Virus record (IMG/VR): IMGVR_UViG_2698536485_000016
Coordinates: 1 to 22,503 of that record
Reading direction: 5' to 3' (one strand)
Origin: a virus
Taxonomy: Duplodnaviria > Heunggongvirae > Uroviricota > Caudoviricetes
DNA length: 22,503 bases
This document shows, one piece after another, positions 1 to 22,503 of the stretch. How positions within the stretch are numbered: position 1 is the first letter of the stretch; each line of letters begins with the position of its first letter. Both the position numbers and the translations under genes were made by a program. Under the pieces are notes generated by a model. It saw only the letters and a program-made list of their open reading frames with translations, was not told where the DNA came from and made no database searches.

Positions 1-528
1 GATGTGATGGCTGCTATGGGGATGGTGCAATCACAAGCCGGATTCGGAATGGCTGCATTCTGCGGTAAGTATGAACTCAGCCAGAACGACAAACAAAAGG
101 CTATCAACTATCTGATGCAATTTGCACACAAGGTATCGGGGAAATACCGTGGTGTGGCAAAGCTTGAAGGAAATACTAAGGCAAAGGTACTGCAAGTGCT
201 CGCAACATTCGCTTATGCGGATTATTGCCGTAGTGCCGCGACGCCGGGCGCAAGATGCAGAGATTGCCACGGTACAGGCCGTGCGGTTGATATAGCCAAA
301 ACAGAGCAGTGGGGGAGAGTTGTTGAGAAAGAGTGCGGAAGATGCAAAGGTGTCGGCTATTCAAGAATGCCAGCAAGCGCCGCATATCGCGCTGTAACGA
401 TGCTAATCCCAAACCTTACTCAACCCACCTGGTCACGCACTGTTAAGCCGCTGTATGACGCTCTGGTGGTGCAATGCCACAAAGAAGAGTCAATCGCAGA
501 CAACATTTTGAATGCGGTCACACGTTAG
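1..528 (+). CDS. Q: Late-gene antiterminator Q (lambda type), 5' end cut by the window edge
   Basis: Open in frame 1 from base 1 (ORF track 4..528). Translation carries a Cys-rich zinc-binding motif (CRDCHGTGR...CGRCKGVGY) and matches my recollection of lambda Q; lies directly upstream of a pR'-like promoter. Confidence 0.85.
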   Translation, partial: DVMAAMGMVQSQAGFGMAAFCGKYELSQNDKQKAINYLMQFAHKVSGKYRGVAKLEGNTKAKVLQVLATFAYADYCRSAATPGARCRDCHGTGRAVDIAKTEQWGRVVEKECGRCKGVGYSRMPASAAYRAVTMLIPNLTQPTWSRTVKPLYDALVVQCHKEESIADNILNAVTR

Positions 529-570
529 CAGCATGATTGCCACGGATGGCAACATATTAACGGCATGATA

Positions 571-620
571 TTGACTTTTTGAATAAAGTTGGGTAAATTT
601 GACCCAACGATGGGTTAATT
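571..620 (+). promoter_or_regulatory. pR'-like late promoter with Q-utilisation (qut) / pause region
   Basis: -35 TTGACT (571-576), 17-bp spacer, -10 TAAATT (594-599), start expected near 607; the sequence reads like the lambda pR' region as I recall it. Confidence 0.7.
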
Positions 621-740
621 CGCTCGTTGTGGTAGTGAGATGAAAAGAGGCGGCGCTTACTACCGATTCCGCCTAGTTGGTCACTTCGACGTATCGTCTG
701 GAACTCCAACCATCGCAGGCTGAGAGGTCTGCAAAATGCA

Positions 741-800
741 ATCCCGAAACAGTTCGCAGGTAATAGTTAGAGCCTGCATAACGGTTTCGGGATTTTTTAT
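741..800 (+). terminator. tR'-like intrinsic terminator (3' end of the short pR' leader transcript)
   Basis: Outer stem atcccgaaac (741-750) pairs with gtttcgggat (784-793), with an internal sub-hairpin, followed by a T-tract at 794-799; about 190 nt downstream of the predicted pR' start, as for the lambda 6S transcript. Confidence 0.7.
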
Positions 801-1196
801 ATCTGTGCAACAGGTAAGAGCATTCTCCTTTATGGGGCTTGGTTTAAATGCATTGAGTGCTCTTTCCGTTGTGCTGAATTAAGCGAATACCGGAAGCAGA
901 ACCGGATCACCAAATGCGTACAGGCGTCATCGCCGCCCAGCAACAGCACAACCCAAACTGAGCCGTAGCCACTGGCTATCCTGAATTCATCAGTGATAGT
1001 TACGCTGCGGCCTTCTACACATGATCTTCGTGAAAGCGGGTGACAGGAGGTCGCGCTAACAACCTCCTGCCGTTTTGCCCGTGCATATCGGTCACGAACA
1101 AATCTGATTACTAAACACAGTAGCCTGGATTTGTTCTATCAGTAATCGACCTTATTCCTAATTAAATAGAGCAAATCCCCTTATTGGGGGTAAGAC

Positions 1197-1520
1197 ATGA
1201 AGATGCCAGAAAAACATGACCTGTTAGCCGCCATTCTCGCGGCAAAGGAACAAGGCATCGGGGCAATCCTTGCGTTTGCAATGGCGTACCTTCGCGGCAG
1301 ATATAATGGCGGTGCGTTTACAAAAACAGTAATCGACGCAACGATGTGCGCCATTATCGCCTGGTTCATTCGTGACCTTCTCGACTTCGCCGGACTAAGT
1401 AGCAATCTCGCTTATATAACGAGCGTGTTCATCGGCTACATCGGTACTGACTCGATTGGTTCGCTTATCAAACGCTTCGCTGCTAAAAAAGCCGGAGTAG
1501 AAGATGGTGGAAATCAATAA
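1197..1520 (+). CDS. S: Class I holin, lambda S type, with dual-start motif (Met1-Lys2-Met3)
   Basis: 107-aa ORF with three hydrophobic segments and a charged C-terminus; MKMPEKHD N-terminus typical of the S107/S105 antiholin/holin pair; good SD upstream. Confidence 0.95.
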
Positions 1521-1980
1521 TCAACGTAAGGCGTTCCTCGATATGCTGGCGTGGTCAGAGGGAACTGATAACGGACGGCAGAAAACCAGAAATCATGGTT
1601 ATGACGTCATTGTTGGCGGAGAGCTATTCACTGATTACTCAGATCACCCTCGCAAACTTGTCACGCTAAACCAAAAACTCAAATCAACAGCCGCCGGACG
1701 TTACCAGCTTCTTTCCCGTTGGTGGGATGCCTACCGTAAGCAGCTTGGCCTGAAAGACTTCTCTCCGAAAAGCCAGGACGCTGTGGCATTGCAGCAGATT
1801 AAAGAGCGTGGCGCTTTACCGATGATTGATCGCGGTGATATTCGTCAGGCTATCGACCGTTGCAGCAATATCTGGGCTTCACTGCCTGGCGCTGGTTATG
1901 GTCAGTTCGAGCATAAGGCTGACAGCCTGATTGCAAAATTCAAAGAAGCTGGCGGAACGGTCAGAGAGATTGAGGTATGA
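1504..1980 (+). CDS. R: Endolysin, lambda R type (lytic transglycosylase)
   Basis: 158-aa ORF directly after the holin, overlapping its 3' end by 17 nt; translation matches my recollection of lambda R ([24 protein letters not shown]...). Confidence 0.95.
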
Positions 1981-2444
1981 GCAGAGTAACCGCGATTATC
2001 TCCGCTCTGGTTATCTGCATCATCGTTTGCCTGTCGTGGGCGGTCAATCATTACCGTGATAACGCCATGACCTACAAAGAACAGCGCGATAAAAAAGTCA
2101 GTGAGCTGATGCAGGCTACTACCACCATTACTGACATGCAGCAGCGCCAGCGTACTGCTGATGCACTTGATGCTAAATACACGAAGGAGTTAGCTGATGC
2201 GAAAGCTGAAAATGATGCTCTTCGGCGCAAGCTTGATAATGGTGGTCGGGTGCTCGTCAAAGGAAAATGCCCTGTGCCATCCTCAGCCGAAACCTCCAGC
2301 GCCTCCGGCATGGGCAATGATGCCACCGTCGAACTCTCTCCAGTTGCTGGACGAAACGTTCTCGGTGTCCGGGACGGAATTATCCGCGACCAAACAGTAC
2401 TGAGAACGCTTCAGGAATACATCAGGACGCAATGCCTTCGATGA
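1977..2444 (+). CDS. Rz: Rz inner-membrane spanin (i-spanin)
   Basis: Start overlaps the R stop (ATGA); N-terminal transmembrane segment followed by a coiled-coil-like periplasmic domain; position after the endolysin. Confidence 0.9.
2197..2403 (+). CDS. Rz1: Rz1 outer-membrane lipoprotein spanin (o-spanin), nested in the +1 frame of Rz
   Basis: 68-aa ORF wholly inside Rz; signal peptide with lipobox (LIMVVGC) followed by a proline-rich mature region ([11 protein letters not shown]); classical embedded Rz/Rz1 architecture. Confidence 0.75.
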
Positions 2445-2615
2445 TAGCGATAATTTTACTCATCATCCTTCACATCTGGCTCTGTAGACAGGGTGATGAT
2501 CACTTCTGGAGTGAATCCAGATTAAACATCTCATTGCTGATGCTTGATATTGAGCATCTGGCGCGCGGTAAGGGGCTGCGTTGAGATAAGAGCCAGTCAT
2601 TACAAATACCAGGAT

Positions 2616-2645
2616 TTAGCCTCGCATTCGCGGGGCTTTTTATAT
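2616..2645 (+). terminator. Candidate intrinsic terminator downstream of the lysis cassette
   Basis: GC-rich hairpin agcctcgc-attc-gcggggct (2618-2637) followed by TTTTTATAT. Confidence 0.5.
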
Positions 2646-2785
2646 CTGAATTTCACAGCGCATCTCACGCGCATATTAACGAGAGCCTTTCAGTAAGCGA
2701 GCCTGAGAAATTCCGTTATAGGTGGCGACCTCTCTCGGGCGGCTTTTCTGTGAGACAGGCTCACTTTCTAAAAGGTAAAGACGCT

Positions 2786-3304
2786 ATGAATCATCAATTG
2801 GCTAATCTCGATTTCCGGGACATGGTGGTTGTTTCTGGTGATCGCGTGATCACAACCTCCCGCAAGGTAGCAGCTTACTTCGACAAGCAGCATCACCACA
2901 TCATTCAGAAAATCGAAAAGCTAGACTGTTCGGATGAATTTCTAACCAGCAACTTTTCGCGGGTTACCTATGAACACAAGGGTAATCAGTATGTTGAATA
3001 TGAAATTTCCAAAGACGGCGCGATGTACATCATCATGTCGTTTACCGGCAAAAAAGCTGCCGCCATCAAAGAGGCGTTTATCAAAGCATTTAATTGGATG
3101 CGTGACAGGCTGATGGAGATGGCTCACTCATACCAAAGAGAGCACAACGAGTTAATGCTGGAGTTCATGAAGGAAAAGGATGTTGCCAGTATGTCAGGAC
3201 GCTTGCTGAACCGCTGGGGCAGGATCAAAAAACCGCAACTCATAGCAAGAATCGAAAGGCTTGAGCAGCAGGCGCAAATATCGATCCCCGGACTGCCAAA
3301 GTGA
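2786..3304 (+). CDS. Rha-family phage regulatory protein
   Basis: N-terminal segment VVVSGDRVITTSRKVAAYFDKQHHHIIQKIEKL and later MSFTGKKAAAIKEAFIKAFNWM fit the Rha domain pattern as I know it. ATG at 2786 preferred over the GTG at 2750 used by the ORF track. Confidence 0.75.
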   Translation: MNHQLANLDFRDMVVVSGDRVITTSRKVAAYFDKQHHHIIQKIEKLDCSDEFLTSNFSRVTYEHKGNQYVEYEISKDGAMYIIMSFTGKKAAAIKEAFIKAFNWMRDRLMEMAHSYQREHNELMLEFMKEKDVASMSGRLLNRWGRIKKPQLIARIERLEQQAQISIPGLPK

Positions 3305-3656
3305 CCATTCCAAAGCTCATCTACGGGTGGGCTTGATAATGAAACCGTGATTTACATCCCCACAATCCGGGTATGTAAAAGATAGTTCAGGCGAGAACAG
3401 ATTTAACTAAATCTGTGCACCACCAGTTGCGGCAGTACAGCGAAACAACCCAAGCCAGAAAGTGGGGAAATAACACTGGCAGCCACTGAAAGATGAACCT
3501 CCAGCCTTAAGGCAAAAAAGATTCTTTGTGGTGGCGGACTGATGGAAAGACATCGGTTATTGCAGAGGCCATTCAATGAGTGGTCTCGACAATGGCTTAT
3601 ACCCTACACGGGATAACTTAATTGATATCCCTTTTAACGGATAAACGGAGCCAACA

Positions 3657-3899
3657 ATGGCAGAGATTATTCCCATGACTGAAGAACAGAAATTCCAGTT
3701 AGAGATTTACAAACTGGTCATGAACCAGAACGCAGCCGCAGAAGAAGCATTTCAATTCATCGGCACTGACGAGTTGAAGCTTGAGCTATTCAAAATTCAC
3801 TTCCAGTCAGGTGGCGCTAATTCAGATATCACGACCAGAACTATCGAAGCGGTGCGTAAATCGAAGGAAGCGTTAGACCTGTTCACTACCGGAGCATAA
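3657..3899 (+). CDS. Hypothetical small acidic protein (80 aa)
   Basis: ORF with SD GGAG 9 nt upstream (acggagccaacaATG); no family recognised; sits just upstream of the small terminase gene. Confidence 0.5.
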   Translation: MAEIIPMTEEQKFQLEIYKLVMNQNAAAEEAFQFIGTDELKLELFKIHFQSGGANSDITTRTIEAVRKSKEALDLFTTGA

Positions 3900-3978
3900 A
3901 CATGGCAACTCAAGGTTTCGACAACCCATCCAAATTCCGCGATGAATGGGATAAGCAAGCAGAAGGGAAATAATCAAT

Positions 3979-4404
3979 ATGGCGACTGAGAAAAAGAATG
4001 TCGGTCGCCCTTCGGATTACCTACCGGAGGTGGCTGATGATATCTGTGCGCTGCTTTCCTCCGGGGAAAGTCTGGTTAAGGTTTGCAAGCGCCCCGGCAT
4101 GCCAGCAAAGGCTACTGTATTTCGCTGGCTGTCAGAGCATGAAGAATTTAGAGACAAGTACGCGAAGGCAACTGAGGCACGAGCTGATTCTATTTTCGAA
4201 GAGATATTCGAAATTGCTGACACTGCGATTCCAGATGCTGCTGAGGTGGCAAAGGCAAGACTTCGCGTTGATACCCGCAAATGGGCGCTGGCCCGAATGA
4301 ATCCCCGTAAGTATGGCGACAAGGTAACTAACGAGCTTGTCGGCAAAGACGGCGGCGCAATCCAGATTGAAACATCACCGATGAGCACTCTATTCGGAAA
4401 ATGA
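3979..4404 (+). CDS. Terminase small subunit (Sf6 gp1-like)
   Basis: 141-aa ORF immediately upstream of, and overlapping (ATGA), the large terminase; N-terminal DNA-binding-like region; matches my recollection of Sf6-type small terminase. Confidence 0.85.
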   Translation: MATEKKNVGRPSDYLPEVADDICALLSSGESLVKVCKRPGMPAKATVFRWLSEHEEFRDKYAKATEARADSIFEEIFEIADTAIPDAAEVAKARLRVDTRKWALARMNPRKYGDKVTNELVGKDGGAIQIETSPMSTLFGK

Positions 4405-5813
4405 CCTCGATTAATCCTATCTTTGAACCGTTCATTGAGGCGCATCGCTACAAAGTCGCCAAAGGCGGTCGAGGTAGCGGTAAGTCATGGGCAATTGCGA
4501 GACTGCTTGTTGAAGCGGCGCGTCGGCAGCCTGTGCGCATACTCTGCGCTCGTGAACTGCAAAACAGTATCAGCGATTCTGTAATCCGGTTGCTTGAAGA
4601 CACCATCGAGCGTGAAGGATATTCGGCTGAGTTTGAAATTCAGCGTTCAATGATTCGTCATCTCGGAACGAATGCTGAATTCATGTTCTACGGAATAAAA
4701 AACAACCCGACGAAGATTAAATCGCTCGAAGGTATTGATATCTGCTGGGTGGAAGAAGCGGAGGCGGTAACGAAGGAATCATGGGATATCCTGATACCAA
4801 CCATCCGTAAGCCGTTCTCTGAAATATGGGTGAGCTTTAACCCGAAGAACATCCTCGACGATACCTATCAGCGATTCGTCGTAAATCCTCCTGATGATAT
4901 TTGTCTGCTGACGGTGAACTACACCGACAACCCGCACTTTCCTGAAGTTCTCCGTCTGGAGATGGAAGAGTGTAAACGCAGAAACCCGACACTGTATCGT
5001 CACATCTGGCTTGGTGAGCCAGTAAGCGCAAGTGATATGGCAATCATCAAACGTGAATGGCTTGAAGCCGCAACCGATGCGCACAAGAAACTCGGATGGA
5101 AAGCGAAAGGCGCTGTTGTCTCTGCGCATGACCCGTCAGATACAGGGCCGGATGCTAAAGGTTATGCATCGCGTCACGGTTCGGTTGTTAAGCGCATTGC
5201 CGAAGGCCTGCTGATGGACATCAACGAGGGTGCTGACTGGGCTACTTCGCTGGCGATTGAAGACGGCGCTGACCATTACCTGTGGGACGGTGATGGCGTC
5301 GGTGCGGGCCTACGCAGACAGACAACGGAAGCGTTCTCCGGCAAGAAAATCACCGCCACGATGTTCAAGGGAAGTGAATCGCCATTCGATGAAGATGCGC
5401 CGTATCAGGCCGGAGCATGGGCTGATGAAGTCGTACAGGGTGACAACGTTCGCACTATTGGTGATGTGTTCCGCAATAAGCGAGCGCAATTCTATTACGC
5501 GCTGGCTGACAGGCTGTATCTGACATATCGGGCGGTTGTCCACGGTGAGTATGCAGACCCCGACGACATGCTGAGTTTCGACAAAGAAGCGATAGGCGAG
5601 AAGATGCTGGAGAAGCTGTTTGCAGAACTGACGCAGATTCAGCGCAAATTCAATAACAACGGGAAGCTGGAGCTAATGACTAAGGTCGAAATGAAGCAGA
5701 AGCTCGGTATTCCATCTCCTAACCTGGCTGATGCGCTGATGATGTGTATGCATTGCCCGGCATTGGTCCGCGAAGAAACAGAAATATACGTTCCCTCATC
5801 CTCCGGTTGGTAA
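4401..5813 (+). CDS. Terminase large subunit (ATPase/nuclease), PBSX / Sf6 gp2 type
   Basis: 470-aa ORF; Walker A GGRGSGKS near the N-terminus; acidic nuclease-domain residues C-terminally; canonical position. Confidence 0.95.
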   Translation: MTSINPIFEPFIEAHRYKVAKGGRGSGKSWAIARLLVEAARRQPVRILCARELQNSISDSVIRLLEDTIEREGYSAEFEIQRSMIRHLGTNAEFMFYGIKNNPTKIKSLEGIDICWVEEAEAVTKESWDILIPTIRKPFSEIWVSFNPKNILDDTYQRFVVNPPDDICLLTVNYTDNPHFPEVLRLEMEECKRRNPTLYRHIWLGEPVSASDMAIIKREWLEAATDAHKKLGWKAKGAVVSAHDPSDTGPDAKGYASRHGSVVKRIAEGLLMDINEGADWATSLAIEDGADHYLWDGDGVGAGLRRQTTEAFSGKKITATMFKGSESPFDEDAPYQAGAWADEVVQGDNVRTIGDVFRNKRAQFYYALADRLYLTYRAVVHGEYADPDDMLSFDKEAIGEKMLEKLFAELTQIQRKFNNNGKLELMTKVEMKQKLGIPSPNLADALMMCMHCPALVREETEIYVPSSSGW

Positions 5814-5815
5814 AC

Positions 5816-7942
5816 ATGGCAGAGACATTAGAGAAAAAACATGAGCGGATCATGCTCAGGTTTGACCGCGCCTATTCTCCACAGAAGGAAGTGCGCGAAA
5901 AGTGCATTGAAGCTACGAGGTTTGCTCGTGTCCCCGGAGGTCAATGGGAAGGAGCAACGGCGGCTGGAACTAAGCTTGATGAGCAGTTCGAGAAGTATCC
6001 TAAGTTTGAAATCAATAAGGTAGCAACTGAACTTAACCGCATCATTGCAGAATACCGCAATAACAGAATAACCGTTAAGTTTCGTCCTGGTGACAGAGAG
6101 GCAAGCGAAGAGTTAGCCAATAAATTAAATGGTCTGTTCCGTGCTGACTACGAAGAAACTGATGGCGGTGAGGCTTGCGATAATGCATTTGACGACGCTG
6201 CTACTGGTGGTTTCGGTTGCTTCCGTTTGACGTCGATGCTGGTCAATGAATACGACCCCATGGACGATCGTCAGCGTATTGCTATTGAACCAATATACGA
6301 CCCGTCGCGCTCTGTGTGGTTTGACCCTGACGCTAAGAAGTACGACAAATCTGACGCGTTGTGGGCGTTCTGTATGTATTCGTTGTCACCTGAAAAATAT
6401 GAGGCTGAATACGGAAAGAAACCTCCTACTTCTCTGGATGTAACGTCTATGACCAGTTGGGAATATAACTGGTTTGGTGCAGATGTTATTTACATAGCGA
6501 AGTATTACGAAGTTCGTAAAGAGTCTGTTGACGTCATCAGTTATCGACATCCAATCACTGGAGAGATTGCAACATACGACAGTGATCAGGTTGAAGATAT
6601 TGAAGATGAACTGGCAATAGCTGGATTTCAGGAAGTGGCAAGGCGCTCAGTGAAGCGCCGTCGTGTGTATGTATCCGTAGTGGATGGTGATGGTTTCCTT
6701 GAGAAACCTCGACGTATTCCTGGTGAGCATATCCCCCTCATCCCGGTTTATGGAAAACGCTGGTTCATTGATGACATTGAGCGTGTCGAAGGGCACATTG
6801 CAAAAGCAATGGATCCACAGCGTTTGTACAACCTTCAGGTTTCAATGCTGGCTGATACTGCAGCGCAAGACCCCGGTCAGATCCCTATAGTTGGCATGGA
6901 GCAAATTCGTGGACTTGAGAAGCACTGGGAGGCTCGCAACAAGAAACGCCCAGCGTTCTTGCCGTTGCGCGAAGTGAGAGATAAATCTGGCAACATTATC
7001 GCTGGAGCTACCCCGGCAGGATATACACAGCCTGCGGTTATGAATCAGGCATTGGCTGCATTACTACAGCAAACCAGTGCTGATATTCAGGAGGTTACAG
7101 GCGGCAGTCAGGCCATGCAGCAGATGCCAAGTAATATTGCTCAGGAAACGGTTAACAACTTGATGAACAGAGCAGATATGGCTTCGTTTATCTATCTGGA
7201 TAATATGGCGAAAAGTCTTAAACGCGCTGGTGAAGTATGGCTGTCAATGGCGCGTGAAGTGTACGGTTCAGAACGTGAAGTGCGCATCGTTAACGAAGAT
7301 GGAAGTGATGATATCGCTGTCCTGAGCGCACAGGTTGTTGACAGGCAAACAGGGGCTGTTGTTGCGTTAAATGACCTTTCTGTCGGTCGATACGATGTGA
7401 CGGTTGATGTTGGACCAAGCTACACAGCACGACGTGATGCAACGGTTTCTGTACTGACAAATGTCCTTAGCTCTATGCTTCCAACAGACCCAATGCGCCC
7501 GGCAATTCAGGGTATTATTCTGGACAATATCGATGGCGAAGGCCTTGATGACTTCAAAGAGTACAACCGAAACCAACTGCTGATATCTGGTATTGCAAAA
7601 CCACGCAATGAGAAAGAGCAGCAGATTGTTCAACAGGCGCAAATGGCAGCACAAAGCCAGCCAAATCCTGAAATGGTTCTCGCTCAGGCGCAAATGGTAG
7701 CAGCGCAGGCAGAAGCGCAAAAAGCAACTAACGAAACTGCTCAAACTCAAATCAAAGCATTTACTGCCCAGCAGGATGCGATGGAGAGTCAGGCAAACAC
7801 TGTCTATAAACTGGCTCAAGCCAGAAACATCGATGACAAAGCAGTGATGGAGGCAATACGCCTTCTGAAAGATGTCGCCGAGTCACAACAACAGCAATTC
7901 CAGTCACCACCACAGTCACCGGCAGACTTAATGCCGAGTTAA
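5816..7942 (+). CDS. Portal protein (P22 gp1 / Sf6 gp3-like)
   Basis: Large ORF directly after the terminase. I chose the ATG at 5816 (708 aa, start MAETLEKK, 2 nt after the terminase stop) rather than the extended 732-aa ORF-track start at 5744, which overlaps the terminase. Gln/Ala-rich C-terminal barrel-like tail. Confidence 0.88.
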   Translation: MAETLEKKHERIMLRFDRAYSPQKEVREKCIEATRFARVPGGQWEGATAAGTKLDEQFEKYPKFEINKVATELNRIIAEYRNNRITVKFRPGDREASEELANKLNGLFRADYEETDGGEACDNAFDDAATGGFGCFRLTSMLVNEYDPMDDRQRIAIEPIYDPSRSVWFDPDAKKYDKSDALWAFCMYSLSPEKYEAEYGKKPPTSLDVTSMTSWEYNWFGADVIYIAKYYEVRKESVDVISYRHPITGEIATYDSDQVEDIEDELAIAGFQEVARRSVKRRRVYVSVVDGDGFLEKPRRIPGEHIPLIPVYGKRWFIDDIERVEGHIAKAMDPQRLYNLQVSMLADTAAQDPGQIPIVGMEQIRGLEKHWEARNKKRPAFLPLREVRDKSGNIIAGATPAGYTQPAVMNQALAALLQQTSADIQEVTGGSQAMQQMPSNIAQETVNNLMNRADMASFIYLDNMAKSLKRAGEVWLSMAREVYGSEREVRIVNEDGSDDIAVLSAQVVDRQTGAVVALNDLSVGRYDVTVDVGPSYTARRDATVSVLTNVLSSMLPTDPMRPAIQGIILDNIDGEGLDDFKEYNRNQLLISGIAKPRNEKEQQIVQQAQMAAQSQPNPEMVLAQAQMVAAQAEAQKATNETAQTQIKAFTAQQDAMESQANTVYKLAQARNIDDKAVMEAIRLLKDVAESQQQQFQSPPQSPADLMPS

Positions 7943-7955
7943 CCAGGAGTAATCA

Positions 7956-8840
7956 ATGGAAAACGAACTGATCATCGACGGTCAGGTTATTGACCTGTCT
8001 GAAACACAGGAAAATGCAGAAGAAACCATCATCCAAACAGAGTCACAGCCTGAGAATGAAAGCCAGGATGACAACGGTAAAGAGGTGGCAACTGAGCCTG
8101 AAAAAACCGAAGAGACACCAGAAGATTACGCCTTGCGTATTGGTGATGAAGAAATTCAGCTTAACGCTGACGATGATGATCACATTGACGGGCAACCTGC
8201 ACCGCAATGGGTGAAAGATCTTCGCAAAGGCTTCAAAGAAACACAGAAAGAAAACCGTGAGTTGCGCCGCCAGCTTGAGGAAGCATTAGCCAAGCCAGCG
8301 GAACATCAGCAACCACAACCAGACGCTATTCCACCAAAACCGACTCTTGAGTCGTGTGATTATGACGAACAGGCGTTTGAACAGGCATTGACTGATTGGC
8401 ATGAGAAAAAAGGCCGTGTCGAACAGCAGCAGCAACAAAAACTACGTCAGCAACAGGAATACCAACAGCGTTTCCAGCAAAGGGTAGAAGCGCATAAACA
8501 ACGGGCAGCCAAACTTCCTGTGAAAGATTATCAGGAAATGGAGGCCATTGTTCTTAGTGAGCTACCACCAATTCAGCAGGAAATCATCATTCACTGTGCA
8601 GACGAAGGCTCTGAACTACTCGCCTATGGCTTAGGTAAGAGCCAGCAATTACGCCAGCGTGTAGCCGCTGAGACAGATCCAATTCGCGCAGCATTCCTCT
8701 TGGGGCAGATTAGCAAACAGGTAAGCCTTGCTCCAAAACCAAAGAAAGCCATCAAGCCAGAGCCGGAAGTACGTGGTGGCGGTGCTGATGCGAAACAAGA
8801 CGAATTCAACAAATTATGCCCCGGCGCAAAAATCGAATAA
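7956..8840 (+). CDS. Scaffolding protein
   Basis: 294-aa highly charged, Glu/Gln-rich, helical-looking protein between portal and coat; SD aggag upstream. Confidence 0.75.
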   Translation: MENELIIDGQVIDLSETQENAEETIIQTESQPENESQDDNGKEVATEPEKTEETPEDYALRIGDEEIQLNADDDDHIDGQPAPQWVKDLRKGFKETQKENRELRRQLEEALAKPAEHQQPQPDAIPPKPTLESCDYDEQAFEQALTDWHEKKGRVEQQQQQKLRQQQEYQQRFQQRVEAHKQRAAKLPVKDYQEMEAIVLSELPPIQQEIIIHCADEGSELLAYGLGKSQQLRQRVAAETDPIRAAFLLGQISKQVSLAPKPKKAIKPEPEVRGGGADAKQDEFNKLCPGAKIE

Positions 8841-8851
8841 GGAAAAGATAA

Positions 8852-10123
8852 ATGCCTAACAATCTCGACAGTAACGTCAGTCAAATCGTTCTGAAAAAAT
8901 TCCTTCCGGGTTTTATGTCAGATTTAGTTCTGGCGAAAACCGTAGACCGTCAGTTGCTGGCAGGTGAAATCAACTCCAGCACTGGCGATAGCGTTAGCTT
9001 TAAACGTCCGCATCAATTCTCATCCCTCCGTACTCCCACTGGTGATATTTCAGGGCAAAATAAAAACAACCTGATCTCAGGTAAAGCTACGGGGCGTGTA
9101 GGTAACTACATCACTGTTGCTGTTGAATATCAGCAACTGGAGGAAGCGATCAAGCTTAACCAACTGGAAGAAATTCTCGCGCCGGTTCGCCAGCGAATCG
9201 TTACCGACCTTGAAACAGAGCTTGCTCACTTCATGATGAATAACGGTGCGTTGTCACTTGGTAGCCCCAATACTCCAATCACCAAATGGTCTGATGTTGC
9301 GCAGACGGCATCTTTCCTGAAAGACCTCGGCGTTAATGAAGGTGAAAACTATGCTGTAATGGATCCATGGTCTGCACAGCGACTTGCTGATGCGCAGACT
9401 GGTTTGCATGCTTCAGATCAATTGGTTCGTACTGCATGGGAGAACGCACAGATCCCAACCAATTTTGGCGGCATTCGCGCACTGATGTCTAATGGGCTTG
9501 CCTCTCGTACGCAGGGGGCATTTGGCGGAACACTGACAGTCAAAACACAGCCAACTGTTACCTATAACGCAGTTAAAGACTCATACCAGTTCACTGTAAC
9601 ATTGACCGGAGCGACAACCAGCGTTACAGGTTTCCTGAAAGCTGGTGATCAGGTTAAATTCACCAATACCTACTGGCTGCAACAGCAGACCAAACAGGCG
9701 TTGTATAACGGAGCCACACCAATTAGCTTCACTGCAACGGTTACTGCTGATGCTAATTCAGACAGCAGTGGCGATGTGACGGTTACGCTTTCTGGTGTTC
9801 CGATTTATGACACTACAAACCCGCAGTACAACTCTGTAAGTCGTCAGGTAGCGGCAGGTGATGCCGTATCTGTAGTAGGCACTGCTAGCCAGACAATGAA
9901 GCCAAACCTGTTCTATAACAAGTTCTTCTGTGGACTTGGCTCTATCCCACTGCCGAAACTGCACAGTATTGATTCTGCTGTTGCAACATATGAAGGTTTC
10001 TCCATCCGCGTACATAAATACGCAGATGGCGATGCCAACGTGCAAAAAATGCGCTTTGACTTACTGCCTGCATATGTGTGCTTTAACCCTCACATGGGCG
10101 GTCAGTTCTTCGGTAATCCGTAA
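8852..10123 (+). CDS. Major capsid (coat) protein, Sf6 gp5-like
   Basis: 423-aa ORF after the scaffold gene, good SD (aaggaaaagataaATG), followed by a strong intrinsic terminator as is typical for coat genes. Confidence 0.85.
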   Translation: MPNNLDSNVSQIVLKKFLPGFMSDLVLAKTVDRQLLAGEINSSTGDSVSFKRPHQFSSLRTPTGDISGQNKNNLISGKATGRVGNYITVAVEYQQLEEAIKLNQLEEILAPVRQRIVTDLETELAHFMMNNGALSLGSPNTPITKWSDVAQTASFLKDLGVNEGENYAVMDPWSAQRLADAQTGLHASDQLVRTAWENAQIPTNFGGIRALMSNGLASRTQGAFGGTLTVKTQPTVTYNAVKDSYQFTVTLTGATTSVTGFLKAGDQVKFTNTYWLQQQTKQALYNGATPISFTATVTADANSDSSGDVTVTLSGVPIYDTTNPQYNSVSRQVAAGDAVSVVGTASQTMKPNLFYNKFFCGLGSIPLPKLHSIDSAVATYEGFSIRVHKYADGDANVQKMRFDLLPAYVCFNPHMGGQFFGNP

Positions 10124-10127
10124 TAAC

Positions 10128-10155
10128 AAGGGGCTTACGCCCCTTTTATGTTTTA
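10128..10155 (+). terminator. Intrinsic terminator or attenuator after the coat gene
   Basis: Hairpin aaggggc-ttac-gcccctt (10128-10145) followed by TTATGTTTT. Confidence 0.6.
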
Positions 10156-10165
10156 AGGAAACAAT

Positions 10166-10351
10166 ATGGATCGCATGAGTGTATTCCTTGCCGCAGATAA
10201 CGAATCCGGGCATGTACAGGCCGTTATCGCAGAAAAAGACTTCCAGTTTTTCGAAAAGTTGGGCTTTGTTGCCTCAGTTGATGAATTGAAACCGACCAGT
10301 AAGCGAGGTCGTAAGGCGGCAGACAATGGCAACAGTACTGACAAAGGGTGA
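10166..10351 (+). CDS. Hypothetical small protein (61 aa)
   Basis: ORF with SD (aaggaaacaatATG) just after the coat terminator; its 3' end overlaps the start of the gp4-like gene by 26 nt; no recognised family. Confidence 0.4.
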   Translation: MDRMSVFLAADNESGHVQAVIAEKDFQFFEKLGFVASVDELKPTSKRGRKAADNGNSTDKG

Positions 10352-10808
10352 GATCGTCCTTTTTGCGCTTCGTAAGTTTGCTATTGCTTCTAATGCATCG
10401 CTGACTGATGTTGAGCCGCAATCAATTGAAGATGGTGTAAATGATCTGGAAGATATGATGTCCGAGTGGATGATTAACCCCGGCGAGATTGGTTACGCTT
10501 TCGCAACTGGAGATGAGCAGCCATTACCAGATGATGAGTCAGGTCTTCCAAGAAAATACAAACACGCAGTAGGCTATCAGTTATTGCTGAGAATGCTATC
10601 TGATTACAGCCTTGAGCCAACTCCGCAAGTTCTCAGTAACGCCCAACGCTCATATGATGCCTTGATGACCGACACTCTGGTTGTTCCTTCAATGCGACGA
10701 CGTGGAGATTTTCCTGTAGGGCAGGGTAATAAATATGACGTGTTCACATCTGACCGATATTATCCAGGCGATCTTCCTCTGATTGATGGCGATATCCCAA
10801 ACGCATAG
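10326..10808 (+). CDS. Head-to-tail adaptor / tail accessory factor (P22 gp4-like)
   Basis: 160 aa; N-terminal region (TKGEIVLFALRKFAIASNASLTDVEPQS) resembles P22 gp4 as I recall it; conserved position after coat. Confidence 0.8.
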   Translation: MATVLTKGEIVLFALRKFAIASNASLTDVEPQSIEDGVNDLEDMMSEWMINPGEIGYAFATGDEQPLPDDESGLPRKYKHAVGYQLLLRMLSDYSLEPTPQVLSNAQRSYDALMTDTLVVPSMRRRGDFPVGQGNKYDVFTSDRYYPGDLPLIDGDIPNA

Positions 10809-10816
10809 GTGAATAA

Positions 10817-12235
10817 ATGCCTATTCAGCAACTTCCGCTTATGAAAGGTGTCGGCAAAGACTTTAGAAACGCCGACTATATCGACTATCTGCCAGTGAAT
10901 ATGTTGGCTACACCCAAAGAAATCCTGAACAGCAGCGGATATCTTCGCTCATTCCCGGGCATTGCCAAACGTTCTGATGTGAACGGCGTATCGCGCGGAG
11001 TTGAGTACAACATGGCGCAGAGTGCTGTTTATCGCGTGTGTGGCGGCAAGCTGTACAAAGGAGAAAGTGAAGTCGGTGATGTTGCCGGAAGTGGTCGTGT
11101 ATCAATGGCGCATGGTCGGACATCTCAGGCTGTAGGCGTTAATGGCCAACTGGTCGAGTATCGTTATGATGGCACGGTTAAAACAGTCTCAAACTGGCCT
11201 ACAGACAGCGGATTCACGCAGTATGAGTTAGGTTCTGTTCGTGACATTACGCGCTTACGCGGGCGTTATGCGTGGTCAAAAGACGGCACTGATTCATGGT
11301 TTATCACTGACCTTGAAGACGAATCGCATCCTGACCGCTACAGCGCACAATATCGCGCAGAATCGCAGCCGGACGGTATCCTCGGCATCGGCACATGGCG
11401 AGACTTCATCGTCTGCTTTGGTTCATCGACGATTGAATATTTCTCCCTGACTGGTGCAACCACCGTTGGTGCAGCTTTGTATGTCGCACAGCCATCACTG
11501 ATGGTGCAAAAAGGCATCGCCGGGACTTACTGCAAAACGCCATTCGCTGATTCTTATGCGTTCATCAGCAATCCGGCAACTGGTGCGCCGTCTGTGTATA
11601 TCATCGGCTCCGGGCAGGTATCACCAATCGCCAGCGCGAGCATTGAGAAAATCCTCCGCTCCTACACTGCTGATGAACTGGCTGATGGCGTGATGGAATC
11701 GTTGCGGTTTGATGCTCATGAGTTGCTGATTATCCATCTTCCGCGCCATGTCCTCGTATACGACGCATCTTCAAGCGCCAATGGTCCGCAATGGTGTGTA
11801 CTGAAAACAGGTCTGTATGACGATGTGTACCGCGCTATCGACTTCATTTACGAAGGCAATCAGATAACGTGCGGCGATAAGCTGGAATCCGTGACCGGGA
11901 AATTGCAGTTCGACATCAGCAGCCAGTACGACAAGCAACAGGAACACCTGCTGTTTACTCCGTTGTTCAAAGCGGATAACGCCAGATGCTTCGATCTGGA
12001 GGTGGAATCATCCACTGGCGTAGCTCAGTACGCCGACCGCCTGTTCCTCTCTGCAACCACTGACGGCATAAATTACGGACGTGAGCAGATGATTGAACAG
12101 AATGAACCGTTCGTTTACGACAAACGCGTTTTGTGGAAGCGAGTAGGGCGCATCAGGAAAAATGTCGGCTTCAAATTGCGCGTTATCACGAAGTCACCTG
12201 TCACTCTGTCTGGCTGCCAGATAAGGATTGAGTAA
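10817..12235 (+). CDS. Tail hub / tail accessory factor (P22 gp10-like)
   Basis: 472-aa ORF, the same length as P22 gp10 by my recollection, in the conserved position between the gp4-like and needle genes. Confidence 0.8.
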
Positions 12236-12936
12236 TGGCGGATTCGAATCTCAATGTGCCGGTAATCATCCAAGCTACGCGGCCCGATACATCAGTCCTT
12301 CCACGCAATATCTTCTCGCAGTCGTATCTGCTTTACGTTATCGCACAGGGCACTGATGTTGGTAACGTGGCTAACAAGGCCAACGAGGCCGGACAGGGCG
12401 CTTATGATGCACAGGTCAGGAACGATGAGCAGGATGTTATTCTGGTCGATCACGAAGAAAGAATTCGTCAGCTCCGCATCGACGTAGACGACCATGAAAT
12501 CCGTATTACTGCAAATACCAATGCAATCGCGTCGCTGGATGTCAGACTAACCACGGCTGAAGGTGAAATAGTCACCTTGCAGGCTGATGTCAGTGCTCTT
12601 GATGGTAGAGTGACGGAGGCTGAAGGAAATATTTCTGCATTGCAGGACGATTACGTATCGAAAACAGCAACAGCAACACAATCGCTGGCATCCCCCCTCA
12701 ACGTAACAACATCCTATTCAGTCGGCGGCACCAAGGTTATCGGTGCTCGCCAGACAGGATGGACAGCGGCAACCGGAACGGCACTCCTCGGCGCATTCAA
12801 CGCTAACCAGTCATACACTGTCGGCACTACGTACACGCAATCCGAAGTCTCAGCACTCGCTACAGGTTTGCAGCAGGCGCGGCAGCGTATTCTGGCGCTT
12901 GAAACGGCACTTAGATTACATGGGCTGATTGACTGA
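12235..12936 (+). CDS. Tail needle / plug protein (P22 gp26-like)
   Basis: 233 aa; conserved N-terminus ([37 protein letters not shown]) and heptad-repeat coiled-coil core; start overlaps the upstream stop (TAATG). Confidence 0.9.
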
Positions 12937-13391
12937 TGATTACATTCAAACCAACGCGAAACATCGACCTGATCGAAGCAGTAGGAAATCACCCTGACAT
13001 CATCGCCGGGAGCAACAACGGTGATGGATACGACTACAAACCTGATTGCAGTTACTTTGAGGTGAACGTGCACGGTCAGTTTGGCGGCATTGTTTACTAT
13101 CAGGAGATTCAGCCGCTGACCTTCGATTGCCACGCCATGTACCTGCCAGAGATTCGCGGCTTCAGCAAGGAAATCGGGCTGGCGTTCTGGCGATACATTC
13201 TGACTAACACCACCGTTCAGTGCGTCACATCGTTCGCTGCACGCAAATTCCGCCACGGTCAGATGTATTGCGCAATGATTGGCCTTAAGCGTGTAGGAAC
13301 CATCAAGAAATACTTCAAAGGCGTGGATGACGTGACGTTTTACAGCGCCACACGCGAAGAACTAATCGACTTCCTGAATCACGGGAGATAG
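12936..13391 (+). CDS. gp14-like virion assembly / infectivity protein
   Basis: 151-aa ORF in the position of P22 gene 14 between the needle and ejection-protein genes; start overlaps the upstream stop (TGATG). Confidence 0.6.
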   Translation: MITFKPTRNIDLIEAVGNHPDIIAGSNNGDGYDYKPDCSYFEVNVHGQFGGIVYYQEIQPLTFDCHAMYLPEIRGFSKEIGLAFWRYILTNTTVQCVTSFAARKFRHGQMYCAMIGLKRVGTIKKYFKGVDDVTFYSATREELIDFLNHGR

Positions 13392-13393
13392 CC

Positions 13394-14086
13394 ATGTTAT
13401 ATGCATTTAAGCTGGGCAGAAAACTGCGCGGCGAGGAACCTTATTGCCCTGAAAAAGGCGGGAAAGGTGGTAGCTCTGATAAAAGCGCAAAGTATGCAGC
13501 AGAAGCCCAGAAGTATGCCGCAGACCTGCAAAATCAGCAGTGGCAGACGATCATGAAAAACCTTGCTCCGTTCACGCCGCTTGCGGAGCAGTATGTTAAA
13601 CAGCTTCAGAATCTTTCCAGTTTAGAAGGTCAGGGGCAGGCACTTAATCAGTATTACAATTCTCAGCAGTATAAAGACCTTGCAGGTCAGGCTCGTTACC
13701 AGAGTCTTGCTGCTGCGGAGGCGACTGGCGGACTTGGTTCGACAGCTACAAGCAATCAACTTGCTACGATTGCTCCGACTCTCGGTCAGTCGTGGTTATC
13801 AAACCAGATGAGCAATTACAACAATCTGGCAAACGTTGGGCTTGGTGCGCTGCAAGGTCAGGCAAACGCTGGGCAGACATACGCCAACAACATGAGCAGC
13901 ATTGCACAGCAAAGTGCAGCACTTGCCGCTGCTAATGCCAATAAACCATCAAGTCTTCAGACTGCAATTAGCGGTGGCACGTCTGGTGCGATTGCCGGTG
14001 CAGGTCTTGCCAGTCTTTTGGGAACATCAACGCCTTGGGGCGCTGGCATTGGTGCTGGTATCGGATTGCTTGGCTCGTTGTTTTAA
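13394..14086 (+). CDS. Ejection (DNA-transfer) protein, P22 gp7-like
   Basis: 230 aa; Gly/Ala/Gln-rich C-terminal half ending in a hydrophobic segment; first of the three ejection-protein genes. Confidence 0.75.
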   Translation: MLYAFKLGRKLRGEEPYCPEKGGKGGSSDKSAKYAAEAQKYAADLQNQQWQTIMKNLAPFTPLAEQYVKQLQNLSSLEGQGQALNQYYNSQQYKDLAGQARYQSLAAAEATGGLGSTATSNQLATIAPTLGQSWLSNQMSNYNNLANVGLGALQGQANAGQTYANNMSSIAQQSAALAAANANKPSSLQTAISGGTSGAIAGAGLASLLGTSTPWGAGIGAGIGLLGSLF

Positions 14087-14095
14087 GGGGTAATC

Positions 14096-15391
14096 ATGGC
14101 TACTTGGCAAGGAACAAACGGCGGATTGTTGGCTGGTATCGGCGGCGTCAACTCAAACGCTCCGAGCGTAAATGACATCGGCAATACGCTTCAGCTTATC
14201 AGGCAGAACAATGATATTGAGCGTTCAGGCGCTAACAATGTTGGGCTGACTGCTTTGCAAGGCCTTTCAGGTATTGCAGGGGTGTTTCAGCAGGAAAAGC
14301 AGGCTCAGCGGCAGAAAGAATTTCAGCAGGCGTACGCTAATGCTTATGCGTCTGGTGATCGCGGTGCTTTGCGTCAGTTGGCTACTCAATATCCAGACCA
14401 GATTGAATCCGTTCGTAAAGGCATGGGATTCATTGATGAAGACCAGCGTAATTCTATCGGCACCTTAGCGGCTGGTGCACGCCTTGCGTCATCGTCTCCA
14501 GAAGCAATGCAATCATGGCTGCAAAACAACGCCAAGGAACTGACTCGCGTCGGTGTTGACCCTAACAGCGTTGCTCAGATGTATCAGCAGAACCCTTCAG
14601 GATTTGGTGAGTTTGTTGATCACCTTGGAATGACCGCGCTTGGTCCGATTGATTACTTCAATGTTCAGGACAAGATGGCTGGTCGTGAGATTGACCGAGG
14701 CAGGCTGGCAGAGACAATCCGCAGCAATCAGGCCGGAGAAGCACTAACAGCTCGAGGTCAGGACATCCAGATACGTGGACAGAACATCAGCGCACAGAAT
14801 GCTGCTCTTTCCCGCGAAATACAAAGAGCAGAATTACAAGAAAAGGCTCTGGACAGACAGATAGCCAGAGAAAGCAATCAGTTAAAGCTTGAAGAGCTAA
14901 AACAGAAACAGGCAGATGTTAGGCAAAAGGCTGACATAGCCCGCGCTGACAGGCAGGCCGCCGCTCAGGGTGCAGTTGATACGTTCAGCACCGCGCTTGA
15001 TTCTCTCAACGAGATAGAGCAAAGCCCCGGCCTTTCAAAAGCAGTAGGAATTCGCTCAGCGTTTCCGACAGTTCCTGGCTCTGATGCGGCTAACTTTGAA
15101 GCAAGGCTCGACACCTTTAAAGCTCAAACATTCCTTCCTATGGTGCAGTCCCTTAAGGGGATGGGTGCTCTTTCAGATGCTGAGGGTAAAAAATTATCCG
15201 ATGCGGTTGGTGCCCTAAGCCCCAAAATGAGTGAAAAGGCTTTTCGTGACTCTATCGGAAAGATTAGAAATCAGCTTGAAAGCAAGTTGAGCACTGTTAA
15301 AAAACAGTTTGATTATCAGGAGCCGGTTCAGAATATGCCAGGGCAACAATCTACTACTGGCAGTAACTTTTCTTCACTATGGGGTGATTAA
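14096..15391 (+). CDS. Ejection (DNA-transfer) protein, P22 gp20-like
   Basis: 431-aa ORF, second of three consecutive internal virion protein genes; Gln-rich with coiled-coil-like stretch. Confidence 0.7.
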   Translation: MATWQGTNGGLLAGIGGVNSNAPSVNDIGNTLQLIRQNNDIERSGANNVGLTALQGLSGIAGVFQQEKQAQRQKEFQQAYANAYASGDRGALRQLATQYPDQIESVRKGMGFIDEDQRNSIGTLAAGARLASSSPEAMQSWLQNNAKELTRVGVDPNSVAQMYQQNPSGFGEFVDHLGMTALGPIDYFNVQDKMAGREIDRGRLAETIRSNQAGEALTARGQDIQIRGQNISAQNAALSREIQRAELQEKALDRQIARESNQLKLEELKQKQADVRQKADIARADRQAAAQGAVDTFSTALDSLNEIEQSPGLSKAVGIRSAFPTVPGSDAANFEARLDTFKAQTFLPMVQSLKGMGALSDAEGKKLSDAVGALSPKMSEKAFRDSIGKIRNQLESKLSTVKKQFDYQEPVQNMPGQQSTTGSNFSSLWGD

Positions 15392-17388
15392 TGGCTAAAG
15401 CATGGAAAGATGTTATCGCCTCTCCACAGTATCAGGCGTTAGCACCAGAACAAAAAGCGCAGGCTCAGGAGCAATACTTCAATGAAGTCGTGGCCCCGCA
15501 AGCCGGAGAAAATGCAGAGCAGGCTAAGCAAGCTTTCTATGCTGCCTATCCATTGCCATCTGTGCAGCAAGTGGAGACACAGCAACCAGTTGCACAGCAA
15601 CAACCACAGCAAAGTGGATTTATGTCTGATCTTGGCGAAGCAGTAAAAGAGACTGGTCGCGGACTGGTGCAGGCTGGCGTGAACGTGGCAAACATACCTG
15701 CATCAGTTGCCGATGCTGTAACAAGCGCGGCGGCTTGGGCTGGCGGTAAACTCGGCATTGGCGATGGTACATATCAACCAGCGCCACGAGTAACAACGCA
15801 GGGATTAGAGCAGGACTTTGGCCTTCGGCAAGGTGCGCTGACTCCACAAACGACAGAGGGAAGGGTATTTGCTGAAGCATTGCCTTACCTCACACCTGCT
15901 GGCGTTGAGAGAGCGGCGGTACAGGCACCAACACTTGCTGGTCGAATTGCTCAGGGGGCAACTCGCCTTCTAGCAGAAAACGCAGTTGGATCACTTGCTG
16001 CAAATAGTGCGAAAGATGATGCGGAAGCACTCGCCACCGATTTAGGCGTTGGTGTACTTGCTGGCGGTGCTATTAACGCTGCTGGACGTGGATTAGGTGC
16101 TGCTTATCGTGGCGTTCGTGGTGCTATCACGCCAGAAGCGCAGCAGGCTATCAGATTTGCAGAGCGTGAAGGAGTTCCTCTGCACACCACAGACCTGTTA
16201 CAACCCACTTCCCGCGTCGGAAAAATGGCGCAGACTACAGCAGAAAATATCCCTCTGGCTGGCACAAGCGGAATGAGAGCAACGCAACAGGAAGCGAGAA
16301 GCCAGTTGGTGCAGAGATTTGCTGATAAATTTGGTGAGTATGATCCAGCGGTTGTTATTGACAGCCTTAAAGCGAAAACATCAGGAATTCGTCGTGCTGC
16401 CGGTAATCGACTGGAGCAGGTTCAGAATGCTATGGCTGGAGTAAACATTCAACCTGCGCGAGCAATTCAGCAGATTGATACAGAAATATCTAACCTGCAG
16501 AAGCTTGGTAAGGTTGCTGATAACGAGACTATTTCAAAACTTCAGTCATATCGTGATGAGCTTGTTCGCAATGCTGGTCCTGATGGTCCGGTCAATCTGG
16601 ATTTGAAGCAATTAAGCGATCTGCGCAGCCAGTTCAGAATGGACGTGAAGGGTGAGCGACCAGTGTTACCAAACCGTTCCGATGCTGCCATTCAGCGAGT
16701 TTACAAGGCGATGACCGACGATATCAATGGTGCCATTGGTCAGAATCTTGGCAATGATACTCTTCGTAAATATCAGCAGGCCAATGCCGTCTACGCTGAC
16801 GAAGCGGCGAAACTAAAGAATACCAGGCTGAAGAATGTTCTCATGAAAGGCGACCTGACGCCGGAAGTTGTCAACAACATGCTATTCAGCAAGAACAAAT
16901 CGGAAATTAAGACTCTGTATAACTCAGTTGGTCGTGTTGGCAGGGCGCAAATGCGCAATGGCATCATTGGAAAGGCGATGGAGAAATCAGGTGGTTCCCC
17001 TGACCAGTTCCTTCGGCAACTTAACATCCTGCAAAACCAGACTGGCATCACATTTAAAGGTCAGGAAGCCGCTTATCTGAAAGGATTGAAAAACTACCTG
17101 CAATCCACGCAACAGGCTGCAAAAGCAGCAGTAACAACACCAACAGGGCAGCAAACCATCCCGTTCATTATCGGATATGGGACGGCAATGAACCCGGCGA
17201 CAACTGGCGCAGCGGTAAGCTACGGACTTCTTACTCGCGCCTATGAGAGCGAGCCATTCAGAAATGCAATGCTCCGAATGGCAAACACCCCACGCGGATC
17301 AACAGCGTTTGAGAAAGCCATGCAGCAGGCGCAAAAGGCCATTAACGCCATTACTCAGGGGGCTAAGTCTGATGCGTTGTCAGAATAG
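15391..17388 (+). CDS. Ejection (DNA-transfer) protein, P22 gp16-like
   Basis: 665-aa ORF, third ejection-protein gene, start overlapping the upstream stop (TAATG); Gln-rich N-terminal region. Confidence 0.7.
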   Translation: MAKAWKDVIASPQYQALAPEQKAQAQEQYFNEVVAPQAGENAEQAKQAFYAAYPLPSVQQVETQQPVAQQQPQQSGFMSDLGEAVKETGRGLVQAGVNVANIPASVADAVTSAAAWAGGKLGIGDGTYQPAPRVTTQGLEQDFGLRQGALTPQTTEGRVFAEALPYLTPAGVERAAVQAPTLAGRIAQGATRLLAENAVGSLAANSAKDDAEALATDLGVGVLAGGAINAAGRGLGAAYRGVRGAITPEAQQAIRFAEREGVPLHTTDLLQPTSRVGKMAQTTAENIPLAGTSGMRATQQEARSQLVQRFADKFGEYDPAVVIDSLKAKTSGIRRAAGNRLEQVQNAMAGVNIQPARAIQQIDTEISNLQKLGKVADNETISKLQSYRDELVRNAGPDGPVNLDLKQLSDLRSQFRMDVKGERPVLPNRSDAAIQRVYKAMTDDINGAIGQNLGNDTLRKYQQANAVYADEAAKLKNTRLKNVLMKGDLTPEVVNNMLFSKNKSEIKTLYNSVGRVGRAQMRNGIIGKAMEKSGGSPDQFLRQLNILQNQTGITFKGQEAAYLKGLKNYLQSTQQAAKAAVTTPTGQQTIPFIIGYGTAMNPATTGAAVSYGLLTRAYESEPFRNAMLRMANTPRGSTAFEKAMQQAQKAINAITQGAKSDALSE

Positions 17389-17477
17389 CTTCGCAAACAC
17401 CAGGAACGTGCAAAAACCAAATATGTAGAACGCAATATTCAGCATATCTCTGTGCATAAATCCTCCGTAACGGATGG

Positions 17478-17738
17478 TTATCTGCTGTCTTTTTTATATA
17501 GCTTCTTGAGCGTATCAAAGACAATTTTCTTAACCATATCAGATTGTTGTTCTGCCATACGCTCTGCATCGTCAATGTAAACTGATGCAGAGCTTTGTTT
17601 ATCCAATGATTCCTCAATCGCTGCAATTATCTCTGAGTTCAGCGACCTGTTATTCATCTTCGCACGCTGCTTAATTTTCGCGTGGAGTTCATGCGGAAGT
17701 CTCAAGTGAAACTGCGCCTCGTCGTATTTGCTGTACAT
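17478..17738 (-). CDS. mnt: Mnt-like repressor (ribbon-helix-helix, Arc/MetJ superfamily)
   Basis: Translation (FHLRLPHELHAKIKQRAKMNNRSLNSEII...DAERMAEQQSDMVKKIVFDTLKKLYKK) aligns along its length with P22 Mnt as I remember it. ATG at 17738 chosen (SD GGTGAGG upstream); an upstream ATG at 17771 is possible. Confidence 0.8.
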   Translation of the reverse strand: MYSKYDEAQFHLRLPHELHAKIKQRAKMNNRSLNSEIIAAIEESLDKQSSASVYIDDAERMAEQQSDMVKKIVFDTLKKLYKKDSR

Positions 17739-17869
17739 CCTTGATGCCTCACCAGTTGGGTGGAATGGCATCGTAACCTACTGGATAAATACTCAATAAT
17801 ACCATTTTGGTATGCAATCACATCATGGTTGCATCATATCATTCGTCTGGAGCAATGAAATGTCAGATA

Positions 17870-18370
17870 TCACCTACTCAACAGATGGTCAGCAACCATG
17901 TTTGCTGCCTTATAAGCTATAGCAGCTTCATCAATGGTGTTGAATCTCCCAAGGGTTATGTTTTTACCTGAGACATTTATCTGAGCTTGCCATTGATTTC
18001 TGGCTTGACAGAAAGTTACCCCCTTGATCCCAGCATTGCTATTTCGAGGTCCGACATTTAATGCATTTACGACTCTGCTGACATCCCTAAGGTTTGAGAT
18101 TGCGTTATTTCTTCTGTTTCTATCAATGTGGTCAATCTCTTGTTTGGGCCATTCGCCATATACATACAGCCAGGCAAGTCTATGTGCAAAATATCTTACG
18201 CCATCAATATTAATTGCGTTATATCCATAAGAAATTGTGCCAGCAACTTTCCCAACAGCACCTCTGGCGCTTAATTTCTTTTTCCAAGTGAAAATTCCTG
18301 TTTCTTTATTGTAATCGAGAACCTCCATAAGGCGCTCCCGAGTTACTACCTCGTGACGTCTCTTACTCAT
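17870..18370 (-). CDS. HNH endonuclease with C-terminal AP2-type DNA-binding domain (homing-endonuclease-like)
   Basis: HNH_3-like motif ([38 protein letters not shown]) followed by an AP2-like segment (GIKGVTF...WQAQI...[22 protein letters not shown]). ATG at 18370 with strong SD (GGAG, 6-nt spacer) chosen over the TTG start at 18412 in the ORF track. Confidence 0.85.
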
Positions 18371-18392
18371 TATTTTCTCCGGAATGTTTATT

Positions 18393-20060
18393 ATGCCAGA
18401 ACAATTATACAACGTTGTTGTTTCACAACCAAGTCAGTTATTTACTTTAGCTCGCTCGTTTAAAGCAAATGCCAATGGCAAAATTTATATCGGAAAAATT
18501 GACACTGATCCGGTAAATCCTGAAAACCAGATCCAGGTTTATGTGGAGAATGAAGACGGCTCTCACGTTCCTGTTTCGCAACCAATCATCATTAACGCTG
18601 CTGGTTACCCTGTATATAACGGACAGATTGCCAAGTTTGTAACCGTGCAAGGCCATTCTATGGCTGTTTATGATGCGTACGGCGCGCAGCAGTTTTATTT
18701 TCCGAATGTACTGAAGTACGACCCGGATCAGCTTGAGCAGCGTCTTGCATCATCAATAGGTTCTTCCATGGTTGGCATTACCGATGGAAGGACAGTGCAT
18801 GATTTTATATCTGTTGATGACTATCAGAGAATTGGTGATATCCGTGGTTACGGGGCGACAAATGAAAACGTAAACCCTGTCAACATTGCCGTTGCCACAG
18901 GTGAGGCCAATGGTCTACTGAAGGTGCCTAATGGAGTATGGAGCGGTAATTTTGAGTTAAAAAATAAAACTAGCATAACTGGTGAATCCATAACATCAAC
19001 AGTTGTTAACGTTCCTATAAACACGATCGGAATAAAGCCTGAGGGCTCTGACGTTAGAGGGATTACTATATCAAACATGAATCTCCAAGTTAACGGATCT
19101 GTTGCTGGCGGTCCTCCTGTTGGTAGCGGGGTCGGAATAGACATGTCTTTTTGCGGAAAGGCAGTTAACTGTGAGTTTAACAACCTTTATCTCGATTTCT
19201 TTGATATTGGTTACAACGCTGGATATGCTGATTTTTCAAATATTTATAACAATATGAGGTGCAATAACAACCGAATCGGGATTAACCTATCCAGTAACGG
19301 AACAATTATTCAAAACGTGTTCAATGGGTGTTATGTTGCAAACTGGACGGCTTATGCCGTGAAAGTTTCTGGCGCTAGCAACCAGATATTCAACGCGCTT
19401 AACATGGGGCATAACGGATCCGCCAATGCTTATTTCCTGCAGATAGATACGAACTCAAGAGGAATCATATTTAATCAACCTAACTTCGAAATGGACGTTG
19501 CAAACGGGAAAATTACAGCAGGAGGCCAGGCTATCGTGGTCGCCTCTAGTTCTGAGGTTACATTTAACTCCCCGACATTCAACAGGGTTAACGCTGCAGG
19601 GGCAAATGCCTACCTGTTCCGGGTTAGGGGTAACGCTGTAGTACGTATAAACGACCCTCAAATCTACAACGACGATGGCACAATAGGTCACCTAATTATC
19701 AGTGATGAAGCTGTTGTTTATCTCAATGATCCAAATCGAATATTCACAGTAATTACTATCCAAGGTAATGGGAGGCTAATACGTGTTGACGAGAAGATAT
19801 CAAACTCCCCTAACTATACAAACATTCTTACTTTAAAATCTGGAGACATAATTAACTTTGGATTCTATGCAAGATATGCAATGGCGGTTCCAGATTTTCA
19901 CTCCAATACTATGCCATCACCATTCAAGTACGCAGTGAACTTTGACACTTACCATAGCAGTGGAACTGCCATTGCTCGAGTGTATGATACAACTACAGGA
20001 AATGGAGTATCAAACATCAATGTTACATGTTTCGTACAGGCGTGGAGAGAGGATAGATAA
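18393..20060 (+). CDS. Tailspike protein: conserved P22-type head-binding N-domain plus divergent parallel beta-helix receptor-binding domain
   Basis: N-terminal ~115 aa ([53 protein letters not shown]...) match the P22/Sf6 tailspike particle-binding domain; the remainder is Asn/Gly/Val/Ile-rich repeats typical of a beta-helix. Start could be 18384 or 18393. Confidence 0.85.
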
Positions 20061-20090
20061 AAATAGGGCGGTCTCCCCGCCCTATTTTTA
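20061..20090. terminator. Bidirectional intrinsic terminator between the convergent tailspike and acyltransferase genes
   Basis: Perfect 9-bp stem atagggcgg / ccgccctat with a 5-nt loop, flanked by AAAA on the left and TTTTT on the right. Confidence 0.7.
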
Positions 20091-21155
20091 TACTGTAACT
20101 AAATTGTCTTCATTTCTATTGGTTTTTCTTTTTAATTTAAGAAAATGTATTTCAAAAAGATAGTATGACGCAGTTGATACTATATATGCGATAGCAAACC
20201 CACATGCTATTATCACAGCATTATTGTTTACTCCAAACAAGGAGGCCATTTTGTTTGCAATTGAAAAACACAGCAAATGCCACATATACAAACCATAACT
20301 TATCTTTCCTGTAAATGTTAATGGCTTTAATGATAATGCTTTTGTTATTATTTGTTTTTTCCCTAGCACACTCCACTTGTAAATGAAAAAAATTGCAGAT
20401 GAAAAAATCATCCCAAACGCTGTAAACATATACCAGCATTTCCCAGCCCAATCTACAGGGTTCCAAAAAGCATTAAGACCAACAGAATTTATTCCATTAA
20501 GAACCAGCCCAACACCTGCTATAAAAGTTAAAAATCCTGATTCATATGCGTACTTCTCATCTTTTATCTTTGAAAACAGAGCGCCAAGAACTAACATGTC
20601 AATGCAACTGATAAGAGTTACATTTACAATGTATGGGTTTCCATCAGTGATTTGAAATATAAAATATCTTGATATACTTGATGTTATTATTAGTATAATA
20701 AAAATCAGATTCATATTCTTTTTGTTTATGAAAAATATGAATAGAGGCCAAAGCCAGTAAAATTGTTCTTCCACTGCAAGAGACCAGGTGTGCCCCAAAA
20801 TTCCAGGTGTTGTAACATTTATTCCTATATAATAGTTTTGTAGATAAGTTATAAACCACAAATAACCATCCGTTGGTTTCCCAGTTGCAATTAGAAGAAT
20901 AAAGTTAACAAGTAGGTAAGCATAAAATAACGGGAATATTCTAAGCGATCTATTTATAAGAAATCGTTTAATATAGTTACTAAAACCAGAGTCTTTATCC
21001 TCGATAAGGATTGAGGTAATTAAGAAACCAGATAAGCAAAAGAACAGCGGAACTCCAGACCAACCAAGAGAAAATCCTGAAACTTTGGCATGAAAAAGCA
21101 TTACAATGAGCACCGCAATACCTCTCACACCATCTAAAGATTGTATATGTTTCAT
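20088..21155 (-). CDS. Integral-membrane acyltransferase family 3 protein (O-antigen acetylase-like, probable lysogenic conversion gene)
   Basis: 355-aa polytopic membrane protein; N-terminal motif LDGVRGIAVLIVMLFH and multiple hydrophobic segments typical of the family; AT-rich; located between tailspike and integrase as in serotype-converting phages. Confidence 0.85.
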   Translation of the reverse strand: MKHIQSLDGVRGIAVLIVMLFHAKVSGFSLGWSGVPLFFCLSGFLITSILIEDKDSGFSNYIKRFLINRSLRIFPLFYAYLLVNFILLIATGKPTDGYLWFITYLQNYYIGINVTTPGILGHTWSLAVEEQFYWLWPLFIFFINKKNMNLIFIILIITSSISRYFIFQITDGNPYIVNVTLISCIDMLVLGALFSKIKDEKYAYESGFLTFIAGVGLVLNGINSVGLNAFWNPVDWAGKCWYMFTAFGMIFSSAIFFIYKWSVLGKKQIITKALSLKPLTFTGKISYGLYMWHLLCFSIANKMASLFGVNNNAVIIACGFAIAYIVSTASYYLFEIHFLKLKRKTNRNEDNLVTV

Positions 21156-21345
21156 GCTAAAAATCCATATTCTACGGGAAGCGGGAGTCTATCAGATTTA
21201 GTTGATATTATCTATATAGACTAACTAGATGTTATCTAGCGATTGACTGTCATTCTATGTATATTTTCACGCCTGTTATCATATAACTTGATCATTTGGT
21301 ATTTTGAGAGATTAACTTCTTTTGTTTCCAGTGTGGCTATGCCAA

Positions 21346-22503
21346 TTACTCCACCTTTTCATCAAGCCAGTCCGCCCACCACTGCATCATTTCTCTGCGT
21401 TTATCGAGATACTGAGCATGGTTGTAAATTCCGCGCACAGATCCGCCGTTGGCATGTGCAAGTTGCACTTCAATAGCGTCAGCAGGCCATTCGTGCTCGT
21501 TCATAATCGTGCTGAATTCATGCCTGAATCCGTGACCGCTTTCCAGACCCTCATAGCCGATTTGTTTAATCACAAGCAATACCGCGTTCTCGCAGATTGG
21601 CTTCTTCTTATCGTTGCGCCCGGCAAAAACAAACTCTGATACTGGTTTAGTGATGGAGCTTAGCGTAGTGAGAAGTTCAACCACCTGGTCTGACATAGGA
21701 ACAACATGAATCTTGCGTCCCTTCATCACATTGGCGTCGATGGTGATAATCCTGTTTTCAAAATCGACGTTCTTCCATAGCATGGAACGAAGCTCTTTTG
21801 TTCTGAGGGCTGTGTAGCGTAAAACTTTGGTCGCAATGAGCGATACGATACTTCCTGAAAATGTTGCCAGTGCTTTGTTAAATGCCGGGATCTGGTCTGC
21901 AGGAAGAAACGGGAAGTTCTTCTTGCGGTATCCTTTCATGGCGTCTGCAAGGTCAGGTGCCGGGTTATATTTAGCCCTTCCGGTGACAATAGCGTAACGG
22001 AAAACCTCGCCGCATCTTCTGCGGGCTTTGTTGGCTCGCTCCATTGCACCGCGATCTTCAAATCTGCGGATTACTTCCAGCAGTTGCATCGGCTCAATAT
22101 CCTGAATTTCAAGGCCGCCGATGATAGGTAAAATGTCGTCATCAAACATTTTTGCAAGTTCATTTGCATAGCCTACTGACCAGACTTGCTTCTTGTGCTC
22201 GTACCATTCCTTGTAAATCGCACTAAAGGAATTGTTGTTAGACGAAGCCTTTTTCGCTTTTACCGGATCGATGCCAACCGAGATGTCTTTCCTCGCAGTC
22301 CATGCTTTATCCCTTGCCTCCTGCAAAGTCATAAGCGGGTATTTTCCGACGGTCAGGATTTTCTCCTTACCGTCAATCTTGTAGCGAAGCTGCCATACCT
22401 TTTTCCCGGATACAGGGACATAAAGGTACAGGCCATTACCATCGAGTAGGCGGTATGGTTTTTCTTTCGGCTTAGCTGCTTCAATCTGCTTAACGGTGAG
22501 CAT
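21346..22503 (-). CDS. int: Tyrosine integrase, P4-like (N-terminal DUF4102-type arm-binding domain)
   Basis: N-terminus MLTVKQIEAAKPKEKPYRLLDGNGLYLYV typical of the family; C-terminal catalytic motifs HGFRHEF and RGIYNHAQY. The start codon occupies 22501-22503, so the upstream region is outside the window. Confidence 0.9.
   Translation of the reverse strand: MLTVKQIEAAKPKEKPYRLLDGNGLYLYVPVSGKKVWQLRYKIDGKEKILTVGKYPLMTLQEARDKAWTARKDISVGIDPVKAKKASSNNNSFSAIYKEWYEHKKQVWSVGYANELAKMFDDDILPIIGGLEIQDIEPMQLLEVIRRFEDRGAMERANKARRRCGEVFRYAIVTGRAKYNPAPDLADAMKGYRKKNFPFLPADQIPAFNKALATFSGSIVSLIATKVLRYTALRTKELRSMLWKNVDFENRIITIDANVMKGRKIHVVPMSDQVVELLTTLSSITKPVSEFVFAGRNDKKKPICENAVLLVIKQIGYEGLESGHGFRHEFSTIMNEHEWPADAIEVQLAHANGGSVRGIYNHAQYLDKRREMMQWWADWLDEKVE

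Follow-up and report, generated by a model that had tools for sequence, protein, structure and literature searches.

How does a phage whose late control and lysis genes resemble those of lambda package its DNA when the genes that follow are of another type? We examined this question at positions 1-5813 of a 22,503-nucleotide viral stretch of DNA (IMGVR_UViG_2698536485_000016; "the window" hereafter is the stretch at its full length). An earlier note on this DNA had described a junction between lambda-type late control and lysis genes and a P22/Sf6-type virion module. Taken as a whole, the best explanation, in which we have high confidence, is that positions 1-5813 hold the beginning of the late operon in a temperate P22-like phage, or prophage, of E. 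coli/Shigella. The region carries late control, lysis and DNA packaging genes and is assigned to the Sf6/HK620 subgroup of the genus Lederbergvirus. Such a layout, in which lambda-like DNA on the left meets Sf6-like genes for head packaging, is already known; it is long established and widespread.

Lambda-like late control and lysis genes

The following features make up the left part:

1..528, + strand: late antiterminator gene Q, lambda type, 3' 528 nt (Pfam Antiterm PF03589, E 1.9e-51)
571..599 (region 571..611), + strand: late promoter pR', TTGACT-17-TAAATT (promoter scan; alignment with lambda and Kapi1)
606..799, + strand: 194-nt leader, the 6S RNA equivalent, ending in tR' (1 mismatch to lambda in 194)
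743..791 (stem) and 793..798 (U-run), + strand: terminator tR' (hairpin of -26.4 kcal/mol, z = -6.2, then U6)
800..862, + strand: short replaced patch (~40 bp, about 824-862) just 3' of tR' (alignment)
1197..1520, + strand: holin S with the dual-start motif Met-Lys-Met (S107/S105) (PF05106, E 2.4e-30)
1504..1980, + strand: endolysin R, a lambda-type transglycosylase (98.1% amino acid and 96.0% nucleotide identity to lambda R)
1977..2444, + strand: inner-membrane spanin Rz, chimeric (PF03245)
2197..2403, + strand: outer-membrane lipoprotein spanin Rz1, within Rz in another frame, non-lambda allele (PF06085, E 3.8e-21)
2432..2584, + strand: 50-aa ORF in the position of Sf6 gene 65 (37668-37820) and Kapi1_042 (DNA homology, annotation)
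2618..2647, + strand: terminator-like hairpin and T-run after the lysis cassette (scan; consensus match only)

Positions 1-2224 are colinear with lambda positions 43982-46213 (NC_001416); the alignment is 95.2% identical and contains 100 mismatches and two small indels. The match extends from Q, which is cut by the window edge, through pR', the 6S leader, tR', S and R to Rz codon 83. The earlier note had read Q through the 5' half of Rz as near-identical to lambda and had preset a pairwise alignment as the test of this claim. Low identity over 1-2100 was not found; the value there is about 96%, and "near-identical" should be understood as this figure rather than as about 100%. The first 32 codons of Q lie outside the window. 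Over the 175 residues present, Q is 98.3% identical to lambda Q residues 33-207 (97.3% for DNA over 1-528; 14 of 528 nucleotides differ) and falls within the lambda sequence type of Q specificity, for which the criterion is at least 92% amino acid identity (PMC2629481).

Positions 529-570 do not differ from lambda, and the pR' region that follows (571-605) has three substitutions, at 578, 588 and 604, which leave the hexamers untouched. By homology with lambda, transcription presumably starts at 606 and AACGAT at 606-611, which is exactly the lambda sequence, is presumably the -10-like pause element of the qut region. The Q-binding element is located in the pR' spacer, where the substitutions at 578 and 588 fall; both are also present in Kapi1 and hence are probably tolerated. 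The intrinsic terminator tR' lies ~190 nt downstream of the start. Just beyond it, the 801-900 bin shows two indels and an identity to lambda of 74%, and tRNA-Asn and tRNA-Thr genes are annotated at the equivalent of 800-862 in Kapi1 and Sf6; a tRNA gene search of the window found none. Identity to lambda is 97.9% over 863-1196.

The lysis genes form a lambda-type cassette, with a class I dual-start holin, a lambda R endolysin and Rz1 embedded in Rz. The S protein is 99.1% identical to lambda S (99.1% for DNA) and 100% identical to S of Sf6 and Kapi1. Rz is the gene in which lambda homology ends: its lambda-like part reaches from codon 1 to about codon 83 and the remainder is of the HK620/Kapi1 type, giving amino acid identities of 60% to lambda overall, 90% to HK620 and 95% to Kapi1. 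The decay of lambda identity begins at ~2069. The part of Rz upstream of Rz1 (1977-2196) is 85.5% identical to lambda in nucleotides, with mismatches clustered at 2069-2174, and homology is lost entirely at 2222-2225, just inside Rz1. Rz1 itself has 53% amino acid identity to lambda Rz1 over 45 residues, and a lipobox (VVGC) is readable in its translation. The Sf6 record has a boundary sequence, bsq7, annotated inside Rz. Downstream, the 50-aa ORF at 2432-2584 had no Pfam match, and the hairpin at 2618-2647 has an 8-bp stem with six G-C pairs, followed by TTTTATATCT.

Could the joint between lambda-like and Sf6-like DNA be an assembly or laboratory artefact, for example lambda vector contamination? 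Lambda DNA often contaminates laboratory material, and the window begins abruptly inside Q. However, the lambda identity is 95% and not about 100%, and lambda is not the nearest relative: closer matches are found among natural phages, Kapi1 being 99.3% identical over 1-800, several HK/mEp phages reaching 97-98% and HK620 standing at 95-96% in the shared blocks. HK620, Kapi1 and phiv205-1 have this joint as well, and the architecture is found in 127 of 5,426 complete E. coli genomes, counting those in which one place covers at least 80% of positions 1-5813. Colinearity is also seen with IMG/VR locus L009, from about 1700 through terS, where all tested segments match at 95-100%. We regard an artefact as extremely improbable. 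The match itself is not due to chance, E being 0 across all searches.

Accessory modules upstream of the terminase

Between the lambda-like and Sf6-like parts lies a 1.75-kb run of swappable accessory modules:

2750..3304, + strand: Rha-family accessory gene (Phage_pRha and ORF11CD3; Pfam E 1e-23, both domains)
3305..3656, + strand: conserved gene-free stretch (205 phage records hold homologous DNA, among them P22, HK022 and Stx2 phages)
3610..3635, + strand: terminator-like hairpin, invariant
3657..3899, + strand: DUF2560 gene, homologue of HK620 hkbM, Sf6 gene 67 and P22 orf80 (PF10834, E 1e-43; annotations)
3902..3973, + strand: 23-codon ORF in place of hkbN / Sf6 gene 68 (ORF list)

The earlier proposal of a lambda/Sf6 mosaic is confirmed, but in place of a single junction there is a chain of breakpoints, at 2222-2225 in Rz, about 2606, about 3306, 3897, 3979 and 4152. 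Positions 956-2606 are homologous in DNA to Sf6 36222-37843 and to Kapi1, and the main Sf6 match covers 3979-12443 at 97.6% and 12936-17458 at 96.8%.

The Rha gene is found in 15 of 80 related loci, and its slot is variable, being occupied by other genes in Sf6, HK620 and Kapi1. The gene-free stretch at 3305-3656 is common to pac-type and cos-type lambdoid phages and carries a folding signal on the + strand (z = -4.1). As a separate observation, an RNA hairpin at 3556-3596 within this stretch is supported by covariation, with five compensatory pairs and 96.7% of cells paired. The 23-codon ORF proved unrelated to hkbN when the two were aligned. The segment that contains it, 3900-3978, is 100% identical in 61 of the 80 related loci and at least 90% identical in 72, and is kept even in loci whose terS is only 86-87% identical.

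Terminase genes and the mode of packaging

The accessory modules are followed by the two terminase genes, whose coordinates proved correct:

3979..4404, + strand: small terminase TerS, Sf6 type (PDB 4DYC/3HEF, E 3e-83; PF20901, E 1.7e-44)
4401..5813, + strand: large terminase TerL, Sf6 type, ATPase and nuclease (PDB 4IDH, 1087 bits; PF04466)

TerL is identical to Sf6 gp2 at 470 of 470 amino acids. TerS is 91.5% identical to Sf6 gp1 and has the layout of that family, with a helix-turn-helix DNA-binding domain, an oligomerisation core and a C-terminal barrel; the structures of Sf6 gp1 and gp2 have been solved. Among TerS matches at E <= 0.001, P22 gp3 (PDB 3P9A) is absent, and none of the TerL matches bears the name of a P22 terminase. 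The virion module, previously called P22/Sf6 type, is therefore of the Sf6 type but not, strictly, of the P22 type.

Packaging from a cos site as in lambda, despite the Sf6-like head genes, might be considered given the lambda-like left part; the cos site of lambda is found about 2 kb past Rz. A search of the window for lambda cosN returned only two matches, each with two mismatches, at 2720 and 14955, and 27 of 100 shuffles reach the same. No homologue of the Nu1/A-type terminase was found in the window, the terminase present is that of Sf6 gp1/gp2, and lambda homology ends at 2224. The earlier expectation that no lambda cos site would be present is borne out. Gene content effectively refutes cos packaging, to which we give almost no weight.

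PMC5630979 reports headful packaging for Sf6, citing Casjens 2004 and Leavitt 2013, and describes Sf6 virion DNA as circularly permuted and terminally redundant; bioRxiv 10.1101/851345 attributes to Leavitt 2013 a pac site within the TerS gene. All 12 amino acid differences between the window TerS and Sf6 gp1 fall within residues 1-83, and 44 of the 49 nucleotide differences within 3990-4152, the segment coding for the DNA-binding domain. This segment is 73% identical to Sf6 against 97-98% in its flanks, which indicates an allele swap. Sf6 pac is said to lie within this same DNA-binding-domain coding part of terS. Across 83 TerS sequences we find four N-terminal alleles and a nearly invariant C-terminus, with amino acid variation restricted to the DNA-binding domain; the allele in the window is the commonest of the four in related prophages. 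By homology with Sf6, and as the earlier note expected, packaging would be of the headful type and would begin at a pac site in terS, most likely within 3990-4152. Because this segment has only 73% nucleotide identity to Sf6 and encodes the 12 amino acid differences, the exact pac sequence and its specificity are not transferable from Sf6. The 22-bp P22 pac sequence had no match at three or fewer mismatches.

Alternatively, pac could lie outside terS, either in terL or in neighbouring DNA such as the near-invariant segment 3900-3978 just upstream. The preservation of that segment beside divergent terS alleles would fit this, as would the outcome of a third-codon-position diversity scan along terS, which revealed no extra conservation at synonymous sites marking an embedded site; moreover, DNA binding by Sf6 TerS in vitro is reported to be weak and largely sequence-independent (PMC9611059). 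However, Sf6 and HK620 carry the unrelated hkbN / gene 68 at this place yet share TerL and the TerS C-terminal domain, and hence 3900-3978 is not a required partner of the terminase. Published in vivo work, as cited in bioRxiv 10.1101/851345, puts pac in terS, and confinement of TerS variation to the DNA-binding domain is what is expected if domain and site travel together. We therefore consider a site outside terS very unlikely and retain pac within terS as the preferred reading.

Finally, the locus could belong to a decayed, non-inducible prophage in which these functions are inoperative: most of the close matches are prophages in bacterial genomes, and only 22.5 kb are visible. Nevertheless, when set beside functional phages no gene in 1-5813 is disrupted or shortened, TerL matches Sf6 gp2 at every residue and the regulatory elements have been kept; we judge decay to be very unlikely.

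Comparison with known phages

HK620 and Kapi1 are annotated in an identical order, namely Q, pR', qut, S, R, Rz, accessory genes and Sf6-type terminase. HK620 (AF335538; Lederbergvirus HK620) shares with the window the lambda-like Q, pR'/qut, S, R, hkbM and Sf6-type terminases, at 95-96% DNA identity in the shared blocks, an Rz with the same kind of non-lambda C-terminal part (90% amino acid identity) and a TerL that is 99.4% identical. It differs in a Q-to-S spacer of 1,022 nt versus 669 in the window, where 629-1073 is unmatched, in carrying KilA-N (hkbK/hkbL) for Rha and hkbN for the 23-codon ORF, and in its TerS DNA-binding domain, which is the Sf6 allele. Kapi1 (MT813197) is the best overall match to 1-5813 (83% covered, 96.6% identity), with TerL identical over 453 amino acids and Rz at 95%, but it has the two tRNA genes after tR', fills the Rha slot with another accessory gene, carries hkbN and shares its TerS allele with Sf6 and HK620.

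Sf6 (AF547987) resembles the window in its terminase and virion module (97% DNA identity), the DUF2560 gene, S (100%) and R (97.5% amino acid identity), and it is the experimental model of headful packaging by this type of terminase. In contrast, it has a phage-21-type Q/pR'/tR' and two tRNAs, with no similarity to window 1-955, and differs in its Rz/Rz1 allele, gene 66 for Rha, gene 68 and the TerS DNA-binding-domain allele. Lambda is similar from Q through Rz codon 83, with promoter hexamers, pause element and terminator kept, and shares nothing beyond that codon, where it carries bor, cos, Nu1/A and a long-tailed virion module. P22 and epsilon34 are, as is the window's phage type, short-tailed phages with a Q of lambda specificity (96% and 99% amino acid identity; PMC2629481), and P22 has the same gene order of lysis, rha, conserved non-coding stretch, orf80, small ORF and terS (gene 3). 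However, terminase and coat genes in P22 and epsilon34 are of the P22 type, their coat proteins being only 14-28% identical to the Sf6/HK620 type (PMC2629481).

A proposed model for late expression and packaging

Based on analogy with lambda, we propose that Q of lambda specificity would load on RNA polymerase paused just past pR' (571-599, start about 606), and that the Q-loaded polymerase would pass tR' (743-798) and the later terminator-like hairpins. This would yield one late transcript encoding, in order, S and R, the chimeric Rz/Rz1, in which the C-terminal half of Rz and Rz1 were swapped as one, the accessory genes (the gene-65-like ORF, Rha, DUF2560 and the 23-codon ORF), the Sf6-type terminase and the virion genes. 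By analogy with Sf6, TerS would then recognise pac, most likely in the part of terS encoding its own DNA-binding domain (about 3990-4152), and TerL would cut near pac and fill heads by the headful rule. The predicted product is circularly permuted, terminally redundant DNA without cohesive ends.

A more speculative possibility, to which we assign a low probability, has two parts: this TerS allele may have a pac specificity different from that of Sf6, and the hairpins at 3556-3596 and 3610-3635 may serve the late transcript as a regulatory or processing element not described before. If the TerS allele does set its own pac specificity, DNA-binding domain and packaging site would be exchanged as one self-contained cassette.

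Gene content of the segment

The whole window runs from Q to int in a P22-like phage that belongs to the Sf6/HK620 group (genus Lederbergvirus). Its best phage matches are vB_EcoP-683R2, Sf6 (AF547987), HF4s, HK620 (AF335538), IME10 and Kapi1 (MT813197), and related prophage DNA is found in thousands of E. coli chromosomes.

Features of the left part of the window, with nucleotide comparison to lambda where the two align
1-528, Q, 3' part; 14 of 528 nt differ from lambda
529-570, identical to lambda
571-605, pR' region; 3 differences, hexamers untouched
606-799, leader; 1 of 194 nt differs
about 824-862, replaced patch with two indels
863-1196, 97.9% identity
1197-1520, S; 99.1% identity in the by-feature comparison
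1504-1980, R; 96.0% identity in the by-feature comparison
1977-2444, Rz; 85.5% identity upstream of Rz1
2197-2403, Rz1, embedded in Rz
2432-2584, 50-codon ORF
2750-3304, Rha-family gene
3657-3899, DUF2560 gene
3902-3973, 23-codon ORF
3979-4404, terS (small terminase)
4401-5813, terL (large terminase)

Late control and lysis are of lambda type

Using blastn of window positions 1-6500 against lambda (NC_001416) positions 43000-48502, we find that lambda 43982-46213 matches window 1-2224 at 95.2% identity in one colinear alignment that contains 100 mismatches and two indels. Protein identity to lambda is 98.3% for Q (residues 33-207, the first 32 codons lying beyond the window edge), 99.1% for S, 98.1% for R and 60% for Rz. 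The description of this region in the earlier note as near-identical to lambda therefore holds in substance but overstates the degree: identity is close to 96% and not close to 100%. The left part is in fact closer to other phages than to lambda: Kapi1 is 99.3% identical over 1-800, and HK446 and mEp506 reach 97-98%.

The late control signals are preserved. A promoter scan places the late promoter TTGACT-17-TAAATT at 571-599, with the hexamers of lambda pR' and two substituted spacer positions, and the -10-like AACGAT at 606-611 is the same as in lambda. The hairpin of the late terminator tR' lies at 743-791 and is followed by U6 (-26.4 kcal/mol, z = -6.2). In Rz, mismatches to lambda cluster at 2069-2174, positions 2175-2221 are nearly identical again, and the sequences are unrelated from 2222 on. 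The break lies 26-29 nt inside Rz1, at codon 83 of the 155 in Rz, and bears out the claim that the 5' half of Rz is lambda-like.

Directly 3' of tR', positions 800-955 form a variable slot in which the lambda arrangement is kept except for the replaced patch of about 40 bp at 824-862. Kapi1 and Sf6 carry tRNA-Asn and tRNA-Thr genes in the matching slot after tR', whereas these are absent from the window, where a tRNA search found none; HK620 has a longer Q-to-S spacer that is unmatched at 800-955. A terminator-like hairpin at 2618-2647 (8-bp stem with six G-C pairs, then TTTTATATCT) separates the lysis cassette from the Rha gene within the late operon and is presumably read through by Q-modified polymerase.

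The virion module is of Sf6 type

Sf6 matches the window at 3979-12443 with 97.6% identity and at 12936-17458 with 96.8%. TerL is identical to Sf6 gp2 at 470 of 470 residues (PDB 4IDH, 1087 bits), and TerS is 91.5% identical to Sf6 gp1 (PDB 4DYC/3HEF, E 3e-83; Pfam Sf6_terminase). P22 gp3 (3P9A) was not among the TerS matches, no P22 terminase name appeared among those of TerL, and a pattern search of the window for the P22 pac sequence, the headful packaging-initiation site, found none. The downstream module, previously called P22/Sf6 type, is thus Sf6-type but not P22-type in the strict sense. A pattern search for cosN, the lambda cohesive-end site, gave only two matches with 2 mismatches each, which is chance level (27 of 100 shuffles reach it), in agreement with the expected lack of a lambda cos site.

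A chain of junctions joins the two parts

Alignment to lambda and Sf6 shows that the mosaic is real, but that the lambda-like and Sf6-like parts, which the earlier note had joined at one junction, are linked by a chain of them. A single breakpoint is rejected because homology to Sf6 already begins far upstream of terS, at 956-2606 (88.4%), continues at 3306-3554 and 3556-3897 (both about 93%) and resumes from 3979, with three interruptions before that point. S and R of Sf6 are themselves lambda-like. Opposite window 1-955, the Q, late promoter and terminator of Sf6 are of phage-21 type and are accompanied by two tRNA genes. The two phages also differ at 2606-3306, the variable slot holding the Rha-family gene; at 3897-3979, where the 23-codon ORF stands in place of gene 68/hkbN; and in a further patch inside terS.

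Two exchange points are intragenic, one in Rz, where Rz1 begins, and the other in terS, between the DNA-binding and oligomerisation domains. Because the Rz break falls at the start of Rz1, the C-terminal half of Rz and Rz1, known from spanin biology to interact, travel together. A "boundary sequence", bsq7, is already annotated inside Rz in the Sf6 GenBank record.

The 23-codon ORF at 3902-3973 is MATQGFDNPSKFRDEWDKQAEGK; HK620, Sf6, Kapi1 and P22 have a gene of about 60 codons there (hkbN, gene 68 or orf59c). Of 80 related loci, 61 have the 79-bp segment containing this ORF unchanged and 72 have it at 90% identity or more; both flanking genes are less conserved. Derivation of the ORF from hkbN by deletion was rejected, as alignment shows no relation.

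Further departures from Sf6 lie to the right. An ORF at 12235-12936 (233 aa) occupies the position of Sf6 gene 9 (282 aa; similar to P22 gene 26). Its C-terminal part, 12443-12936, is not matched by the DNA of Sf6 gene 9; this is another intragenic mosaic joint. From 17458 to 21155, the DNA that separates the last injection gene from int is non-Sf6.

Features of the right-hand non-Sf6 region
17870-18412, minus strand, HNH endonuclease ORF
18384-20060, tailspike, resembling Sf6 in the head-binding domain alone (86% over 18441-18731)
20088-21155, minus strand, acyltransferase-family gene at the position of the Sf6 O-antigen acetylase

Allele exchange within terS

The sharpest new detail of the mosaic is the patch at 3990-4152 (73% identity): window and Sf6 terS differ at 49 nucleotides, and 44 of these lie inside it; 4153-4404 and terL are 97-98% identical to Sf6. 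The 83 TerS sequences compared (80 IMG/VR loci plus Sf6, HK620 and Kapi1) fall into four N-terminal alleles, and the 3990-4152 swap is confined to the part encoding the DNA-binding domain. Over the C-terminal 58 residues, three rare single substitutions are the only variation. The commonest N-terminal allele is that of the window, and another is common to Sf6, HK620 and Kapi1.

This pattern fits the picture attributed to Leavitt 2013. The abstract reportedly locates Sf6 pac in the gene part encoding the TerS DNA-binding domain, with series initiations over about 2 kb around pac, and is said to argue that such a self-contained arrangement of pac and domain favours horizontal exchange of terS segments. 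By homology, we infer that pac would take the same position in the window. Because 3990-4152 is only 73% identical to Sf6, the window's pac site may not have the Sf6 sequence and perhaps not the Sf6 specificity either. A search for a pac footprint, in the form of lowered diversity at third codon positions of terS and terL, placed no site; in the 34 distinct sequences compared, the DNA-binding-domain part of terS is the most variable (pi3 0.25-0.33 versus 0.03-0.17 downstream). In PMC5630979, Sf6 is treated as packaging by the headful mechanism, with Casjens 2004 and Leavitt 2013 as references, and a passage of bioRxiv 10.1101/851345 includes Leavitt 2013 among the papers cited for showing pac inside the TerS gene. 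DNA-end data are absent from the Kapi1 preprint.

Conserved gene-free DNA within the late operon

The late operon also contains a gene-free stretch of 352 nt (3305-3656) that is conserved in 205 phage records and common to pac-type phages (P22, Sf6, HK620) and the cos siphovirus HK022. In P22 it is located between rha and orf80; Stx2 phages have only its 3556-3645 core. The fold of its + strand has z = -4.1. Across 15 distinct variants, which represent few mosaic alleles and hence a small number of independent changes, five of the 17 pairs of a hairpin at 3556-3596 have compensatory changes on both sides, and 96.7% of cells are paired versus 39-54% with partners slid. Its G-U pairs on the + strand point to a hairpin that would form in RNA of the late-transcript sense. 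A second, terminator-like hairpin (3610-3631, then TTTT) is the same in all variants but P22. Rfam gave no match at the gathering threshold in the whole window or at E <= 1 in 500-4100.

Prevalence and significance

The arrangement is widespread. The HK620 record has exactly the same layout: a Q "similar to lambda Q", pR', the Q-utilisation region qut, late terminator, S, R, Rz, accessory genes, and small and large terminase. Kapi1, the best overall match, shares it, and the order in P22 is likewise lysis genes, rha, orf80, a small ORF and gene 3. According to PMC2629481, the late antiterminator of P22 has 96% identity to lambda Q and that of epsilon34 has 99%, and the qut of epsilon34 does not differ from that of lambda. 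In 127 of 5,426 complete E. coli genomes, a single place covers at least 80% of window 1-5813 (best, 93% coverage at 97.8% identity), and one related IMG/VR locus matches the window colinearly from about 1700 to the end of terS, with all tested segments at 95-100%. Contamination or chimeric assembly, which could also join lambda-like to Sf6-like DNA, is ruled out by the 95% identity to lambda and by these many independent occurrences.

The mosaic observation is thus confirmed and its interpretation supported, and the arrangement is ordinary, textbook lambdoid mosaicism already described for HK620, Sf6, P22 and epsilon34. It has little significance in itself and its practical value is for annotation: an annotator would expect late transcription that depends on lambda Q, packaging by the headful mechanism (capable of generalised transduction) and the absence of a cos site. 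The intragenic joints in Rz and terS illustrate that exchange units follow interaction partners rather than gene borders, the Rz C-terminus moving with Rz1, and the DNA-binding domain of TerS with the site it presumably recognises.

Follow-up and report, generated by a model that had tools for sequence, protein, structure and literature searches.

Is the right half of a P22-like phage transcribed as a single late operon, with one Q-dependent transcript that starts at pR' and gets to the tailspike gene past tR', two intrinsic terminators inside the operon and two genes in antisense? The question is raised by a window of 22,503 nucleotides from the viral record IMGVR_UViG_2698536485_000016, the content of which marks it as the right half of a phage or prophage that is P22-like and of the Sf6/HK620 type. 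The order and nature of its elements support such a transcript. With a probability of roughly 0.85, we read positions 607-20090 of this window as a canonical late operon belonging to a temperate phage of the P22-like kind (Lederbergvirus, Sf6/HK620 subgroup), with a lambda-type (type 1) Q cassette as its driver. The original prediction of a late operon was real and correctly read, but what it describes is already textbook knowledge and matches published P22-like phages. The sole unusual detail of the operon is a mobile HNH endonuclease gene, reversed, within the start of the tailspike gene.

A lambda-type Q cassette ahead of twenty co-oriented genes

Each cis element and gene of the operon was identified (Table 1), and the late elements that had been listed beforehand were found in place to within a few bases. 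The Q protein is identical to lambda Q at 170 of 174 residues (98%) and shares 95% identity with P22 gp23 over 174 aa, the comparison covering those 174 aa while the N-terminal 33 residues lie beyond the window edge; P22 gp23 is interchangeable with lambda Q (PMC8022706). The arrangement is that of a type 1 Q cassette, with a lambda-family Q gene directly upstream, a pR' that contains the Q-binding element (QBE), between -35 and -10, together with a -10-like pause element (+1 to +6), and a tR' before the first late gene. In a scan of the whole window with a position weight matrix (PWM), pR' was the highest match (13.6 bits). Its hexamers and spacer are identical to those of P22 P late, and its +1 was set by register with lambda. 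Across 571-611 there are three substitutions relative to lambda, and the sigma-dependent pause element AACGAT is kept at 606-611; the QBE lies in the promoter spacer, the positions of both elements being assigned from established lambda knowledge (PMC9388147). More broadly, window positions 529-1200 align with lambda 44510-45189 at 97% identity, with four substitutions in the first ~280 alignment columns and none in the tR' stem. The tR' fold consists of a hairpin at 740-794 followed by T6 at 795-800 (-26.9 kcal/mol, z -5.2).

Downstream of the pR' leader lie 20 genes (lysis, rha, packaging, head, ejection and tailspike), and their common orientation from S (1197) to the tailspike was confirmed. 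Lysis, terminase, portal, scaffold, coat, gp4/10/26/14, gp7/20/16 and tailspike genes share one strand, which is the synteny of P22-like phages (Lederbergvirus). The lysis cassette is 98-99% identical to those of HK620 and 683R2, from whose annotations the gene names are taken; the rha gene occupies the same position as P22 rha, and the genes at 3657..10123 are 96-97% identical to their annotated counterparts in Sf6, HK620 and 683R2. Intergenic gaps from terS to gp16 range from -26 to +42 nt.

Table 1 Features of the late operon and its surroundings, in window coordinates
Feature	Position	Strand	Details
Q antiterminator gene, lambda-type, 3' part	1..528	+	PF03589, E 1.9e-51; window begins at ~codon 34 of 207
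pR' late promoter	571..611	+	-35 TTGACT 571-576; -10 TAAATT 594-599; +1 ~606/607
tR' intrinsic terminator, 3' end of 6S-type short transcript	740..800	+	identical to lambda tR'
Lysis cassette	1197..2584	+	S 1197..1520, R 1504..1980, Rz 1977..2444, Rz1 2197..2403
Conserved 50-aa ORF, end of lysis cassette	2432..2584	+	
Post-lysis (post-Rz) intrinsic terminator	2618..2647	+	hairpin 2618-2637 plus TTTTTATAT
rha-family accessory gene	2750..3304	+	PF09669 and PF10549; probable start ATG 2786
Invariant ~130-nt non-coding core within the operon	3428..3557	+	
DUF2560 gene	3657..3899	+	
terS	3979..4404	+	
terL	4401..5813	+	
Portal	5816..7942	+	
Scaffold	7956..8840	+	
Coat	8852..10123	+	
Post-coat intrinsic terminator (HK620 'tGP5', Sf6 't coat')	10128..10155	+	hairpin 10128-10145 plus TTTTATGTTTT
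orf61, gp4, gp10, gp26, gp14, ejection proteins gp7, gp20, gp16	10166..17388	+	gaps -26 to +9 nt
mnt repressor homologue	17478..17738	-	PF03869 (Arc) and PF11423; antisense to late operon
P22 Pant/Pmnt control-region remnant	17765..17813	.	alignment to P22 and Gally
Orphaned original tailspike RBS and start	17849..17922	+	GGAG 17849-17852, ATG 17860 (MSDIT)
Free-standing HNH endonuclease gene, 166 aa	17870..18370	-	PF13392, E 2e-16; antisense to late operon
Tailspike gene	18393..20060	+	PF09008, E 3.5e-64; substitute start MPEQLYN...
Candidate HNH promoter TTGGTT-17-TATAAT	18404..18432	-	PWM 12.2 bits, predicted
Bidirectional intrinsic terminator, between tailspike (+) and acyltransferase gene (-)	20060..20090	.	

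No constitutive sigma-70 promoter is predicted before the virion or tailspike genes. Two promoter scans, calibrated against known P22 promoters, both placed pR' first. With the PWM, which was derived from approximate compiled frequencies, no plus-strand intergenic candidate exceeded 6.7 bits, whereas known constitutive P22 promoters score 9.7-15.6 with the same matrix. Such scans see consensus-like sigma-70 promoters only, the activator-dependent P22 promoters PRM, PsieA and PsieB scoring 4.6-5.9, so a weak or activated internal promoter may still be present. Genome-wide, promoter-like and terminator-like motifs showed no excess over chance. The phage L paper describes the P22 late operon as having a single promoter.

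Within the operon there is also a non-coding core (3428-3557), copies of which, at 90-99% identity, occur in 183 phage records and 113 viral contigs and are set between many different flanking sequences, and the fold of the region around it (3305-3656) has a z score of -4.0. The core was considered as the Rfam family RF03044 (Proteo-phage-1 RNA) and rejected, given a score of 18.7 bits (E 0.25-0.5), short of the gathering threshold of 42, stems that are mostly unpaired in the match, and a likeness confined to single-stranded stretches of the consensus.

Internal terminators and Q-modified polymerase

Four strong hairpins directly 3' of stop codons are a non-random feature of the window. Folding energies and z scores indicate that the four proposed terminators (tR', post-Rz, post-coat and tailspike-end) are all real, each fold being significant and stable. 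The post-Rz terminator has an 8-bp stem with six GC pairs (-16.5 kcal/mol, z -4.0), and the post-coat terminator folds at -14.3 kcal/mol (z -2.7). In the P22, HK620 and Sf6 records, annotations exist for the same features: P late, t late, the coat stem-loop, and the terminators of the ant-region and of the operon end.

How the transcript would cross these signals, and how far it would extend, can be drawn from knowledge of lambda and P22, the mechanism of lambda Q being described in PMC9388147. pR' would be constitutively active and, without Q, polymerase would pause at the sigma-dependent element (+16/+17) and stop at tR', giving a ~190-nt 6S-type RNA. Once accumulated, Q would bind the QBE in the pR' spacer and then load on the paused complex, where Q and NusA would form a nozzle on the RNA-exit channel, leaving polymerase resistant to hairpin-dependent pausing and termination. 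The Q-modified complex would pass tR' and then the hairpins that follow the lysis genes (2618) and the coat gene (10128). Beyond them it would traverse ~1 kb in which the RNA is C-rich, hardly translated and antisense to mnt and HNH, before arriving at the tailspike gene. The internal terminators, being of the standard type, would act mainly on polymerases that lack the Q modification; they would shield the prophage against spurious transcription and read-through and mark off the accessory modules (rha, oac), and possibly also serve as 3' stabilisers of processed mRNA.

Alternatively, the internal hairpins could be working attenuators in late transcription, setting tiers in which lysis genes exceed the genes from rha to coat, and these in turn exceed the completion, ejection and tailspike genes, by partial termination or by stabilised processed 3' ends. 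The post-coat hairpin, which has the same sequence in HK620 and Sf6 and a single loop change in 683R2, speaks for this, as it comes after scaffold and coat, the virion proteins of greatest abundance, and is kept in position with a different sequence in P22. Similar stem-loops have been noted in HK97 and lambda, and the phage L paper, in which the roles of intra-operon terminators are given as unknown, lists partial termination as one possibility. However, all of the hairpins belong to the standard hairpin and U-tract class that Q-loaded polymerase ignores (PMC9388147). Moreover, the post-Rz hairpin lies at the 5' border of the rha/kilA accessory module, which is variable; the hairpin is identical in HK620, has a homologue in P22 and is missing together with rha in 683R2. 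It is gained and lost with that module and not with the lysis genes, which fits the insulation of a moron better than the control of stoichiometry. We consider attenuation unlikely, and favour terminators that act on unmodified polymerase.

The end of the late transcript

The operon had been expected to end at the bidirectional terminator, where a hairpin at 20064-20085, flanked by A and T runs, folds at -25.2 kcal/mol on the plus strand and -24.0 on the minus strand (z -7.8 and -7.3). This expectation does not hold up well, since Q-loaded polymerase ignores standard hairpin and U-tract terminators over thousands of bp (PMC9388147): nothing in the sequence suggests why a complex that has bypassed tR' (-26.9 kcal/mol) should be halted by a hairpin of -25 kcal/mol. 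The late transcript could instead run on, antisense through the acyltransferase gene and int, with the hairpin serving oac and those plus-strand transcripts that are not antiterminated. We give this even odds. The hairpin shares the standard type of tR' and is not stronger than it, its equivalent in Sf6 carries the annotation of oac terminator, and the way in which processive Q antitermination ends is described as unresolved in PMC9388147. Weighing on the other side, no other stem in the window is as stable for its length as this extended, A/U-flanked one, and a U-rich run follows ~35 nt downstream (20121-20140), yet this spacing exceeds that proposed for 'Q-dependent terminators'.

Antisense mnt and the decayed Pant region

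Domain matches confirmed that the two minus-strand genes crossed by the operon encode Mnt and an HNH_3 endonuclease. The former is 49% identical to P22 Mnt. Between gp16 and the tailspike, arc, ant, sar and t_ant are absent, and all that is left of P22 immI, a functional secondary immunity region, is mnt and a Mnt-operator-like palindrome, ATACCAtttTGGTAT, recognised by sequence inspection at 17799-17813. The proposal that collision with antisense transcription couples the lysogenic and lytic states finds little footing here. Mnt is without an antirepressor to control and, because there is no ant gene, collision at mnt has no evident lysogeny target; in addition, pR' transcripts end at tR' without Q, so no collision is expected in the lysogen. 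What stands of the earlier interpretation, by sequence and homology, is the Q-dependent read-through operon, but not its stop at the bidirectional terminator nor this coupling.

The gap between gp16 and the tailspike has a C/G ratio of 1.30, against 0.91 in the rest of the operon, and such C-rich RNA would fit with sensitivity to Rho if the polymerase were not antiterminated. Could the tailspike instead be a separate transcription unit, free of pR' and Q, read from a surviving, Mnt-regulated Pant or from a promoter inside the antisense HNH gene? P22 has its strong Pant at the homologous place, directed toward gene 9, the tailspike lies ~1 kb from gp16, and the intact Mnt together with the operator-like palindrome suggests that something in 17.77-17.86 kb is still regulated. 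However, the Pant-homologous site has decayed to 6.4 bits, compared with 15.6 for P22 Pant, with poor hexamers (ATGGCA-17-AATACT) and a 2-nt deletion relative to the P22 spacer, and the top plus-strand score anywhere in 17380-18400 is 8.5 bits. In Sf6 and 683R2, which are without the ant-region, the tailspike immediately follows gp16. An independent tailspike unit appears highly improbable on this evidence, and for a single transcript from pR' there is a published precedent, as late transcription in P22 passes through immI, or the 'ant moron' (between genes 16 and 9), into gene 9, with Villafane et al. cited in support.

An HNH cassette inside the start of the tailspike gene

The HNH gene is not merely crossed by the operon: it sits inside the 5' end of the tailspike gene, splitting the tailspike ORF after codon 5. 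The original start now heads a 20-codon remnant ORF that reads into antisense HNH, while the cassette brings a replacement RBS, ATG and five codons, so that tailspike length is kept. The start at ATG 18393 follows the Kapi1 and RefSeq annotation, the ORF-finder start at 18384 being an upstream in-frame ATG. The protein has a P22-type head-binding domain followed, from ~18730, by an unrelated receptor-binding domain.

The catalytic domain of the endonuclease matches PF13392 (HNH_3) at 59.7 bits against a cutoff of 24.8, and a match to AP2 is weak and below cutoff. The protein is 100% identical to the copy annotated in phage Kapi1, where the accompanying paper does not discuss it, and at most 45% identical to the T5 F-TflV-type family. 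Its gene occurs in 15 of 5,426 E. coli genomes, in every case at 99% identity or more, and 431 of the genomes match some portion of the surrounding 1.1 kb. To its left lie ant/t_ant, two different mnt (Arc-family) contexts, or gp16, and near-identical copies in such differing contexts constitute the sporadic distribution of homing-type genes. The cassette is co-inherited with a head-binding-domain allele. Without HNH, the start region of the tailspike gene is conserved between phages from P22 to Sf6; in the HNH-bearing allele, roughly half of the positions are changed over the ~15 nt that follow the ATG. The candidate HNH promoter ranks fourth in the window, comparable to P22 Pmnt (12.6 bits), and lies within recoded tailspike codons 4-14. 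It is conceivable, if somewhat doubtful, that HNH is a homing cassette, active and self-contained, with a specialisation for the 5' end of P22-like tailspike genes, a universally conserved region, and that it would be expressed from its own promoter in the prophage or in early infection and shut off by head-on, Q-antiterminated late transcription. If so, one may speculate that HNH could cleave superinfecting HNH-free relatives.

Comparison with known systems

The predicted enzyme resembles the free-standing HNH homing endonucleases of phages (T5 F-Tfl enzymes, T4 mobE type) in its HNH_3 domain (43% identity to T5 F-TflV), its sporadic spread at 99% identity or more, its highly conserved target and the recoded copy of that target on the element. 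Unlike them, it lies in the late operon of a temperate phage on the opposite strand, and it splits its target ORF after codon 5 while supplying a replacement RBS and five codons.

With lambda, the window shares a near-identical promoter, QBE, pause element, 6S leader and tR', besides the 98% identical Q, and the S-R-Rz lysis genes after the same ~400-nt leader; the virion genes, in contrast, are of the P22/Sf6 podovirus type and not lambda head and tail genes, and two promoter-spacer substitutions agree with P22 instead of lambda. The P22 late operon has the same order (P late, t late, lysis, rha, orf80, terminase to gene 16, minus-strand mnt, tailspike last), and there too the coat gene is followed by a hairpin and the tailspike by a terminator. 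It differs in possessing sieA, orf59a, arc, sar, ant, t_ant and an undecayed Pant, in having no HNH cassette inside the tailspike 5' end, and in its head genes, which here are of the Sf6/HK620 sequence type. HK620 and Sf6 both lack the HNH cassette and differ in their tailspike receptor domains; Sf6 has no ant-region, whereas HK620 has hkcB/hkcC together with mnt and ant remnants. In both, the structural genes are 95-97% identical to those described here, and tQ, tGP5 or 't coat', and end terminators are annotated.

A lambda-type Q cassette heads a P22-like late operon

When searched by megablast, the whole window matched 417 phage records, the closest of which (Escherichia phage vB_EcoP-683R2, Shigella phage Sf6, HF4s and HK620, all four Lederbergvirus) share 95-97% identity with it over 59-70% of its length. 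A gene layout was drawn up from the ORF list, Pfam matches and the annotations of related records (table). The original prediction was of one Q-dependent plus-strand operon, extending from about 607 to 20090 and from the lysis genes through the tailspike gene, and as an observation this was confirmed, with the predicted Q cassette, the late-gene layout and four hairpins all lying where claimed.

Gene layout and predicted terminator hairpins of the late region, with folding energies and z-scores against shuffled sequences
Feature	Coordinates	Strand	Energy (kcal/mol)	z	Remark
Q	1..528	+			cut by window edge
tR' hairpin	740-794 + U6		-26.9	-5.2
S	1197..1520	+
R	1504..1980	+
Rz	1977..2444	+			Rz1 also present
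50-aa conserved ORF	2432..2584	+			overlaps Rz end
Post-Rz hairpin	2618-2637 + UUUUUAUAU		-16.5	-4.0
rha-family gene	2750/2786..3304	+
DUF2560 gene	3657..3899	+
terS, Sf6-type	3979..4404	+			then terL, portal, scaffold
Coat	8852..10123	+
Post-coat hairpin	10128-10145 + UUUUAUGUUUU		-14.3	-2.7
orf61, gp4, gp10, gp26, gp14, gp7, gp20, gp16	gp16 end = 17388	+
mnt	17478..17738	-
HNH endonuclease gene	17870..18370	-
Tailspike	18393..20060	+
Bidirectional hairpin	20064-20085	+ / -	-25.2 / -24.0	-7.8 / -7.3
oac-like acyltransferase gene, then integrase gene		-

Alignment of 529-1200 with lambda 44510-45189 gave 97% identity. Across the late promoter pR', the Q-utilisation region, the 6S leader and tR', the first terminator behind pR', there are 4 substitutions relative to lambda, none of them in the tR' stem, and the Q fragment shares 98% identity with lambda Q and 95% with P22 gp23. 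pR' reads TTGACT-17-TAAATT (571-599), with the same hexamers and spacer as P late in the P22 annotation. The pause element AACGAT, which is sigma-dependent, is kept at 606-611, and the proposed start at 607 corresponds by register to lambda +1. Sf6 and phage L carry tRNA genes in the late leader, whereas none is present here: ARAGORN found neither a tRNA nor a tmRNA gene in the window. A search of the whole window with Rfam at gathering thresholds returned no family. The 50-aa ORF at the end of Rz has a hydrophobic N-terminus and no match in Pfam, and its DNA is shared with HK620 and 683R2 at 98-99% identity.

Internal promoters of the consensus-like class are not apparent

Two scans agree with the claim that the operon contains no strong internal promoter, for consensus-like sigma-70 promoters. 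A consensus scan of the window yielded 18 promoter-like sites against 25.5 expected. With a position weight matrix (PWM) built on approximate compiled sigma-70 frequencies, pR' scored highest in the whole window (13.6 bits), and plus-strand counts were at or below a first-order Markov background at all thresholds. Calibration on annotated P22 promoters gave 15.6 bits for Pant, 13.6 for P late, 13.1 for PL, 12.6 for Pmnt, 11.7 for PR, 11.4 for Psar, 10.2 for Poop and 9.7 for PgtrA; the activator-dependent or weak promoters PRM, PsieA and PsieB reached 4.6-5.9 bits, so that the matrix is blind to this class. The best plus-strand candidates scored at most 6.7 bits in each of the gaps at 800-1200, 2580-2800, 3300-3660, 3890-3985 and 10120-10330, and the top score in 17380-18400 was 8.5 bits. 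From terS to gp16 the intergenic spacing is -26 to +42 nt, and therefore there is no space for intergenic promoters.

Four terminator hairpins and their likely roles

All four hairpins fold as had been described, and each lies immediately 3' of a stop codon. Because totals of terminator-like motifs were not above shuffles (22 versus 19.1 in one scan, 7 versus 4.6 in another), the evidence for termination consists of the strength and placement of these four hairpins, rather than of enrichment. A simple terminator scan overlooks tR', which has a branched stem, and the bidirectional hairpin, in which an extension of the stem uses up the T run; direct folding took its place.

The post-Rz hairpin is unchanged in HK620, where it stands ahead of the kilA-like hkbK of the accessory module hkbK/hkbL, while its P22 homologue, GCCTCGCAGATGCGGGGCGTTTTT, stands ahead of rha. 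Since both the hairpin and the rha module are missing in 683R2, it travels with the accessory module and not with the lysis genes. On this comparison, the putative post-Rz terminator is a module boundary rather than a part of the lysis cassette. The post-coat hairpin is the same in HK620 and Sf6 and has 1 loop change in 683R2; in P22 a hairpin of other sequence occupies this position, which indicates positional conservation.

A study of phage L (PMC8022706) notes that terminators within the late operon are not unique and that their roles are unknown, and proposes either partial termination or the halting of spurious transcription that lacks gp23/gp24 antitermination. We favour insulation from non-antiterminated transcription as the function of the internal terminators, with stabilisation of mRNA 3' ends possibly an additional role. 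That the post-Rz and post-coat hairpins truly attenuate late transcription is the weaker alternative, as both are standard terminators.

The gp16-tailspike region retains mnt alone

The variable region between gene 16 and gene 9 was named the 'ant moron' by Villafane et al. (2008), who distinguished ten types in sixteen genomes, and who cite and summarise experimental work on the expression of gene 9 in P22 (Adams, Brown & Casjens 1985). In P22 it comprises minus-strand sieA, orf59a and mnt, then Pant/Pmnt, arc, sar, ant, t_ant and gene 9, whereas here mnt alone is left; Kapi1 retains arc, ant and t_ant (ACCCAGCTTCGGCTGGGTTTTTTT), all three of which are absent here. An mnt-only remnant may represent a degrading immI region (PMC8022706). 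The Mnt homologue is intact, with 49% identity to P22 Mnt. An operator-like perfect palindrome, ATACCAtttTGGTAT, can be read from the sequence at 17799-17813; it is unlike the P22 operator and carries 2 changes in E. coli VE-T9. The usual targets of Mnt (Pant, arc and ant) are gone or decayed, 17765-17813 being a remnant of the Pant/Pmnt control region. A surviving Pant was considered and rejected, the homologous site scoring 6.4 bits; both of its hexamers (-10 and -35) are poor, and its spacer has lost 2 nt relative to P22.

On either strand of 17386-17505 and 17776-17872, where terminators were sought, folds were indistinguishable from those of shuffles; there is therefore no clear intrinsic terminator for mnt or HNH, and no t_ant equivalent is left. 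As the tailspike gene has no predicted promoter of its own, its expression must originate upstream. From the gp16 stop to the tailspike ATG there are 1,004 nt in which the plus strand is essentially untranslated, except for a 20-codon remnant ORF. Here the C/G ratio is 1.30, compared with 0.91 in the remaining operon, and 78-nt windows reach 2.2 directly 5' of the tailspike start. We infer that a non-antiterminated polymerase would meet Rho in this gap, which would make tailspike expression especially Q-dependent. With about 1 kb of untranslated antisense sequence before it, tailspike expression would then be a sensitive read-out of antitermination.

It had also been suggested that collision with mnt and HNH transcription could couple the lysogenic and lytic states. 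We found no evident substrate for this here: in the absence of ant there is nothing for Mnt to restrain, and without Q there is no late transcription with which to collide.

An HNH cassette behind the tailspike start

Alignment with HNH-free alleles (Gally, HK620, P22, Sf6 and 683R2) revealed that the original tailspike ribosome-binding site (RBS) and start persist at 17849-17874 (GGAGCAATGAAATGTCAGATATCACC, MSDIT; ATG 17860), now heading the 20-codon remnant ORF. Directly behind this old start the HNH gene, in reverse orientation, has its 3' end, and its stop codon, which is TGA here and TAA in Kapi1, falls inside old tailspike codons 4-5. At its other end, the cassette carries a diverged copy of the tailspike start region, TCCGGAATGTTTATTATGCCAGAACAATTA, with a new RBS, the ATG at 18393 and five codons. 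The HNH-associated tailspike begins with another 11-residue sequence (MPEQLYN...) in place of MTDITANVVVS, and its length and full head-binding domain are kept (PF09008, spanning residues 4-116 in the 558-aa ORF call). A further in-frame ATG at 18384 (MFI-MPEQ...) lies 9 nt 5' of the annotated start; ORF finders take this longer form, and the Pfam head-binding match begins at its residue 4.

The HNH gene is 100% identical to that of Kapi1. Its similarity to other free-standing phage HNH endonucleases, a very large family to which T5 F-TflV belongs, does not go beyond 45% identity. Of 5,426 complete E. coli genomes, 15 carry the gene, each with >=99% identity, and parts of the surrounding 1.1 kb are matched by 431 genomes of this set. 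At five comparison loci, the shared block begins within codon 5 of the recipient's own tailspike start, and its left neighbours vary (t_ant, two different mnt contexts, gp16). Its right limit, at ~18730, is the end of the head-binding domain, beyond which the receptor-binding domains diverge. Judging from these alignments, the HNH cassette and one allele of the head-binding domain are inherited together, as far as ~18730. The arrangement fits a homing-endonuclease cassette placed after tailspike codon 5, whose recoded target would be self-immune.

A candidate HNH promoter, TTGGTT-17-TATAAT, lies on the minus strand from 18432 to 18404, its hexamers within recoded tailspike codons 4-14 and its direction head-on to late transcription. 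It scores 12.2 bits, fourth in the window, which alone is not above chance, since about 2.5 PWM hits of >=12 bits are expected per strand. Its -10 element ends 34 nt 5' of the HNH ATG, which is preceded at 6 nt by GGAG, and it is by position alone that this candidate is suggestive. The HNH gene goes unmentioned in the Kapi1 preprint, and our search of the literature for HNH endonucleases or homing endonucleases of the ant moron gave no relevant report.

None of the solved structures is a sequence relative of the receptor-binding part of the tailspike (18730-20060, ~440 aa), and the phage collection gave only a marginal match of 80 aa, with tailspikes of Dickeya phages. GC content is lower here (42%) and in the adjoining acyltransferase gene (32%).

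A conserved non-coding core between rha and DUF2560

Between rha and the DUF2560 gene, a gap of 352 nt (3305-3656) holds a core of ~130 nt, at 3428-3557, which is 93-96% identical in P22, HK620 and 683R2 despite differing neighbouring accessory genes. In 183 phage records, such as those of the lambdoid phages mEp234, mEp235 and mEpX2, it recurs with 90-99% identity, mostly unannotated, and among 113 viral contigs it has 55 different left and 61 different right flanks. As a whole the gap is more stably folded than its shuffled versions (z -4.0); for the core by itself the difference is not convincing (z -1.9 on the plus strand, -1.1 on the minus strand). A coding reading of the core, together with a 57-aa minus-strand ORF (3403..3576), was rejected for the upstream part on account of 1-2 nt indels among homologues. 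By aligned position, P22 'orf25' may be the counterpart of a 24-codon mini-ORF that begins at the core's 3' edge (ATG 3543). The Rfam family Proteo-phage-1 was likewise rejected, its match being sub-threshold (18.7 bits, gathering score 42); the similarity sits in single-stranded stretches of the consensus, and the stems are unpaired. Just 3' of the rha stop there is also a stable hairpin of 9 bp, with UACG as its loop and no T tract (AAGCTCATC-TACG-GGTGGGCTT, 3313-3334), found as well in HK620 and 683R2 at the junction between presence and absence of rha.

The end of the late transcript and comparison with known systems

The proposal that transcription ends at the bidirectional terminator is an assumption, as this hairpin is of the standard type and no stronger than tR'; in Sf6 its equivalent is annotated as the oac terminator. 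Q-loaded polymerase passes pause and termination sites for thousands of base pairs, Q blocking hairpin formation within the extended RNA-exit channel, and how processive antitermination ends is called unresolved by those who solved the Q-lambda structures, who speculate about 'Q-dependent terminators' with a non-standard hairpin-spacer-U-tract (PMC9388147). The operon also bears on where and how Q-dependent antitermination stops.

The central interpretation is right in its core but textbook. A single promoter for the P22 late operon is described in PMC8022706, and the HK620, Sf6 and P22 records annotate pR'/qut/tQ, tGP5, 't coat' or a coat stem-loop, and terminal terminators. A single-promoter, Q-antiterminated late operon with internal terminators and with transcription that runs on across the ant region to the tailspike gene is already established for lambda and P22, and the operon adds little beyond a clean, well-delimited example. 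The HNH cassette and the 3428-3557 core, both modestly interesting, are likelier to give new knowledge. In comparison with lambda itself, the Q cassette here is near-identical, but it is grafted onto Sf6-type virion genes.

Follow-up and report, generated by a model that had tools for sequence, protein, structure and literature searches.

The window, meaning the whole analyzed stretch of DNA of 22,503 nt, carries downstream of Q a lysis cassette of the order S-R-Rz/Rz1, in which the S holin gene (1197-1520, PF05106) and a lambda-type R gene (1504-1980) lie directly 5' of Rz, the last gene of the cassette. The stop codon of R is overlapped by the start of Rz (ATGA), and a small downstream ORF that starts at 2432 overlaps the 3' end of Rz. 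The coordinates 1977-2444, which had been assigned to Rz by an earlier, sequence-only reading, were exact. They delimit an ORF whose product matched PF03245 ('Bacteriophage Rz lysis protein') with 99.2 bits (cut-off 25.4) over profile positions 1-125 of 126, and PHROG 13 with 243.8 bits over the full length. Rz1 is wholly embedded in Rz in the +1 frame (Rz nt 221-427), and its product matched PF06085 ('Lipoprotein Rz1 precursor') with 75 bits (cut-off 27.9) and, in the PHROG search, PHROG 3198. Its start at 0.47 L and its end at 0.91 L fall within the embedded-spanin range of Kongari et al. 2018. Scans of the whole window for tRNA genes and Rfam families gave no matches. The genes and segments are listed below, with the evidence for each in parentheses.

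1977-2444, forward strand: Rz, the i-spanin (inner-membrane subunit), 155 aa (ORF, Pfam, PHROG, and nucleotide identity to Ayreon and HK620).
2186-2189, forward strand: GGAG Shine-Dalgarno sequence of Rz1, 7 nt before the ATG at 2197 (read from the sequence).
2197-2403, forward strand: Rz1, the o-spanin (outer-membrane lipoprotein), 68 aa (ORF, PF06085, PHROG 3198, and likeness to HK620).
1977-2045, forward strand: module A, covering Rz residues 1-23 (N-terminus plus transmembrane domain), of the lambda/HK620/Sf6 type (alignments; within the AF2 helix 3-87).
2046-2093, forward strand: conserved island NHYRDNAxTYKxQRDK, equivalent to the Sf6 'bsq7 boundary sequence' and the main mosaic junction zone (Sf6 annotation, identity, and junction peaks).
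2094-2165, forward strand: variable patch inside coiled-coil 1, an Ayreon-like variant with several private substitutions (alignments).
2166-2224, forward strand: conserved island common to lambda, with the Shine-Dalgarno sequence, start codon, and first 9 codons of Rz1 (few mismatches to lambda; junction peak 2217-2246).
2225-2411, forward strand: HK620-type cassette encoding Rz residues 84-145 (a Cys98-containing linker and the greater part of the C-terminal region) and Rz1 residues 10-68 (alignments; Table 4 of Kongari 2018).
2293-2313, forward strand: PPAPPAW motif of Rz1 (read as SASGMGN in Rz), an island of conservation within the cassette (hybrids L428 and L447; minor junction peak 2307-2321).
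2412-2444, forward strand: 3' end of Rz including Cys153, the right-hand cassette junction (common to Sf6/P22-type and some 933W-type genes).

The GGAG of Rz1 thus lies inside the conserved block 2166-2224. The identity of the two genes was based on the Pfam and PHROG scores, the lipobox, the embedding in the +1 frame, the cysteines aligned with those of lambda, the AF2 helices, and the S holin and R genes upstream. Residues 4-23 of Rz, which follow M-S-R, are hydrophobic, 100% identical to the single N-terminal transmembrane domain (NTMD) of lambda Rz, and helical in the AF2 model at a pLDDT of 84-95. The single-sequence AF2 model contains one long helix (residues 3-87, pLDDT 78-95), in agreement with the lambda TMD plus the CC1 boundary (27-87) of Cahill 2017, and a C-terminal helix (139-154) at a pLDDT of about 60-66, with residues 88-138 modeled at low confidence. 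Rz C98 and C153 align with lambda Rz C99 and C152 and are candidate intermolecular-disulfide cysteines. The signal peptide of Rz1 ends in the lipobox VVG/C19, with Ser (S20) rather than Asp at +2. Position 27 is a further Cys, PKPPAPPAW forms a proline-rich stretch, and C19 and C27 line up with lambda Rz1 C20 and C29. Rz1 is accordingly small, with a signal peptide and lipobox Cys, and is a predicted lipoprotein sorted to the outer membrane.

The mode of action of the pair can be transferred from lambda. By that analogy, Rz would be anchored in the inner membrane via its N-terminal transmembrane helix, Rz1 would be attached as a lipoprotein to the periplasmic side of the outer membrane, and the C-terminal regions of the two proteins would join to span the periplasm. 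After the action of holin and endolysin, the complex would disrupt the outer membrane, probably via its fusion with the inner membrane. The lysis cassette that carries the pair belongs to an E. coli phage or prophage of the P22-like (Sf6/HK620-like) kind.

Identity to lambda (NC_001416) was determined in 50-nt bins. S, R, and the start of Rz were 92-100% identical per bin (S and R, 97-100%). Rz was 86% identical from 1977 to 2224, and after 2224 the identity fell to 44-60% per bin, or about 50% overall, which supports the earlier view that the front of Rz is lambda-like and the back different. The change is abrupt, with 2 mismatches in the 50 nt of 2175-2224 versus 24 in the 50 nt of 2225-2274 (Fisher p = 4e-7). 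It places the junction at 2223-2225, corresponding to Rz codon 83 and Rz1 codon 10. At the protein level, as counted from the alignment, 69 of Rz residues 1-83 were identical to lambda (83%) versus about 24 of the 72 residues from 84 to 155 (about 33%). A breakpoint had been expected inside Rz at 2090-2230, just upstream of Rz1. The interval was correct, both for the lambda junction and for a second junction at about 2094 relative to Sf6/CUS-3-type phages, but the lambda junction falls within Rz1, 28 nt past its start, and not before the gene.

Rz1 of the window is 47% identical to that of lambda and 8 residues longer. It had been described as differing from lambda over its entire length, which does not hold for the ribosome-binding site, the ATG, the first 9 codons (MRKLKMMLF in the window, MLKLKMMLC in lambda), the PPxPPAW motif, or the two cysteines, all of which are conserved; the architecture, Pfam families, and PHROGs are likewise common to both phages. 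The C-terminus of Rz reads EYIRTQCLR versus KYINEQCR in lambda, so that lambda E150 is not conserved, the Rz1 tail differs from the ...SPSERG of lambda, and, unlike in lambda, bor does not follow Rz. When mature Rz1 and the C-terminal half of Rz were compared with the lambda Rz1 allele class (lambda, 933W, 21, and DE3; …HIKAVCQSVREATTASGVDN… / …CTSKQSVSQCVKPPPPPAWIMQPPPDWQTPLNGIISPSERG), the window was found not to be a member. Kongari 2018 also placed the Rz1 of phage 21 in the lambda family.

The closest alleles were found in phages of the HK620 type. HK620 Rz/Rz1 (NC_002730, HK620p37) has the same lengths (155 aa and 68 aa) and the same embedding as the pair of the window. The lambda-type S and R on its upstream side and the small ORF that follows it are also shared. 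Identity to HK620 was 96-100% across 2166-2444 at the nucleotide level, and 65 of the 68 Rz1 residues were identical in HK620 and likewise in ST104. In the cassette at 2225-2411, HK620, Ayreon, and ST104 matched the window at 96-100% identity, as against about 35-60% for lambda, 933W, Sf6, and P22. Kongari et al. 2018 assigned the Rz proteins of HK620 and ST104 to the lambda i-spanin family and their Rz1 proteins to a separate 'HK620' o-spanin family (Table 4). By amino acid identity, Rz1 of the window grouped with that family (HK620, ST104, and Gifsy-1) and not with the Rz1 of lambda or of HK97/P22. The same allele was present in Ayreon, phiv205-1, APC_JM3.2, ST104/PS119 gene 15, and many E. 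coli prophages.

Over the whole of Rz, nucleotide identity was 97.2% to Ayreon (0.93-1.00 per segment) and about 96% to HK620, and at most 97.2-97.7% to any match found. Full-length copies of the Rz arrangement were detected in 1,774 of 5,426 complete E. coli genomes (one third), and at least 80 IMG/VR loci matched Rz over its full length at 88-96% amino acid identity, as judged from the best 80 listed. Such whole-Rz protein scans of related loci, each yielding the best 80 full-length matches, are biased against recombinants and serve as context only.

These data bear on the recombinant reading made from the sequence alone, which taken literally would mean that, in the line leading to this phage, a lambda-like Rz recently gained both Rz1 and a C-terminal half of foreign origin. 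The lysis region is indeed a patchwork: the window matches lambda and Sf6 at 96-100% identity through S and R, the cassette and the DNA downstream match HK620, and upstream of S (1101-1200) the window is 100% identical to lambda and Sf6 and only 64-78% identical to HK620. Nevertheless, HK620, phiv205-1, and APC_JM3.2 share this S-R-Rz/Rz1 layout with the window at 96-97% identity along the full 1,504 nt, Rz is nearly uniform in its identity to Ayreon, a full-length copy occurs in one third of the complete E. coli genomes, and the junction at 2223-2225 is common to all HK620-type genes examined. A recent origin specific to this phage is largely refuted and extremely improbable; identity to single known alleles is essentially uniform across the gene, the outcome that had been named in advance as refuting a recombinant pair. 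Alignment and binned identity against lambda and the P22/Sf6 types, a comparison of the kind that had been proposed, confirmed the junction but not a recombination peculiar to the window. Because identity to single alleles is nearly uniform and the arrangement is so widespread, the recombination event is old, widely inherited, and no part of the recent history of the window. The arrangement is a long-known and very common HK620-type allele and not a new recombinant.

The private changes of the window (for example, Rz M31, M45, and T49, and Rz1 Y68) are, within Rz, concentrated in 2046-2165, where a small recent exchange could have taken place. HK620 has 10 mismatches to the window in the 26-nt patch 2096-2121, where the window is nearer to Ayreon. 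The lambda-like half of Rz is itself patchy, with a separate variable patch at 2094-2165 that is most marked at 2096-2126. Sf6/P22-type genes carry a 21-nt deletion within this patch. The island at 2046-2093 had a mean pairwise identity of 0.86-0.99, and 933W-type phages carry a version of module A (1977-2045) unrelated to that of the window.

The Rz/Rz1 pairs of Sf6, P22 gene 15, CUS-3, and Sf101 belong to the 'HK97' o-spanin family of Kongari 2018. Sf6 was 96-100% identical to the window in 1101-2093 (S, R, and Rz codons 1-39) and in 2412-2600 (the last 11 Rz codons and the small downstream ORF), but the identity dropped to 34-60% over 2201-2400, the bulk of the cassette. In the Sf6 type, the 318-nt stretch 2094-2411 is replaced, with the 21-nt deletion, a different end of coiled-coil 1, and a different linker and C-terminal region, and Rz1 is a different protein of 61 aa with a shifted start. 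From 2401 onward, Sf6 and the window were again 84-98% identical, with the last mismatch at 2417. The reverse pattern was obtained with ST104, which was 96-100% identical in 2217-2366 and 46-76% identical in 2082-2171, and whose holin and endolysin genes are non-homologous to those of the window.

These patterns are relevant to the alternative that no recombination took place and that the Rz segment overlapping Rz1, being tolerant of change, simply diverged faster. Kongari 2018 sorted o-spanins into 7 families and i-spanins into one, a distribution interpreted as reflecting a more permissive segment. In addition, all Rz1 classes are homologous (one Pfam family, PHROG 3198, and conserved PPAW motif and cysteines), so that the classes must have arisen by divergence at some point. 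Faster divergence does not explain, however, a step from about 96% to about 50% identity within a few bases, identical cassettes in Rz genes and lysis cassettes that differ elsewhere (ST104 and Ayreon), different cassettes between flanks that are 96-100% identical (Sf6 versus the window), or the natural hybrids described below. Taken alone it is very improbable; the Rz1 classes were made by divergence and distributed by recombination. Recombination rather than gradual divergence was favored because of the sharp junctions, the Sf6 flanks, the ST104 mosaic, the reassortment of the cassette, the clustering of junctions at islands, and the boundary annotation in Sf6. The identity profiles also indicate apparently incongruent histories for the 5' part of Rz and the cassette.

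The distribution of junctions was determined with a MaxChi-like scan of about 100 unique Rz genes. This less biased sample was drawn with a nucleotide pattern taken from the bsq7 island and comprised at least 120 stretches; its class frequencies are approximate. Junction peaks coincided with conserved islands, namely 2037-2051 and 2067-2096 (together 2037-2096, at Sf6 bsq7, the strongest zone) and 2217-2246 (the start and signal peptide of Rz1), with a minor peak at 2307-2321; the pair counts of the histogram are not independent, since a single ancestral crossover contributes to many of them. The scan is blind to junctions within 40 nt of the ends of the gene, and the right-hand junction at about 2412, at the end of Rz, was obtained from pairwise comparison with Sf6 and from downstream typing. 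A further peak at 2367-2381 represents lambda/933W-like genes (e.g., L388 and L356) that have swapped roughly their last 20 Rz codons, and junctions were almost absent in 2262-2276 and 2337-2366. The cassette class combines with all main endolysin types and several downstream contexts; the gene identities, the junction positions, the population distribution, and this free reassortment with flanking genes are matters of direct observation.

The bsq7 feature is annotated inside Rz in the Sf6 GenBank record, where it corresponds to 2046-2093. No boundary annotation was found in the phage records examined for the island 2166-2224 or for that from 2412; these may be described in the work on HK620 (reportedly Clark et al. 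2001, which is said to treat the 'boundary sequences' of lambdoid phages) or in the Sf6 genome paper (reportedly Casjens et al. 2004).

In the proposed origin, codons 1-83 of Rz would derive from a lambda-like sequence pool, and the sequence from codon 84, including Rz1 from codon 10 to its end, from an HK620/PS119/ST104-type cassette. Homologous recombination between diverged lambdoid spanin alleles would have produced this layout, with crossovers at short conserved islands, namely the bsq7 block (2046-2093), the block with the ribosome-binding site and start of Rz1 (2166-2224), and the 3' end of Rz from 2412. These islands may be crossover sites because they are conserved. Overall, we consider it highly probable (approximately 0.88) that 1977-2444 encodes an ordinary two-component spanin with the embedded lambda Rz/Rz1 architecture, in an HK620-type allele of old mosaic origin.

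As had been proposed, the C-terminal part of Rz moves as one cassette with most of Rz1. The stronger statement that the pair must be exchanged as a unit was not sustained. Two contigs carry natural hybrids (L428 and L447) that are of the 933W type to about 2312 and of the HK620 type from about 2313, with the crossover at the right end of the PPAW motif of Rz1, and the last 11 residues of Rz (ending YIRTQCL[RK]) occur with three different Rz1 classes. What stays together is only the overlapping C-terminal portion of Rz and Rz1, which is encoded by shared DNA.

Whether selection for co-adapted C-termini, rather than mere overlap, keeps the cassette intact, with internal crossovers being non-functional and purged, was considered next to the reason given earlier, that co-evolving partners account for the exchange. 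Such selection would fit the near absence of junctions in 2262-2276 and 2337-2366 and the retention of cognate C-terminal halves of both proteins in L428 and L447. It would also fit the pairing seen among the lambda/933W-like matches listed, in which the Rz end NEQC always occurred with the Rz1 end SERG (47 unique sequences) and RTQC with SE[NS]G (about 42), with no crossed combination, the counts being of unique sequences and not of independent events. The salt bridge between lambda Rz E150 and Rz1 R59 (Cahill 2017) agrees with the NEQC/SERG pairing. On the other hand, the interacting parts are encoded on the same or adjacent DNA (at most 45 nt apart), so that such a pattern is expected from linkage by itself. 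Divergence between the cassettes leaves the PPAW island as the only place for homologous crossover, and it is exactly there that one was seen. The occurrence of YIRTQCL[RK] with three Rz1 classes indicates that the extreme C-terminus is not class-specific. Co-adaptation as the cause is a possibility with the odds somewhat against it. No selective argument is needed for the co-inheritance of the C-termini, because they lie on the same or adjacent nucleotides and the cassettes (about 35-60% nucleotide identity) are too diverged for internal crossovers.

Several of the islands carry a double load: 2166-2224 combines Rz coding sequence with the ribosome-binding site, start, and signal peptide of Rz1, 2293-2313 the Rz linker with the PPAW fusion motif of Rz1, and 2412-2444 the end of Rz with the start of the downstream ORF. 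A speculative and rather doubtful extension would be that these islands are conserved for the double load and act as built-in crossover sites that shuffle spanin sub-modules. The L428/L447 hybrids and the NEQC/RTQC pairing would then map specificity to Rz residues of about 113-155 and to the part of Rz1 after PPAW, and free interchange would be possible for the lipobox-Cys-proline part of Rz1. The population data chart natural crossovers in two overlapping genes with products that have to interact, and the natural hybrids could guide chimera experiments on spanin specificity.

For annotation, the correct label of the pair is HK620-type and not lambda-type, and Rz1 (2197-2403) deserves to be annotated, as it is absent from several related records, including those of HK620 and Ayreon. 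Beyond correct annotation the pair is of little consequence, and the understanding of spanins and of lambdoid mosaicism is unchanged. The remaining late region of the window is also most like that of Sf6.

The spanin pair of the window was found to be a common, previously classified and already known allele that arose long ago as a mosaic of the kind typical of lambdoid phages. The window itself comes from a P22-like (Lederbergvirus) E. coli phage or prophage and represents its late region, with the gene order Q, lysis cassette, Sf6-type terminase, head and injection genes, tailspike, O-antigen acyltransferase, and integrase, and no single phage record matched more than 70% of it (top matches: vB_EcoP-683R2, Sf6, HF4s, and HK620). 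The sequence-only reading had placed Rz at 1977-2444 with Rz1 embedded in it, and these calls were confirmed by Pfam and PHROG matches for Rz and by a Pfam match for Rz1.

Lysis genes of the window.
1197-1520: S; PF05106
1504-1980: R, lambda-type
1977-2444 (+): Rz (i-spanin), 155 aa; PF03245 (99 bits) and PHROG 13, full length
2197-2403 (+): Rz1 (o-spanin), 68 aa, in the +1 frame inside Rz; PF06085 (75 bits)

All sequence-level family features open to checking are present in the pair. The N-terminal segment of Rz is hydrophobic, and its Cys 98 and Cys 153 align with C99 and C152 of lambda. A single-sequence AlphaFold model of Rz contained a confident helix (3-87) and another helix at 139-154, separated by a stretch of low confidence; the first helix stops where coiled-coil 1 of lambda ends, at residue 87 (Cahill et al. 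2017). Rz1 is preceded by a ribosome-binding site (GGAG, 7 nt ahead of the ATG), and its signal peptide ends in a VVG|C19 lipobox; Ser occupies position +2, a second Cys lies at position 27, and a PKPPAPPAW stretch is present. By analogy with lambda, Rz would reside in the inner membrane and Rz1 in the outer membrane, attached there by its lipid, and the two would bind through their C-terminal regions so that the complex bridges the periplasm; holin and endolysin would clear the cell wall first, after which the spanin complex would disrupt the outer membrane, probably by fusing both membranes. Nothing contrary to such a mechanism appears in the window sequence. The HK620 (NC_002730) and Ayreon (MF807953) records lack an Rz1 annotation, though the 68-aa ORF is intact, and routine annotation would probably overlook the Rz1 of the window as well.

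From 1101 across S and R into the beginning of Rz, each 50-nt bin of the window is 92-100% identical to lambda. Within Rz, identity was 86% over 1977-2224, then 44-60% per bin to the gene end, and lower still downstream, which bears out the earlier description of a lambda-like front and a different back. Mismatches rose from 2 in 2175-2224 to 24 in 2225-2274 (Fisher p = 4e-7), placing the junction with lambda at 2223-2225, in Rz codon 83; at the protein level, 69/83 residues are shared in Rz 1-83 and about 24/72 in Rz 84-155. The breakpoint, proposed to lie just upstream of Rz1, is instead located 28 nt inside it, in the signal peptide, because the Rz1 ribosome-binding site, ATG, and first nine codons belong to the lambda-shared block. 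The PPxPPAW motif and both cysteines are also common to lambda Rz1, to which identity is 47% overall, and Rz1 does not differ in its entirety. Rz1 is a diverged homologue of lambda Rz1 and not an unrelated protein, and one Pfam family and one PHROG (3198) hold all Rz1 classes.

The observation was accurate in its main points, and the interpretation as a recombinant was too strong: identity to one known allele, the result that the sequence-only reading had named as its refutation, is essentially uniform, for example to that of Ayreon (97.2% over all 468 nt of Rz, with per-segment identities of 0.93-1.00). The entire 1,504-nt S-R-Rz/Rz1 block was matched by HK620, phiv205-1, and APC_JM3.2 at 96-97%, and 65/68 Rz1 residues are identical in HK620. 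Of 5,426 complete E. coli genomes, 1,774 contain a full-length copy of Rz, and at least 80 IMG/VR contigs among the matches listed carry it at 88-96% protein identity. In a sample neutral to C-terminal class, obtained by searching for a DNA pattern taken from the conserved 2046-2079 block, the HK620-type cassette (2225-2411, encoding Rz residues 84-145 and Rz1 residues 10-68) accounted for about a quarter of genes among the matches listed. One 83-member i-spanin family holds the Rz of HK620, ST104, Sf6, P22, 933W, and lambda, with embedded o-spanins mainly of three families, namely HK97 (with P22, Sf6), lambda (with 933W, 21), and HK620 (with ST104, Gifsy-1) (Kongari et al. 2018).

The pattern has been read as the embedded segment diverging faster (Kongari et al. 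2018). Divergence must have made the classes, since they remain homologous; their distribution, judged from the sequences compared, is mosaic. Between Sf6 and the window, identity is 96-100% on the two flanks (1101-2093 and 2412-2600) and only 34-60% across most of the intervening 318 nt, which include a 21-nt indel. ST104 is 96-100% identical in 2217-2366 but 46-76% in 2082-2171, and its holin and endolysin genes are unrelated to those of the window; Ayreon has the same Rz beside a different holin and lysin. In the sampled loci, the HK620, Sf6/P22, and lambda cassette classes were each found beside lambda-R, Ayreon/RrrD, ST104, and 933W endolysin types and with several downstream sequences, and a 933W-type transmembrane segment is joined to a lambda-type cassette in three loci (L330, L392, and L443).

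Junctions were located by scanning every pair of 102 unique Rz genes from the class-neutral sample (among the matches listed) for points at which identity steps from 92.5% or more to 75% or less across adjoining 40-nt windows. Pair counts are non-independent, so the histogram gives the places of junctions and not crossover frequency.

Junction positions in the pairwise scan of Rz genes.
2037-2051: 480 pairs; left edge of the 2046-2093 block
2067-2096: 2,228 pairs; right edge of the 2046-2093 block
2217-2246: 760 pairs; right edge of the Rz1-start block
2307-2321: 85 pairs; Rz1 PPAW motif
2367-2381: 210 pairs; Rz1 end
2262-2276 and 2337-2366: 6 pairs together; cassette interior

The edges of the 2046-2093 block were reported as the two largest junction peaks, and this block is annotated as 'bsq7; boundary sequence' in the Sf6 GenBank record, a concept that goes back to Clark et al. 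2001. The junction zones are also the most conserved parts of the Rz gene. The junction at about 2412 lies too near the gene end for the pair scan and is evident from the Sf6 comparison instead.

Exchange of the pair as a unit holds for the C-terminal third of Rz and post-PPAW Rz1, which are inseparable because the same nucleotides are read for both, but not for the whole cassette. A hybrid cassette occurs in two IMG/VR contigs, L428 and L447, that differ in their Rz 5' parts: it is 933W-type (87-100%) as far as about 2312, and HK620/ST104-type (93-100%) sequence begins at about 2313, with the crossover in the PPAW codons of Rz1. The N-terminal portion of mature Rz1, with its lipobox, Cys, and prolines, is therefore separable from the C-terminal parts, as is the linker of Rz. 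HK620-type, Sf6-type, and some 933W-type Rz1 all occur with an Rz whose final 11 residues end …EYIRTQCL[RK], and the last ~20 Rz codons are exchanged among lambda/933W-like genes too (L388, L356, and L330). Among lambda/933W-like unique sequences in the matches listed, Rz …NEQC always accompanied Rz1 …SERG (47 sequences), Rz …RTQC accompanied Rz1 …SE[NS]G (about 42), and no crossed pairings were seen. This strict pairing fits co-adaptation and the salt bridge between Rz E150 and Rz1 R59 (Cahill et al. 2017); linkage by itself could also give it, the paired end sites being only ~45 nt apart.

Nine 933W-type Rz genes among L248-L327 (among the matches listed) are a longer variant (495 nt, 164 aa) ending …AFYYPEDT rather than …QC(L)R, hence without the C-terminal Cys motif; the partner Rz1 ends …IISSSENG. 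The Rz genes of the IMG/VR loci L436 and L347 are apparently damaged, reflecting either decaying prophages or sequencing errors: a frameshift carries the L436 Rz into the frame of Rz1 (…SGVDN ATAPDWQTPLNGIISSSENG, then stop), and the L347 Rz is cut off after …GIRDG.

A 50-aa ORF (2432-2584, +) with a hydrophobic N-terminus begins at an ATG within the final Rz codons. It matched PHROG 11822 (unknown function) at 130 bits over its full length, no Pfam match was found for it, and its counterparts are Sf6 gene 65 and an Ayreon hypothetical protein. Of 27 sampled loci with this block downstream of Rz (among the matches listed), 26 have the ORF intact, and since it follows HK620-type and Sf6-type spanin cassettes alike, its product could be a small membrane protein, the fifth in the lysis region.

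Directly 5' of S, the segment 1101-1200 agrees fully (100%) with lambda and Sf6 and only to 64-78% with HK620, to which identity is 98-100% from 1201 onward; on these identities, the change at about 1201 is read as a further mosaic junction, at the holin gene start. The slot after the lysis genes holds a Rha-family regulator (2786-3304, +; PF09669 and ORF11CD3 domain PF10549; PHROG 518); at this place a KilA-N protein is encoded in HK620 and ST104, and rha lies there in P22. A 180-aa ORF (17870-18412, -), which has an HNH_3 endonuclease domain as well as a weak AP2 domain and may be a homing endonuclease, overlaps the tailspike start at 18384 and adjoins a Mnt/Arc-like repressor (17478-17771, -), in a region corresponding to the place of the immI/ant genes in P22. 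An Acyl_transf_3 protein (20088-21155, -), a probable O-antigen acetyltransferase like Sf6 oac, adjoins a tyrosine integrase (21346-22503, -) that runs past the window end, and this pair suggests a serotype-converting prophage.

Follow-up and report, generated by a model that had tools for sequence, protein, structure and literature searches.

A Rha-family gene and its noncoding flanks form a probable accessory-gene slot in the late operon of a P22/HK620-like phage

Why a regulatory gene should lie between two long noncoding gaps in a packed late operon is the question raised by a 22,503-nucleotide (nt) stretch of viral DNA (here called the window). The window belongs to a P22/HK620-like phage, is 98% identical to APC_JM3.2, and is near HK620. 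Its late-strand gene order is Rz, Rha-family gene, and orf80/DUF2560. Rz ends at position 2444, and the next plus-strand open reading frame (ORF) of at least 60 amino acids (aa) spans 2750/2786 to 3304, with 341 bp between Rz and the Rha ATG at 2786. The gap downstream of Rha (3305 to 3656) measures 352 bp, and, as the preliminary description had said, it contains no ORF of 60 aa or more, the longest being a minus-strand ORF of 57 aa. The right neighbor of this gap is the orf80/DUF2560 gene (3657 to 3899, plus strand; Pfam DUF2560, E value of 1e-43). Because the other intergenic distances in the late operon range from -17 to +13 nt, with only two exceptions (668 nt between Q and S and a 202-nt gap after the coat gene), the two gaps are indeed unusual. 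On balance, we favor the explanation that positions 2441 to 3656 are a lambdoid accessory-gene slot extending from the lysis cassette to the packaging genes, in which the Rha-family protein would be DNA-binding cargo and the gaps would be conserved noncoding modules.

The cargo gene (2786 to 3304, plus strand; 172 aa) encodes an N-terminal Phage_pRha domain (PF09669; residues 23 to 106, 84.1 bits versus a cutoff of 29.9) and a C-terminal ORF11CD3 domain (residues 115 to 168). Its product also matched PHROG 518 ("Rha-like transcriptional regulator"; E value of 5.5e-80), which bears out the original reading of a Rha-family gene on the late strand. The start codon is the ATG at 2786, not the GTG at 2750. 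The protein is 100% identical to Rha of phage Gally and 45% identical to P22 Rha, and a comparison with PDB sequences returned nothing meaningful. The Rha product is known for phi80 and P22 to block phage growth in IHF-deficient hosts (cited in PMC4936722). Direct regulation by IHF would be expected to leave an IHF site near Rha. However, the IHF consensus WATCAANNNNTTR had no match anywhere in the window, and the only two sites with one mismatch were both inside the Rha ORF, with none in the gaps.

The upstream gap had been described as about 340 bp containing a hairpin terminator. The length and the terminator (T1, see below) were both recovered, but the gap is not empty. It contains a plus-strand ORF of 47 aa (2441 to 2584), the ATG of which overlaps the Rz stop codon (ATGA) and the product of which has an N-terminal hydrophobic helix. 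APC_JM3.2, Sf6 (gene 65), and Huey carry annotated versions of this putative gene, which is Sf6 gene-65-like and matched PHROG 11822 (E value of 1.3e-34). With this ORF subtracted, the noncoding remainder is 201 nt. The left junction of the Rha cassette lies at 2598 to 2606, where CATTACAAA is found, recurring as CATTCCAAA at 3306 to 3314. In L010, which carries an empty site, window segments 2453 to 2606 and 3306 to 3554 are contiguous, overlapping by the junction 9-mer, and gene 65 directly adjoins hairpin A (see below). Judged from this alignment, the Rha cassette is an insertion relative to related phages, with L010 joining window position 2606 to 3306.

The arrangement is not particular to this genome. 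In P22 (NC_002371), the order is Rz, rha (orf201), orf25/pid, and orf80, with rha in the same position and on the same strand as in the window. Rha also lies between Rz and terminase in Pantoea PA-1 and in IdasGreatGrand and likewise in other Escherichia coli phages. Since P22 carries rha at the same position, the layout of the slot was already known, and because both gene and position are ordinary for P22-like phages, the finding as first written is not a discovery. P22 shares with the window homologs of T1, the structured leader, and orf80, and it has the D2 block right after rha (40181 to 40368), followed by hairpin B (these elements are described below). Unlike the window, P22 lacks the gene-65 ORF and hairpin A, and its minus-strand pid moron sits between hairpin B and orf80 (PMC8835761), whereas the window has no pid there. 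A search for homology between the gaps and the P22 pid locus found none.

In other phages, different cargo genes are flanked by the same modules, which meet the cargo at its start codon and at the base of the hairpin. The cargo included KilA-N (HK620), Sf6 gene 66, and GIY-YIG, HNH, IS, and Acr-annotated genes, as well as Rha, KilA-N, T5orf172, P22_AR_N, Tad2-like, and Phage_gp49_66 genes. The conserved modules may double as homology arms for recombination, which would explain frequent cargo exchange at exactly these points. As regards coding potential in the downstream gap, "orf118" of ST64T and ST160 proved to be DUF2560 with a spurious N-terminal extension. tRNA/tmRNA searches and Rfam at the gathering threshold gave no matches.

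Three elements make up the 5' module. A strong intrinsic terminator (T1) comes first, then a small hairpin, and then a structured leader of about 108 nt that reaches the start codon. T1 (2618 to 2645, plus strand) has all the features of a canonical intrinsic terminator, namely, a hairpin (2618 to 2637) with an 8-bp stem (6 GC pairs) and a 4-nt loop, followed by a T-run (TTTTTATAT tail). A homologous hairpin precedes P22 rha, and T1 lies ahead of the cassettes in HK620, L019, L037, L042, L084, and L018; it is not in the L010 empty site. Between T1 and the leader, the predicted fold, assessed by eye, contains a small GC hairpin (2658 to 2672, plus strand; GCGC-N7-GCGC). Hairpins were found in the same place in P22 (GCGC-N6-GCGC) and in L042 (ATGCGT-N6-ACGCAT plus a T-run).

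The promoter and terminator prediction proposed in the preliminary description located T1, and a consensus scan of positions 1900 to 4100 found no plus-strand sigma-70-like promoter in either gap. Given a terminator in front of the gene and no detectable promoter, the Q-antiterminated late transcript is probably the sole source of Rha, i.e., the cassette would be read by the antiterminated polymerase of the late operon. This bears on the proposal that Rha is a true moron, expressed in the prophage from a promoter located within the 140 nt that separate T1 from the ATG and terminated at hairpin A or T2. A hand-found candidate (TTCACA at 2652 to 2657, a 16-nt spacer, and TATTAA at 2674 to 2679) would place a transcription start near 2686, at the base of the leader, and a match in CobraSix spans 2658 to 3344, the extent of such a unit. 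A weak or nonconsensus promoter might also be missed by a consensus scan, as the nearby P22 pid moron relies on a very weak promoter with an eroded -10 box (PMC8835761). However, the candidate was rejected because its -10 element is without the conserved -7 T and is not shared by P22, where it reads CAACAA and a 7-nt insertion lies nearby. Hairpin A has no U-tract, and P22 rha is described as a late-operon gene (PMC4936722). We regard a self-sufficient transcription unit as unlikely. As for a downstream terminator, hairpin A comes right after the stop codon, and T2, with a TTTT tail and a weak stem, lies 300 nt further on. The description of Rha as a moron holds as far as insertion between genes adjacent in relatives is concerned, but no promoter of its own was found; with a terminator rather than a promoter ahead of the gene, a moron strictly defined as promoter, gene, and terminator is not supported.

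The leader (2681 to 2788, plus strand) folds into four helices and contains an inverted repeat (2686 to 2705/2756 to 2775). A covariance model of the leader (R2) scored 110.2 bits in the window and 109.8 bits in P22. In a model-fitted alignment, on which the covariation counts rest, compensatory changes were observed in 21 of 33 pairs and 94.8% of cells were paired, compared with 34 to 51% of cells and at most 4 compensatory pairs in slid controls. The leader was present in 66 of 99 sources, once per locus. It ends at the ATG of Rha, KilA-N, T5orf172, or P22_AR_N genes in other phages, and identical T1-plus-leader sequences, extending as far as the ATG, precede Rha, KilA-N, and T5orf172. Proteins of the Rha family that are only 42 to 49% identical are also preceded by it. 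In the window variant, an AAAGG Shine-Dalgarno sequence (2771 to 2775) lies within the 3' strand of the closing helix, with which the leader would pair it. The P22 leader belongs to another sequence class; in leaders of the P22 type, the Shine-Dalgarno sequence (AAGG) is located immediately outside the closing helix, so that not every leader pairs it. In RefSeq, P22 rha is given a GTG start at 39575, which falls inside the leader. The likely role of the folded leader is to adjust translation, mRNA stability, or both.

The P22 copy of the leader is covered by P22F, which ends 5 to 6 nt before the rha ATG. P22F and P22G are P22 small noncoding RNAs (sncRNAs) that have been seen only in P22, in one small-RNA sequencing study (Naaz et al. 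2026, PMC13397905). Covariation, cargo-independent use of the leader, and the hairpin family are not described in that paper (PMC13397905). The window leader shares the secondary structure and position of P22F and extends to the start codon. A BLAST comparison of P22F with the window gave no match, and the relation was recovered only with the covariance model; the link is thus positional and structural. The leader and D2 would persist as stable small RNAs, as seen in P22 (P22F and P22G, respectively), and the two RNAs could also be decay fragments of late mRNA.

The 3' module comprises hairpin A after the stop codon, the 130-nt D2 block, hairpin B (a paralog of hairpin A), and the weak terminator T2. 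Hairpin A (3307 to 3341, plus strand; 56.9 bits with covariance model R1) directly follows the Rha stop codon and has a 9-bp upper stem and a 4-bp lower stem, the latter broken here by a C at 3310. Hairpin B (3559 to 3594, plus strand; 55.1 bits) has a 4-bp lower stem, a 2-by-2 CA/GA internal loop, and a 10-bp upper stem. Compensatory changes distinguish the two at 4 pairs, and across the family 5 of 13 pairs showed such changes, with 96 to 98% pairing versus 32 to 50% in slid controls. R1 hairpins are restricted to this slot and to the late strand; the motif was found nowhere else in P22 or the window. Between hairpin A and D2 lies a facultative 80-nt insert (3346 to 3425), present in 20 of 80 related loci, with a hairpin (3351 to 3379) and a perfect palindrome (ACAGATTTAACTAAATCTGT, 3397 to 3416). 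T2 (3610 to 3635, plus strand; GGGATA...TATCCC plus TTTT), identified from the fold, lies just 5' of the orf80 ribosome-binding site and was missed by the terminator scan because its loop exceeds 8 nt. Its homologous site is annotated "terminator" in phage Ayreon, and T2 is conserved in Sf6 and Stx phages.

An R1-family hairpin follows the cargo genes examined (rha, hkbL, Sf6 gene 66, and both Huey genes), so that an imperfect palindrome stands after each cassette ORF at these loci, as at integron attC sites. The hairpins might accordingly be single-strand recombination sites at which cargo is inserted site specifically. Conserved outer boxes (ATTRCA/GAYAAT), a conserved 2-by-2 mismatch, at least 10 different upstream sequences joined to hairpin A at one point within 1 nt, and the 9-nt repeat flanking the Rha cassette fit this idea. 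However, no recombinase is annotated in the slot-flanking regions examined, the 5' junctions are at start codons, as in ordinary lambdoid mosaicism, and the long conserved flanks offer ample homology for general recombination. In addition, pair 14/25 is mostly U.G, which fits a sense-strand RNA rather than a DNA palindrome. We consider site-specific insertion most improbable. The Sf6 "bsq7" boundary sequence proved unrelated to the hairpins. Folding of the downstream gap gave z scores of -4.0 for the plus strand and -2.0 for the minus strand. Under the slot reading, the hairpins, neither of which has a U-tract, are probably sense-strand RNA 3'-end, processing, or stability elements.

D2 (3427 to 3556, plus strand) is a near-invariant noncoding block homologous to P22G. 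Window positions 3430 to 3572 matched nt 60 to 204 of P22G with 95.9% identity over 145 nt (E value of 6e-64); nt 1 to 59 of P22G consist of the 3' end of rha, which is divergent in the window. D2 was detected in 205 phage records, including HK97 and HK022, and in 1,118 of 5,426 complete E. coli genomes (21%), where it is never annotated. No conserved ORF was found in D2. In the downstream gap, the 57-aa minus-strand ORF was rejected as coding because it is frameshifted in P22, as was a 28-aa plus-strand ORF with a stop in the window, frameshifts in four loci, and only nonsynonymous changes. Variable sites in D2 are few, and its predicted fold is unsupported because the block is too invariant for covariation.

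The gaps might also be functionless debris, i.e., decayed genes and recombination scars kept only by recent, frequent lambdoid exchange. A dead 5' orf80 piece in HK97 and a 3' hkbL piece in ST160 lie beside these elements, and D2 identity (93 to 98%) is similar to that of adjacent coding DNA; the HK97 fragment, which adjoins D2, shows that sequences in this region can be conserved through recent exchange rather than for a function. Against this, the leader and the hairpins are maintained by compensatory substitutions in different sequence classes (21 and 5 pairs, respectively), the leader is still recognizable where Rha identity has fallen to the range given above, and the boundaries of D2 stay sharp as its surroundings change, with no fewer than 10 contexts upstream and 5 downstream. 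We judge the debris explanation very unlikely.

The preliminary description suggested that the gaps hold promoters, a small RNA, or protein-binding sites. Sequences with counterparts in P22F and P22G are present, but neither a sigma-70 promoter nor an IHF site was found in the gaps. One possibility, which we consider doubtful, is that the P22F-like leader and the P22G-like D2 work in trans as small RNAs acting on phage or host mRNAs. P22F and P22G accumulate in infected cells at levels comparable with those of oop and sar (PMC13397905), D2 is near-invariant and widespread in E. coli, and in Gifsy-1 the short RNA IsrK activates translation of a longer, otherwise inactive antirepressor-operon mRNA (PMC4825925). 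The 5' half of D2 also shares loop blocks with the Rfam small RNA motif Proteo-phage-1 (RF03044): window positions 3421 to 3484 contain CNCCAG, AAGCCnGnnAGUG, and GAAAnAACACnGGCAGCC in the same order. However, this region scored 18.7 bits, far below the gathering score of 42, and does not form the stems of the model, so that it is not a member by the Rfam criterion. Moreover, no promoter was found for the leader or D2, the reported 3' end of P22G is inside hairpin B and not at a terminator, there was no Rfam match to IsrK, and the complementarity of D2 to window transcripts was no better than that of shuffled controls.

A broader proposal, a gene-cassette system with an RNA grammar of its own, we hold to be quite unlikely as a whole. 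Its best supported part makes the leader an undescribed riboregulator that would gate translation of Rha, KilA-N, T5orf172, and P22_AR_N; its other parts make the hairpins cassette boundaries, possibly structure-directed recombination sites, and D2 and P22G a trans-acting small RNA that about one-fifth of E. coli genomes would carry. The four proteins are grouped there as antirepressor-type proteins.

The leader and the hairpins of the slot are two RNA motifs whose structures have covariation support, and neither is represented in Rfam. D2 adds a third, near-invariant element that has gone unannotated in >1,100 complete E. coli genomes. The analysis shows where and how accessory and antidefense genes, including Rha, KilA-N, a Tad2-like gene, the gene-66 family, and nucleases, are swapped in lambdoid late operons, and it places the P22F and P22G RNAs, reported in 2026, in a structural and comparative setting. 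The long-standing question of how rha expression is prevented from doing harm except when IHF is lacking also becomes amenable to testing.

Lambdoid morons, a concept from HK97 and HK022, are extra DNA inserted between two genes that adjoin each other in related phages. The window shares with them the insertion, the place in the late region, and the hairpin and terminator structures; it differs in that no promoter of its own was detected, a terminator lies ahead of the gene, and expression is probably late, by read-through (for usage of the term moron, see PMC7067206). T4-type PeSL cassettes are similar in that conserved stem-loop regulatory motifs surround variable ORFs in a hyperplastic region, with apparent modular shuffling through homology (PMC2839356, PMC4122927). 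A PeSL, however, includes an early promoter along with the stem-loop, is present in many copies per genome, and stands as the same motif on both sides of the ORFs, whereas the window has a terminator and leader on the 5' side and a different, promoterless hairpin on the 3' side, in one slot and in one to three copies. The Gifsy-1 IsrK/orf45-anrP locus (PMC4825925) differs in that IsrK is transcribed from a promoter of its own up to a partly read-through terminator, whereas the terminator in the window precedes the leader, and no sequence or Rfam similarity to IsrK was detected in the window. The likeness to this locus lies in an RNA element directly 5' of an antirepressor-type gene, where IsrK presents short and long RNA species with translational control of the long one (PMC4825925).

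Positions 2300 to 3980 of the window were 98% identical to Escherichia phage APC_JM3.2, and HK620 was also close (both are P22-like members of Lederbergvirus). The late region comprised Q (4-528), holin gene S (1197-1520), endolysin gene R (1504-1980), and Rz with embedded Rz1 (1977-2444); to the right of the rha region lay orf80/DUF2560 (3657-3899), an Sf6-type small terminase gene (3979-4404), and then the large terminase and portal genes. The Rha-family gene named in the preliminary description was found where it had been placed: the plus-strand ORF at 2786 to 3304 encodes a 172-aa protein with Phage_pRha (84.1 bits; cutoff, 29.9) and C-terminal ORF11CD3 domains, matching PHROG 518 ("Rha-like transcriptional regulator"). 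The distance from the Rz stop codon to its ATG, put at about 340 bp, measured 341 bp, and the 352 bp after rha (3305-3656) were indeed free of ORFs of 60 aa or more, the longest open frame being 57 aa. The upstream gap had also been taken as noncoding, which did not hold: a 47-aa ORF similar to Sf6 gene 65 (2441-2584), whose ATG overlaps the Rz stop codon (ATGA), leaves only 201 nt noncoding. APC_JM3.2, Sf6, and Huey all carry an annotation for this ORF, which belongs to a PHROG family of its own. Both gaps do stand out, as claimed, because the other late-operon junctions range from -17 to +13 nt, except for the Q-S interval (668 nt), where the late promoter and tR' are usually located, and a 202-nt gap following the coat gene. 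The P22 counterpart of the latter gap (10124-10325) is annotated with a stem-loop and orf69. Gaps of 995, 322, 666, and 546 nt in the plus-strand ORF chain at 17389 to 22503 probably represent minus-strand genes beyond the tail genes. Phage ST160 has two tRNA genes just 5' of its holin gene (positions 1-126 of its locus; Rfam tRNA, 42 and 32 bits), whereas the window has none.

The slot between Rz and orf80 accommodates many exchangeable cargos, of which Rha is one. HK620 carries a KilA-N gene and hkbL there, and Sf6 carries gene 66; further relatives have GIY-YIG or HNH nuclease genes, an IS element, or genes annotated as anti-CRISPR. Cargos on IMG/VR contigs included other Rha classes, KilA-N, T5orf172/MUG113, the P22_AR_N antirepressor domain, a Tad2-like anti-Thoeris domain, and the Phage_gp49_66 family. 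The slot thus also gathers antidefense genes, as illustrated by the two genes annotated as anti-CRISPR in Huey and by the Tad2-like (Thoeris antidefense) domain protein of IMGVR_UViG_3300045988_013848, encoded between terminator T1 and hairpin A, directly after T1 and without a leader. An empty site was found in one relative (L010), where window segments 2453 to 2606 and 3306 to 3554 are contiguous, overlapping by the 9-mer CATTACAAA; the approximately 700 bp between them (2607-3305) were thus inserted, with CATTACAAA and CATTCCAAA on the two sides. A second insertion point, between the 3' end (...GACATC, 3554) of the near-invariant block D2 and hairpin B, is empty in the window and occupied in 23 of 80 loci compared (e.g., by the gene 66 family).

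The hairpin terminator reported for the upstream gap is canonical (T1, 2618-2645, after the gene 65-like ORF; hairpin at 2618-2637 plus a T-run). It precedes the cassette and is missing from the empty site. On the simplest reading, T1 would travel with the cargo and limit cargo transcription to Q-antiterminated polymerase, i.e., to late lytic growth. Promoters had been suggested for the gaps, but a consensus scan of 1900 to 4100 yielded none on the plus strand. The best candidate found by hand, TTCACA-N16-TATTAA, has no T at -7 and lacks conservation in P22. A true moron, in which rha would have a weak promoter of its own, is an improbable alternative to read-through. The Rha proteins of phi80 and P22 are described as harming phage growth in IHF-deficient hosts (PMC4936722); the IHF consensus was absent from the window, and one-mismatch sites were absent from both gaps.

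Between T1 and the rha start codon lie a small GC hairpin (2658-2672) and a leader (2681-2788), a long irregular hairpin ending at that codon and based on a 20-nt inverted repeat (2686-2705 with 2756-2775). A direct repeat, GCGCA(T/C), with copies about one helical turn apart, is conserved between 2658 to 2679 and the P22 equivalent amid otherwise differing sequence and represents either a small hairpin or a site for a protein. The P22 terminator and spacer are homologous to those of the window. T1 and the window-type leader are virtually unchanged up to ATGAA before different genes, namely, a KilA-N gene (HK620), a different Rha gene (L037), and a T5orf172 gene (L084), and the P22-type leader precedes a KilA-N gene in L042 and another Rha gene in L018. 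With R2, a covariance model based on six leaders, a single copy was detected in each of 66 of the 99 sources, and the copies fell into at least five sequence classes. R2 also detected leaders ending at the ATG of Rha proteins of only 42 to 49% identity (Stx2a phage, Pantoea PA-1, Klebsiella klb_E, and IdasGreatGrand). Across 34 distinct sequences, 94.8% of cells were paired and 21 of 33 pairs showed changes on both sides; no shuffle reached these values, and slid 3' partners gave 34 to 51% pairing and at most 4 such pairs. Counts of this kind are inflated by a model-fitted alignment, but the margin is large, and RNAalifold, run independently on the six leaders collected by hand, had already returned 11 compensatory pairs. 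The leader had no match in Rfam.

Sequence comparison places the start of rha at ATG 2786, not GTG 2750 (184 aa): the former is the start annotated in APC_JM3.2, and homology to P22 Rha begins there. The RefSeq start of P22 rha (GTG 39575, 201 aa) falls within the structured leader (39537-39646); Rha homology and the leader end point to a start near 39644 (ATG), and GTG 2750, likewise inside the leader, is likewise not favored. In the window-type leader, the sole good Shine-Dalgarno sequence (AAAGG, 2771-2775) forms the 3' side of the closing helix and is therefore likely occluded. In P22-type leaders, AAGG lies just outside that helix, so occlusion is not a general property.

The downstream gap folds strongly on the plus strand (z = -4.0; 0 of 100 shuffles as good), compared with z = -2.0 on the minus strand. 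Hairpin A (3307-3341, plus strand) directly follows the rha stop codon, and D2 (3427-3556) is followed by hairpin B (3559-3594, plus strand) and T2 (3610-3635), a weak terminator-like hairpin with TTTT; the annotation of phage Ayreon labels the homologous hairpin a "terminator." An 80-nt insert (3346-3425), which 20 of the 80 relatives carry, includes a perfect 8+8 palindrome, ACAGATTTAACTAAATCTGT (3397-3416), which might bind a protein or form a small hairpin. Hairpins A and B are paralogues, with a third class 3' of Sf6 gene 66; all share a 4-bp lower stem (ATTR/YAAT), a conserved 2x2 CA/GA internal loop, a 9- to 10-bp upper stem, and a 3- to 6-nt loop. Compensatory changes between classes occur at 5 of 13 pairs, and 96 to 98% of cells pair, versus 32 to 50% with slid partners. 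Matches to the hairpin covariance model (R1) were confined to the slot, always on the late strand, with one to three per locus (one in P22, two in the window), and a copy lay 3' of the cargo in every locus examined (rha, hkbL, Sf6 gene 66, and both Huey genes). Because A and B lack a U-tract, we regard them as RNA elements of the 3'-end, processing, or stability type rather than as terminators. Pair 14/25 is U.G in most copies, a pattern that suits an RNA read from the sense strand rather than a DNA palindrome or the antisense strand. At least 10 unrelated sequences join hairpin A within one nucleotide of CATTACAAAG. Site-specific cassette insertion of the attC-like kind seems very improbable.

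The suggestion that the gaps may hold a small RNA gained support from P22. Its leader copy (39537-39646) contains the 89-nt sncRNA P22F, ending 5 to 6 nt before the rha ATG and reported in a 2026 study that sequenced the small RNAs of infected Salmonella (PMC13397905), and window positions 3430 to 3572, covering nearly all of D2, are 95.9% identical to nt 60 to 204 of the 204-nt sncRNA P22G. D2 occurs in 205 phage records, including siphoviruses HK97 and HK022 and mEp phages, where it sits upstream of quite different packaging genes, and in 1,118 of 5,426 complete E. coli genomes, being annotated in none. Its boundaries are sharp, and 80 IMG/VR copies have only about six commonly polymorphic sites, variation too scant for a covariation test of the predicted fold. 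Coding was rejected on both strands: a plus-strand 28-aa ORF is interrupted by a stop in the window and by frameshifts elsewhere and shows nonsynonymous variation only, and the ORF on the minus strand carries a frameshift in P22. In both ST64T and ST160, "Orf118" is orf80 with a false extension; in ST160 (1648-2004), residues 43 to 114 are the DUF2560 homologue, and deletion of the T2 region lets the N terminus, probably from a miscalled start, extend across D2 and hairpin B. The 5' half of D2 (3421-3484) resembles Rfam Proteo-phage-1 (RF03044) in three loop blocks, including AAGCCnGnnAGUG and GAAAnAACACnGGCAGCC, but scored 18.7 bits against a threshold of 42 without forming the stems, and membership was rejected. 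Trans-acting small RNAs, by analogy to IsrK (PMC4825925), would be compatible with RNA modules around a cargo and are a minor possibility; D2 complementarity to other window transcripts was nothing special.

Upstream of gp74 (HNH), both HK97 (approximately 1730-1810) and HK022 retain D2, hairpin B, and T2 together with roughly the first 80 nt of orf80, this orf80 piece being a dead fragment left by recombination, and in ST160 the 3' end of hkbL likewise persists as a dead fragment. In mosaics of this kind, conservation by itself is thus only weak evidence for function, and the case for function rests on covariation in the leader and hairpins together with the P22 RNA data. That the gaps are functionless debris is contradicted by the covariation and is most unlikely.

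The 5' module (T1, hairpin, and leader) and the 3' elements (hairpins, D2, and T2) are conserved RNA-level modules of the sense strand, with swappable late-operon cargo between them. The following account of how the locus works is the likeliest, and we favor it with some reserve. Late in infection, the cargo would be transcribed through T1 by read-through, and the leader may tune translation and/or stabilize the 5' end, a role suited to Rha-type proteins because they harm phage growth when misregulated. The hairpins would define stable mRNA ends, with P22F- and P22G-like RNAs as putative stable, structured remnants. Since the modules are conserved and the cargo is not, they may double as homology arms, a logic proposed earlier for the PeSL motifs of T4-type phages (PMC2839356 and PMC4122927).

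Three points appear new, as modest advances with putative functions: the leader as a covariation-supported RNA family common to Rha, KilA-N, T5orf172, and AR_N genes; a dedicated hairpin family at cassette boundaries; and D2 as very widespread yet never annotated. The existence of P22F and P22G was already known, as were the mosaicism of the slot and the presence of Rha there: in P22, rha (orf201) likewise lies between gene 15/Rz and orf80, and in Pantoea phage PA-1 and E. coli phage IdasGreatGrand, Rha is encoded between Rz and the small terminase.

Follow-up and report, generated by a model that had tools for sequence, protein, structure and literature searches.

A 23-codon open reading frame lodged between a DUF2560 gene and the small-terminase gene of a P22-like prophage is very probably a real protein-coding micro-gene, and the family to which it belongs is previously undescribed and almost never annotated. 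For the interval as a whole, we consider it likely that a dispensable DUF2560 gene is followed by a late micro-peptide that is genuinely made, acts in trans and binds a protein, which would make the two ORFs separate late-operon accessory genes. Few viruses are as well annotated as the lambdoid and P22-like phages, yet this conserved micro-gene has been overlooked in them. It is present in about 1 in 25 complete E. coli genomes and in hundreds of Enterobacterales prophages, and it is missing from the RefSeq/PGAP records inspected and from most GenBank phage records. If the peptide is a dedicated late effector, no conserved functional gene described in lambdoid/P22-like phages would be shorter than its own, which most annotations have missed.

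The window, by which we mean the whole 22,503-nucleotide stretch of DNA that was analysed, represents the late region of a prophage or phage that is P22-like (Lederbergvirus-type). Its genes run in the order lysis genes, Rha, 80-aa ORF, micro-ORF, Sf6-type small terminase (TerS), large terminase (TerL), portal, and head and tail genes. A Q-type antiterminator, represented by its C-terminal part, ends at 528, and holin (1197-1520), lysozyme (1504-1980), Rz with an embedded Rz1 (1977-2444) and a Rha/ORF11CD3 regulator (2750-3304) follow. On the far side of the interval lie the small terminase subunit gene terS, which is of the Sf6 gp1 type (3979..4404, + strand; Pfam PF20901, E = 1.7e-44; PHROG 1482), and the large terminase gene (4401-5813). 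An intrinsic terminator-like hairpin stands 3' of the lysis cassette at 2618..2637 on the + strand (AGCCTCGC-ATTC-GCGGGGCT plus a T run) and is the sole terminator-like site in 2300-4500. Since no promoter-like site was found on the + strand between this post-lysis terminator and terS, the 80-aa ORF and the micro-ORF were both assigned to the Q-dependent late transcript, as would be expected from lambdoid biology. In lambda, Q-modified RNA polymerase ignores terminators.

The 80-aa ORF (3657..3899, + strand; ATG at 3657, TAA at 3897-3899) had been taken to belong to no recognisable family. Judged by profile matches, however, it belongs as an ordinary member to a known one, that of P22 orf80, HK620 hkbM and Sf6 gp67. 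It scored 147.7 bits against Pfam DUF2560 (PF10834; E = 1.1e-43), aligning to profile positions 1-72 of 72, and therefore exceeds the curated gathering cut-off of 25 bits over the full profile; PHROG 571 also matched it (E = 2.3e-41), and NCBIfam gave no match. The surrounding DNA is matched at 89-98% identity by 185 phage records, in which the 80-aa gene goes by the names hkbM (HK620), gene 67 (Sf6) and Orf80 (P22). In HK620, CUS-3, epsilon34, Sf6, P22 and APC_JM3.2, DUF2560 follows the lysis/Rha region and precedes the small terminase, on the same strand, and the 80-aa ORF fits this arrangement. We saw no difference between it and P22 Orf80, HK620 HkbM or Sf6 gp67, and the positions are alike. 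The family is narrow, with members in Escherichia, Salmonella, Shimwellia, Serratia and Proteus that share at least 59% identity with the window protein. A P22 prophage with orf25-orf80 deleted still produces viable phage (PMC11016777), and orf80 is nonessential for both lytic growth and lysogeny.

The preliminary description rightly called the 80-aa product acidic, although only mildly so (pI 4.72, net charge about -5), and raised the possibility of an anti-defence protein, with DNA mimicry as a feature to look for. We consider either role improbable. The protein is small, acidic (pI 4.7) and nonessential, and elsewhere its slot carries accessory genes, some of them auto-annotated as anti-CRISPR (phage Huey). 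Against this, its net charge is merely about -5, and the classic DNA mimics Ocr and ArdA are far more acidic. The structure prediction that had been proposed as a check on mimic features returned four helices (residues 9-22, 26-35, 39-54 and 58-78) in an AlphaFold2 model built on 21 sequences (mean pLDDT 77.5). This model had no specific match in PDB or BFVD and no similarity to any solved protein above noise; its BFVD matches were uncharacterised proteins only. The extreme negative charge and mimic-like fold of the Ocr/ArdA type are thus both lacking, and PADLOC matched neither the 80-aa ORF nor the micro-ORF. Moreover, the gene lies in the late operon, whereas anti-restriction functions are typically early, and it is kept next to terS whatever the host.

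The micro-ORF (3902..3973, + strand) consists of 23 codons and a stop, with its ATG at 3902 and its TAA at 3971-3973, and encodes MATQGFDNPSKFRDEWDKQAEGK. Its ATG stands 2 nt after the DUF2560 stop and its own stop 5 nt before the terS ATG (3979). A GGAG Shine-Dalgarno (SD) motif lies at 3891..3894 (+ strand), in the last DUF2560 codons and 7 nt before the ATG. The coordinates and sequences first given for both ORFs were correct, and the distances to the GGAG and to the terS ATG were exact. Together with a TCAAT spacer, the micro-ORF forms a 77-bp cassette (3902..3978, + strand) that sits in the slot running from the DUF2560 stop to the terS ATG and is bounded by ATGGC at 3902-3906 and again at 3979-3983. 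Within the ORF, a per-codon conservation table delimits a peptide core, QGFDNPSKFRDEWDK, at codons 4-18 (3911..3955, + strand), and AlphaFold2 and a helical wheel place a predicted amphipathic helix, PSKFRDEWDKQAE, at codons 9-21 (3926..3964, + strand). An SD-preceded ORF of 23 codons is unremarkable alone, 128 ORFs of at least 20 aa overlapping the first 8 kb; we judged this one to be above chance because its reading frame is conserved across 256 loci. A programmed frameshift from the micro-ORF into TerS was rejected on manual reading: the zero frame reads GAA GGG AAA TAA, with no in-register X XXY YYZ. The terS frame is open for just 8 codons upstream of its ATG (TAA at 3952-3954).

Conservation in relatives had been named as a check for both ORFs, and both passed it, the first as a member of the DUF2560 family and the second through homologues in 256 fetched loci from phages of Escherichia, Salmonella, Enterobacter, Cronobacter, Proteus, Providencia and Morganella. 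These loci yielded 56 distinct peptide variants, 26 of them 23 aa long, one 24 aa, 28 of 27-30 aa and one of 47 aa. A length of 23-30 aa was found in nearly all variants (about 54 of 56) and in at least seven genera. All copies were intact, a rate of 100% that is biased upward since homologues were gathered by peptide pattern and decayed copies would have been missed. Of all variants, that of the window is found most often, in 85 of the 256 loci. Translation would start at ATG in 247 loci and at GTG in nine, and an SD-like motif precedes the start by 4-12 nt in 92 of 102 distinct upstream contexts. The family motif is [QE]-G-[FS]-D-[NK]-P-x-[KQ]-F-R-[ED]-E-[WL]-D-K, after which come 4-9 hydrophilic residues and then the stop codon, and the window peptide fits it.

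The pattern of substitutions is that of a coding sequence. Over the 15-codon core in 63 distinct DNA sequences, pS was 0.675 and pN 0.133 in the micro-ORF frame, giving a pN/pS of 0.20 (pooled over pairs, without phylogeny correction), as compared with 1.48 and 1.58 in the other two frames; the synonymous excess is thus confined to the micro-ORF frame. A set of 18 sequences gave 0.25 in frame versus 1.3 and 1.7, with all 15 third-codon positions varying. Frame +2 contains stops in 62 of the 63 core sequences. The conserved arginine is kept in 62 of 63 sequences using all six Arg codons, the proline is invariant and uses all four of its codons, and glycine is present in 62 of 63 with four codons. 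Invariant or near-invariant residues are G5, F6, P9, F12, R13, E15, W/L16 and D17, and the tail after K18 is variable. In E. coli copies that are identical elsewhere, the small number of changes within the ORF are synonymous. Rfam gave no match to the region with E up to 1, and the RNA fold of 3880-4020 was no more stable than shuffled sequences (z = -0.63). Because codons vary while amino acids stay, selection is best read as acting on the peptide rather than on the DNA or RNA, and a DNA or RNA element is excluded as the cause of the conservation. The suggestion that the micro-ORF specifies a real peptide receives strong support from purifying selection and from a length, start codon and SD conserved across genera, and we infer that it is translated in vivo.

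The extent of the family became visible only with sensitive searches. Megablast matches of most relatives ended at the DUF2560 stop codon, and the next 80 bp were common to three phages only (APC_JM3.2, E212 and EC.P3), in which the downstream gene is a different small terminase, of the P22 gp3 type. tblastn located micro-ORF homologues in 15 phage records, nearly all of them unannotated or annotated in the wrong frame. Sensitive blastn and tblastn searches recovered diverged copies in Salmonella phages Emek and MS2 LVA, Escherichia phages HK544 and Ivi and Cronobacter phage ES2, and further diverged copies in Enterobacter, Proteus (Pm34, Brookers) and Providencia phages. Inspection of these diverged phage loci revealed uninterrupted ORFs of 23-27 codons that keep the reading frame and are preceded by an SD-like motif (for example, MAAQGFDNPTQFREELDKSIPKE, MSAEGFNNPSKFRDEWDSSVKSK and MKSCNATQGFDNPTKFREEWDRQTKEA). 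Proteus and Providencia also have longer homologues of 46-47 aa (47 in Providencia). One tblastn match, MT836952, was discarded as the C-terminal helix-turn-helix of an AraC-type regulator.

Larger collections gave a consistent picture. Family profile searches were run from alignments headed by longer members, the 23-aa query being short. Searching 5.8e9 proteins returned 49 clusters of 23-70 residues in which the core is kept, one of them a 29-residue E. coli variant found on 445 contigs. Scans of IMG/VR with three different patterns gave 408, 258 and 282 confirmed copies, and a scan of GTDB species added Atlantibacter, Enterobacter and Morganella. Of 5426 complete E. coli genomes, 231 (~4%) carry the DNA version present in the window, 213 of them at a coverage of 80% or more. 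An exhaustive HMMER search of 1.84e9 representatives yielded 35 matches only, all short, and the family therefore appears, at the level of sequence, to be narrow and without domain-containing relatives. No domain fusions were found among these representatives, the longer matches being upstream run-ons that share the C-terminus. One longer match is a fusion with DUF2560 caused by a 1-nt insertion.

Annotation has largely passed the micro-gene by. In the three E. coli records that we inspected, PGAP annotated DUF2560 and the terminase and not the micro-ORF. A longer ORF in the wrong frame is annotated over it in at least two phage records, Pm34 (gp6) and Emek (orf53). No functional annotation was found anywhere in the micro-peptide family, the peptide sequence was in no paper found by our literature search, and it is absent from the supplements of an Enterobacteriaceae microproteome study and of a Sakai Ribo-seq study.

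Members of the family lie between the antiterminator or lysis genes and the terminase, co-oriented with them and with an SD of their own, and the micro-gene would thus be a resident of this stretch in lambdoid and P22-like phages of Enterobacterales. Clustering the homologue loci by their neighbours resolved three main positions. The first is the gap between DUF2560 and terS (84-85 loci), where 2 nt separate the micro-ORF from the DUF2560 stop and 5 nt separate it from terS. There, an identical cassette precedes the Sf6-type TerS in 54-55 loci and the P22 gp3-type in 30-31, and the junction, TAATCAAT followed by ATGGC, is identical before both. The second position, with about 110 loci, is directly after the spanin genes (LysC-type or Rz). 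In Enterobacter-type prophages the homologue overlaps the stop of a LysC-type o-spanin by 1-4 nt, and in the Proteus/Providencia type a distance of 25 nt separates it from the preceding Rz, and a terminator hairpin comes immediately before it; a hairpin of the kind at 2618-2637 stands directly 5' of the homologue in Proteus, Providencia and Morganella phages. The third position is upstream of DUF2560 (19 loci, e.g., Emek), and HK544 has a module of the Emek kind upstream of a gp74-like gene instead of DUF2560. The homologue of ES2 lies between Q and holin.

Downstream neighbours vary accordingly in kind, comprising two TerS families, DUF2560, Rha-like genes, a 69-aa ORF, or nothing nearby. In CUS-3, the terS ATG sits at the position of the micro-ORF ATG, within GGAGCATAAAC followed by ATGGC, and the GGAG of the micro-ORF serves terS. 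Compared with this arrangement, the micro-ORF in the window looks like a 77-bp insertion at 3902-3978, and the cassette would have been inserted precisely between the stop of DUF2560 and the start of terS, taking over for its own translation the GGAG that CUS-3 uses directly for terS. Taken together, the positions in these loci show the micro-ORF to be a cassette that is mobile between places.

Abutting its neighbours so closely, the micro-ORF had also been proposed as a translational-coupling device. In the strongest version of this proposal, it would be a coupler or spacer leading from DUF2560 to terS, and the peptide would be irrelevant, which we regard as very unlikely. The geometry in the window does fit, with the ATG 2 nt after one stop and the stop 5 nt before the next ATG, and the 5-nt junction recurs in 85 loci. 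The SD-like AAGGG of terS itself (3963-3967) is weak and distant, 11 nt upstream of the ATG and within the micro-ORF, and a local RNA hairpin (3981-4009) begins at the terS AUG. Coupled upstream ORFs of phage late operons have similarly tight stop/start spacing; unlike pure coupled ORFs, the micro-ORF has a peptide under selection (pN/pS 0.20) and often no close downstream ORF. Approximately 100 or more of the 256 loci, many of them spanin-adjacent, have no ORF within 100 nt downstream, the next one being 100-390 nt away, and sequence and length are nonetheless kept; Rha-like genes at +157 to +182 exemplify such distant neighbours. Furthermore, CUS-3 couples terS straight to DUF2560 with the micro-ORF absent. 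A stop close to the next start was found, whereas a peptide free to vary and a constant linkage to one downstream gene were not.

Since the next ORF lies 100-390 nt away in many spanin-adjacent loci, coupling cannot explain why the gene is retained, and translational coupling is at most a secondary role of the micro-ORF. What stands of the coupling proposal is its fit to the window, and as a secondary local effect a hand-over of ribosomes to terS is plausible: the strong GGAG is now used by the micro-ORF, and terS is left with AAGGG and a hairpin at its AUG. Ribosomes terminating on the micro-ORF would then probably be passed to the terS ATG 5 nt downstream, as a side effect of its translation.

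Short length and conservation of the amino-acid sequence characterise arrest peptides such as TnaC and SecM. The micro-ORF resembles them in both respects and, in the window, lies immediately upstream of an essential gene, as would a cis-acting leader peptide whose arrest or attenuation controls that gene. This explanation also seems very unlikely to us, however, because the downstream neighbour is inconstant across loci, the region shows no significant RNA structure (z = -0.63) and no Rfam match, the residues next to the stop are the most variable, unlike known arrest motifs, and Q-modified RNA polymerase ignores terminators.

Weak matches to another family raise the question of whether the micro-ORF is instead the decaying remnant of a longer gene, such as a truncated DUF2740-like one. 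The core GFDNPxKFRxEWDK repeatedly aligns to positions 19-32 of the 43 in Pfam DUF2740 (PF10872), 15 of 25 members weakly match the middle of this profile (best E = 0.004), and Proteus and Providencia have the 46-47-aa version. Yet these scores of 13-15 bits are under the gathering cut-off of 27 bits, about 54 of the 56 variants, drawn from at least seven genera, are 23-30 aa long, and the 1.84e9 representatives searched with HMMER contain no longer domain-containing relative, the longer matches being run-ons. Decay is thus a highly unlikely account, and the weak matches may reflect distant kinship. Membership of the window peptide in DUF2740 was rejected (13.4 bits and E = 0.064 against the 27-bit threshold, with a third of the profile covered), as was E. 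coli YdaG as a DUF2740 member, which gives a UBA-like match; our literature search found no mention of DUF2740. The micro-ORF reaches the cut-off of no curated family. Finally, we give almost no credence to conservation of a DNA or RNA element (a packaging site, sRNA or recombination boundary) in which the ORF is incidental: although the segment sits at a mosaic joint beside terS and has identical copies in front of two TerS types, third-codon positions vary across the core while amino acids are kept, pN/pS exceeds 1 in the other frames and frame +2 is interrupted by stops in 62 of 63 sequences, Rfam gave no match and no stable fold was seen, and many phages carry the micro-ORF far from terS.

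Returning to the micro-ORF as a gene for a functional peptide, the properties of its product offer some indication of how it might work. The micro-peptide is hydrophilic (GRAVY -1.65) and near neutral to slightly acidic, with no membrane segment. AlphaFold2 predicted a disordered N-terminus and a single helix over the equivalent of PSKFRDEWDKQAE (block pLDDT about 86) when given the 33-aa family member P0018 and a 28-sequence alignment, the mean pLDDT of 68.6 corresponding to moderate confidence overall. A helical-wheel projection lines up F12, W16 and A20 as a slim hydrophobic strip on one face, with i/i+4 salt-bridge pairs to either side. The geometry modelled for PSKFRDEWDKQAE would suit a short docking helix whose binding partner is a larger protein. 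In PDB, the micro-peptide profile gave chance 9-residue matches only, and in NCBIfam it gave none.

Made late, as its place on the presumed Q-antiterminated transcript suggests, the peptide might act in trans by docking its amphipathic helix onto a phage or host protein. Considering its size, solubility and helix geometry, we put the chances that it is trans-acting and binds a protein partner at roughly even. A more specific proposal is tentative and, in our estimation, rather doubtful: the family could be a trans-acting late effector, either a cytoplasmic modulator of lysis timing or packaging, as its places at the end of the lysis cassette and at the terminase start weakly suggest, or a decoy against host abortive-infection sensors of late proteins. 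A 23-residue peptide is feasible to synthesize, and carrier phages APC_JM3.2, E212, HK544 and Emek are in culture. The micro-gene is therefore a tractable system for the roles of very small late phage proteins.

Phage proteins of this size class have precedents with known targets. The EcoprrI restriction enzyme is inhibited by the 26-aa Stp of T4, and FtsH by the 54-aa CIII of lambda, an amphipathic-helix inhibitor; both are products of early genes. The micro-peptide is a new member of this known class of phage small proteins, being similar in size class, soluble and putatively equipped with a short helix for binding to a larger protein. It differs from Stp and CIII in belonging to the late operon, and sequence searches revealed no similarity to either.

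Closer to the window, the slot between DUF2560 and terS has other fillers, namely P22 orf59c, Sf6 gp68/HK620 hkbN and epsilon34 gp70-71. They have in common with the micro-ORF a variable late accessory slot with conserved junctions. These fillers and P22 pid encode 59-134 aa as compared with 23 aa for the micro-ORF, and there is no sequence similarity between them. The pid gene, a small accessory gene of a nearby locus (PMC3573128), also differs in forming its own, oppositely oriented transcription unit, whereas the micro-ORF is co-oriented with its neighbours and translationally abutted to them. Joined at the ATG to two unrelated small-terminase families, the 77-bp cassette constitutes a precise recombination joint and informs how modules are exchanged in mosaic phage genomes. 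In most genera the micro-gene is the last cistron of the lysis cassette, and in E. coli it is the first of the packaging module.

Two unrelated small-terminase families were found joined to one and the same 77-bp cassette, comprising the conserved 23-codon micro-ORF and its TCAAT spacer (window 3902-3983; comparison loci L001, L006 and L016). The terS gene behind the cassette encodes either a 141-aa protein of the Sf6 gp1 type or a 162-aa protein of the P22 gp3 type, and the junction, TAATCAAT followed directly by ATGGC, is identical before both. The terS start codon is the exact site of the mosaic recombination joint.

A local RNA hairpin, GGCGACUGA...UCGGUCGCC, is predicted at window 3981-4009, its first base being the G of the terS AUG. 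An outer stem, in which 3971-3975 pair with 4015-4019, takes in the stop codon of the micro-ORF. The fold around this hairpin as a whole was not significant (z = -0.63). As modeled, the 3981-4009 hairpin could hinder independent initiation at terS.

Two existing annotations over the micro-ORF element differ from the conserved 23-codon frame. In both Proteus phage Pm34 (gp6, L004 1461-1607) and Salmonella phage Emek (orf53, L005 1390-1551), the small annotated coding sequence covers the element in another frame, and these GenBank calls are probably wrong. The 105-aa protein P0050, from three contigs, is an in-frame fusion of DUF2560 and the micro-ORF (…TTGA-IN-MATQGF…), which fits a 1-nt insertion in the region of the TAA stop. 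The fusion may be an artefact of sequencing, or else a read-through variant that occurs rarely in nature.

Further upstream, a post-lysis terminator hairpin (AGCCTCGC...GCGGGGCTTTTT, window 2618-2637) is conserved from E. coli to phages of Proteus, Providencia and Morganella. The compared copies lie upstream of the micro-ORF in Pm34 and three other loci (L009, L011 and L105), and in the Proteus, Providencia and Morganella phages the Shine-Dalgarno sequence of the micro-ORF directly follows the terminator's T tract.

In a relative, Escherichia phage Huey (L268 224-1339), two genes lie between the lysis genes and DUF2560, one of which has coordinates relative to DUF2560 equal to those of Sf6 gene 66. 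Both carry the label "anti-CRISPR protein", assigned by an automatic pipeline, a hint that accessory or counter-defence genes may concentrate in this region as a hot spot. In the window, the 350 bp between rha and DUF2560 (3305-3656) are without a convincing plus-strand ORF; this stretch is kept in many P22-like phages and corresponds to the slot of the oppositely oriented pid moron in P22. Within it are minus-strand ORFs of 48-57 aa (3403-3576) and a hairpin with a 7-bp stem (GAGGCCA...TGGTCTC, 3565-3587). HK544 and Emek have a corresponding hairpin, and their homologue of the micro-ORF has been inserted a short way upstream of it.

A 50-aa ORF with a hydrophobic N-terminus overlaps the Rz stop (window 2432-2584). 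It had no Pfam or PADLOC match, and it occupies the place of Sf6 gene 65 and epsilon34 gp67, of which it is, by position, a putative homologue. The listed portal ORF (5744-7942) begins at a GTG within the 3' end of terL; its true start is likely the ATG at 5816 (MAETLEKK...), 3 nt past the terL stop. Finally, the uncharacterised 44-aa YdaG of the E. coli K-12 Rac prophage (ydaG, L106 3323-3457) matched the UBA-like domain PF14555 above the Pfam threshold (24.2 bits versus 21.8).

Follow-up and report, generated by a model that had tools for sequence, protein, structure and literature searches.

A stand-alone mnt repressor gene with a predicted operator in the late region of a P22-like phage

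Ant morons and the locus compared with P22 immI

The interval between genes 16 and 9 of P22-like phages was named the 'ant moron' by Villafane et al. in 2008, and ant morons that contain mnt only have been described since at least that year (PMC2629481). The same authors suggested a possible influence of the ant moron and its repressors on read-through into the tailspike gene (PMC2629481). In phage L, whether the orphan mnt has a new function or is a remnant has been raised as a question (PMC8022706). Phages ST64T, ST104, L, ST160, SE1 and vB_EcoP-720R6 likewise carry mnt without arc or ant, directly divergent from the tailspike gene.

The DNA analyzed here is a stretch of 22,503 nucleotides (IMG/VR record IMGVR_UViG_2698536485_000016), called the window below. 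It comes from an Sf6/HK620-like Lederbergvirus, a P22-like phage, and covers the late region, with genes that run from lysis through head, ejection and tailspike functions to an O-antigen acyltransferase and an integrase. The mnt locus of the window resembles P22 immI (mnt-Omnt/Pmnt/Pant-arc-sar-ant) in its two-domain Mnt, in the gene 16 and gene 9 homologues that flank it and in the distance from the operator to TTGAGx. In contrast with P22, however, arc, sar and ant are missing, and the hexamers equivalent to Pant are degenerate (ATGGCA-N15-TAAATA). The features discussed in the text are the following:

15391..17388, plus strand: gp16-like DNA ejection protein, an ORF that is the final gene of the contiguous late block and is convergent with mnt
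17478..17738, minus strand: mnt, encoding an 86-aa Mnt-family repressor (tblastn, Pfam and PDB matches)
17747..17750, minus strand: GAGG, predicted Shine-Dalgarno of mnt, read from the sequence, 8 nt upstream of the ATG at 17738
17770..17796, minus strand: candidate Pmnt, with -35 TTGAGT (17796-17791), a 15-bp spacer and -10 TACGAT (17775-17770)
17799..17813: predicted Mnt operator (Omnt homologue), ATACCAttTTGGTAT, assigned by positional homology with P22, covariation and a conserved core
17812..17834, plus strand: predicted hairpin of the tailspike 5' leader, with a 9-bp stem (17812-17820 paired with 17826-17834)
17848..17874, plus strand: relic tailspike ribosome binding site (TGGAG) and first five codons (ATGTCAGATATCACC, MSDIT), matching uninterrupted tailspike starts
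17870..18370 (or 18412), minus strand: free-standing HNH endonuclease gene (HNH_3 and AP2, by Pfam)
about 17875-18392: HNH cassette of about 0.5 kb, inserted after tailspike codon 5
18393..20060, plus strand: tailspike gene with a 5' end supplied by the cassette (MPEQLY...); Head_binding, PF09008, E 3.4e-64

An earlier note on this DNA had described mnt as convergent with the last ejection-protein gene, and the coordinates agree with that description. Relatives of the ejection-protein gene are annotated as DNA transfer or lytic transglycosylase proteins. A gap of 89 bp separates it from mnt, and folding of this gap on both strands yielded no terminator-like structure (z-scores 0.2 and 0.7).

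The same note had reported that no Arc or Ant ORF accompanies mnt, and this holds for the 22.5-kb window: neither protein was found by tblastn with P22 and Kapi1 Arc and Ant, and of all 526 six-frame segments of the window, the mnt ORF alone was hit by an RHH profile (E 2.9e-25; next best E ~2). Both arc and ant are also absent from the complete genome of Sf101, which bears the same mnt allele. What a complete P22-type immI has and this locus lacks is a divergent arc-ant operon under a Pant with overlapping Omnt, together with the sar region; the tailspike leader lies directly after the operator.

Between the lysis and terminase genes, at 2750-3304, the window encodes a protein with Rha and ORF11CD3 domains. 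This protein was considered as an alternative antirepressor target and discarded, as it is the standard rha of P22-like phages and no operator motif lies nearby.

The mnt gene, its predicted operator and its promoter

Over 80 residues, the mnt product shares 48.8% identity with P22 Mnt (tblastn E 7e-20), and its N-terminus is two residues longer. Pfam assigns residues 7-49, the RHH domain, to Arc (PF03869, E 7.5e-15) and residues 57-82, the tetramerisation helix, to Repressor_Mnt (PF11423, E 8.9e-15). The top PDB matches, 1MNT (E 7.6e-19) and 1QEY (E 4.4e-8), are solved fragments of P22 Mnt. Four traits of the Mnt family are found together: a predicted Arc-like N-terminal RHH, a predicted C-terminal Mnt tetramerisation helix, a place in a P22-like late operon where homologues of genes 16 and 9 flank mnt and transcription of mnt runs against the operon, and a symmetric predicted operator, supported by comparison, just upstream of the -35 of its own promoter. 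The earlier reading of the ORF as a clear Mnt homologue is confirmed, and its sequence identifies mnt as an authentic phage repressor gene of the Mnt type, with a predicted operator and without arc and ant.

The mechanical ORF around mnt extends from 17478 to 17771 on the minus strand (97 aa). Translation is, however, likely to start at the ATG at 17738, and almost certainly does so, giving 86 aa: the GAGG Shine-Dalgarno, which is conserved in all alleles compared, the usage in RefSeq (WP_000287053.1, from strain VE-T9, is the same 86-aa protein) and the alignment with the P22 start all favor this codon. An alternative ATG at 17769-17771 falls within the predicted -10 hexamer. In Sf101, gp14 (locus L003, 3009-3302) is annotated with the 97-aa start and as 'partition protein ATPase'. 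The latter name is also found on several Salmonella phage mnt genes, and appears to be a propagated misannotation.

When selection on mnt was estimated from 86 loci (66 distinct coding sequences), a pN/pS of 0.22 was obtained, and 85 of the 86 copies were devoid of internal stops. By this measure, mnt is under purifying selection.

Two inverted repeats in the gap upstream of mnt had been proposed as candidate operators, and both lie where the earlier note had placed them (17799-17813 and 17812-17834). Their mere existence falls within chance for this AT-rich gap of 98 bp: among its shuffles, 26% contained one or more perfect repeats with 6-bp arms, and 8.9% contained two or more. The significance of the repeats must hence come from comparative evidence, and the two repeats fare differently in this respect.

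The proposal that ataccattttggtat is a candidate Mnt operator is borne out by its spacing to TATTGAG, as in P22 Omnt, and by covariation with the beta-strand of Mnt. Alignment with P22 Mnt and its operator, a check that the earlier note had proposed, finds the proteins homologous and, when the mnt upstream regions are aligned, puts the palindrome in the position of the annotated P22 Omnt relative to TATTGAG. In P22 and in the window alike, the palindrome centre is followed by nine bases and then by the TTGAGx of the -35 of Pmnt. The half-sites differ, being ATACC-N5-GGTAT in the window and AGGTCCAC-N-GTGGACCT in P22. The population consensus is ATACCGAAATGGTAC, and the perfect 6+3+6 palindrome of the window is a rare variant.

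Across Mnt alleles, the DNA-reading beta-strand covaries with the predicted operator:

PHFNFR: operator AGGTCCACnGTGGACCT
PQFNLR: operator AAGACCACnGTGGTCTT
EAQFHLR, Buttiauxella and Serratia included: operator (A/G)TACCnAAAnGGTAC
EPQINIR (Kapi1): operator TGGTATAACcGTTATACCA

The strand of the window has Q/H/R, versus H6/N8/R10 in P22. The P22 residues considered (Arg2, His6, Asn8 and Arg10) are those of work on Mnt by the Sauer laboratory. Of 153 distinct EAQFHLR-type loci, 147 retain an intact TACC-N5-GGTA core, and the operator varies only at positions +/-2 and +/-7, which are symmetric. The allele of the window is shared by Sf101 gp14, IME10 and WP_000287053.1 (96-100% identity), as are its operator and leader; in Sf101 and IME10 the HNH insertion is lacking and the tailspike gene comes directly after mnt. 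The Mnt proteins of ST64T, ST104, L, ST160, SE1 and 720R6, in contrast, represent a different allele (57-59% identity) of the PQFNLR type, paired with AAGACCACnGTGGTCTT.

The operator motif has a single occurrence in the window and likewise in the complete Sf101 genome, so that no second cis target is seen. The earlier suggestion that Mnt regulates a different target finds no support: what the upstream gap holds is best described as the ancestral Omnt/Pmnt, still in place. A scan of IMG/VR for trans targets with the pattern CATACCNAAANGGTAC was also discarded, as 85 of the matches, among at least 124 listed, were unrelated chance matches. One chance match involves an element of about 50 bp (GGCTGTATATACATACCGAAACGGTACACAAC...ACAGCCATG) in an unrelated phage type (locus L341, 7579-8109), where two copies 515 bp apart lie upstream of two small paralogous genes adjoining the terminase gene. 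The repeated element also occurs in loci L348, L386, L402 and L439, and in none of these five loci was an RHH of the EAQFHLR type found near it.

The candidate Pmnt aligns with the annotated Pmnt of P22 (TTGAGA-N17-TATCAT), and in sister alleles its equivalent has a 17-bp spacer. A scan for sigma-70 promoters and terminators between 17300 and 18500 gave two promoter-like sites, against 2.7 expected from shuffled sequence, and no terminator; the candidate Pmnt was not called by this consensus scan on account of its short, suboptimal 15-bp spacer. Two alternative leftward promoters can be drawn in the mnt upstream region, and Pmnt is an assignment that we infer from homology with P22 only.

The HNH cassette and the tailspike leader

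The earlier note had pointed out an HNH endonuclease gene as the upstream neighbour of mnt on the same strand, across the intergenic region 17739-17869. Position and strand are right, but the relevance to mnt that one might read into them is not, because the gene belongs to a cassette inserted in the 5' end of the tailspike gene: the HNH gene seems a neighbour of mnt as a consequence of insertion after tailspike codon 5. The sequence ATGTCAGATATCACC at 17860-17874 is the uninterrupted tailspike start in Sf101, locus L089 and others. Phage Kapi1 carries the same HNH cassette after tailspike codon 5, and its cassette-tailspike junction is 98.7% identical to that of the window. Kapi1 is viable, and its insertion, at the equivalent codon, lies in a P22-type leader downstream of ant. 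Unlike the window, Kapi1 has a complete mnt-arc-ant in an immI-HNH-tailspike order; its Mnt is 36% identical and is associated with operator TGGTATAACcGTTATACCA. No mention of mnt or HNH is made in the Kapi1 and Sf101 papers.

The product of the HNH gene combines an HNH nuclease domain (HNH_3, E 2.1e-16) with a probable accessory DNA-binding domain (AP2, E 3.6e-6, under the gathering score). Genomes that are otherwise collinear differ in whether the cassette is present at this precise site; the insertions are found in two leader types and belong to two HNH lineages, the second of which (42% identity) occupies the same tailspike site in other loci. Only 14 of 147 loci with an EAQFHLR-type mnt contain an HNH gene. 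Judged by these features, the HNH gene is a mobile cassette for a predicted endonuclease, with no functional link to mnt, and the pattern at its site resembles site-specific homing, with the start of the conserved head-binding domain as target.

Among complete genomes, the only locus that spans the whole 1151-bp mnt-HNH-tailspike query (98.2%) is that of E. coli VE-T9 (L004, 16364-25392). This locus is a truncated prophage remnant that extends from ejection genes as far as intS at argW, with IS30 and IS3 at its borders.

The second inverted repeat, atgcaa-N11-ttgcat, had also been proposed as an operator, a view that was not borne out: the repeat is part of the tailspike-leader module, and its changes preserve RNA pairing. 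When the tailspike-sense RNA is folded, the repeat extends to a 9-bp stem. Across 16 distinct variants, 97.9% of the cells in the pair counts pair, while the loop is freely variable. One compensatory change, GC to UA, was detected, and eleven one-sided changes are wobble-compatible and remain paired. For most changes, G-U wobbles (CG to UG; UG to UA or CG) keep the pairing in the tailspike-sense strand but not in the other. The pairing score was reached by 6 of 500 shuffles. Folded by itself, the tailspike leader had a z-score of -1.1, which is not significant, so that the signal comes only from the comparative pair counts. On this modest evidence, we take the 17812-17834 repeat for an RNA element of the late or tailspike message rather than for a Mnt site.

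In the other leader type, which includes that of P22, a different hairpin (CCGTAGC-CAY-GCTGCGG) is found at the equivalent place; locus L250 contains an example (2868-2940). In P22 this hairpin occurs twice, just past the ant terminator and ahead of gene 9.

Directly right of the operator, at 17814-17817, lies a recurrent mosaic breakpoint: in many E. coli prophages the shared sequence covers mnt and the operator and ends here, giving way to another leader and tailspike module. Hence, mnt and its operator behave like one module, and the tailspike leader like another.

Distribution, origin and possible role of the mnt cassette

The mnt-operator segment is present in 291 of 5,426 complete E. coli genomes (~5%), and all the loci opened in these genomes were mnt-only. 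The cassette is a widespread conserved module in P22-like prophages of E. coli, Shigella and Salmonella, and an mnt-only layout is also found with other Mnt alleles (ST160, SE1, 720R6 and VSe13). The arrangement is not special: P22-like prophages of E. coli and Shigella frequently carry a stand-alone mnt, and cases such as ST64T, ST104 and phage L have already been published, which makes the finding largely ordinary.

For a closer view of the neighbourhood, loci were sampled as the best 80 hits per search. About 153-154 distinct loci have the recognition strand D-E-A-Q-F-H-L-R-L, and 147 could be classified by their upstream sequence. The divergent upstream neighbour is the tailspike gene in 131 of the 147, HNH followed by tailspike in 14, a truncated ant followed by tailspike in one and unrecognised in one; arc was the neighbour in none. 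The cassette abuts the tailspike gene, either directly or via the HNH insert, in 146 of the 147 informative loci. Conversely, none of the best 80 Ant-bearing loci has an EAQFHLR-type Mnt adjoining arc. Matches to the core motif in these 80 loci were dismissed as coincidental, since they lie inside arc or gp16 coding sequence. Altogether, an EAQFHLR-type Mnt and operator beside an intact arc-ant was not seen in 80 ant-bearing loci, 147 EAQFHLR-type loci and 130 phage records.

One locus, L307 (150-900), hints at how the layout may have come about. Here mnt and the operator are followed, across a short linker, by sequence for the last ~110 residues of Ant with the ant terminator, and then by the tailspike gene; the deletion removed arc and the 5' two-thirds of ant. 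This layout implies that an EAQFHLR-type Mnt once adjoined arc-ant, and it points to an origin of the mnt-only state by deletion of arc-ant, with L307 as an apparent intermediate. Two further observations concern loci with more than one mnt. In around 45 loci of a sister allele (VSe13-like), this mnt is kept beside the tailspike gene and a separate, complete mnt-arc-ant of another specificity lies to the left, and two or three mnt paralogues with recognition strands of different types are stacked in the single regions of L285, L208 and L267. At least eight types of recognition strand were found.

We consider it likely that 17478-17813 is a self-contained Mnt cassette (gene, ribosome binding site, promoter region and operator) which remains from an immI-type region. 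An ancestral region of this type would have lost arc, sar and ant, leaving the mnt cassette divergent from the tailspike gene. By analogy with P22, a Mnt tetramer would bind the operator (centre at 17806, ~43 bp ahead of the predicted Pmnt start), and the operator-bound protein would regulate its own promoter, again as in P22. No credible Pant-like promoter remains, and neither the window nor the Sf101 genome has a second operator; with Pant lost and without a second operator, the selected role would be exerted either in trans or on transcription that crosses the operator toward the tailspike gene. In the former case, Mnt would repress the matching Pant of incoming phages that carry an antirepressor. 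We weakly favor the role in trans over that in tailspike transcription. The hypervariable recognition strands and the stacked mnt genes are consistent with silencing of Pant in incoming antirepressor phages. The target of such immunity is nevertheless unseen, because no sampled locus pairs this Mnt and operator with an intact arc-ant. Silencing of Pant in superinfecting P22-like phages, as advanced in the earlier note, is therefore possible and as yet unsupported (0 of ~230 related loci with this Mnt and an intact arc-ant).

Three other explanations were weighed against the cassette reading. That the EAQFHLR-type Mnt is a dedicated tailspike-proximal regulator seems to us unlikely. Mnt bound at its operator, ~50 bp upstream of the tailspike start, and convergent transcription from Pmnt would limit the transcription that enters the gene, be it leaky or Pant read-through in lysogens or the dosage of the late transcript during growth; the suggestion of Villafane et al. 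on read-through (PMC2629481) goes in this direction. Adjacency in nearly all loci classified, including the ~45 that also carry a separate complete immI, and its persistence across several mosaic leader types speak for such a regulator. A simple deletion of arc-ant, however, would equally leave adjacency. Moreover, scan and manual inspection detected no rightward promoter at the operator, Kapi1 is viable without this type of mnt, and in the 14 loci with an HNH insertion and in L307 the cassette is kept although its operator lies 0.5 kb from the tailspike gene.

Decay of immI is a further explanation: mnt would be a functionless relic hitch-hiking with a tailspike module that is often exchanged. 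The loss of arc and ant, the degenerate look of Pant and the fact that the VE-T9 prophage is itself a remnant would fit, and the authors of the phage L study raised this possibility for the L gene (PMC8022706). The low pN/pS and the conserved operator argue against a decaying relic, and so do the near absence of interrupted copies, the retention of both Mnt domains and the persistence of the operator core as far as Buttiauxella and Serratia; we thus regard a relic as very improbable. Least credible of all, and hardly to be entertained, is the idea of mnt and HNH as one functional unit, whether through control of the endonuclease by Mnt or through co-transcription of the two. The two genes are on the same strand, 98 bp apart, and no terminator was detected between them, but HNH accompanies this type of mnt in fewer than one locus in ten, Kapi1 and four more loci with ant have its cassette but not this mnt, the cassette splits a tailspike start that can still be recognised, and the operator is downstream of HNH, away from the HNH promoter.

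Taking the self-contained cassette as the preferred reading, a broader and rather doubtful speculation is that the EAQFHLR-type Mnt, far from being a leftover, is a portable, single-gene anti-antirepressor immunity cassette, made up of the gene and an autoregulatory operator, that travels with tailspike modules and is stacked in the ant moron with Mnt genes of other specificities, in an arms race of prophages with superinfecting phages that carry antirepressors, or else a dedicated gatekeeper of tailspike transcription.

The main value of this analysis is one of clean-up: the arrangement is a known one, and its allele is carried by about one in twenty complete E. coli genomes. The correspondence between alleles and operators provides a small natural data set on the recognition specificity of RHH proteins. 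Finally, orphan mnt genes are not decaying, as they keep allele-specific predicted operators and are under purifying selection. With an orphan mnt that is maintained, the question raised in the phage L paper, namely new function versus remnant, becomes experimentally approachable.

Follow-up and report, generated by a model that had tools for sequence, protein, structure and literature searches.

In T-even phages, free-standing homing endonuclease genes (HEGs) such as segG and mobE carry their own signals for expression, lie beside the gene that they cut and spread with co-conversion of the flanks, and the HEG-plus alleles are protected by sequence differences. In Aeromonas phage Aeh1, mobE splits nrdA into "genes in pieces": a free-standing HEG lies inside a coding sequence and the gene survives, with both halves being translated and assembling. 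Another group is the HNH-AP2 family of homing endonucleases (Magnani et al. 2004, cited by PMC10448857; PHROG 99), which has divergent relatives in the "IPA-HNH" genes of ICP1 (PMC10448857). Nuclease genes have also been placed at the boundaries of phage genetic exchange, with different HEGs being interchangeable at one locus (PMC10448857).

The locus analyzed here lies in a window of 22,503 nt (the whole stretch of DNA that was examined, IMGVR_UViG_2698536485_000016), which forms the right end of a P22-like prophage of the Lederbergvirus type. It resembles the HNH-AP2 family in combining an N-terminal HNH nuclease with a C-terminal AP2 domain, and in being a small free-standing phage gene beside a conserved essential gene. 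It differs in its host, a temperate P22-like prophage, in its target, which would be the initiation region of the tailspike gene, and in its position, with a ghost start of that target gene on one side and a regenerated start on the other. The T-even genes segG and mobE are further removed, having other nuclease and DNA-binding architectures, belonging to lytic phages and being normally intergenic rather than within the first codons. Compared with nrdA of Aeh1, all that is left of the upstream piece in the window is a five-codon vestige, and a new start codon rescues the gene. The nuclease half is similar to I-HmuI of SPO1 (an HNH nickase, PDB 1U3E), including conserved D-H...N...N catalytic positions; however, I-HmuI is encoded in a group I intron and the match covers the nuclease core only, whereas no intron was detected here and the DNA-binding part is AP2-like. 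The neighborhood is the same as that of P22 immI (mnt / arc-ant) upstream of gene 9, but the HNH gene is not part of immI, as neither arc-ant nor mnt always accompanies it. The protein belongs to an ordinary, recognized HEG family, and it is the insertion architecture that is unusual. The main features of the window, which are followed by an integrase as the last in order, are:

15391-17388, plus strand, injection protein gene (ORF listing, Pfam)
17478-17738, minus strand, mnt, encoding an Arc/Mnt-family repressor (Pfam Repressor_Mnt and Arc matches; PGAP start at the VE-T9 equivalent)
17870-18370, minus strand, HNH-AP2 endonuclease gene, 501 nt, 166 aa (Pfam, I-HmuI alignment, 65-sequence alignment, AlphaFold, Foldseek)
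18393-20060, plus strand, tailspike gene (Pfam Head_binding, E = 3.5e-64)
18393-18731, plus strand, head-binding domain of the tailspike, with the strain-specific receptor-binding part next
20088-21155, minus strand, acyltransferase-3 gene (ORF listing, Pfam)

The left neighbor of the HNH gene is mnt, which lies outside the insert and whose ORF could reach back to an ATG at 17771. The minus-strand ORF containing the HNH gene (17870-18412) is real, and its best start is the ATG at 18370, with GGAG located 6 nt upstream (18380-18377, minus strand). Residues 6-14 (HEVVTRERL) are conserved among orthologues, and this start is hence favored over the shorter one given by PGAP (18328 equivalent), so that annotations should begin the gene at 18370 and not at the internal Met. 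On the opposite strand, the tailspike has ATGs at 18384 and 18393. The latter is the sole ATG kept in the orthologous arrangements of Salmonella, Citrobacter and Mixta, and places six residues (MPEQLY) ahead of NVVVS, matching the canonical MTDITA or MSDITA; it is the conserved tailspike start, as opposed to the ghost ATG described below. The spacing of 13 or 22 bp between the two genes given in the initial annotation was confirmed from the sequence, as was its description of a shared divergent initiation region: the 22-bp spacer offers the HNH gene a GGAG on the minus strand and the tailspike a weak GGA on the plus strand.

The encoded protein looks like a functional nuclease, based on sequence and predicted structure. 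Residues 60-103 matched Pfam HNH_3 (E = 2e-16, 59.7 bits versus a cut-off of 24.8), and an orthologue from Escherichia sp. ESNIH1 and a second HEG at the same junction (see below) were likewise above the HNH_3 threshold. Pfam AP2 matches were below the cut-off of 33.3 bits in all three proteins tested (27.6, 23.3 and 30.1 bits), with the window protein scoring 27.6 at a consistent position. The HNH core spans approximately residues 60-105 and the AP2-like domain approximately residues 114-165. The catalytic residues D80, H81 and N102 are intact. They align with residues 74, 75 and 96 of I-HmuI, which we take to be the catalytic positions (the catalytic His, the preceding Asp and a metal-binding Asn), and in an alignment of 65 homologues D80 was invariant and H81 and N102 were at least 90% conserved. 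In the AlphaFold model (pLDDT 87), the AP2-like part consists of strands 118-121, 126-133 and 136-143 followed by helix 146-165. The top PDB match for the N-terminal half was I-HmuI 1u3e (Foldseek probability 1.00, 93 columns, E only 8e-3), and the C-terminal half matched the AP2 domains of TEM1 and AtERF1 (1.4 A over 45 columns, 31-39% identity, probability 1.00), although Foldseek E-values were modest throughout (8e-3 to 8e-2) despite these probabilities. The protein is a candidate new site-specific nuclease or tool, with a predicted target of ~20-40 bp.

Comparison with HNH-less relatives showed where the gene was inserted. The junction has the following features:

17849-17874, plus strand, ghost tailspike initiation region, with the Shine-Dalgarno (SD) sequence GGAG at 17849-17852, ATG at 17860 and codons 1-5 (MSDIT) (IME10/Sf101 alignment)
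17860-17922, plus strand, vestigial 20-codon ORF opened by the ghost ATG (part of ORF 17812-17922)
17875-18410, no strand assigned, inserted cassette of 536 bp, comprising the HNH body, the 22-bp spacer, the new tailspike ATG and five codons
18371-18392, no strand assigned, divergent spacer of 22 bp containing CTCCGGAA (from sequence)

In HNH-less Sf101 and IME10, the tailspike starts with GGAGCAATGAA-ATG TCA GAT ATC ACC GCA AAT GTT..., encoding MSDITANVVVS, and the empty site of this type reads ...GGAGCAATGAAATGTCAGATATCACCGCAAATGTTGTGGTAAGCATGCC... The ghost in the window is identical to the working tailspike start of these HNH-less relatives. Alignment of the window to Sf101/IME10 stops at 17874, and ~200 complete HNH-less E. 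coli genomes with an mnt-tailspike arrangement match to exactly this position. A further ~465 E. coli genomes with an ant-tailspike arrangement match the left flank of Kapi1 to the same nucleotide (native sequence in, e.g., VE-F5). On the right side, homology to the HNH-less allele of GF43 (type B, see below) resumes at AAC 18411, and the insert is therefore 17875-18410. Hence, the cassette interrupts the tailspike's own initiation region after codon 5 and supplies a replacement start, MPEQLY. The HNH frame enters the ghost by 5 nt, with its stop codon inside it (TGA, complement of 17870-17872), and the vestigial 20-codon ORF is antisense to the HNH 3' end. The same arrangement is found in Kapi1, an infectious O-antigen-dependent phage (PMC8787464), and the regenerated tailspike start therefore works. 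Other kinds of insertion were rejected. A transposon-like element is not supported, as neither inverted repeats at the termini nor a duplicated target were found, the sole repeat being ACCTACT (7 nt, probably due to chance). Against an intron- or intein-encoded HEG are the lack of any Rfam intron hit at E ≤ 1 and the orientation of the gene, which is on the strand opposite to the tailspike.

These boundaries bear on the proposal in the initial annotation that a homing endonuclease invaded or replaced the immI arc-ant module. In the window, the HNH gene does sit between mnt and the tailspike, which is the position of arc-ant in P22, and the insertion itself is upheld by sharp boundaries and sporadic occurrence. 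The idea of immI as its target is not, as the site is inside the tailspike ORF, at codon 5 in every context. Moreover, HNH-less relatives in which mnt adjoins the tailspike are common: in Sf101, IME10 and ~200 E. coli prophages mnt directly abuts the tailspike with neither arc-ant nor HNH, so the gene does not fill an arc-ant slot. Nor are the two alternative occupants, since they co-occur in Kapi1 and at least five E. coli genomes, and carriers with intact arc-ant are the majority. Based on this presence/absence matrix we rejected arc-ant replacement, which we consider highly improbable.

A different HNH-AP2 gene (HNH-2; the gene of the window is referred to below as HNH-1) was found at the identical nucleotide in EC1515, 14 other genomes and 8 IMG/VR contigs. 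Its junction reads ...ATCACC|TAC..., with the same ghost interrupted at the same base. Loci of HNH-2 include some next to mnt, some next to ant and some next to gene 16, and either ghost variant may be present; at one of them, an ant context is combined with the mnt-type ghost, implying a crossover within TCTGGAGC. At HNH-2 loci the tailspike retains a normal MTDSINA start, located 86 bp from the nuclease start, and HNH-2 adjoins the common (type-A) tailspike allele. Both nucleases were assigned to phrog_99, but they share only 42% identity over 92 aa (65 bits), and each is closer to relatives in unrelated phages (137-139 bits) than to the other. It is therefore more likely that the two nucleases colonized one hot spot independently; divergence in place from a single insertion is unlikely, as each is far nearer to HEGs of unrelated phages.

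Carriers of HNH-1 are few and varied. Among 5,426 complete E. coli genomes, 15 had the cassette at ≥99% identity, as did 20 IMG/VR contigs, and of the 2.9 million contigs searched there, precisely these 20 had the MPEQLY start. Five kinds of left neighbor were identified: mnt (the window, VE-T9), arc-ant (Kapi1/MP1, A39, Combat2C1, FDAARGOS_1256, GB089), a different immI (AR_0118), gene 16 directly (GF66.2) and a rearranged remnant (30COLEC). Tailspikes of at least seven lengths (roughly 555-824 aa) follow the cassette. Mean pairwise identity among ten HNH-1 loci was 99-100% over 17933-18480, ~95% to 18630 and 91-88% to 18731; homology was absent past the head-binding domain (~18732) and collapsed just to the left of 17874. 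The cassette thus forms an island of 99-100% identity among the ten loci, from which both outer flanks diverge. Occupancy of the site in E. coli is roughly estimated at ~4% (30 of roughly 700, i.e., 15 + 15 carriers versus ~650-700 empty sites). As judged by these comparisons, the HNH gene is an insertion with sharp boundaries that occurs sporadically among close relatives, and the identity island and the variety of backgrounds point to movement of the gene itself.

We consider the probable explanation to be that HNH-1 is a free-standing homing endonuclease gene targeting the initiation region of P22-like tailspike genes. Some of the evidence does not fit comfortably with this. An occupancy of ~4% is low for an efficient HEG, and P22-like phages are highly mosaic, such that homologous recombination in the flanks could mimic both cassette movement and the identity island without a nuclease. 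The sporadic distribution is also relevant to a packaging-associated role, in which the protein would act with terminase like gp74 of HK97. Small phage HNH proteins can have such a role (PMC10448857, discussion). However, the gene lies ~14 kb away from where the large late-strand ORFs begin, is absent from ~96% of close relatives (including Sf101 and IME10), and carries an AP2 DNA-binding domain typical of HEGs, making this reading barely credible.

Beyond E. coli, a protein database search revealed a clade whose members, 67-84% identical, come from Salmonella, Citrobacter, Serratia, Mixta and a further species of Escherichia. This search was far richer than a GTDB scan, which relies on exact peptide words and returned only two loci. 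At every orthologue locus examined, the HNH gene was divergent from a Head_binding tailspike, with a spacing of 21-33 bp in the four other genera; the window and ESNIH1 both have 22 bp, measured in ESNIH1 from the conserved ATG. The spacers of E. coli, Salmonella, Citrobacter and Mixta share a CTCCGGRA-like motif, and in ESNIH1 it reads CCCCGGAA; the Serratia spacer differs. Recurrence of this spacing and motif across genera indicates that the head-to-head arrangement is not due to chance. Where the HNH gene ends, the orthologue loci also retain a ghost made up of an SD, an ATG and 2-7 tailspike codons, and the HNH stop falls inside this ghost. Collectively, these loci point to an association between the HNH gene and the tailspike start that is old and conserved across Enterobacterales.

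Conservation at these loci extends to the DNA of the junction. Approximately 60 nt (18379-18437) are nearly invariant between the window and ESNIH1 despite divergence elsewhere. In addition, the MPEQLY start of E. coli aligns at the DNA level with the MSDSIIP start of Salmonella, as ATG YCA GAW (T)CAATTATAC(CA)AAY. This compensated frameshift suggests that a DNA element is conserved here rather than the tailspike peptide.

Comparison of the window HNH gene with its ESNIH1 orthologue gave pS = 0.79 (saturated) and pN = 0.125 (pN/pS ~0.16), and the head-binding domain showed the same pattern of synonymous saturation with low pN. The E. coli copies are nearly identical, and selection within the species is therefore not measurable. 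Such near identity is compatible with a relic, passive or inactive, that no longer cuts DNA and that general recombination moves together with the head-binding module. A relic would not be expected to show intact catalytic residues, a 166-aa frame retained in 27 of 28 collected copies (22 of them identical; the exception is the rearranged 30COLEC copy), low pN/pS at saturated synonymous divergence, or an SD and a -10 element that are conserved across genera. Given this selection on the HNH gene, we regard a relic as decidedly unlikely.

The -10 element belongs to a predicted HNH promoter identified by a dedicated scan of the sequence:

18404-18432, minus strand, predicted HNH promoter, with -35 TTGGTT (18432-18427), a 17-nt spacer and -10 TATAAT (18409-18404)

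The 22-bp spacer between the two genes is too short for a promoter, and the predicted element falls inside tailspike codons 4-14, with the -10 in codons 4-6. Five of seven lineages have a perfect TATAAT 28-34 nt ahead of the HNH ATG, extended to TGnTATAAT in Salmonella and Citrobacter; Mixta and Serratia have TATTAT instead. A generic consensus scan did not flag the HNH promoter, and the consensus scan found no plus-strand promoter within 17300-18700. In P22, the tailspike is reached by rightward late transcripts that cross immI, antisense to mnt. It is plausible that late transcripts here also run antisense through HNH and mnt toward the tailspike, which the initial annotation had stated as a necessity.

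A constitutive -10 promoter of this kind, as predicted, would also suit the main rival explanation, in which the gene is a domesticated exclusion nuclease (a "moron") expressed from the prophage. The enzyme would cut the tailspike start of superinfecting P22-like phages and protect the lysogen or prophage, with spread of the gene being secondary. The gene is co-directional with mnt, in a prophage region with mnt, O-antigen modification and exclusion functions, and the strong purifying selection across genera fits a domesticated function equally as well as it fits homing. We also list in its favor the PADLOC results, in which matches were solely to "homing endonuclease" models. However, the gene is present at only ~4% of sites, there are no defense-system partner genes nearby, and the identity island across multiple backgrounds speaks for movement of the gene itself. 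Exclusion is compatible with homing, but as the primary explanation we think it unlikely.

If HNH-1 is a homing endonuclease, the enzyme would nick or cut HNH-less tailspike starts near ...GATATCACC|GCAAATGTTGTGG..., when a related phage shares a cell with a carrier. Repair of the break from the carrier would then copy the cassette together with a variable stretch of the head-binding domain (co-conversion). Carriers would be immune, their site being split and the neighboring codons diverged. HNH would be transcribed leftward from the -10 in tailspike codons 4-6, and rightward late transcription, running antisense across HNH to the tailspike, would oppose its expression.

The divergence of the neighboring codons involves one further feature:

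18411-18461, plus strand, "type B" 5' block of the tailspike, always linked to HNH-1

This block is 55-59% identical to the common type-A allele, and 12 of its 17 codons differ from type A synonymously only. Such a 51-nt stretch could be read as self-protective recoding. However, the block is not specific to carriers, as it was also found in one HNH-less genome, GF43, and HNH-2 sits beside the type-A allele; recoding for immunity is therefore weakened, and these observations also count against the homing explanation. For the first half of the block, the HNH promoter region is the better explanation.

The O-antigen that a P22-like phage can attack is set by its tailspike, whose conserved head-binding module is the classic boundary for receptor-binding swaps. 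Two selfish nucleases exactly at this module boundary, together with the identity gradient, offer a possible and testable mechanism for part of tailspike exchange, in agreement with the recent proposal that nuclease genes mark boundaries of phage exchange (PMC10448857). As a tentative extension, which we regard as possible but doubtful, the two HEGs may both drive exchange of the tailspike (host-range) module among P22-like phages and arm the prophage against relatives that superinfect. In the lysogen, a -10 in the N-terminal codons of the tailspike would drive expression of each, and antisense late transcription would switch it off; in E. coli this -10 is kept in the DNA although the compensated frameshift altered the peptide from MSDSIIP to MPEQLY. 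Incoming tailspike starts would be cut by each enzyme, and repair would then swap the junction of the head-binding and receptor-binding parts.

Our literature search for homing endonucleases, tailspikes and P22-like phages returned nothing on the tailspike-start site, and the Kapi1 paper (PMC8787464) never mentions the HNH gene. The site, the architecture of ghost and regenerated starts, and the conservation across Enterobacterales therefore appear to be undescribed in the literature searched. In GenBank, the Kapi1 gene is labeled only "HNH endonuclease".

Where the HNH-AP2 endonuclease gene (HNH) is lacking, the divergent control region of mnt lies directly against the tailspike gene, as in phages Sf101 and IME10 and approximately 200 E. 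coli prophages. Because the two adjoin so directly, a tailspike-directed promoter may be under Mnt control in HNH-less phages of this arrangement. In the window, mnt (17478–17859 region) is solitary, being accompanied by neither arc nor ant. The heptamer ACCTACT is present at the insertion junction (17872–17878) and again within the control region between mnt and the tailspike (17776–17782), 96 bp upstream of the junction copy; the repetition is probably due to chance.

PGAP places the HNH start at an internal Met (window equivalent 18328; 459 bp) in RefSeq loci L005, L006, and others. Sequence features nonetheless support a 501 bp gene beginning at ATG 18370 over the PGAP call, since an SD sequence precedes this ATG and residues 6–14 are kept in orthologues. 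The Mnt homologue of Sf101 (NC_027398, locus positions 2509–2802) is labelled "partition protein ATPase" or "chromosome segregation ATPase," and the IME10 record carries hardly any annotation across the equivalent region; both look like annotation errors.

Among the HNH-less tailspikes found, the only intact one with the type-B 5′ block (the divergent allele of the tailspike 5′ region) was that of E. coli GF43 (L007, 2481–2600), where the block is joined to a normal MTDSINA start. This allele could represent either the pre-insertion state or a recombinant that has lost HNH. In E. coli MLI104K1 (L008, 1788–2547), IS1 abuts a type-B tailspike at window equivalent 18424, approximately 14 nt inside the boundary of the HNH-bearing cassette, and may have deleted such a cassette together with the tailspike start.

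The HNH copy of E. coli 30COLEC (L016, 3459–3911) has a rearranged 3′ end (last 15 residues altered) and is fused to an ASCH-domain gene beside a different integrase; the locus looks like a prophage remnant retaining HNH and tailspike. In Salmonella GCA_006404235.1 (L058, 1065–3501), the HNH orthologue adjoins 2.4 kb in which no gene is called, close to fimbrial genes; in sister locus L059, a P22-type tailspike occupies that position. The prophage end at L058 may be degraded.

One further gene lies between the tailspike and integrase genes of the window:

20088–21155, acyltransferase-3 gene, with very low G+C (~30%–36%)

Its product is probably an O-antigen acetylase involved in lysogenic conversion.

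What the first reader, a model, noticed from the sequence alone, without database searches (positions are those of the whole stretch)
18393..20060. Chimeric, compact tailspike with a swapped receptor-binding domain
Only the first ~115 residues resemble the P22/Sf6 head-binding domain. Downstream of roughly nt 18740 the gene becomes visibly more AT-rich and encodes a short beta-helix-like domain; the whole protein (about 555 aa) is shorter than the P22-family tailspikes I remember. This looks like a module exchange that brought in a different host-glycan specificity.
Basis: partly seen in the sequence, partly recalled or inferred. Interest (0 to 1): 0.6.

Follow-up and report, generated by a model that had tools for sequence, protein, structure and literature searches.

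The report
Swapped tailspike and O-antigen acyltransferase cassette
This is an ordinary but clear case of a P22/Sf6-like E. coli prophage that kept the part of its tailspike that plugs into the virion and swapped in a rare, uncharacterised sugar-cutting domain, together with the neighbouring surface-sugar acyltransferase gene.

Summary

The exchange is shown by comparison instead.

- **Recent exchange:** this block is 99.4-99.5% identical in three other prophages whose flanks are only 93-97% identical.
- **Exchange across phage types:** the block is collinear at about 70% with a Trabulsiella prophage whose spike has a T7-type N-terminus.
- **Other anchors:** the RBD family also occurs behind three further N-terminal anchor types.

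This is a new member of a known kind. The exact protein is already in NCBI as WP_062874747.1 under a generic name. Glycan specificity and enzymatic chemistry remain untested.

The parts
18393..20060 (+). Tailspike gene, 555 aa including stop. The protein is identical to NCBI WP_062874747.1, 'phage head-binding domain-containing protein [Escherichia coli]'.
   Evidence: ORF list; gene call on the window's own contig; exact-sequence cluster look-up.
18393..18731 (+). Head-binding (virion-anchor) domain, aa 1-113, ending in the KYDPDQ hinge.
   Evidence: PF09008 E 3.4e-64 over aa 1-113. Matches Sf6 gp14 at 2e-61 and P22 gp9 at 5e-47 in the PDB. 86-95% nt identity to phages and E. coli prophages.
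18732..18902 (+). Linker with the 'LASSxGASxVG' motif plus a short helical cap, aa 114-170. This is the start of the shared RBD family.
   Evidence: Alignment A1; helices at aa 135-168 in the models.
18903..19787 (+). Right-handed parallel beta-helix, aa 171-465, about 11 coils. It carries the invariant NFE motif (E366) and the family-invariant residues D268, D271, D280, R289 and D368.
19788..20057 (+). C-terminal beta-domain, aa 466-555. It is a sub-module that exchanges independently of the helix.
   Evidence: Six strands in the model, with lower pLDDT of 60-85. 38% identity over the last 80 aa to the C-terminus of Dickeya Limestone-type spikes. P0004 versus P0005: helix 98% identical, C-terminal domain 47%.
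20088..21155 (-). Convergent integral-membrane acyltransferase (355 aa, 32% GC), a putative O-antigen O-acyltransferase and the second gene of the cassette.
   Evidence: PF01757 E 5.6e-25. PHROG O-acetyltransferase / O-antigen acetylase hits at 7e-39 and 4e-35. 71% and 73% aa identity to the genes that follow the RBD homologues in L004 and L007. Same position as oac in Sf6 but only remotely related to it.
18735..21352 (.). The exchanged block: RBD, 27-bp spacer, acyltransferase and its upstream region. It is bounded by the spike hinge and the integrase stop codon.
   Evidence: Homology to Sf6 and to the closest E. coli prophage stops at 18731/18734 and resumes at 21353/21354. The block is 99.43-99.54% identical in L011-L013 against flanks of 93-97%. 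It is collinear at 69.6% over 2,348 bp with the Trabulsiella prophage and at 72% with L004.
21346..22503 (-). IntS-type tyrosine integrase. This is the conserved right-hand flank of the cassette. The prophage sits at tRNA-Arg (argW) next to yfdC.
   Evidence: Pfam; contig context; annotated equivalent in E. coli mip270_04.
17870..18370 (-). HNH-AP2 endonuclease gene, divergent from the spike gene and starting 22 bp from it. It is an optional insert, not part of the cassette.
   Evidence: PF13392 and AP2; phrog_99 at 1e-63. Present beside spikes with other RBDs in 234 E. coli genomes. Absent from L002, Sf6, L011 and L013.

Best explanation
The gene encodes the tailspike of an Sf6/HK620-like (Lederbergvirus-type) prophage integrated at argW in E. 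coli.

Residues 1-113 are the conserved adaptor that docks the spike trimer on the tail hub. After the KYDPDQ hinge the protein switches to a receptor-binding module from a rare family: a linker and cap, a parallel beta-helix of about 11 coils, and an 85-residue C-terminal beta-domain.

I infer that this module binds and cleaves the host O-antigen. It is most likely an endoglycosidase whose active site lies on the helix face or in the inter-subunit groove. E366 of the invariant NFE motif is the prime catalytic candidate.

The module was not acquired alone. It travels with the convergent acyltransferase gene as a 2.6-kb two-gene cassette. In E. coli P22-like prophages the cassette is exchanged by homologous recombination between the conserved head-binding sequence on the left and the conserved 3' end of int on the right.

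I also infer that in the lysogen the acyltransferase acylates the same O-antigen so that the spike no longer uses it. That would be seroconversion and superinfection exclusion, as with oac of Sf6.

Shown here: the domain boundaries, the fold, the cassette boundaries, its younger age relative to its flanks, and its presence in other phage types. Inferred: trimer formation, O-antigen as the substrate, hydrolytic chemistry, and the functional pairing of spike and acyltransferase.
For: - **Anchor domain and junction:**
- **Cassette boundaries:** non-homology to Sf6 and to the E. coli mip270_04 prophage runs exactly from 18735 to 21352.
- **Cassette age:** 12-15 mismatches in 2,618 bp against L011-L013, compared with 93-97% identity in the flanks.
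- **Cassette in other backgrounds:** a single collinear alignment covers RBD, spacer and acyltransferase in a Trabulsiella prophage with a PF03906 spike N-terminus and in a divergent P22-like phage. The acyltransferases are 73% and 71% identical.
- **O-antigen as target:** in every temperate context examined except L005, the RBD homologue is followed by an O-antigen-modification locus. These are an acyltransferase (window, L004, L007, L011-13), gtrABC (L009, L016), gtr-like genes (L006) or a degraded gtr (L017).
- **Precedent:** Sf6 has the same order of spike (endorhamnosidase), oac and int. Published work states that Lederbergvirus spikes track host O-serogroup and may be followed by an O-antigen modification gene (PMC10408124).
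- **Conserved acidic residues:**
Against: - No enzymatic, binding or serotype data exist for any member of this RBD family.
- The window protein itself does not reach any Pfam, PHROG or NCBIfam glycosidase or lyase model.
- Only a monomer was modelled, so the trimer and the site geometry are unverified.
- Only one acidic residue (E366) is invariant across the wider family. A classical two-carboxylate hydrolase site is therefore not established.
- L005 (RBD 51% identical) has no modification gene after its spike, so the pairing is not obligatory.
- The acyltransferase substrate is inferred only from family membership and gene position.
Confidence: 0.75

Rival explanations
1. The RBD targets a capsular or other surface polysaccharide (K-antigen, colanic acid, ECA) rather than the O-antigen. 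In that case the acyltransferase would modify that polymer instead.
Against: Four relatives of the RBD are followed by gtr genes, which belong to O-antigen glucosylation systems. The gene order is that of Sf6 spike-oac-int. The second-best structural neighbour, CBA120 TSP2, comes from an O157:H7 phage.
Confidence: 0.12
2. The beta-helix is a polysaccharide lyase (beta-elimination at a uronic acid) or a non-catalytic binder, not a hydrolase.
Against: The best structural matches are spike hydrolases and depolymerases. Within the close family five acidic residues are invariant. The characterised P22-family spikes in the comparison set are glycosidases (for Sf6).
Confidence: 0.2
3. There was no exchange. 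The distal part simply diverged quickly in place from an Sf6/HK620-type RBD under diversifying selection.
For: The fold class is the same as that of the Sf6, P22 and HK620 spikes. There is no compositional break at the junction.
Against: Identity to Sf6 falls from 88% (aa 1-113) to undetectable at a single point. The same distal block at 99.5% lies behind head-binding alleles that differ by 3-7%. The block is collinear with prophages of other tail types and other genera. The length differs by 68-187 aa from the compared spikes.
Confidence: 0.02

Closest known systems
Sf6 gp14 tailspike (endorhamnosidase) with the oac - int gene order
   Same: The head-binding domain is 88% identical at the amino-acid level. 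The position after the gp16-like ejection protein is the same. The gene order is the same: spike, convergent O-antigen acyltransferase, integrase, with attachment at argW. The RBD fold class is also a beta-helix.
   Different: There is no sequence similarity beyond residue about 124. The protein has 555 aa against 623. The acyltransferase is only remotely related to Oac (31% over 78 aa). An HNH gene is inserted upstream.
CBA120 TSP2 (PDB 5w6p / 6w4q; spike of an E. coli O157:H7 phage) and Acinetobacter phage Belisarius gp86 depolymerase (24qi)
   Different: Sequence identity is only 16%. Neither is detectable by sequence or profile search against the PDB. They have different N-terminal anchors, are larger proteins (575-757 aa) and come from lytic phages.
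Modular tailspike exchange among E. coli phage genera (Pas et al. 2023, PMC10408124)
   Same: One RBD subtype occurs behind the anchors of different phage genera. Lederbergvirus and Uetakevirus prophage spikes track the host O-antigen. An O-antigen modification gene may lie behind the RBP.
   Different: This RBD has no match in the 50,697-record phage collection beyond a weak hit to its last 80 aa. Here the downstream acyltransferase is shown to move with the RBD as one collinear block.
Pectate-lyase-superfamily beta-helix domain (Pfam PF12708, Pect-lyase_RHGA_epim)
   Same: Distant sequence relatives of the RBD (24-28% identity) carry PF12708. The fold matches many members.
   Different: The window protein gives no PF12708 hit even at E up to 1.

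Membership tests
P22-like (Lederbergvirus-type) tailspike | N-terminal head-binding domain (PF09008) | tested here: met
   E 3.4e-64 over aa 1-113, against a curated cut-off of 24 bits. PDB sequence matches to Sf6 and P22 spikes.
P22-like (Lederbergvirus-type) tailspike | Gene located at the end of a P22-type late operon, after the gp7/gp20/gp16 ejection-protein genes | tested here: met
   P22_gp7, Inj_translocase and Phage_P22_gp16 lie immediately upstream. The region is 95-97% identical at the nucleotide level to the Sf6 and HK620 structural genes.
P22-like (Lederbergvirus-type) tailspike | Distal right-handed parallel beta-helix receptor-binding domain | tested here: met
P22-like (Lederbergvirus-type) tailspike | Homotrimer | not testable with these tools
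   The structure tool predicts single chains only.
P22-like (Lederbergvirus-type) tailspike | Endoglycosidase activity on the host O-antigen | not testable with these tools
   Supported only by context (modification genes downstream) and by conserved acidic residues.
Pectate-lyase-superfamily beta-helix (PF12708) | Sequence match to the Pfam model above the gathering score | tested here: not met
   No hit at E up to 1. Only relatives at 24-28% identity match the model.
Pectate-lyase-superfamily beta-helix (PF12708) | Three-stranded right-handed beta-helix fold | tested here: met
Phage O-antigen O-acyltransferase (Oac-like, PF01757 Acyl_transf_3), for the neighbouring gene | Acyl_transf_3 membrane domain | tested here: met
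   E 5.6e-25, 88.5 bits against a cut-off of 31. PHROG O-acetyltransferase / O-antigen acetylase families.
Phage O-antigen O-acyltransferase (Oac-like, PF01757 Acyl_transf_3), for the neighbouring gene | Acylates the O-antigen and thereby blocks the cognate phage | not testable with these tools
   Inferred from having the same position as Sf6 oac and from co-transfer with the RBD.

The most novel reading that the evidence does not exclude
The RBD and the acyltransferase may form a matched 'key and lock-changer' cassette that moves as one unit between unrelated temperate phage types and between enterobacterial genera. Diverged copies of the same RBD family, each paired with a different O-antigen modifier (acyltransferase or gtr), would then recognise differently decorated versions of one O-antigen backbone. 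The sequencing run that yielded this window also holds a second prophage whose spike has a 52%-identical RBD followed by a degraded gtr locus. That could be a snapshot of such competition between co-resident prophages.
Probability: 0.35. Interest if true: 0.45.

Novelty: new member of a known kind. Interest (0 to 1): 0.3.

Why it matters
Tailspike RBDs largely set the host range of O-antigen-dependent phages. They are used to predict serogroups and to engineer phages or detection reagents.

This RBD family is compact and has no profile in Pfam, PHROGs or NCBIfam and no solved relative detectable by sequence. Only 14 clusters at 90% identity were found among 5.8 billion proteins, and only 23 representatives among 1.84 billion. 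It would therefore add a specificity that is not yet catalogued.

The co-transfer of the RBD with its neighbouring acyltransferase gives clean natural breakpoints: the KYDPDQ hinge and the stop codon of int. These could guide spike swapping. It also suggests that serotype-converting genes should be considered together with the spike when inferring host range from prophages. The phenomenon itself is well established, so the general importance is modest.

Tried and rejected
- **Composition as evidence of import:** rejected. There is no GC or GC3 step at the junction.
- **Sequence searches of the RBD:** nothing in Pfam, PHROGs or NCBIfam. Nothing in the PDB with the single sequence or with a 13-sequence profile.
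- **Nucleotide searches of the RBD:** megablast and sensitive blastn against 5,426 complete E. coli genomes found no match beyond the anchor. tblastn against 50,697 phage records gave only a weak match to the last 80 aa.
- **Literature:** a search for the protein's accession numbers found no paper.
- **Related acyltransferase in E. coli LF4-1 (69% nt):** I checked whether the ORF beside it is a remnant of this spike. It is not.
- **Full-length AF2 model:** it gave an unusable N-terminal domain (pLDDT below 50 for aa 1-139, only 4 informative sequences). That domain is assigned by sequence instead.
- **Promoter and terminator scans around the gene:** at or below shuffle expectation, so uninformative.
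- **Host O-serogroup:** I could not determine it, because only about 10 kb around each gene copy is retrievable.
- **Mapping of conserved residues:** I could not place them on the model, because coordinates are not exposed.

Full report
**Observation**

The window is the late region and right end of a P22-like prophage. The genes run terminase, portal, scaffold, coat, gp4/gp10/gp26-like, gp14/gp7/gp20/gp16-like, an Mnt-like repressor, an HNH endonuclease, the tailspike, an acyltransferase and an integrase. It is 95-97% identical at the nucleotide level to Sf6, HK620 and many E. coli prophages over most of its length. On its own contig it sits next to yfdC, mlaA and fadL, the argW attachment site.

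The flagged ORF is intact: 18393-20060 on the + strand, 555 aa. Its product is identical to NCBI WP_062874747.1, which carries the generic name 'phage head-binding domain-containing protein [Escherichia coli]'. It belongs to a 90%-identity cluster of 59 sequences seen on more than 100 draft contigs.

**What holds and what does not**

- **Head-binding domain.** Residues 1-113 match PF09008 at E 3.4e-64. They align to Sf6 gp14 and P22 gp9 chains in the PDB, and the alignments end shortly after KYDPDQ.
- **Extent of nucleotide similarity.** At the nucleotide level, 27 phage records and 1,063 of 5,426 complete E. coli genomes match only the first 340-364 nt of the gene. The remaining 1.3 kb has no match in those genomes even with sensitive blastn.
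- **Length.** The protein is shorter than Sf6 (623 aa), P22 (667 aa) and the spike of the closest E. coli prophage (742 aa).
- **Composition.** The claimed shift to AT-richness is not there. GC is 42.5% before the junction and 41.8% after it, and GC3 is 40.7% versus 38.9%. The conspicuous AT-rich stretch is the next gene, at 32% GC.

**The distal module**

It has no Pfam, PHROG or NCBIfam family. It has no relative of solved structure detectable by sequence, whether with the single sequence or with a profile. It is rare:

- 14 clusters at 90% identity among 5.8 billion proteins.
- 23 representatives at E up to 0.001 among 1.84 billion.
- 5 loci among 2.9 million viral contigs.

AlphaFold2 with 13 homologues gives a confident model of aa 117-555 (mean pLDDT 83, most of the helix above 85). 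It has a short helical cap, about 11 coils of three short strands each (aa ~171-465) and a six-stranded C-terminal domain with lower confidence.

**Evidence for exchange**

- **Same RBD behind different anchors.** The RBD family, aligned from the 'LASSxGASxVG' linker onward, is fused to PF09008 (P22-like), PF03906 (T7 tail-fibre N-terminus), PF18668 (TSP1/gp66-type), PF12571 (tail-collar fibre) and an epsilon15/phiV10-like N-terminus with no Pfam match.
- **Different phage backgrounds.** The genomic contexts are P22-like prophages (L004-L006), a prophage with a T7-type spike N-terminus in Trabulsiella odontotermitis (L007), a multi-spike myovirus-like cluster (L008), siphovirus-like prophages in Enterobacter cancerogenus and a related sample (L009, L016), and an epsilon15-like prophage (L017).
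- **Exact boundaries.** Against Sf6 and the closest E. coli prophage, homology stops at 18731/18734 and resumes at 21353/21354, immediately past the integrase stop codon.
- **A younger block inside older flanks.** Three IMG/VR prophage contigs (L011-L013) carry the block 18735-21352 at 99.43-99.54% identity (12-15 mismatches in 2,618 bp). Their head-binding segment is 93.2-97.0% identical, their integrase 96.4-96.7% and gene 16 with mnt 97.3% (Fisher p 1e-10 to 1e-17). The block has a younger common ancestor than its flanks. That is the signature of recent recombination at both edges.

**The unit is two genes**

The block contains the RBD, a 27-bp spacer and a convergent 355-aa Acyl_transf_3 gene.

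- **Trabulsiella prophage (L007).** It aligns to window 18834-21163 as one collinear 2,348-bp segment at 69.6%, covering both genes.
- **Divergent P22-like phage (L004).** It aligns over 18415-21156 at 72%.
- **Similar divergence of the two genes.** The acyltransferases are 73% and 71% identical, close to the RBDs at 77% and 84%.
- **Sf6.** It has the same order, spike (endorhamnosidase), oac, int, but its Oac is only remotely related.
- **More distant RBD clades.** These are followed by gtrABC or gtr-like genes instead. One (L005) has nothing between spike and int.

**Mechanism (inferred)**

The anchor domain docks the trimer on the tail. The beta-helix binds and cleaves the O-antigen so the virion can reach the outer membrane. 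In the lysogen the acyltransferase alters that O-antigen. This follows from the known biology of P22, Sf6 and HK620 and from the published correlation of Lederbergvirus spikes with O-serogroup, including modification genes behind the RBP (PMC10408124).

For the active site, the close family has invariant D268, D271, D280, E366 and D368. Across relatives down to about 20% identity, only E366 in an NFE motif stays invariant among the acidic residues, together with R289 (nearly invariant), Y314, N337 and Y407. Hydrolase versus lyase is therefore open. I favour hydrolase, because the nearest folds are spike hydrolases and depolymerases. A capsule target is a lesser alternative.

**Comparison and novelty**

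By the tests that could be run, this is a member of the P22-like tailspike class: anchor domain, genomic position and beta-helix fold. Its RBD is a subtype that is uncatalogued and uncharacterised. Modular RBD exchange and spike-adjacent seroconversion genes are both well known. The specific addition here is that the two genes move together, with sharp boundaries, across phage types and genera. I rate it a new member of a known kind, of modest interest.

**Limits**

- The host serogroup could not be obtained.
- No function was tested.

Noticed in passing
L017 6001-7956 (contig ERR14151211_101); window = contig ERR14151211_124: The sequencing run that yielded the window also contains a second prophage. 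It looks epsilon15/phiV10-like from the spike N-terminus and has Glyco_hydro_19 lysis genes. Its 651-aa spike has an RBD of the same rare family, 52% identical. That spike is followed by gtrA, a truncated gtrB (196 aa) and a 150-aa ORF, which looks like a degraded gtr operon. I could not determine whether the run is a single isolate.
   Followed up: partly
window 12444-12935: The C-terminal part of the tail-needle gene (gp26-like, 233 aa here against 282 aa with a knob in Sf6 and the closest E. coli prophage) is a second non-homologous patch in an otherwise 97%-identical structural region. A second host-contact module has therefore also been exchanged.
   Followed up: no
window 17870-18370 (- strand): An HNH-AP2 endonuclease gene starts 22 bp from the spike start codon and is divergently oriented. 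The same insert (98-99% nt) lies beside spikes with other RBDs in 234 complete E. coli genomes. It is absent from prophages that carry the identical RBD cassette (L011, L013). L005 and L012 have a different HNH (42% aa) in the same place. It may be a homing element that could stimulate recombination at the spike 5' end, but this was not tested.
   Followed up: partly
alignment A1, aa 466-552 of the spike (window 19788-20048): The 85-residue C-terminal domain recombines independently of the beta-helix. P0004 and P0005 are 98% identical in the helix but 47% in this domain. P0005 and P0008 are 57% and 86% respectively. The last 80 aa are 38% identical to the C-terminus of Dickeya Limestone-type spikes.
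   Followed up: partly
L012 5351-6416: In one of the three near-identical cassette copies the acyltransferase reading frame is split near codon 106, an apparent frameshift. This could be a sequencing error or inactivation of the modifier.
   Followed up: no
L010 4833-5963 (E. coli LF4-1, NZ_CM141450.1): A related acyltransferase (57% aa, 69% nt) sits next to intS and argW in a prophage remnant riddled with IS1 and ISEc33, with no spike left. The modifier gene can evidently outlive the phage.
   Followed up: partly
window 17478-17771 (- strand): An Mnt/Arc-type repressor gene is present without the arc-ant pair seen in L005. The immI-like region is reduced here.
   Followed up: no

Follow-up and report, generated by a model that had tools for sequence, protein, structure and literature searches.

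The AT-rich tract beside the integrase gene of this prophage probably constitutes a lysogenic-conversion module of the P22/Sf6-like type, namely a tailspike that would bind a host polysaccharide and a convergent membrane acyltransferase that would mask it. The window, by which we mean the whole 22,503-nt stretch of viral DNA analyzed here, is by its sequence the late half of an Sf6/HK620/Kapi1-like E. coli prophage at argW. It contains Lederbergvirus-type late genes (Q, holin, Rz, an Sf6-type small terminase, and the large terminase), and its megablast matches comprise Kapi1, Sf6, HK620, and CUS-3, whose integrase genes are 96-97% identical to that of the window at the nucleotide level. The 99% identical locus L009 adds portal, scaffold, coat, P22_Tail-4, gp7, Inj_translocase, and gp16, and there the yfdC-side host genes of the argW locus come after the integrase. 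Scans of the window for tRNAs and Rfam families gave no matches. The features of the tract are collected in Table 1.

Table 1. Positions, strands, and assignments of the tailspike-acyltransferase tract and its flanking genes in the window.
Feature	Positions	Strand	Assignment or basis
HNH homing-endonuclease gene	17870..18370	-	PF13392 HNH_3, 2.5e-16; phrog_99, 7.4e-63
Tailspike N-terminal head-binding (virion adaptor) domain, P22-like	18393..18743	+	PF09008 Head_binding
Tailspike receptor-binding domain, right-handed parallel beta-helix then C-terminal beta domain	18744..20060	+	AlphaFold model, Foldseek
Symmetric GC-rich hairpin with A-run and T-run flanks	20057..20091		Putative bidirectional intrinsic terminator
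AT3-only integral-membrane acyltransferase, 355 aa	20088..21155	-	PF01757 Acyl_transf_3; putative surface-polysaccharide (O-antigen) O-acyltransferase
AT-rich spacer, 33.7% GC	21156..21345	-	Integrase stop to acyltransferase start; presumed promoter/regulatory region
Tyrosine integrase, IntS/Sf6 type	21346..22503	-	PF00589, PF22022, PF13356; cassette edge

Tailspike, hairpin, and acyltransferase

Translation of the tailspike probably begins at ATG 18393 (555 aa, in agreement with the Kapi1 annotation) rather than at 18384. The head-binding domain matches PF09008 over residues 4-116 of the 558-aa ORF (214.5 bits, 3.5e-64) and is 61-75% identical to the N-termini of the Sf6 and L007 tailspikes, with about 61-86% given for Sf6 by itself. 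The AlphaFold model of the receptor domain is all beta (pLDDT 84.5), and in the PDB Foldseek ranks phage tailspike depolymerases highest, Sf6 TSP and CBA120 TSP2 among them. The Foldseek probability is 1.00 for the tailspikes of Sf6, CBA120, and Acinetobacter, with TM-scores of only 0.3-0.55 and sequence identities of 10-14%. Judged from this model, the receptor domain is probably a glycan depolymerase. Its alignment contains the invariant acidic residues D156, D165, E251, D253, D331, and D403 (domain numbering). A PDB sequence search with the tailspike profile returned matches to the N-terminal adaptor only. The best PHROG family of the tailspike is labeled 'colanic acid degradation', a label that we judged uninformative because the score comes mostly from the shared head-binding domain.

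The receptor-domain family is rare, forming 17 clusters among 5.8 billion proteins, and is found joined to three different N-terminal adaptors. In tblastn searches against phages the sole similarity to the domain was an 80-residue stretch at the C-terminus of Dickeya phage tailspikes, and a scan of genome contigs recovered two Morganella loci only. Upstream, the HNH gene interrupts the tailspike gene within its first codons. L009 lacks this gene, and phage Kapi1 carries a copy that is 96.5% identical. The gene belongs to the AT-rich tract but lies outside the conserved cassette.

The stop codons of the tailspike (20058-20060) and the acyltransferase (20088-20090) converge 27 nt apart, and both are overlapped by the hairpin, which reads ATAAAAATAGGGCGG-TCTCC-CCGCCCTATTTTTAT. 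Its folding energy is -25.2 kcal/mol on the plus strand and -24.0 kcal/mol on the minus strand (stability z about -5.9; none of 200 shuffles equally stable), and on either strand the stem is followed by the U-run TATTTTTAT. A consensus terminator scanner did not list this hairpin. GC-rich hairpins with another loop and a partly different stem stand at the corresponding place in the related prophages L003 and L010 described below, and annotated terminators occupy the same position in Sf6 and P22. The original prediction that the two genes share a bidirectional terminator is thus upheld, as a predicted element, by a stable hairpin with a U-run on both strands between convergent stops.

The acyltransferase matches PF01757 with 88.5 bits (5.7e-25; cut-off 31), its residues 5-331 spanning profile positions 2-325 of 326, and it also matches phrog_3333 'O-acetyltransferase' (1.9e-39) and phrog_6705 'O-antigen acetylase' (3.5e-35). 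Two motifs are reported to be essential in AT3 proteins, an R-X10-H motif in TMH1 (Arg14/His25 in OafB) and an RXXR motif at the cytoplasmic face of TMH3 (PMC9833829). The window protein possesses both, as R11-GIAVLIVMLF-H22 and as R69-S-L-R72 followed by IFP, together with a WSLAVEEQFY motif. All three are invariant across the clade, the first two in 17 members. About 9-10 hydrophobic segments are apparent in a Kyte-Doolittle scan alone, the AT3 criterion being ten transmembrane helices. PF01757 is the sole Pfam match, which defines an AT3-only architecture; the acyltransferases of loci L022 and L011 carry PF01757 plus the PF19040 SGNH domain.

The proposed BLAST comparison with Sf6 Oac showed that the two enzymes are not orthologous: only residues 1-75 align, in an 85-residue alignment with 29% identity (E = 1e-4). 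No characterized relative was found. In tblastn searches against phages, full-length identity did not exceed 29%, and neither an NCBIfam equivalog nor a PDB sequence match was obtained. At the DNA level, 50,697 phage records contain nothing near-identical to the tailspike C-domain and acyltransferase, 5,426 complete E. coli genomes match only the head-binding part, and distant blastn with the acyltransferase matched 2 genomes, at 69%. An exact-sequence look-up of P0001 and P0002 returned no record.

In the spacer upstream of the acyltransferase, an imperfect direct repeat of 21 nt occurs twice (21194-21214 and 21218-21238), and the minus strand has weak sigma-70-like matches (21279-21252 and 21235-21207). 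Because the promoter scan found such matches to be no commoner in the spacer than in shuffles, we claim no promoter. H-NS might silence DNA of 32% GC in E. coli. The spacer is common only to near-identical prophages, and homology to L010 ends 8 nt upstream of the acyltransferase ATG.

Base composition of the tract

The acyltransferase and the tailspike C-domain had been described, by eye, as an AT-rich cassette beginning at 18740, and calculation confirms the low GC content of both. The acyltransferase gene has 32.2% GC (GC1 36.2, GC2 33.7, GC3 26.7; z = -9.6) and the receptor domain, taken as 18738-20060, has 41.8% GC (GC3 38.8; z = -4.5), where z refers to same-length windows over 1-17300 (mean 49.1% GC, sd 1.8, minimum 45.4). 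Overall, the interval 18740-21345 has 37.4% GC versus 49.4% in the structural genes at 4401-17388. The proposed compositional start did not hold. The low-GC tract opens at ~17400 and takes in an mnt-like gene with 42.5% GC as well as the HNH gene with 40.5%, and the head-binding domain, at 42.6% GC, is as AT-rich as the C-domain, so that composition does not single the C-domain out. Protein similarity to the Trabulsiella fiber begins at tailspike residue 118, ~nt 18744; position 18740 is a boundary of homology, not of composition.

The accompanying claim of a lower-GC donor was not borne out, since the list of homologues gave no donor taxon. We regard it as a serious possibility, albeit not the one we favor, that low GC is no trace of recent import from a low-GC donor but has long been inherent in tailspike receptor domains and in genes for polytopic membrane proteins that modify glycans. 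Its sources would then be biased amino-acid usage and an accessory gene pool that has long circulated among phages. Tailspike genes are AT-rich in Sf6 (44.0%), Kapi1 (41.5%), L007 (40.5%), and L016 (37.2%), the acyltransferase has 33.7% GC in L007 and 33.3% in Trabulsiella, and the cassette copies, whose dS is saturated, diverged anciently. Low GC1 and GC2 in the window acyltransferase reflect a protein rich in Phe, Ile, Leu, Asn, Lys, and Tyr; amino-acid content alone, however, cannot account for its GC3. Moreover, the acyltransferase copy of L003 has risen to 41.6% GC within a backbone of 55% GC. Composition therefore appears to track genomic setting, which suggests that the low value in the window is a retained foreign signature.

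Inheritance of the cassette and occupants of its slot

The receptor domain, hairpin, and acyltransferase form contiguous homologous DNA in L003, a second P22-like prophage, and in L010, a T7-like prophage of Trabulsiella. The tailspike and acyltransferase of L003 are 84% and 71% identical to those of the window, and the receptor domain and acyltransferase of L010 are 77% and 73% identical, with a single uninterrupted alignment of 2348 nt covering window positions 18834-21163. The L010 block stays low in GC (42.0% and 33.3%) amid a backbone of 54-57% GC. For both cassette genes dN is 0.10-0.27 (0.21-0.23 for the acyltransferase against L003 and L010) and dS is saturated, so that dN/dS is not quantifiable for the closest pairs; this combination indicates that the cassette genes are old, linked, and under purifying selection.

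A glycan modifier lies downstream of the receptor-domain family in 7 of 10 lineages, the slot being filled by an AT3-only gene in three, by gtrABC in two (L023 and L013), and by an AT3-SGNH gene in two (L022 and L011). Relatives of the receptor domain found with gtrABC are 65-72% identical to it, those without an adjoining modifier 51-57%, and those with AT3-SGNH 42-43%. Viewed from the acyltransferase clade, at least 11 of 15 loci in IMG/VR directly adjoin a tailspike or tail-fiber gene. Members of this clade at 56-73% identity, all uncharacterized, are clusters P0006 and P0007 (from E. coli P22-like prophages) and P0002 (from the T7-like prophage of Trabulsiella odontotermitis); they share the essential motifs and adjoin a tailspike or fiber gene. 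They differ from the window in their surroundings: the partner of P0006 and P0007 is an unrelated 636-aa tailspike, which acyltransferases at 56-58% identity adjoin, and the Trabulsiella gene lies between T7-type fiber and lysis genes, not beside the integrase. The pairing of receptor domain and acyltransferase is not obligatory and is loose at greater distances.

Together, these sequence comparisons support a cassette that combines receptor recognition with receptor modification. A bolder proposal, to which we would give close to an even chance, holds that receptor-binding domain, bidirectional terminator, and AT3 gene make up one self-contained exchange unit. Unrelated temperate phages (P22-like, T7-like, and siphovirus-type) would trade it whole, so that recognition of a sugar and the means of masking it in the lysogen move together. 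Over longer times the recognition half would persist and the masking half would alternate among three chemistries (AT3-only, AT3-SGNH, GtrABC). Such exchange may be driven in part by the HNH homing endonuclease at the 5' end of the tailspike gene.

Known systems and proposed function

The suggestion that tailspike and modifier are arranged as in Sf6 agrees with the gene order in the annotated records of Sf6, P22, and CUS-3. In Sf6 the order is gene 14 tailspike (endorhamnosidase), terminator, oac (O-antigen 2-O-acetylase of RhaI), and int. The window resembles Sf6 in its genus-level backbone, in its argW-type integrase (int 96.7% identical at the nucleotide level), and in the order and orientation of tailspike, terminator, acyltransferase, and integrase; both acyltransferases are AT3-only and possess the RXXR motif. 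In contrast, the receptor domains have no sequence relationship, although both are beta-helices, and oac has 41.8% GC versus 32.2% for the window gene. In P22 (gene 9 tailspike, terminator, gtrCBA, attP, int) an O-antigen modifier is likewise convergent with the tailspike in the corresponding slot, with an annotated terminator between them. The P22 record annotates gtrABC as O-antigen conversion, and there three proteins bring about glucosylation, whereas a single AT3-only protein is encoded here.

CUS-3, a P22-like prophage of E. coli K1, has the order int, neuO, endosialidase tailspike; its integrase is 97% identical to that of the window, and an acetyltransferase for the tailspike's own substrate lies between the two genes. 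That acetyltransferase, the polysialic-acid O-acetyltransferase NeuO, has phase-variable heptanucleotide repeats and is a soluble hexapeptide-repeat enzyme with a capsule substrate and repeat-driven variation. The enzyme encoded here is instead a membrane AT3 protein, and no repeat tract was found in or before its gene. The acyltransferase remnant hyp24, reported from the same slot in Kapi1, is unrelated to the window acyltransferase. BTP1 differs in that its OafB is a two-domain AT3-SGNH protein, an architecture known as the OafA/OafB type, rather than an AT3-only protein; both Sf6 Oac and BTP1 OafB are reported to block the tailspikes of their own phages (PMC9558356).

In the conversion module that we favor, the tailspike would bind and probably cleave a host surface polysaccharide, most likely O-antigen. 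According to the AT3 model, R11, R69, and R72 would line a cavity open to acyl-CoA from the cytoplasm, and H22, close to the periplasmic side, would help to hand the acyl group, probably acetyl, to the sugar. The surface sugar modified by the acyltransferase is most likely the one bound by its own tailspike. If expressed in the lysogen from its own AT-rich upstream region, the enzyme would decorate this polysaccharide, and the decoration would change the serotype and hinder adsorption or cleavage by the tailspikes of the resident phage and its relatives. The hairpin would terminate both transcripts and so insulate the late operon from the conversion gene, and receptor domain, hairpin, and acyltransferase would be inherited and exchanged between phage backbones as one AT-rich block. 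The sequence analysis itself shows the gene identities, the motifs, the composition, the hairpin, the block-wise homology, and the recurrence of the slot; that the substrate is O-antigen, that the transferred group is acetyl, that the lysogen expresses the gene, and that superinfection is excluded, we infer.

We consider it unlikely that the acyltransferase is a generic 'moron' for some other envelope glycan (enterobacterial common antigen, colanic acid or capsule, osmoregulated periplasmic glucans, or peptidoglycan), with the end of the late operon near int/att acting as a tolerated insertion hotspot and with no functional tie to tailspike specificity. AT3 proteins do act on many glycans (PMC9558356), and a Rouxiella homologue, 56% identical, stands outside any phage or O-antigen cluster as a lone chromosomal gene with glpG and glpE on either side, a neighborhood that offers no substrate clue. 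The acyltransferase clade also occurs with several unrelated receptor domains, as does the receptor-domain family with varied modifiers or none, and the colanic-acid label of the tailspike's best PHROG, discounted above for its dependence on the head-binding domain, would point the same way. Yet contiguous co-inheritance across two phage types at saturated synonymous divergence is hard to obtain without selection for linkage, the other occupants of the slot are O-antigen-type modifiers (gtrABC, AT3-SGNH), and members of the clade are found next to tail-fiber genes of several phage types, variously oriented and not just near int.

It is highly improbable that the gene is silent, as silenced AT-rich foreign DNA, or decaying cargo that does nothing to the host surface at present. 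In favor of this view, a 1-nt insertion breaks the frame at codon 106 in one (L018/L031) of four near-identical copies, the Kapi1 slot holds a mere 34-codon remnant of a different acyltransferase, the L016 slot has been emptied entirely, and the scan found no convincing promoter. Against it, the ORF of the window is intact over its 355 codons and has all essential AT3 motifs, and clade-wide invariance and dN far under saturated dS indicate purifying selection. Further, the 99% cluster holds about 73 member sequences, its carriers including E. coli 1-182-04_S4_C1 and runs ERR4036155 and SRR30758797, and prophage accessory loci are reported to be often highly expressed in lysogens (PMC7067206).

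The biology of the conversion module is that of the established Sf6/P22 serotype-conversion paradigm, and the gene variants are new. If O-antigen is indeed what is modified, the serotype and phage susceptibility of carriers would be altered in ways unpredictable from typing of the O-antigen gene cluster, which would bear on in-silico serotyping, glycoconjugate vaccines, and the prediction of host range in phage therapy. Because the acyltransferase clade has neither a characterized member nor a representative in a deposited phage genome, a single biochemical characterization would annotate many prophage genes. Finally, the slot pattern across lineages, together with the adjacency to tail-fiber genes, would provide a handle for matching uncharacterized tailspikes to the glycan modifications that defeat them.

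Composition and gene order at the right end of the prophage

The window spans 22.5 kb and corresponds to the late half of a prophage of the P22/Sf6-like (Lederbergvirus) type. Its left part encodes a Q antiterminator, holin, endolysin, Rz, Rha, an Sf6-type small terminase and the large terminase; its middle encodes portal, scaffold, coat, tail accessory and injection proteins, identities taken from L009, a 99% identical prophage; and its right end carries, in order, genes for an mnt-like repressor, an HNH endonuclease, the tailspike, the acyltransferase and an IntS-type integrase. By megablast, the flanks match Kapi1, HK620, Sf6 and CUS-3, and the tailspike C-domain and acyltransferase return no match. 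In L009, yfdC-side host genes follow the integrase and identify the insertion locus as argW, which Sf6, HK620 and Kapi1 also use. The stretch of about 670 nt that separates the holin gene from the Q antiterminator gene, in which no ORF of at least 60 aa, tRNA or Rfam match was found, is presumably a late promoter and leader region.

Features of the window and their base composition
Feature	Position	Strand	GC	z
Q antiterminator-holin interval	529-1196
Structural genes	4401-17388		49.4%
gp16-like injection gene to tailspike	17389-18383
mnt-like gene	17478-17771		42.5%
Region around the HNH insertion in the tailspike gene	17860-18440
Ancestral tailspike start	about 17860-17874
HNH gene	17870-18370	minus	40.5%
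Tailspike head-binding domain	to 18743	plus	42.6%
Tailspike receptor domain	18744-20060	plus	41.8%	-4.5
Hairpin	20057-20091	both
Acyltransferase	20088-21155	minus	32.2% (GC3 26.7%)	-9.6 (vs same-length backbone windows)
Direct repeats	21194-21238
Acyltransferase-integrase spacer			33.7%
Integrase			47.4%

Per-gene calculation confirms the original prediction that the tailspike C-domain and acyltransferase are more AT-rich than the structural genes. The proposed left limit at 18740 holds for protein similarity but not for composition: the AT-rich tract begins at ~17400 and takes in the mnt-like and HNH genes, and because the head-binding domain and the C-domain are similarly AT-rich, composition does not mark this position. 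In a Trabulsiella prophage with a 54-57% GC backbone, the cassette of tailspike receptor domain, hairpin and acyltransferase retains a composition of its own, 42.0% GC for the receptor domain and 33.3% for the acyltransferase.

The two convergent genes were also predicted to share a bidirectional terminator, and the 27-nt gap between their stop codons indeed holds a stable hairpin that is a putative terminator, ATAAAAATAGGGCGG-TCTCC-CCGCCCTATTTTTAT. Its folding energy is -25.2 kcal/mol on the plus strand and -24.0 kcal/mol on the minus strand (z about -5.9), and on each strand the stem is followed by a U-run. A simple terminator scanner did not list it. A second P22-like prophage (L003) and the Trabulsiella prophage (L010) carry a GC-rich hairpin at the equivalent place, with a different loop and a partly different stem.

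Between the injection gene and the tailspike, the mnt-like gene (Arc and Mnt Pfam domains) and the HNH gene are the sole genes; the arc/ant pair of P22 and Kapi1 is absent, and L009 has the mnt-like gene alone. The HNH homing-endonuclease gene interrupts the tailspike gene within its first codons, and the ancestral start, ATGTCAGATATCACC, is still present upstream. The probable new start, ATG 18393, gives the tailspike MPEQLYN as N-terminus in place of the former MSDITAN. The 566-nt insert is absent from L009 and occurs in Kapi1 at 96.5% identity, and locus L016 also has an HNH_3 gene immediately upstream of its tailspike. The HNH gene might favour swapping of the tailspike module.

A rare receptor domain and an AT3-only acyltransferase

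Beyond its P22-type head-binding domain (residues 4-116), the tailspike belongs to a rare family with 17 clusters among 5.8 billion proteins. AlphaFold predicts a right-handed beta-helix followed by a C-terminal beta domain (pLDDT 84.5), and Foldseek groups this model with tailspike depolymerases of phages, among them Sf6 TSP and CBA120 TSP2; sequence identity is only 10-14%. The family is found on three virion adaptors, namely P22 Head_binding, the T7-fibre N-terminus and, in siphovirus-type prophages, Tail_spike_N.

The acyltransferase matches PF01757 across the full domain, as well as PHROG families labelled O-acetyltransferase and O-antigen acetylase; lacking an SGNH domain, it falls into the AT3-only class. 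According to PMC9833829, AT3 proteins require two motifs, R-X10-H (TMH1) and RXXR (TMH3). Both are present (R11...H22 and R69-S-L-R72) together with WSLAVEEQFY, and all three are invariant across 17 clade members. Orthology to Sf6 Oac is ruled out at only 29% identity over 85 residues; deposited phage genomes hold no full-length relative above about 29%, and no solved structure matches by sequence. The nearest cluster (P0001; E. coli, 341 aa, about 73 member sequences, 99%) has its annotated start at an internal GTG, codon 15. Since this start would drop codons 1-14 (21114-21155), and with them the essential R11, the 355-codon ORF from ATG 21155 is preferable. In one of four near-identical copies (L018, ~6102, on a contig shared with L031; ~20838 in the window), a 1-nt insertion outside any homopolymer run (CAAAAC to CAATAAC) breaks the frame at codon 106; this copy may be a pseudogene, or the extra base a sequencing error.

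The AT-rich spacer of 190 nt upstream of the acyltransferase has no more promoter-like matches than expected by chance; it contains no heptanucleotide-type repeat tract and a single GATC. Two imperfect 21-nt direct repeats, AGATTTAGTTGATATTATCTA and AGACTAACTAGATGTTATCTA, lie there 24 nt apart (76% identical), 40-80 nt upstream of the acyltransferase start, and could be a regulator binding site or a chance occurrence.

Evidence for joint movement of the cassette and turnover of its slot

Occupant of the slot, defined as the first gene downstream of a receptor-domain homologue and convergent with it
Receptor-domain identity	Locus	Slot
100%	window, L009, L017-L019	AT3-only, same clade
85%	L003 (P22-like)	AT3-only, 71% identical
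77%	L010/L020 (Trabulsiella, T7-like structural module)	AT3-only, 73% identical
72%	L023	gtrABC
65%	L013/L021 (Enterobacter cancerogenus)	gtrABC
57%	L015 (multi-tailspike phage)	no modifier
51%	L016	no modifier, integrase next
42% and 43%	L022 and Morganella L011	AT3-SGNH
42%	L012	no modifier, integrase next

At the DNA level, the window and the Trabulsiella prophage share a single aligned block of 2348 nt (69.6%), which starts at 18834, crosses the hairpin and ends at 21163, 8 nt upstream of the acyltransferase ATG; protein similarity extends from tailspike residue 118 onwards (about nt 18744). Among the three cassette copies dS is saturated, with dN of 0.10-0.16 (receptor domain) and 0.21-0.27 (acyltransferase), which argues that the pair is old, linked and under purifying selection. 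An IMG/VR scan placed clade members (identity 36% or higher) at 15 loci, and a tailspike or tail fibre gene adjoins the acyltransferase in at least 11 of them, in varying orientations and with varying adaptors. In other E. coli P22-like prophages, acyltransferases 56-58% identical stand beside an unrelated 636-aa tailspike, and in Rouxiella a 56% homologue is a lone chromosomal gene. The linkage is thus strong in close relatives and statistical, not obligatory, further out. The Kapi1 slot retains just a remnant of a different acyltransferase and, with the L018 frameshift, indicates that the slot turns over.

In Trabulsiella odontotermitis (JNGI01000178.1), the cassette lies between the fibre and lysis genes of an integrated T7-like structural module that includes an internal virion protein with a lytic transglycosylase domain, the large terminase and a T7-type fibre N-terminus; the host flank includes purL. 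To our knowledge, temperate T7-like prophages are not commonly described in Enterobacterales. The siphovirus-type prophages of E. cancerogenus and a related contig (L013, L014, L021 and L023; receptor domains 65-72% identical, Tail_spike_N adaptor) have a convergent gtrABC operon after the tailspike, with GtrC only 80% conserved between the two lineages.

A candidate serotype-converting unit

The Sf6/P22 paradigm is most likely the best reading of the cassette. The prophage would express the AT3 enzyme, which would acylate the polysaccharide bound by its own tailspike, changing the serotype and hindering adsorption of the same and related phages. Serotype change and impeded phage adsorption are reported for Sf6 Oac and BTP1 OafB (PMC9558356). 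O-antigen is the favoured candidate substrate, because the other slot occupants are O-antigen-type modifiers (gtrABC, AT3-SGNH) and the P22-like tailspikes of Sf6, HK620 and Kapi1, of the same backbone group, use O-antigen. Capsule is a possible alternative (compare CUS-3).

The Sf6, P22 and CUS-3 records have the same tailspike/surface-modifier architecture, and the layout is already known. New here is its membership, an uncharacterised AT3-only clade paired with a rare receptor-domain family, both absent from deposited phage genomes and rare in complete E. coli genomes. The evidence for joint movement of receptor domain and acyltransferase between P22-like and T7-like prophages is likewise new. 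We tentatively suggest that recognition and masking functions may be exchanged together as one unit, in which the masking half may cycle among three chemistries.

Follow-up and report, generated by a model that had tools for sequence, protein, structure and literature searches.

The slot between the integrase and tailspike genes is occupied differently in the characterized relatives of the locus described here. In Sf6 (AF547987), the order is int (gene 16), a putative oac promoter, oac (gene 15), a terminator, and the tailspike gene (gene 14). In CUS-3, the same slot holds neuO, which encodes a phase-variable K1 capsule O-acetyltransferase that switches via AAGACTC heptanucleotide repeats. HK620 carries no conversion gene downstream of int, and in KplE1 (CPS-53) the genes downstream of int are of the gtrABS type. 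The gene order of P22 is int-attP-gtrABC. KplE1, HK620 and Kapi1 are characterized by a common argW integration module, in which attL, the intS promoter PintS and intS stand on one side, and torI/xis and attR on the other. PintS overlaps attL beside argW (PMC2951348). In Kapi1, Sf6, HK620 and KplE1, attP lies between int and xis, and these two genes end up at opposite ends of the prophage (PMC8787464).

The window, by which we mean the whole 22,503-nt stretch of DNA that was analyzed, was identified by megablast as the right arm of an Sf6/HK620-like Lederbergvirus prophage of E. coli. The following features are found at its int-proximal end:

18384 to 20060, plus strand: tailspike gene; the Pfam Head_binding domain covers residues 4-116 and is the head-binding domain common to Sf6 and HK620
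20059 to 20090, both strands: bidirectional intrinsic terminator between the convergent tailspike and acyltransferase genes, overlapping the acyltransferase stop codon
20088 to 21155, minus strand: gene of an Acyl_transf_3 membrane acyltransferase of 355 aa (Pfam PF01757, E = 5.7e-25)
21156 to 21345, minus strand: int-acyltransferase gap, 190 bp, 33.7% G+C
21346 to 22503, minus strand: gene of an IntS-type (argW-specific) tyrosine integrase (Pfam Arm-DNA-bind_3, Phage_int_M and Phage_integrase); the window ends at its ATG

This layout resembles that of Sf6 in its components (a tailspike gene, a convergent terminator, an Acyl_transf_3-type O-antigen acylase gene, an intergenic gap measuring 150-190 bp, and int of the IntS type, all in the same orientation), in the position of the attP core approximately 160 bp upstream of int, and in int itself, which is 96.7% identical at the nucleotide level. 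Unlike these shared parts, the gap, the acyltransferase gene and the receptor-binding part of the tailspike gene have no detectable nucleotide similarity to Sf6; the Sf6 gap is, by eye, higher in G+C and lacks the palindromes of the window. As in CUS-3, a surface-polysaccharide acyltransferase gene fills the slot from the IntS-type int to the tailspike gene; however, the enzyme family and the sequence differ from those of neuO, and no tandem repeats comparable to the neuO heptanucleotides are present in 20000-21500. Where HK620 has no conversion gene and KplE1 has gtrABS-type genes, the window has a single acyltransferase gene. The prophage shares with the KplE1/HK620/Kapi1 argW module the integrase family, the 16-bp argW core and a nearly identical P' arm, whereas this module lies wholly outside the gap, and its core and arms lie outside the window.

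Genes and homology limits of the locus

The int stop codon (TAA, minus strand) occupies 21348-21346 and the acyltransferase ATG occupies 21155-21153, so the gap extends exactly from 21156 to 21345, as a first-pass annotation of this DNA had stated. The int gene is 96-97% identical at the nucleotide level to the int genes of HK620, Sf6, CUS-3, HK633, IME10 and Kapi1. Homology ends 0-8 nt from the int stop codon for these phages and 0-12 nt from it for IntS phages and prophages taken together, the approximately 12 gap nucleotides next to this codon being shared with a few intS prophages in E. coli genomes. On the other side, homology to HK620 and other phages ends at about position 18731 in the tailspike gene, in which Pfam recognizes the head-binding domain only, the remainder being unique and part of the variable cassette. 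The interval 18732-21345, comprising the receptor-binding part of the tailspike gene, the acyltransferase gene and the gap, forms one variable cassette with no nucleotide match in the phage and E. coli genomes searched. In particular, BLAST searches in near and distant modes gave no match for 20061-21345 in 50,697 phage records. For the acyltransferase gene and the rest of the gap, near mode gave no match in 5,426 complete E. coli genomes, where only the int 3' end and about 12 gap bases were found; the gap alone had no match in the complete E. coli genomes in distant mode at E<=10. The G+C content of the acyltransferase gene (32.2%) and of the gap (33.7%) contrasts with that of int (47.4%) and of the window as a whole (47.3%).

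Although the cassette is unmatched at the nucleotide level, an exact-sequence look-up of the acyltransferase retrieved 13 assembly contigs encoding exactly this protein. The next relatives have 73%, 71% and then at most 59% protein identity. The start codon of the gene is kept in the homologues; TGGA, 9-11 nt ahead of this ATG, matches the Shine-Dalgarno sequence weakly. We annotate it as a putative O-antigen-modifying lysogenic conversion gene, the O-antigen being its presumed substrate. Upstream of the 54-73% identical homologues on contigs L092, L093/L094 and L009-L011, the DNA is unrelated to the gap and reveals no shared promoter architecture. A common element of about 100 nt with the hairpin GGTCGG-AATC-CCGAC was observed at 1085-1200 of L092, at approximately 2770-2870 of L093 and at the equivalent position of L094. 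It precedes the 73% and 56% identical homologues, although lysis-like genes come before one of them and an integrase gene before the other, and the window is devoid of it.

The 3' end of int was also observed apart from the gene. Its last 55-87 bp (21345-21431) stand alone in Gally, ev099, mEp332 and PhiR70_1, which lack the rest of this int, and the same piece is found under non-integrase annotations in some E. coli genomes. These isolated pieces are probably remnants of module exchange or deletion.

Position of attP and integrated copies of the element

The locus was compared in contigs that carry the element together with its chromosomal surroundings. In contigs L004-L007, the host genes fadJ-fadI-yfcZ-fadL-yfdF-mlaA-yfdC (names assigned by Pfam content and order) are located upstream of a tRNA-Arg(CCT) gene (8417-8491), followed by int (8653-9810), the 190-bp gap and the acyltransferase gene (10001-11068). 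In all six integrated copies (L004-L007, L089 and L095), int, the gap and the acyltransferase gene are contiguous and argW lies on the far side of int; host genes upstream are seen in five of the six. The prophage-bearing contigs examined sit at the E. coli-type argW locus. The gap is 100% identical to that of the window in L004-L008 and in the IMG/VR contigs L089 and L091, and it has a single substitution in the IMG/VR contig L090. The metagenome contig L095 has the same arrangement adjoining argW, and the core palindrome region of its gap matches too. Every available copy of the gap is at least 99.5% identical, so conservation cannot show which of its bases matter.

The first-pass annotation had suggested that attP lies upstream of int, beyond the end of the window, and that a tRNA gene should be sought there. 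Both suggestions are borne out by the integrated copies, in which a tRNA-Arg gene upstream of int carries the core. The 16-bp core CTGCAGGGGACACCAT is the 3' end of argW, encoding tRNA-Arg(CCU), and occupies the positions 161-176 nt upstream of the int ATG. It was found at the argW 3' end in each of L004-L007, L089 and L095, and the same 16-mer is the annotated attP core in HK620 (L001, 1368-1383) and Sf6 (L002, 4312-4327). In HK620, Sf6 and CUS-3, the core annotated as attP or attL is placed at a distance of 160-176 bp upstream of int. From the core to int, the DNA agrees at nearly every base with the P' arm of HK620 and CUS-3, the GGGTAAAA arm-type repeats included; repeats of this type can be seen on the upstream side of int in HK620, CUS-3 and L004. 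Given the position of the core and the unsplit gap, attP is outside the gap and upstream of int. It lies between int and xis, with the crossover at approximately 22664-22679 on the extended window, and the gap takes no part in site-specific recombination.

A location of attP within the gap, after the lambda or P22 layout and with the palindromes as core or arm sites, has in our estimate practically no chance of being correct. In its favor, the gap shares the A+T richness frequent in attP arms, and the P22 gene order resembles the succession of int, gap and O-antigen-modification gene observed here. As in the gtrABC regions of P22 and SfV, the upstream region of a prophage O-antigen-modification gene lies beside int and att. 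In P22, however, attP separates int from gtr, whereas here it is not between int and the acyltransferase gene. The prophage junctions refute this location, the gap being unbroken in six integrated copies that have argW across int. Moreover, a search allowing up to 3 mismatches did not find the argW core CTGCAGGGGACACCAT anywhere in the window, the gap included. The gap contains no match to GGGTAAAA arm-type sites, of the type annotated in HK620, at up to 1 mismatch and no IHF consensus WATCAANNNNTTR, and at E<=10 it resembles none of the E. coli chromosomes. In the closest characterized relatives attP is upstream of int, according both to the annotations of HK620, Sf6 and CUS-3 and to the published account (PMC8787464). 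The absence of tRNA-like sequence from the gap, likewise stated in the first-pass annotation, agrees with the results of ARAGORN, which found 0 tRNA or tmRNA genes in the whole window, and of Rfam, which gave no match in 20900-21600 at E<=10; its statement that no tRNA-derived attP core is visible in the gap stands as well.

The window and the IMG/VR contigs L090 and L091 all terminate exactly at the int ATG (position 22503 of the window and position 1 of the contigs); in L090 and L091, the acyltransferase match begins at 1349, that is, 1158 + 190 + 1. Because this end is shared, it points to a prophage boundary cut at the gene edge. Prophage predictions ending at the int ATG omit approximately 176 bp containing PintS, the P' arm and the att core. 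The prophage boundary is now fixed, with attL at argW, about 160 nt past the window end.

Promoter candidates and palindromes in the gap

A search of the gap for promoters and repeats revealed the following features:

21252 to 21279, minus strand: promoter candidate P1, ATAACA-16-TAGAAT, 9 of 12 consensus positions; its -10 box ends 97 nt upstream of the acyltransferase ATG; a consensus match only
21207 to 21235, minus strand: promoter candidate P2, ATAACA-17-GATAAT, 9 of 12 consensus positions; its -10 box ends 52 nt upstream of the ATG; a consensus match only
21211 to 21220, no strand: perfect 10-bp palindrome tctatataga, in the P2 spacer and abutting the P2 -10 box
21225 to 21239, no strand: inverted repeat ctagat-gtt-atctag, which contains TAGA-N5-TCTA and encloses the P2 -35 box
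21194 to 21214 and 21218 to 21238, no strand: imperfect direct repeat of 2 x 21 nt with 24-bp spacing, 76% identical, containing both palindromes

Direct reading showed the sequences and coordinates of the two palindromes to be exactly those given in the first-pass annotation. To assess their chance occurrence, the gap was shuffled 5000 times with its dinucleotide composition preserved. Perfect palindromes of 10 bp or more appeared in 25% of the shuffles (P = 0.25), inverted repeats whose arms measure 6 bp or more and whose loop does not exceed 10 in 44% (P = 0.44), and both together in 14%. Thus, both palindromes are real but not above chance for the composition of the gap. The 21-nt direct repeat, a short family of two copies, may likewise be due to chance. 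Two sigma-70-like sites are present in the gap, both on the sense strand, compared with 0.8 +/- 0.8 in gap shuffles, an excess of about 1.5 sd; across 20000-21500, 6 such sites were observed and 5.7 expected.

Both palindromes overlap P2, the inverted repeat being placed around the -35 box and tctatataga filling the spacer up to the -10 box. The first-pass annotation had proposed that the palindromes may be promoter or regulator sites of the acyltransferase gene. The overlap with a sigma-70-like site speaks for this proposal, whereas neither the palindromes nor the promoter matches rise convincingly above chance; we infer from the overlap that such a role is plausible. Most simply, the palindromes are incidental features of A+T-rich promoter DNA.

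A more specific version of this idea is that the palindromes form an operator, with a regulator binding TAGA-N5-TCTA (21226-21238) and/or tctatataga over the P2 -35 box and spacer. The candidate binders are the Mnt/Arc-like ribbon-helix-helix (RHH) protein of the phage, encoded at 17478-17771, or a host factor. Apart from the overlap of both palindromes with P2, this reading draws on the encoded Arc/Mnt-family protein, whose beta-strand reads QFHLR. This predicted DNA-reading strand is intermediate between those of Arc (QFNLR) and Mnt (HFNFR), and TAGA-N5-TCTA has the geometry of the P22 Arc operator (ATGATAGAAGCACTCTACTAT). At that spacing, the gap contains the inverted TAGA boxes TAGATGTTATCTA (21226-21238). 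The TAGA box and its contacts with Gln9, Asn11 and Arg13 have been described (PMC12645479).

Several observations make an operator of this kind quite unlikely. The palindromes are at chance level for the gap composition, and the TAGA-N5-TCTA motif was chosen after the sequence had been seen; it occurs once in the window compared with 0.17 expected, and 16% of whole-window shuffles contain it. No second copy was found near the mnt-like gene or in the immI region of the related prophage L008. Among repressors of this family, the window encodes only an Mnt-like protein, and no matching operator lies near its gene. In addition, the Arc-like protein of L008 has a different recognition strand, and prophages with differing immI gene sets carry an identical gap. 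It is highly doubtful that TAGA-N5-TCTA and the 10-bp palindrome together constitute a real operator over the acyltransferase promoter, bound by an Arc/Mnt-type or another phage or host regulator. If they did, acylation of the O-antigen would not be constitutive but would be switched according to prophage state.

Some other features were observed around the mnt-like gene. This gene (17478-17771, minus strand) has no adjacent arc or ant, whereas L008 has both arc and ant at this place, and an inverted repeat ATGCAA..TTGCAT is located upstream of it. An ORF with HNH_3 and AP2 domains (17870-18412, minus strand) overlaps the start region of the tailspike gene (18384). It is present in L004, L006, L007 and L008, and is missing from the otherwise similar L005. 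The ORF looks like a free-standing homing endonuclease gene inserted between the mnt-like gene and the tailspike gene.

The acyltransferase cassette and its upstream region

The locus has several features characteristic of morons. The base composition of the gap and the acyltransferase gene is distinct, their G+C content being low relative to int and the window. The gene at this slot is swapped among relatives, Sf6 having oac and CUS-3 having neuO, and HK620 lacks a conversion gene there. A terminator is present downstream of the gene, at 20059-20090. The latter has the sequence aaaatagggcgg-tctc-ccgccctatttt with flanking A and T runs, and its predicted folding energies on the two strands are -24 and -25.2 kcal/mol (z = -7.3 and -7.8); 0 of 200 shuffles were as stable. 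A consensus scan missed this terminator; the probable cause is that its A and T runs are paired within the stem.

The low G+C content of the gap and the acyltransferase gene, the Sf6-like layout and the terminator argue for a moron cassette in which the gap serves as promoter and leader. Accordingly, we consider it likely that the gap provides the promoter and 5' leader for a moron O-antigen acyltransferase cassette gained by horizontal transfer. The predicted cassette between int and the tailspike gene would consist of the promoter region, the Acyl_transf_3 gene and the bidirectional terminator. A sigma-70 promoter in the gap, either P1 or P2, would allow the acyltransferase gene to be transcribed in the lysogen independently of the early and late operons of the phage. 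Read-through from the autoregulated PintS may add to this transcription, since there is no terminator after int. The enzyme would then acylate the O-antigen recognized by the tailspike of its own cassette. The promoter activity, the expression in the lysogen and the contribution of int read-through are inferences.

The same observations can be read without a promoter in the gap, as a functionless spacer left over from the recombination that brought in the cassette; transcription of the acyltransferase gene would then depend entirely on read-through from int or on a promoter in the int 3' end. The weak promoter matches and the lack of a terminator between int and the acyltransferase gene are consistent with such a spacer. 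We nevertheless regard it as unlikely. PintS is tightly autorepressed in this integrase family (PMC2951348) and would be a poor sole source of transcripts for a conversion gene, and the analogous Sf6 gap is annotated with a putative oac promoter. Furthermore, the acyltransferase gene has its own terminator and the G+C content is uniformly low through the gap, as if the gene had come together with its upstream region.

It is very improbable that the gap is mainly a 3' regulatory region of int, carrying a terminator or a sib-like site of RNase III retroregulation. HK620 is annotated with an excision-transcript terminator just downstream of int, in the window a small hairpin, TGGC-ata-GCCA, comes after the int stop codon, and the first 12 or so nucleotides past this codon are common to a few other intS prophages. 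Nevertheless, scans of the gap revealed no terminator-like site, and the hairpin has little stability (-4.2 kcal/mol, z = -0.64). Folded as a whole, the gap does not surpass its shuffles (z = -0.36), there is no Rfam match, and the composition of the gap follows the acyltransferase gene and not int.

Other kinds of control over the acyltransferase gene were considered and set aside. A structured RNA or riboswitch in the gap is unsupported by the Rfam result for 20900-21600 (no match at E<=10) and the fold score of z = -0.36. The gtr switch reportedly needs two GATC pairs within OxyR half-sites upstream of the operon, as Broadbent et al. are said to have described in 2010. Unlike such a gtr-type region, the gap of the window has a single GATC (21290-21293), and phase variation of the Dam/OxyR type is not supported. 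Repeat-mediated phase variation is not supported either: Tandem Repeats Finder applied to 20000-21500 revealed only a two-copy 15-bp array (20314-20342) deep inside the gene. The gap itself contains no tandem repeats and no RfaH ops/JUMPstart element.

The preferred reading, that of a promoter and leader belonging to an acquired acyltransferase cassette, makes the gap an ordinary regulatory spacer, and the cassette, a new allele, belongs to a kind of lysogenic-conversion cassette that is well known. The regulatory region itself is nothing unusual. The cassette combining a serotype-specific tailspike with an acyltransferase is rare in Sf6-like E. coli prophages, and it may be of interest for O-antigen seroconversion and phage host range.
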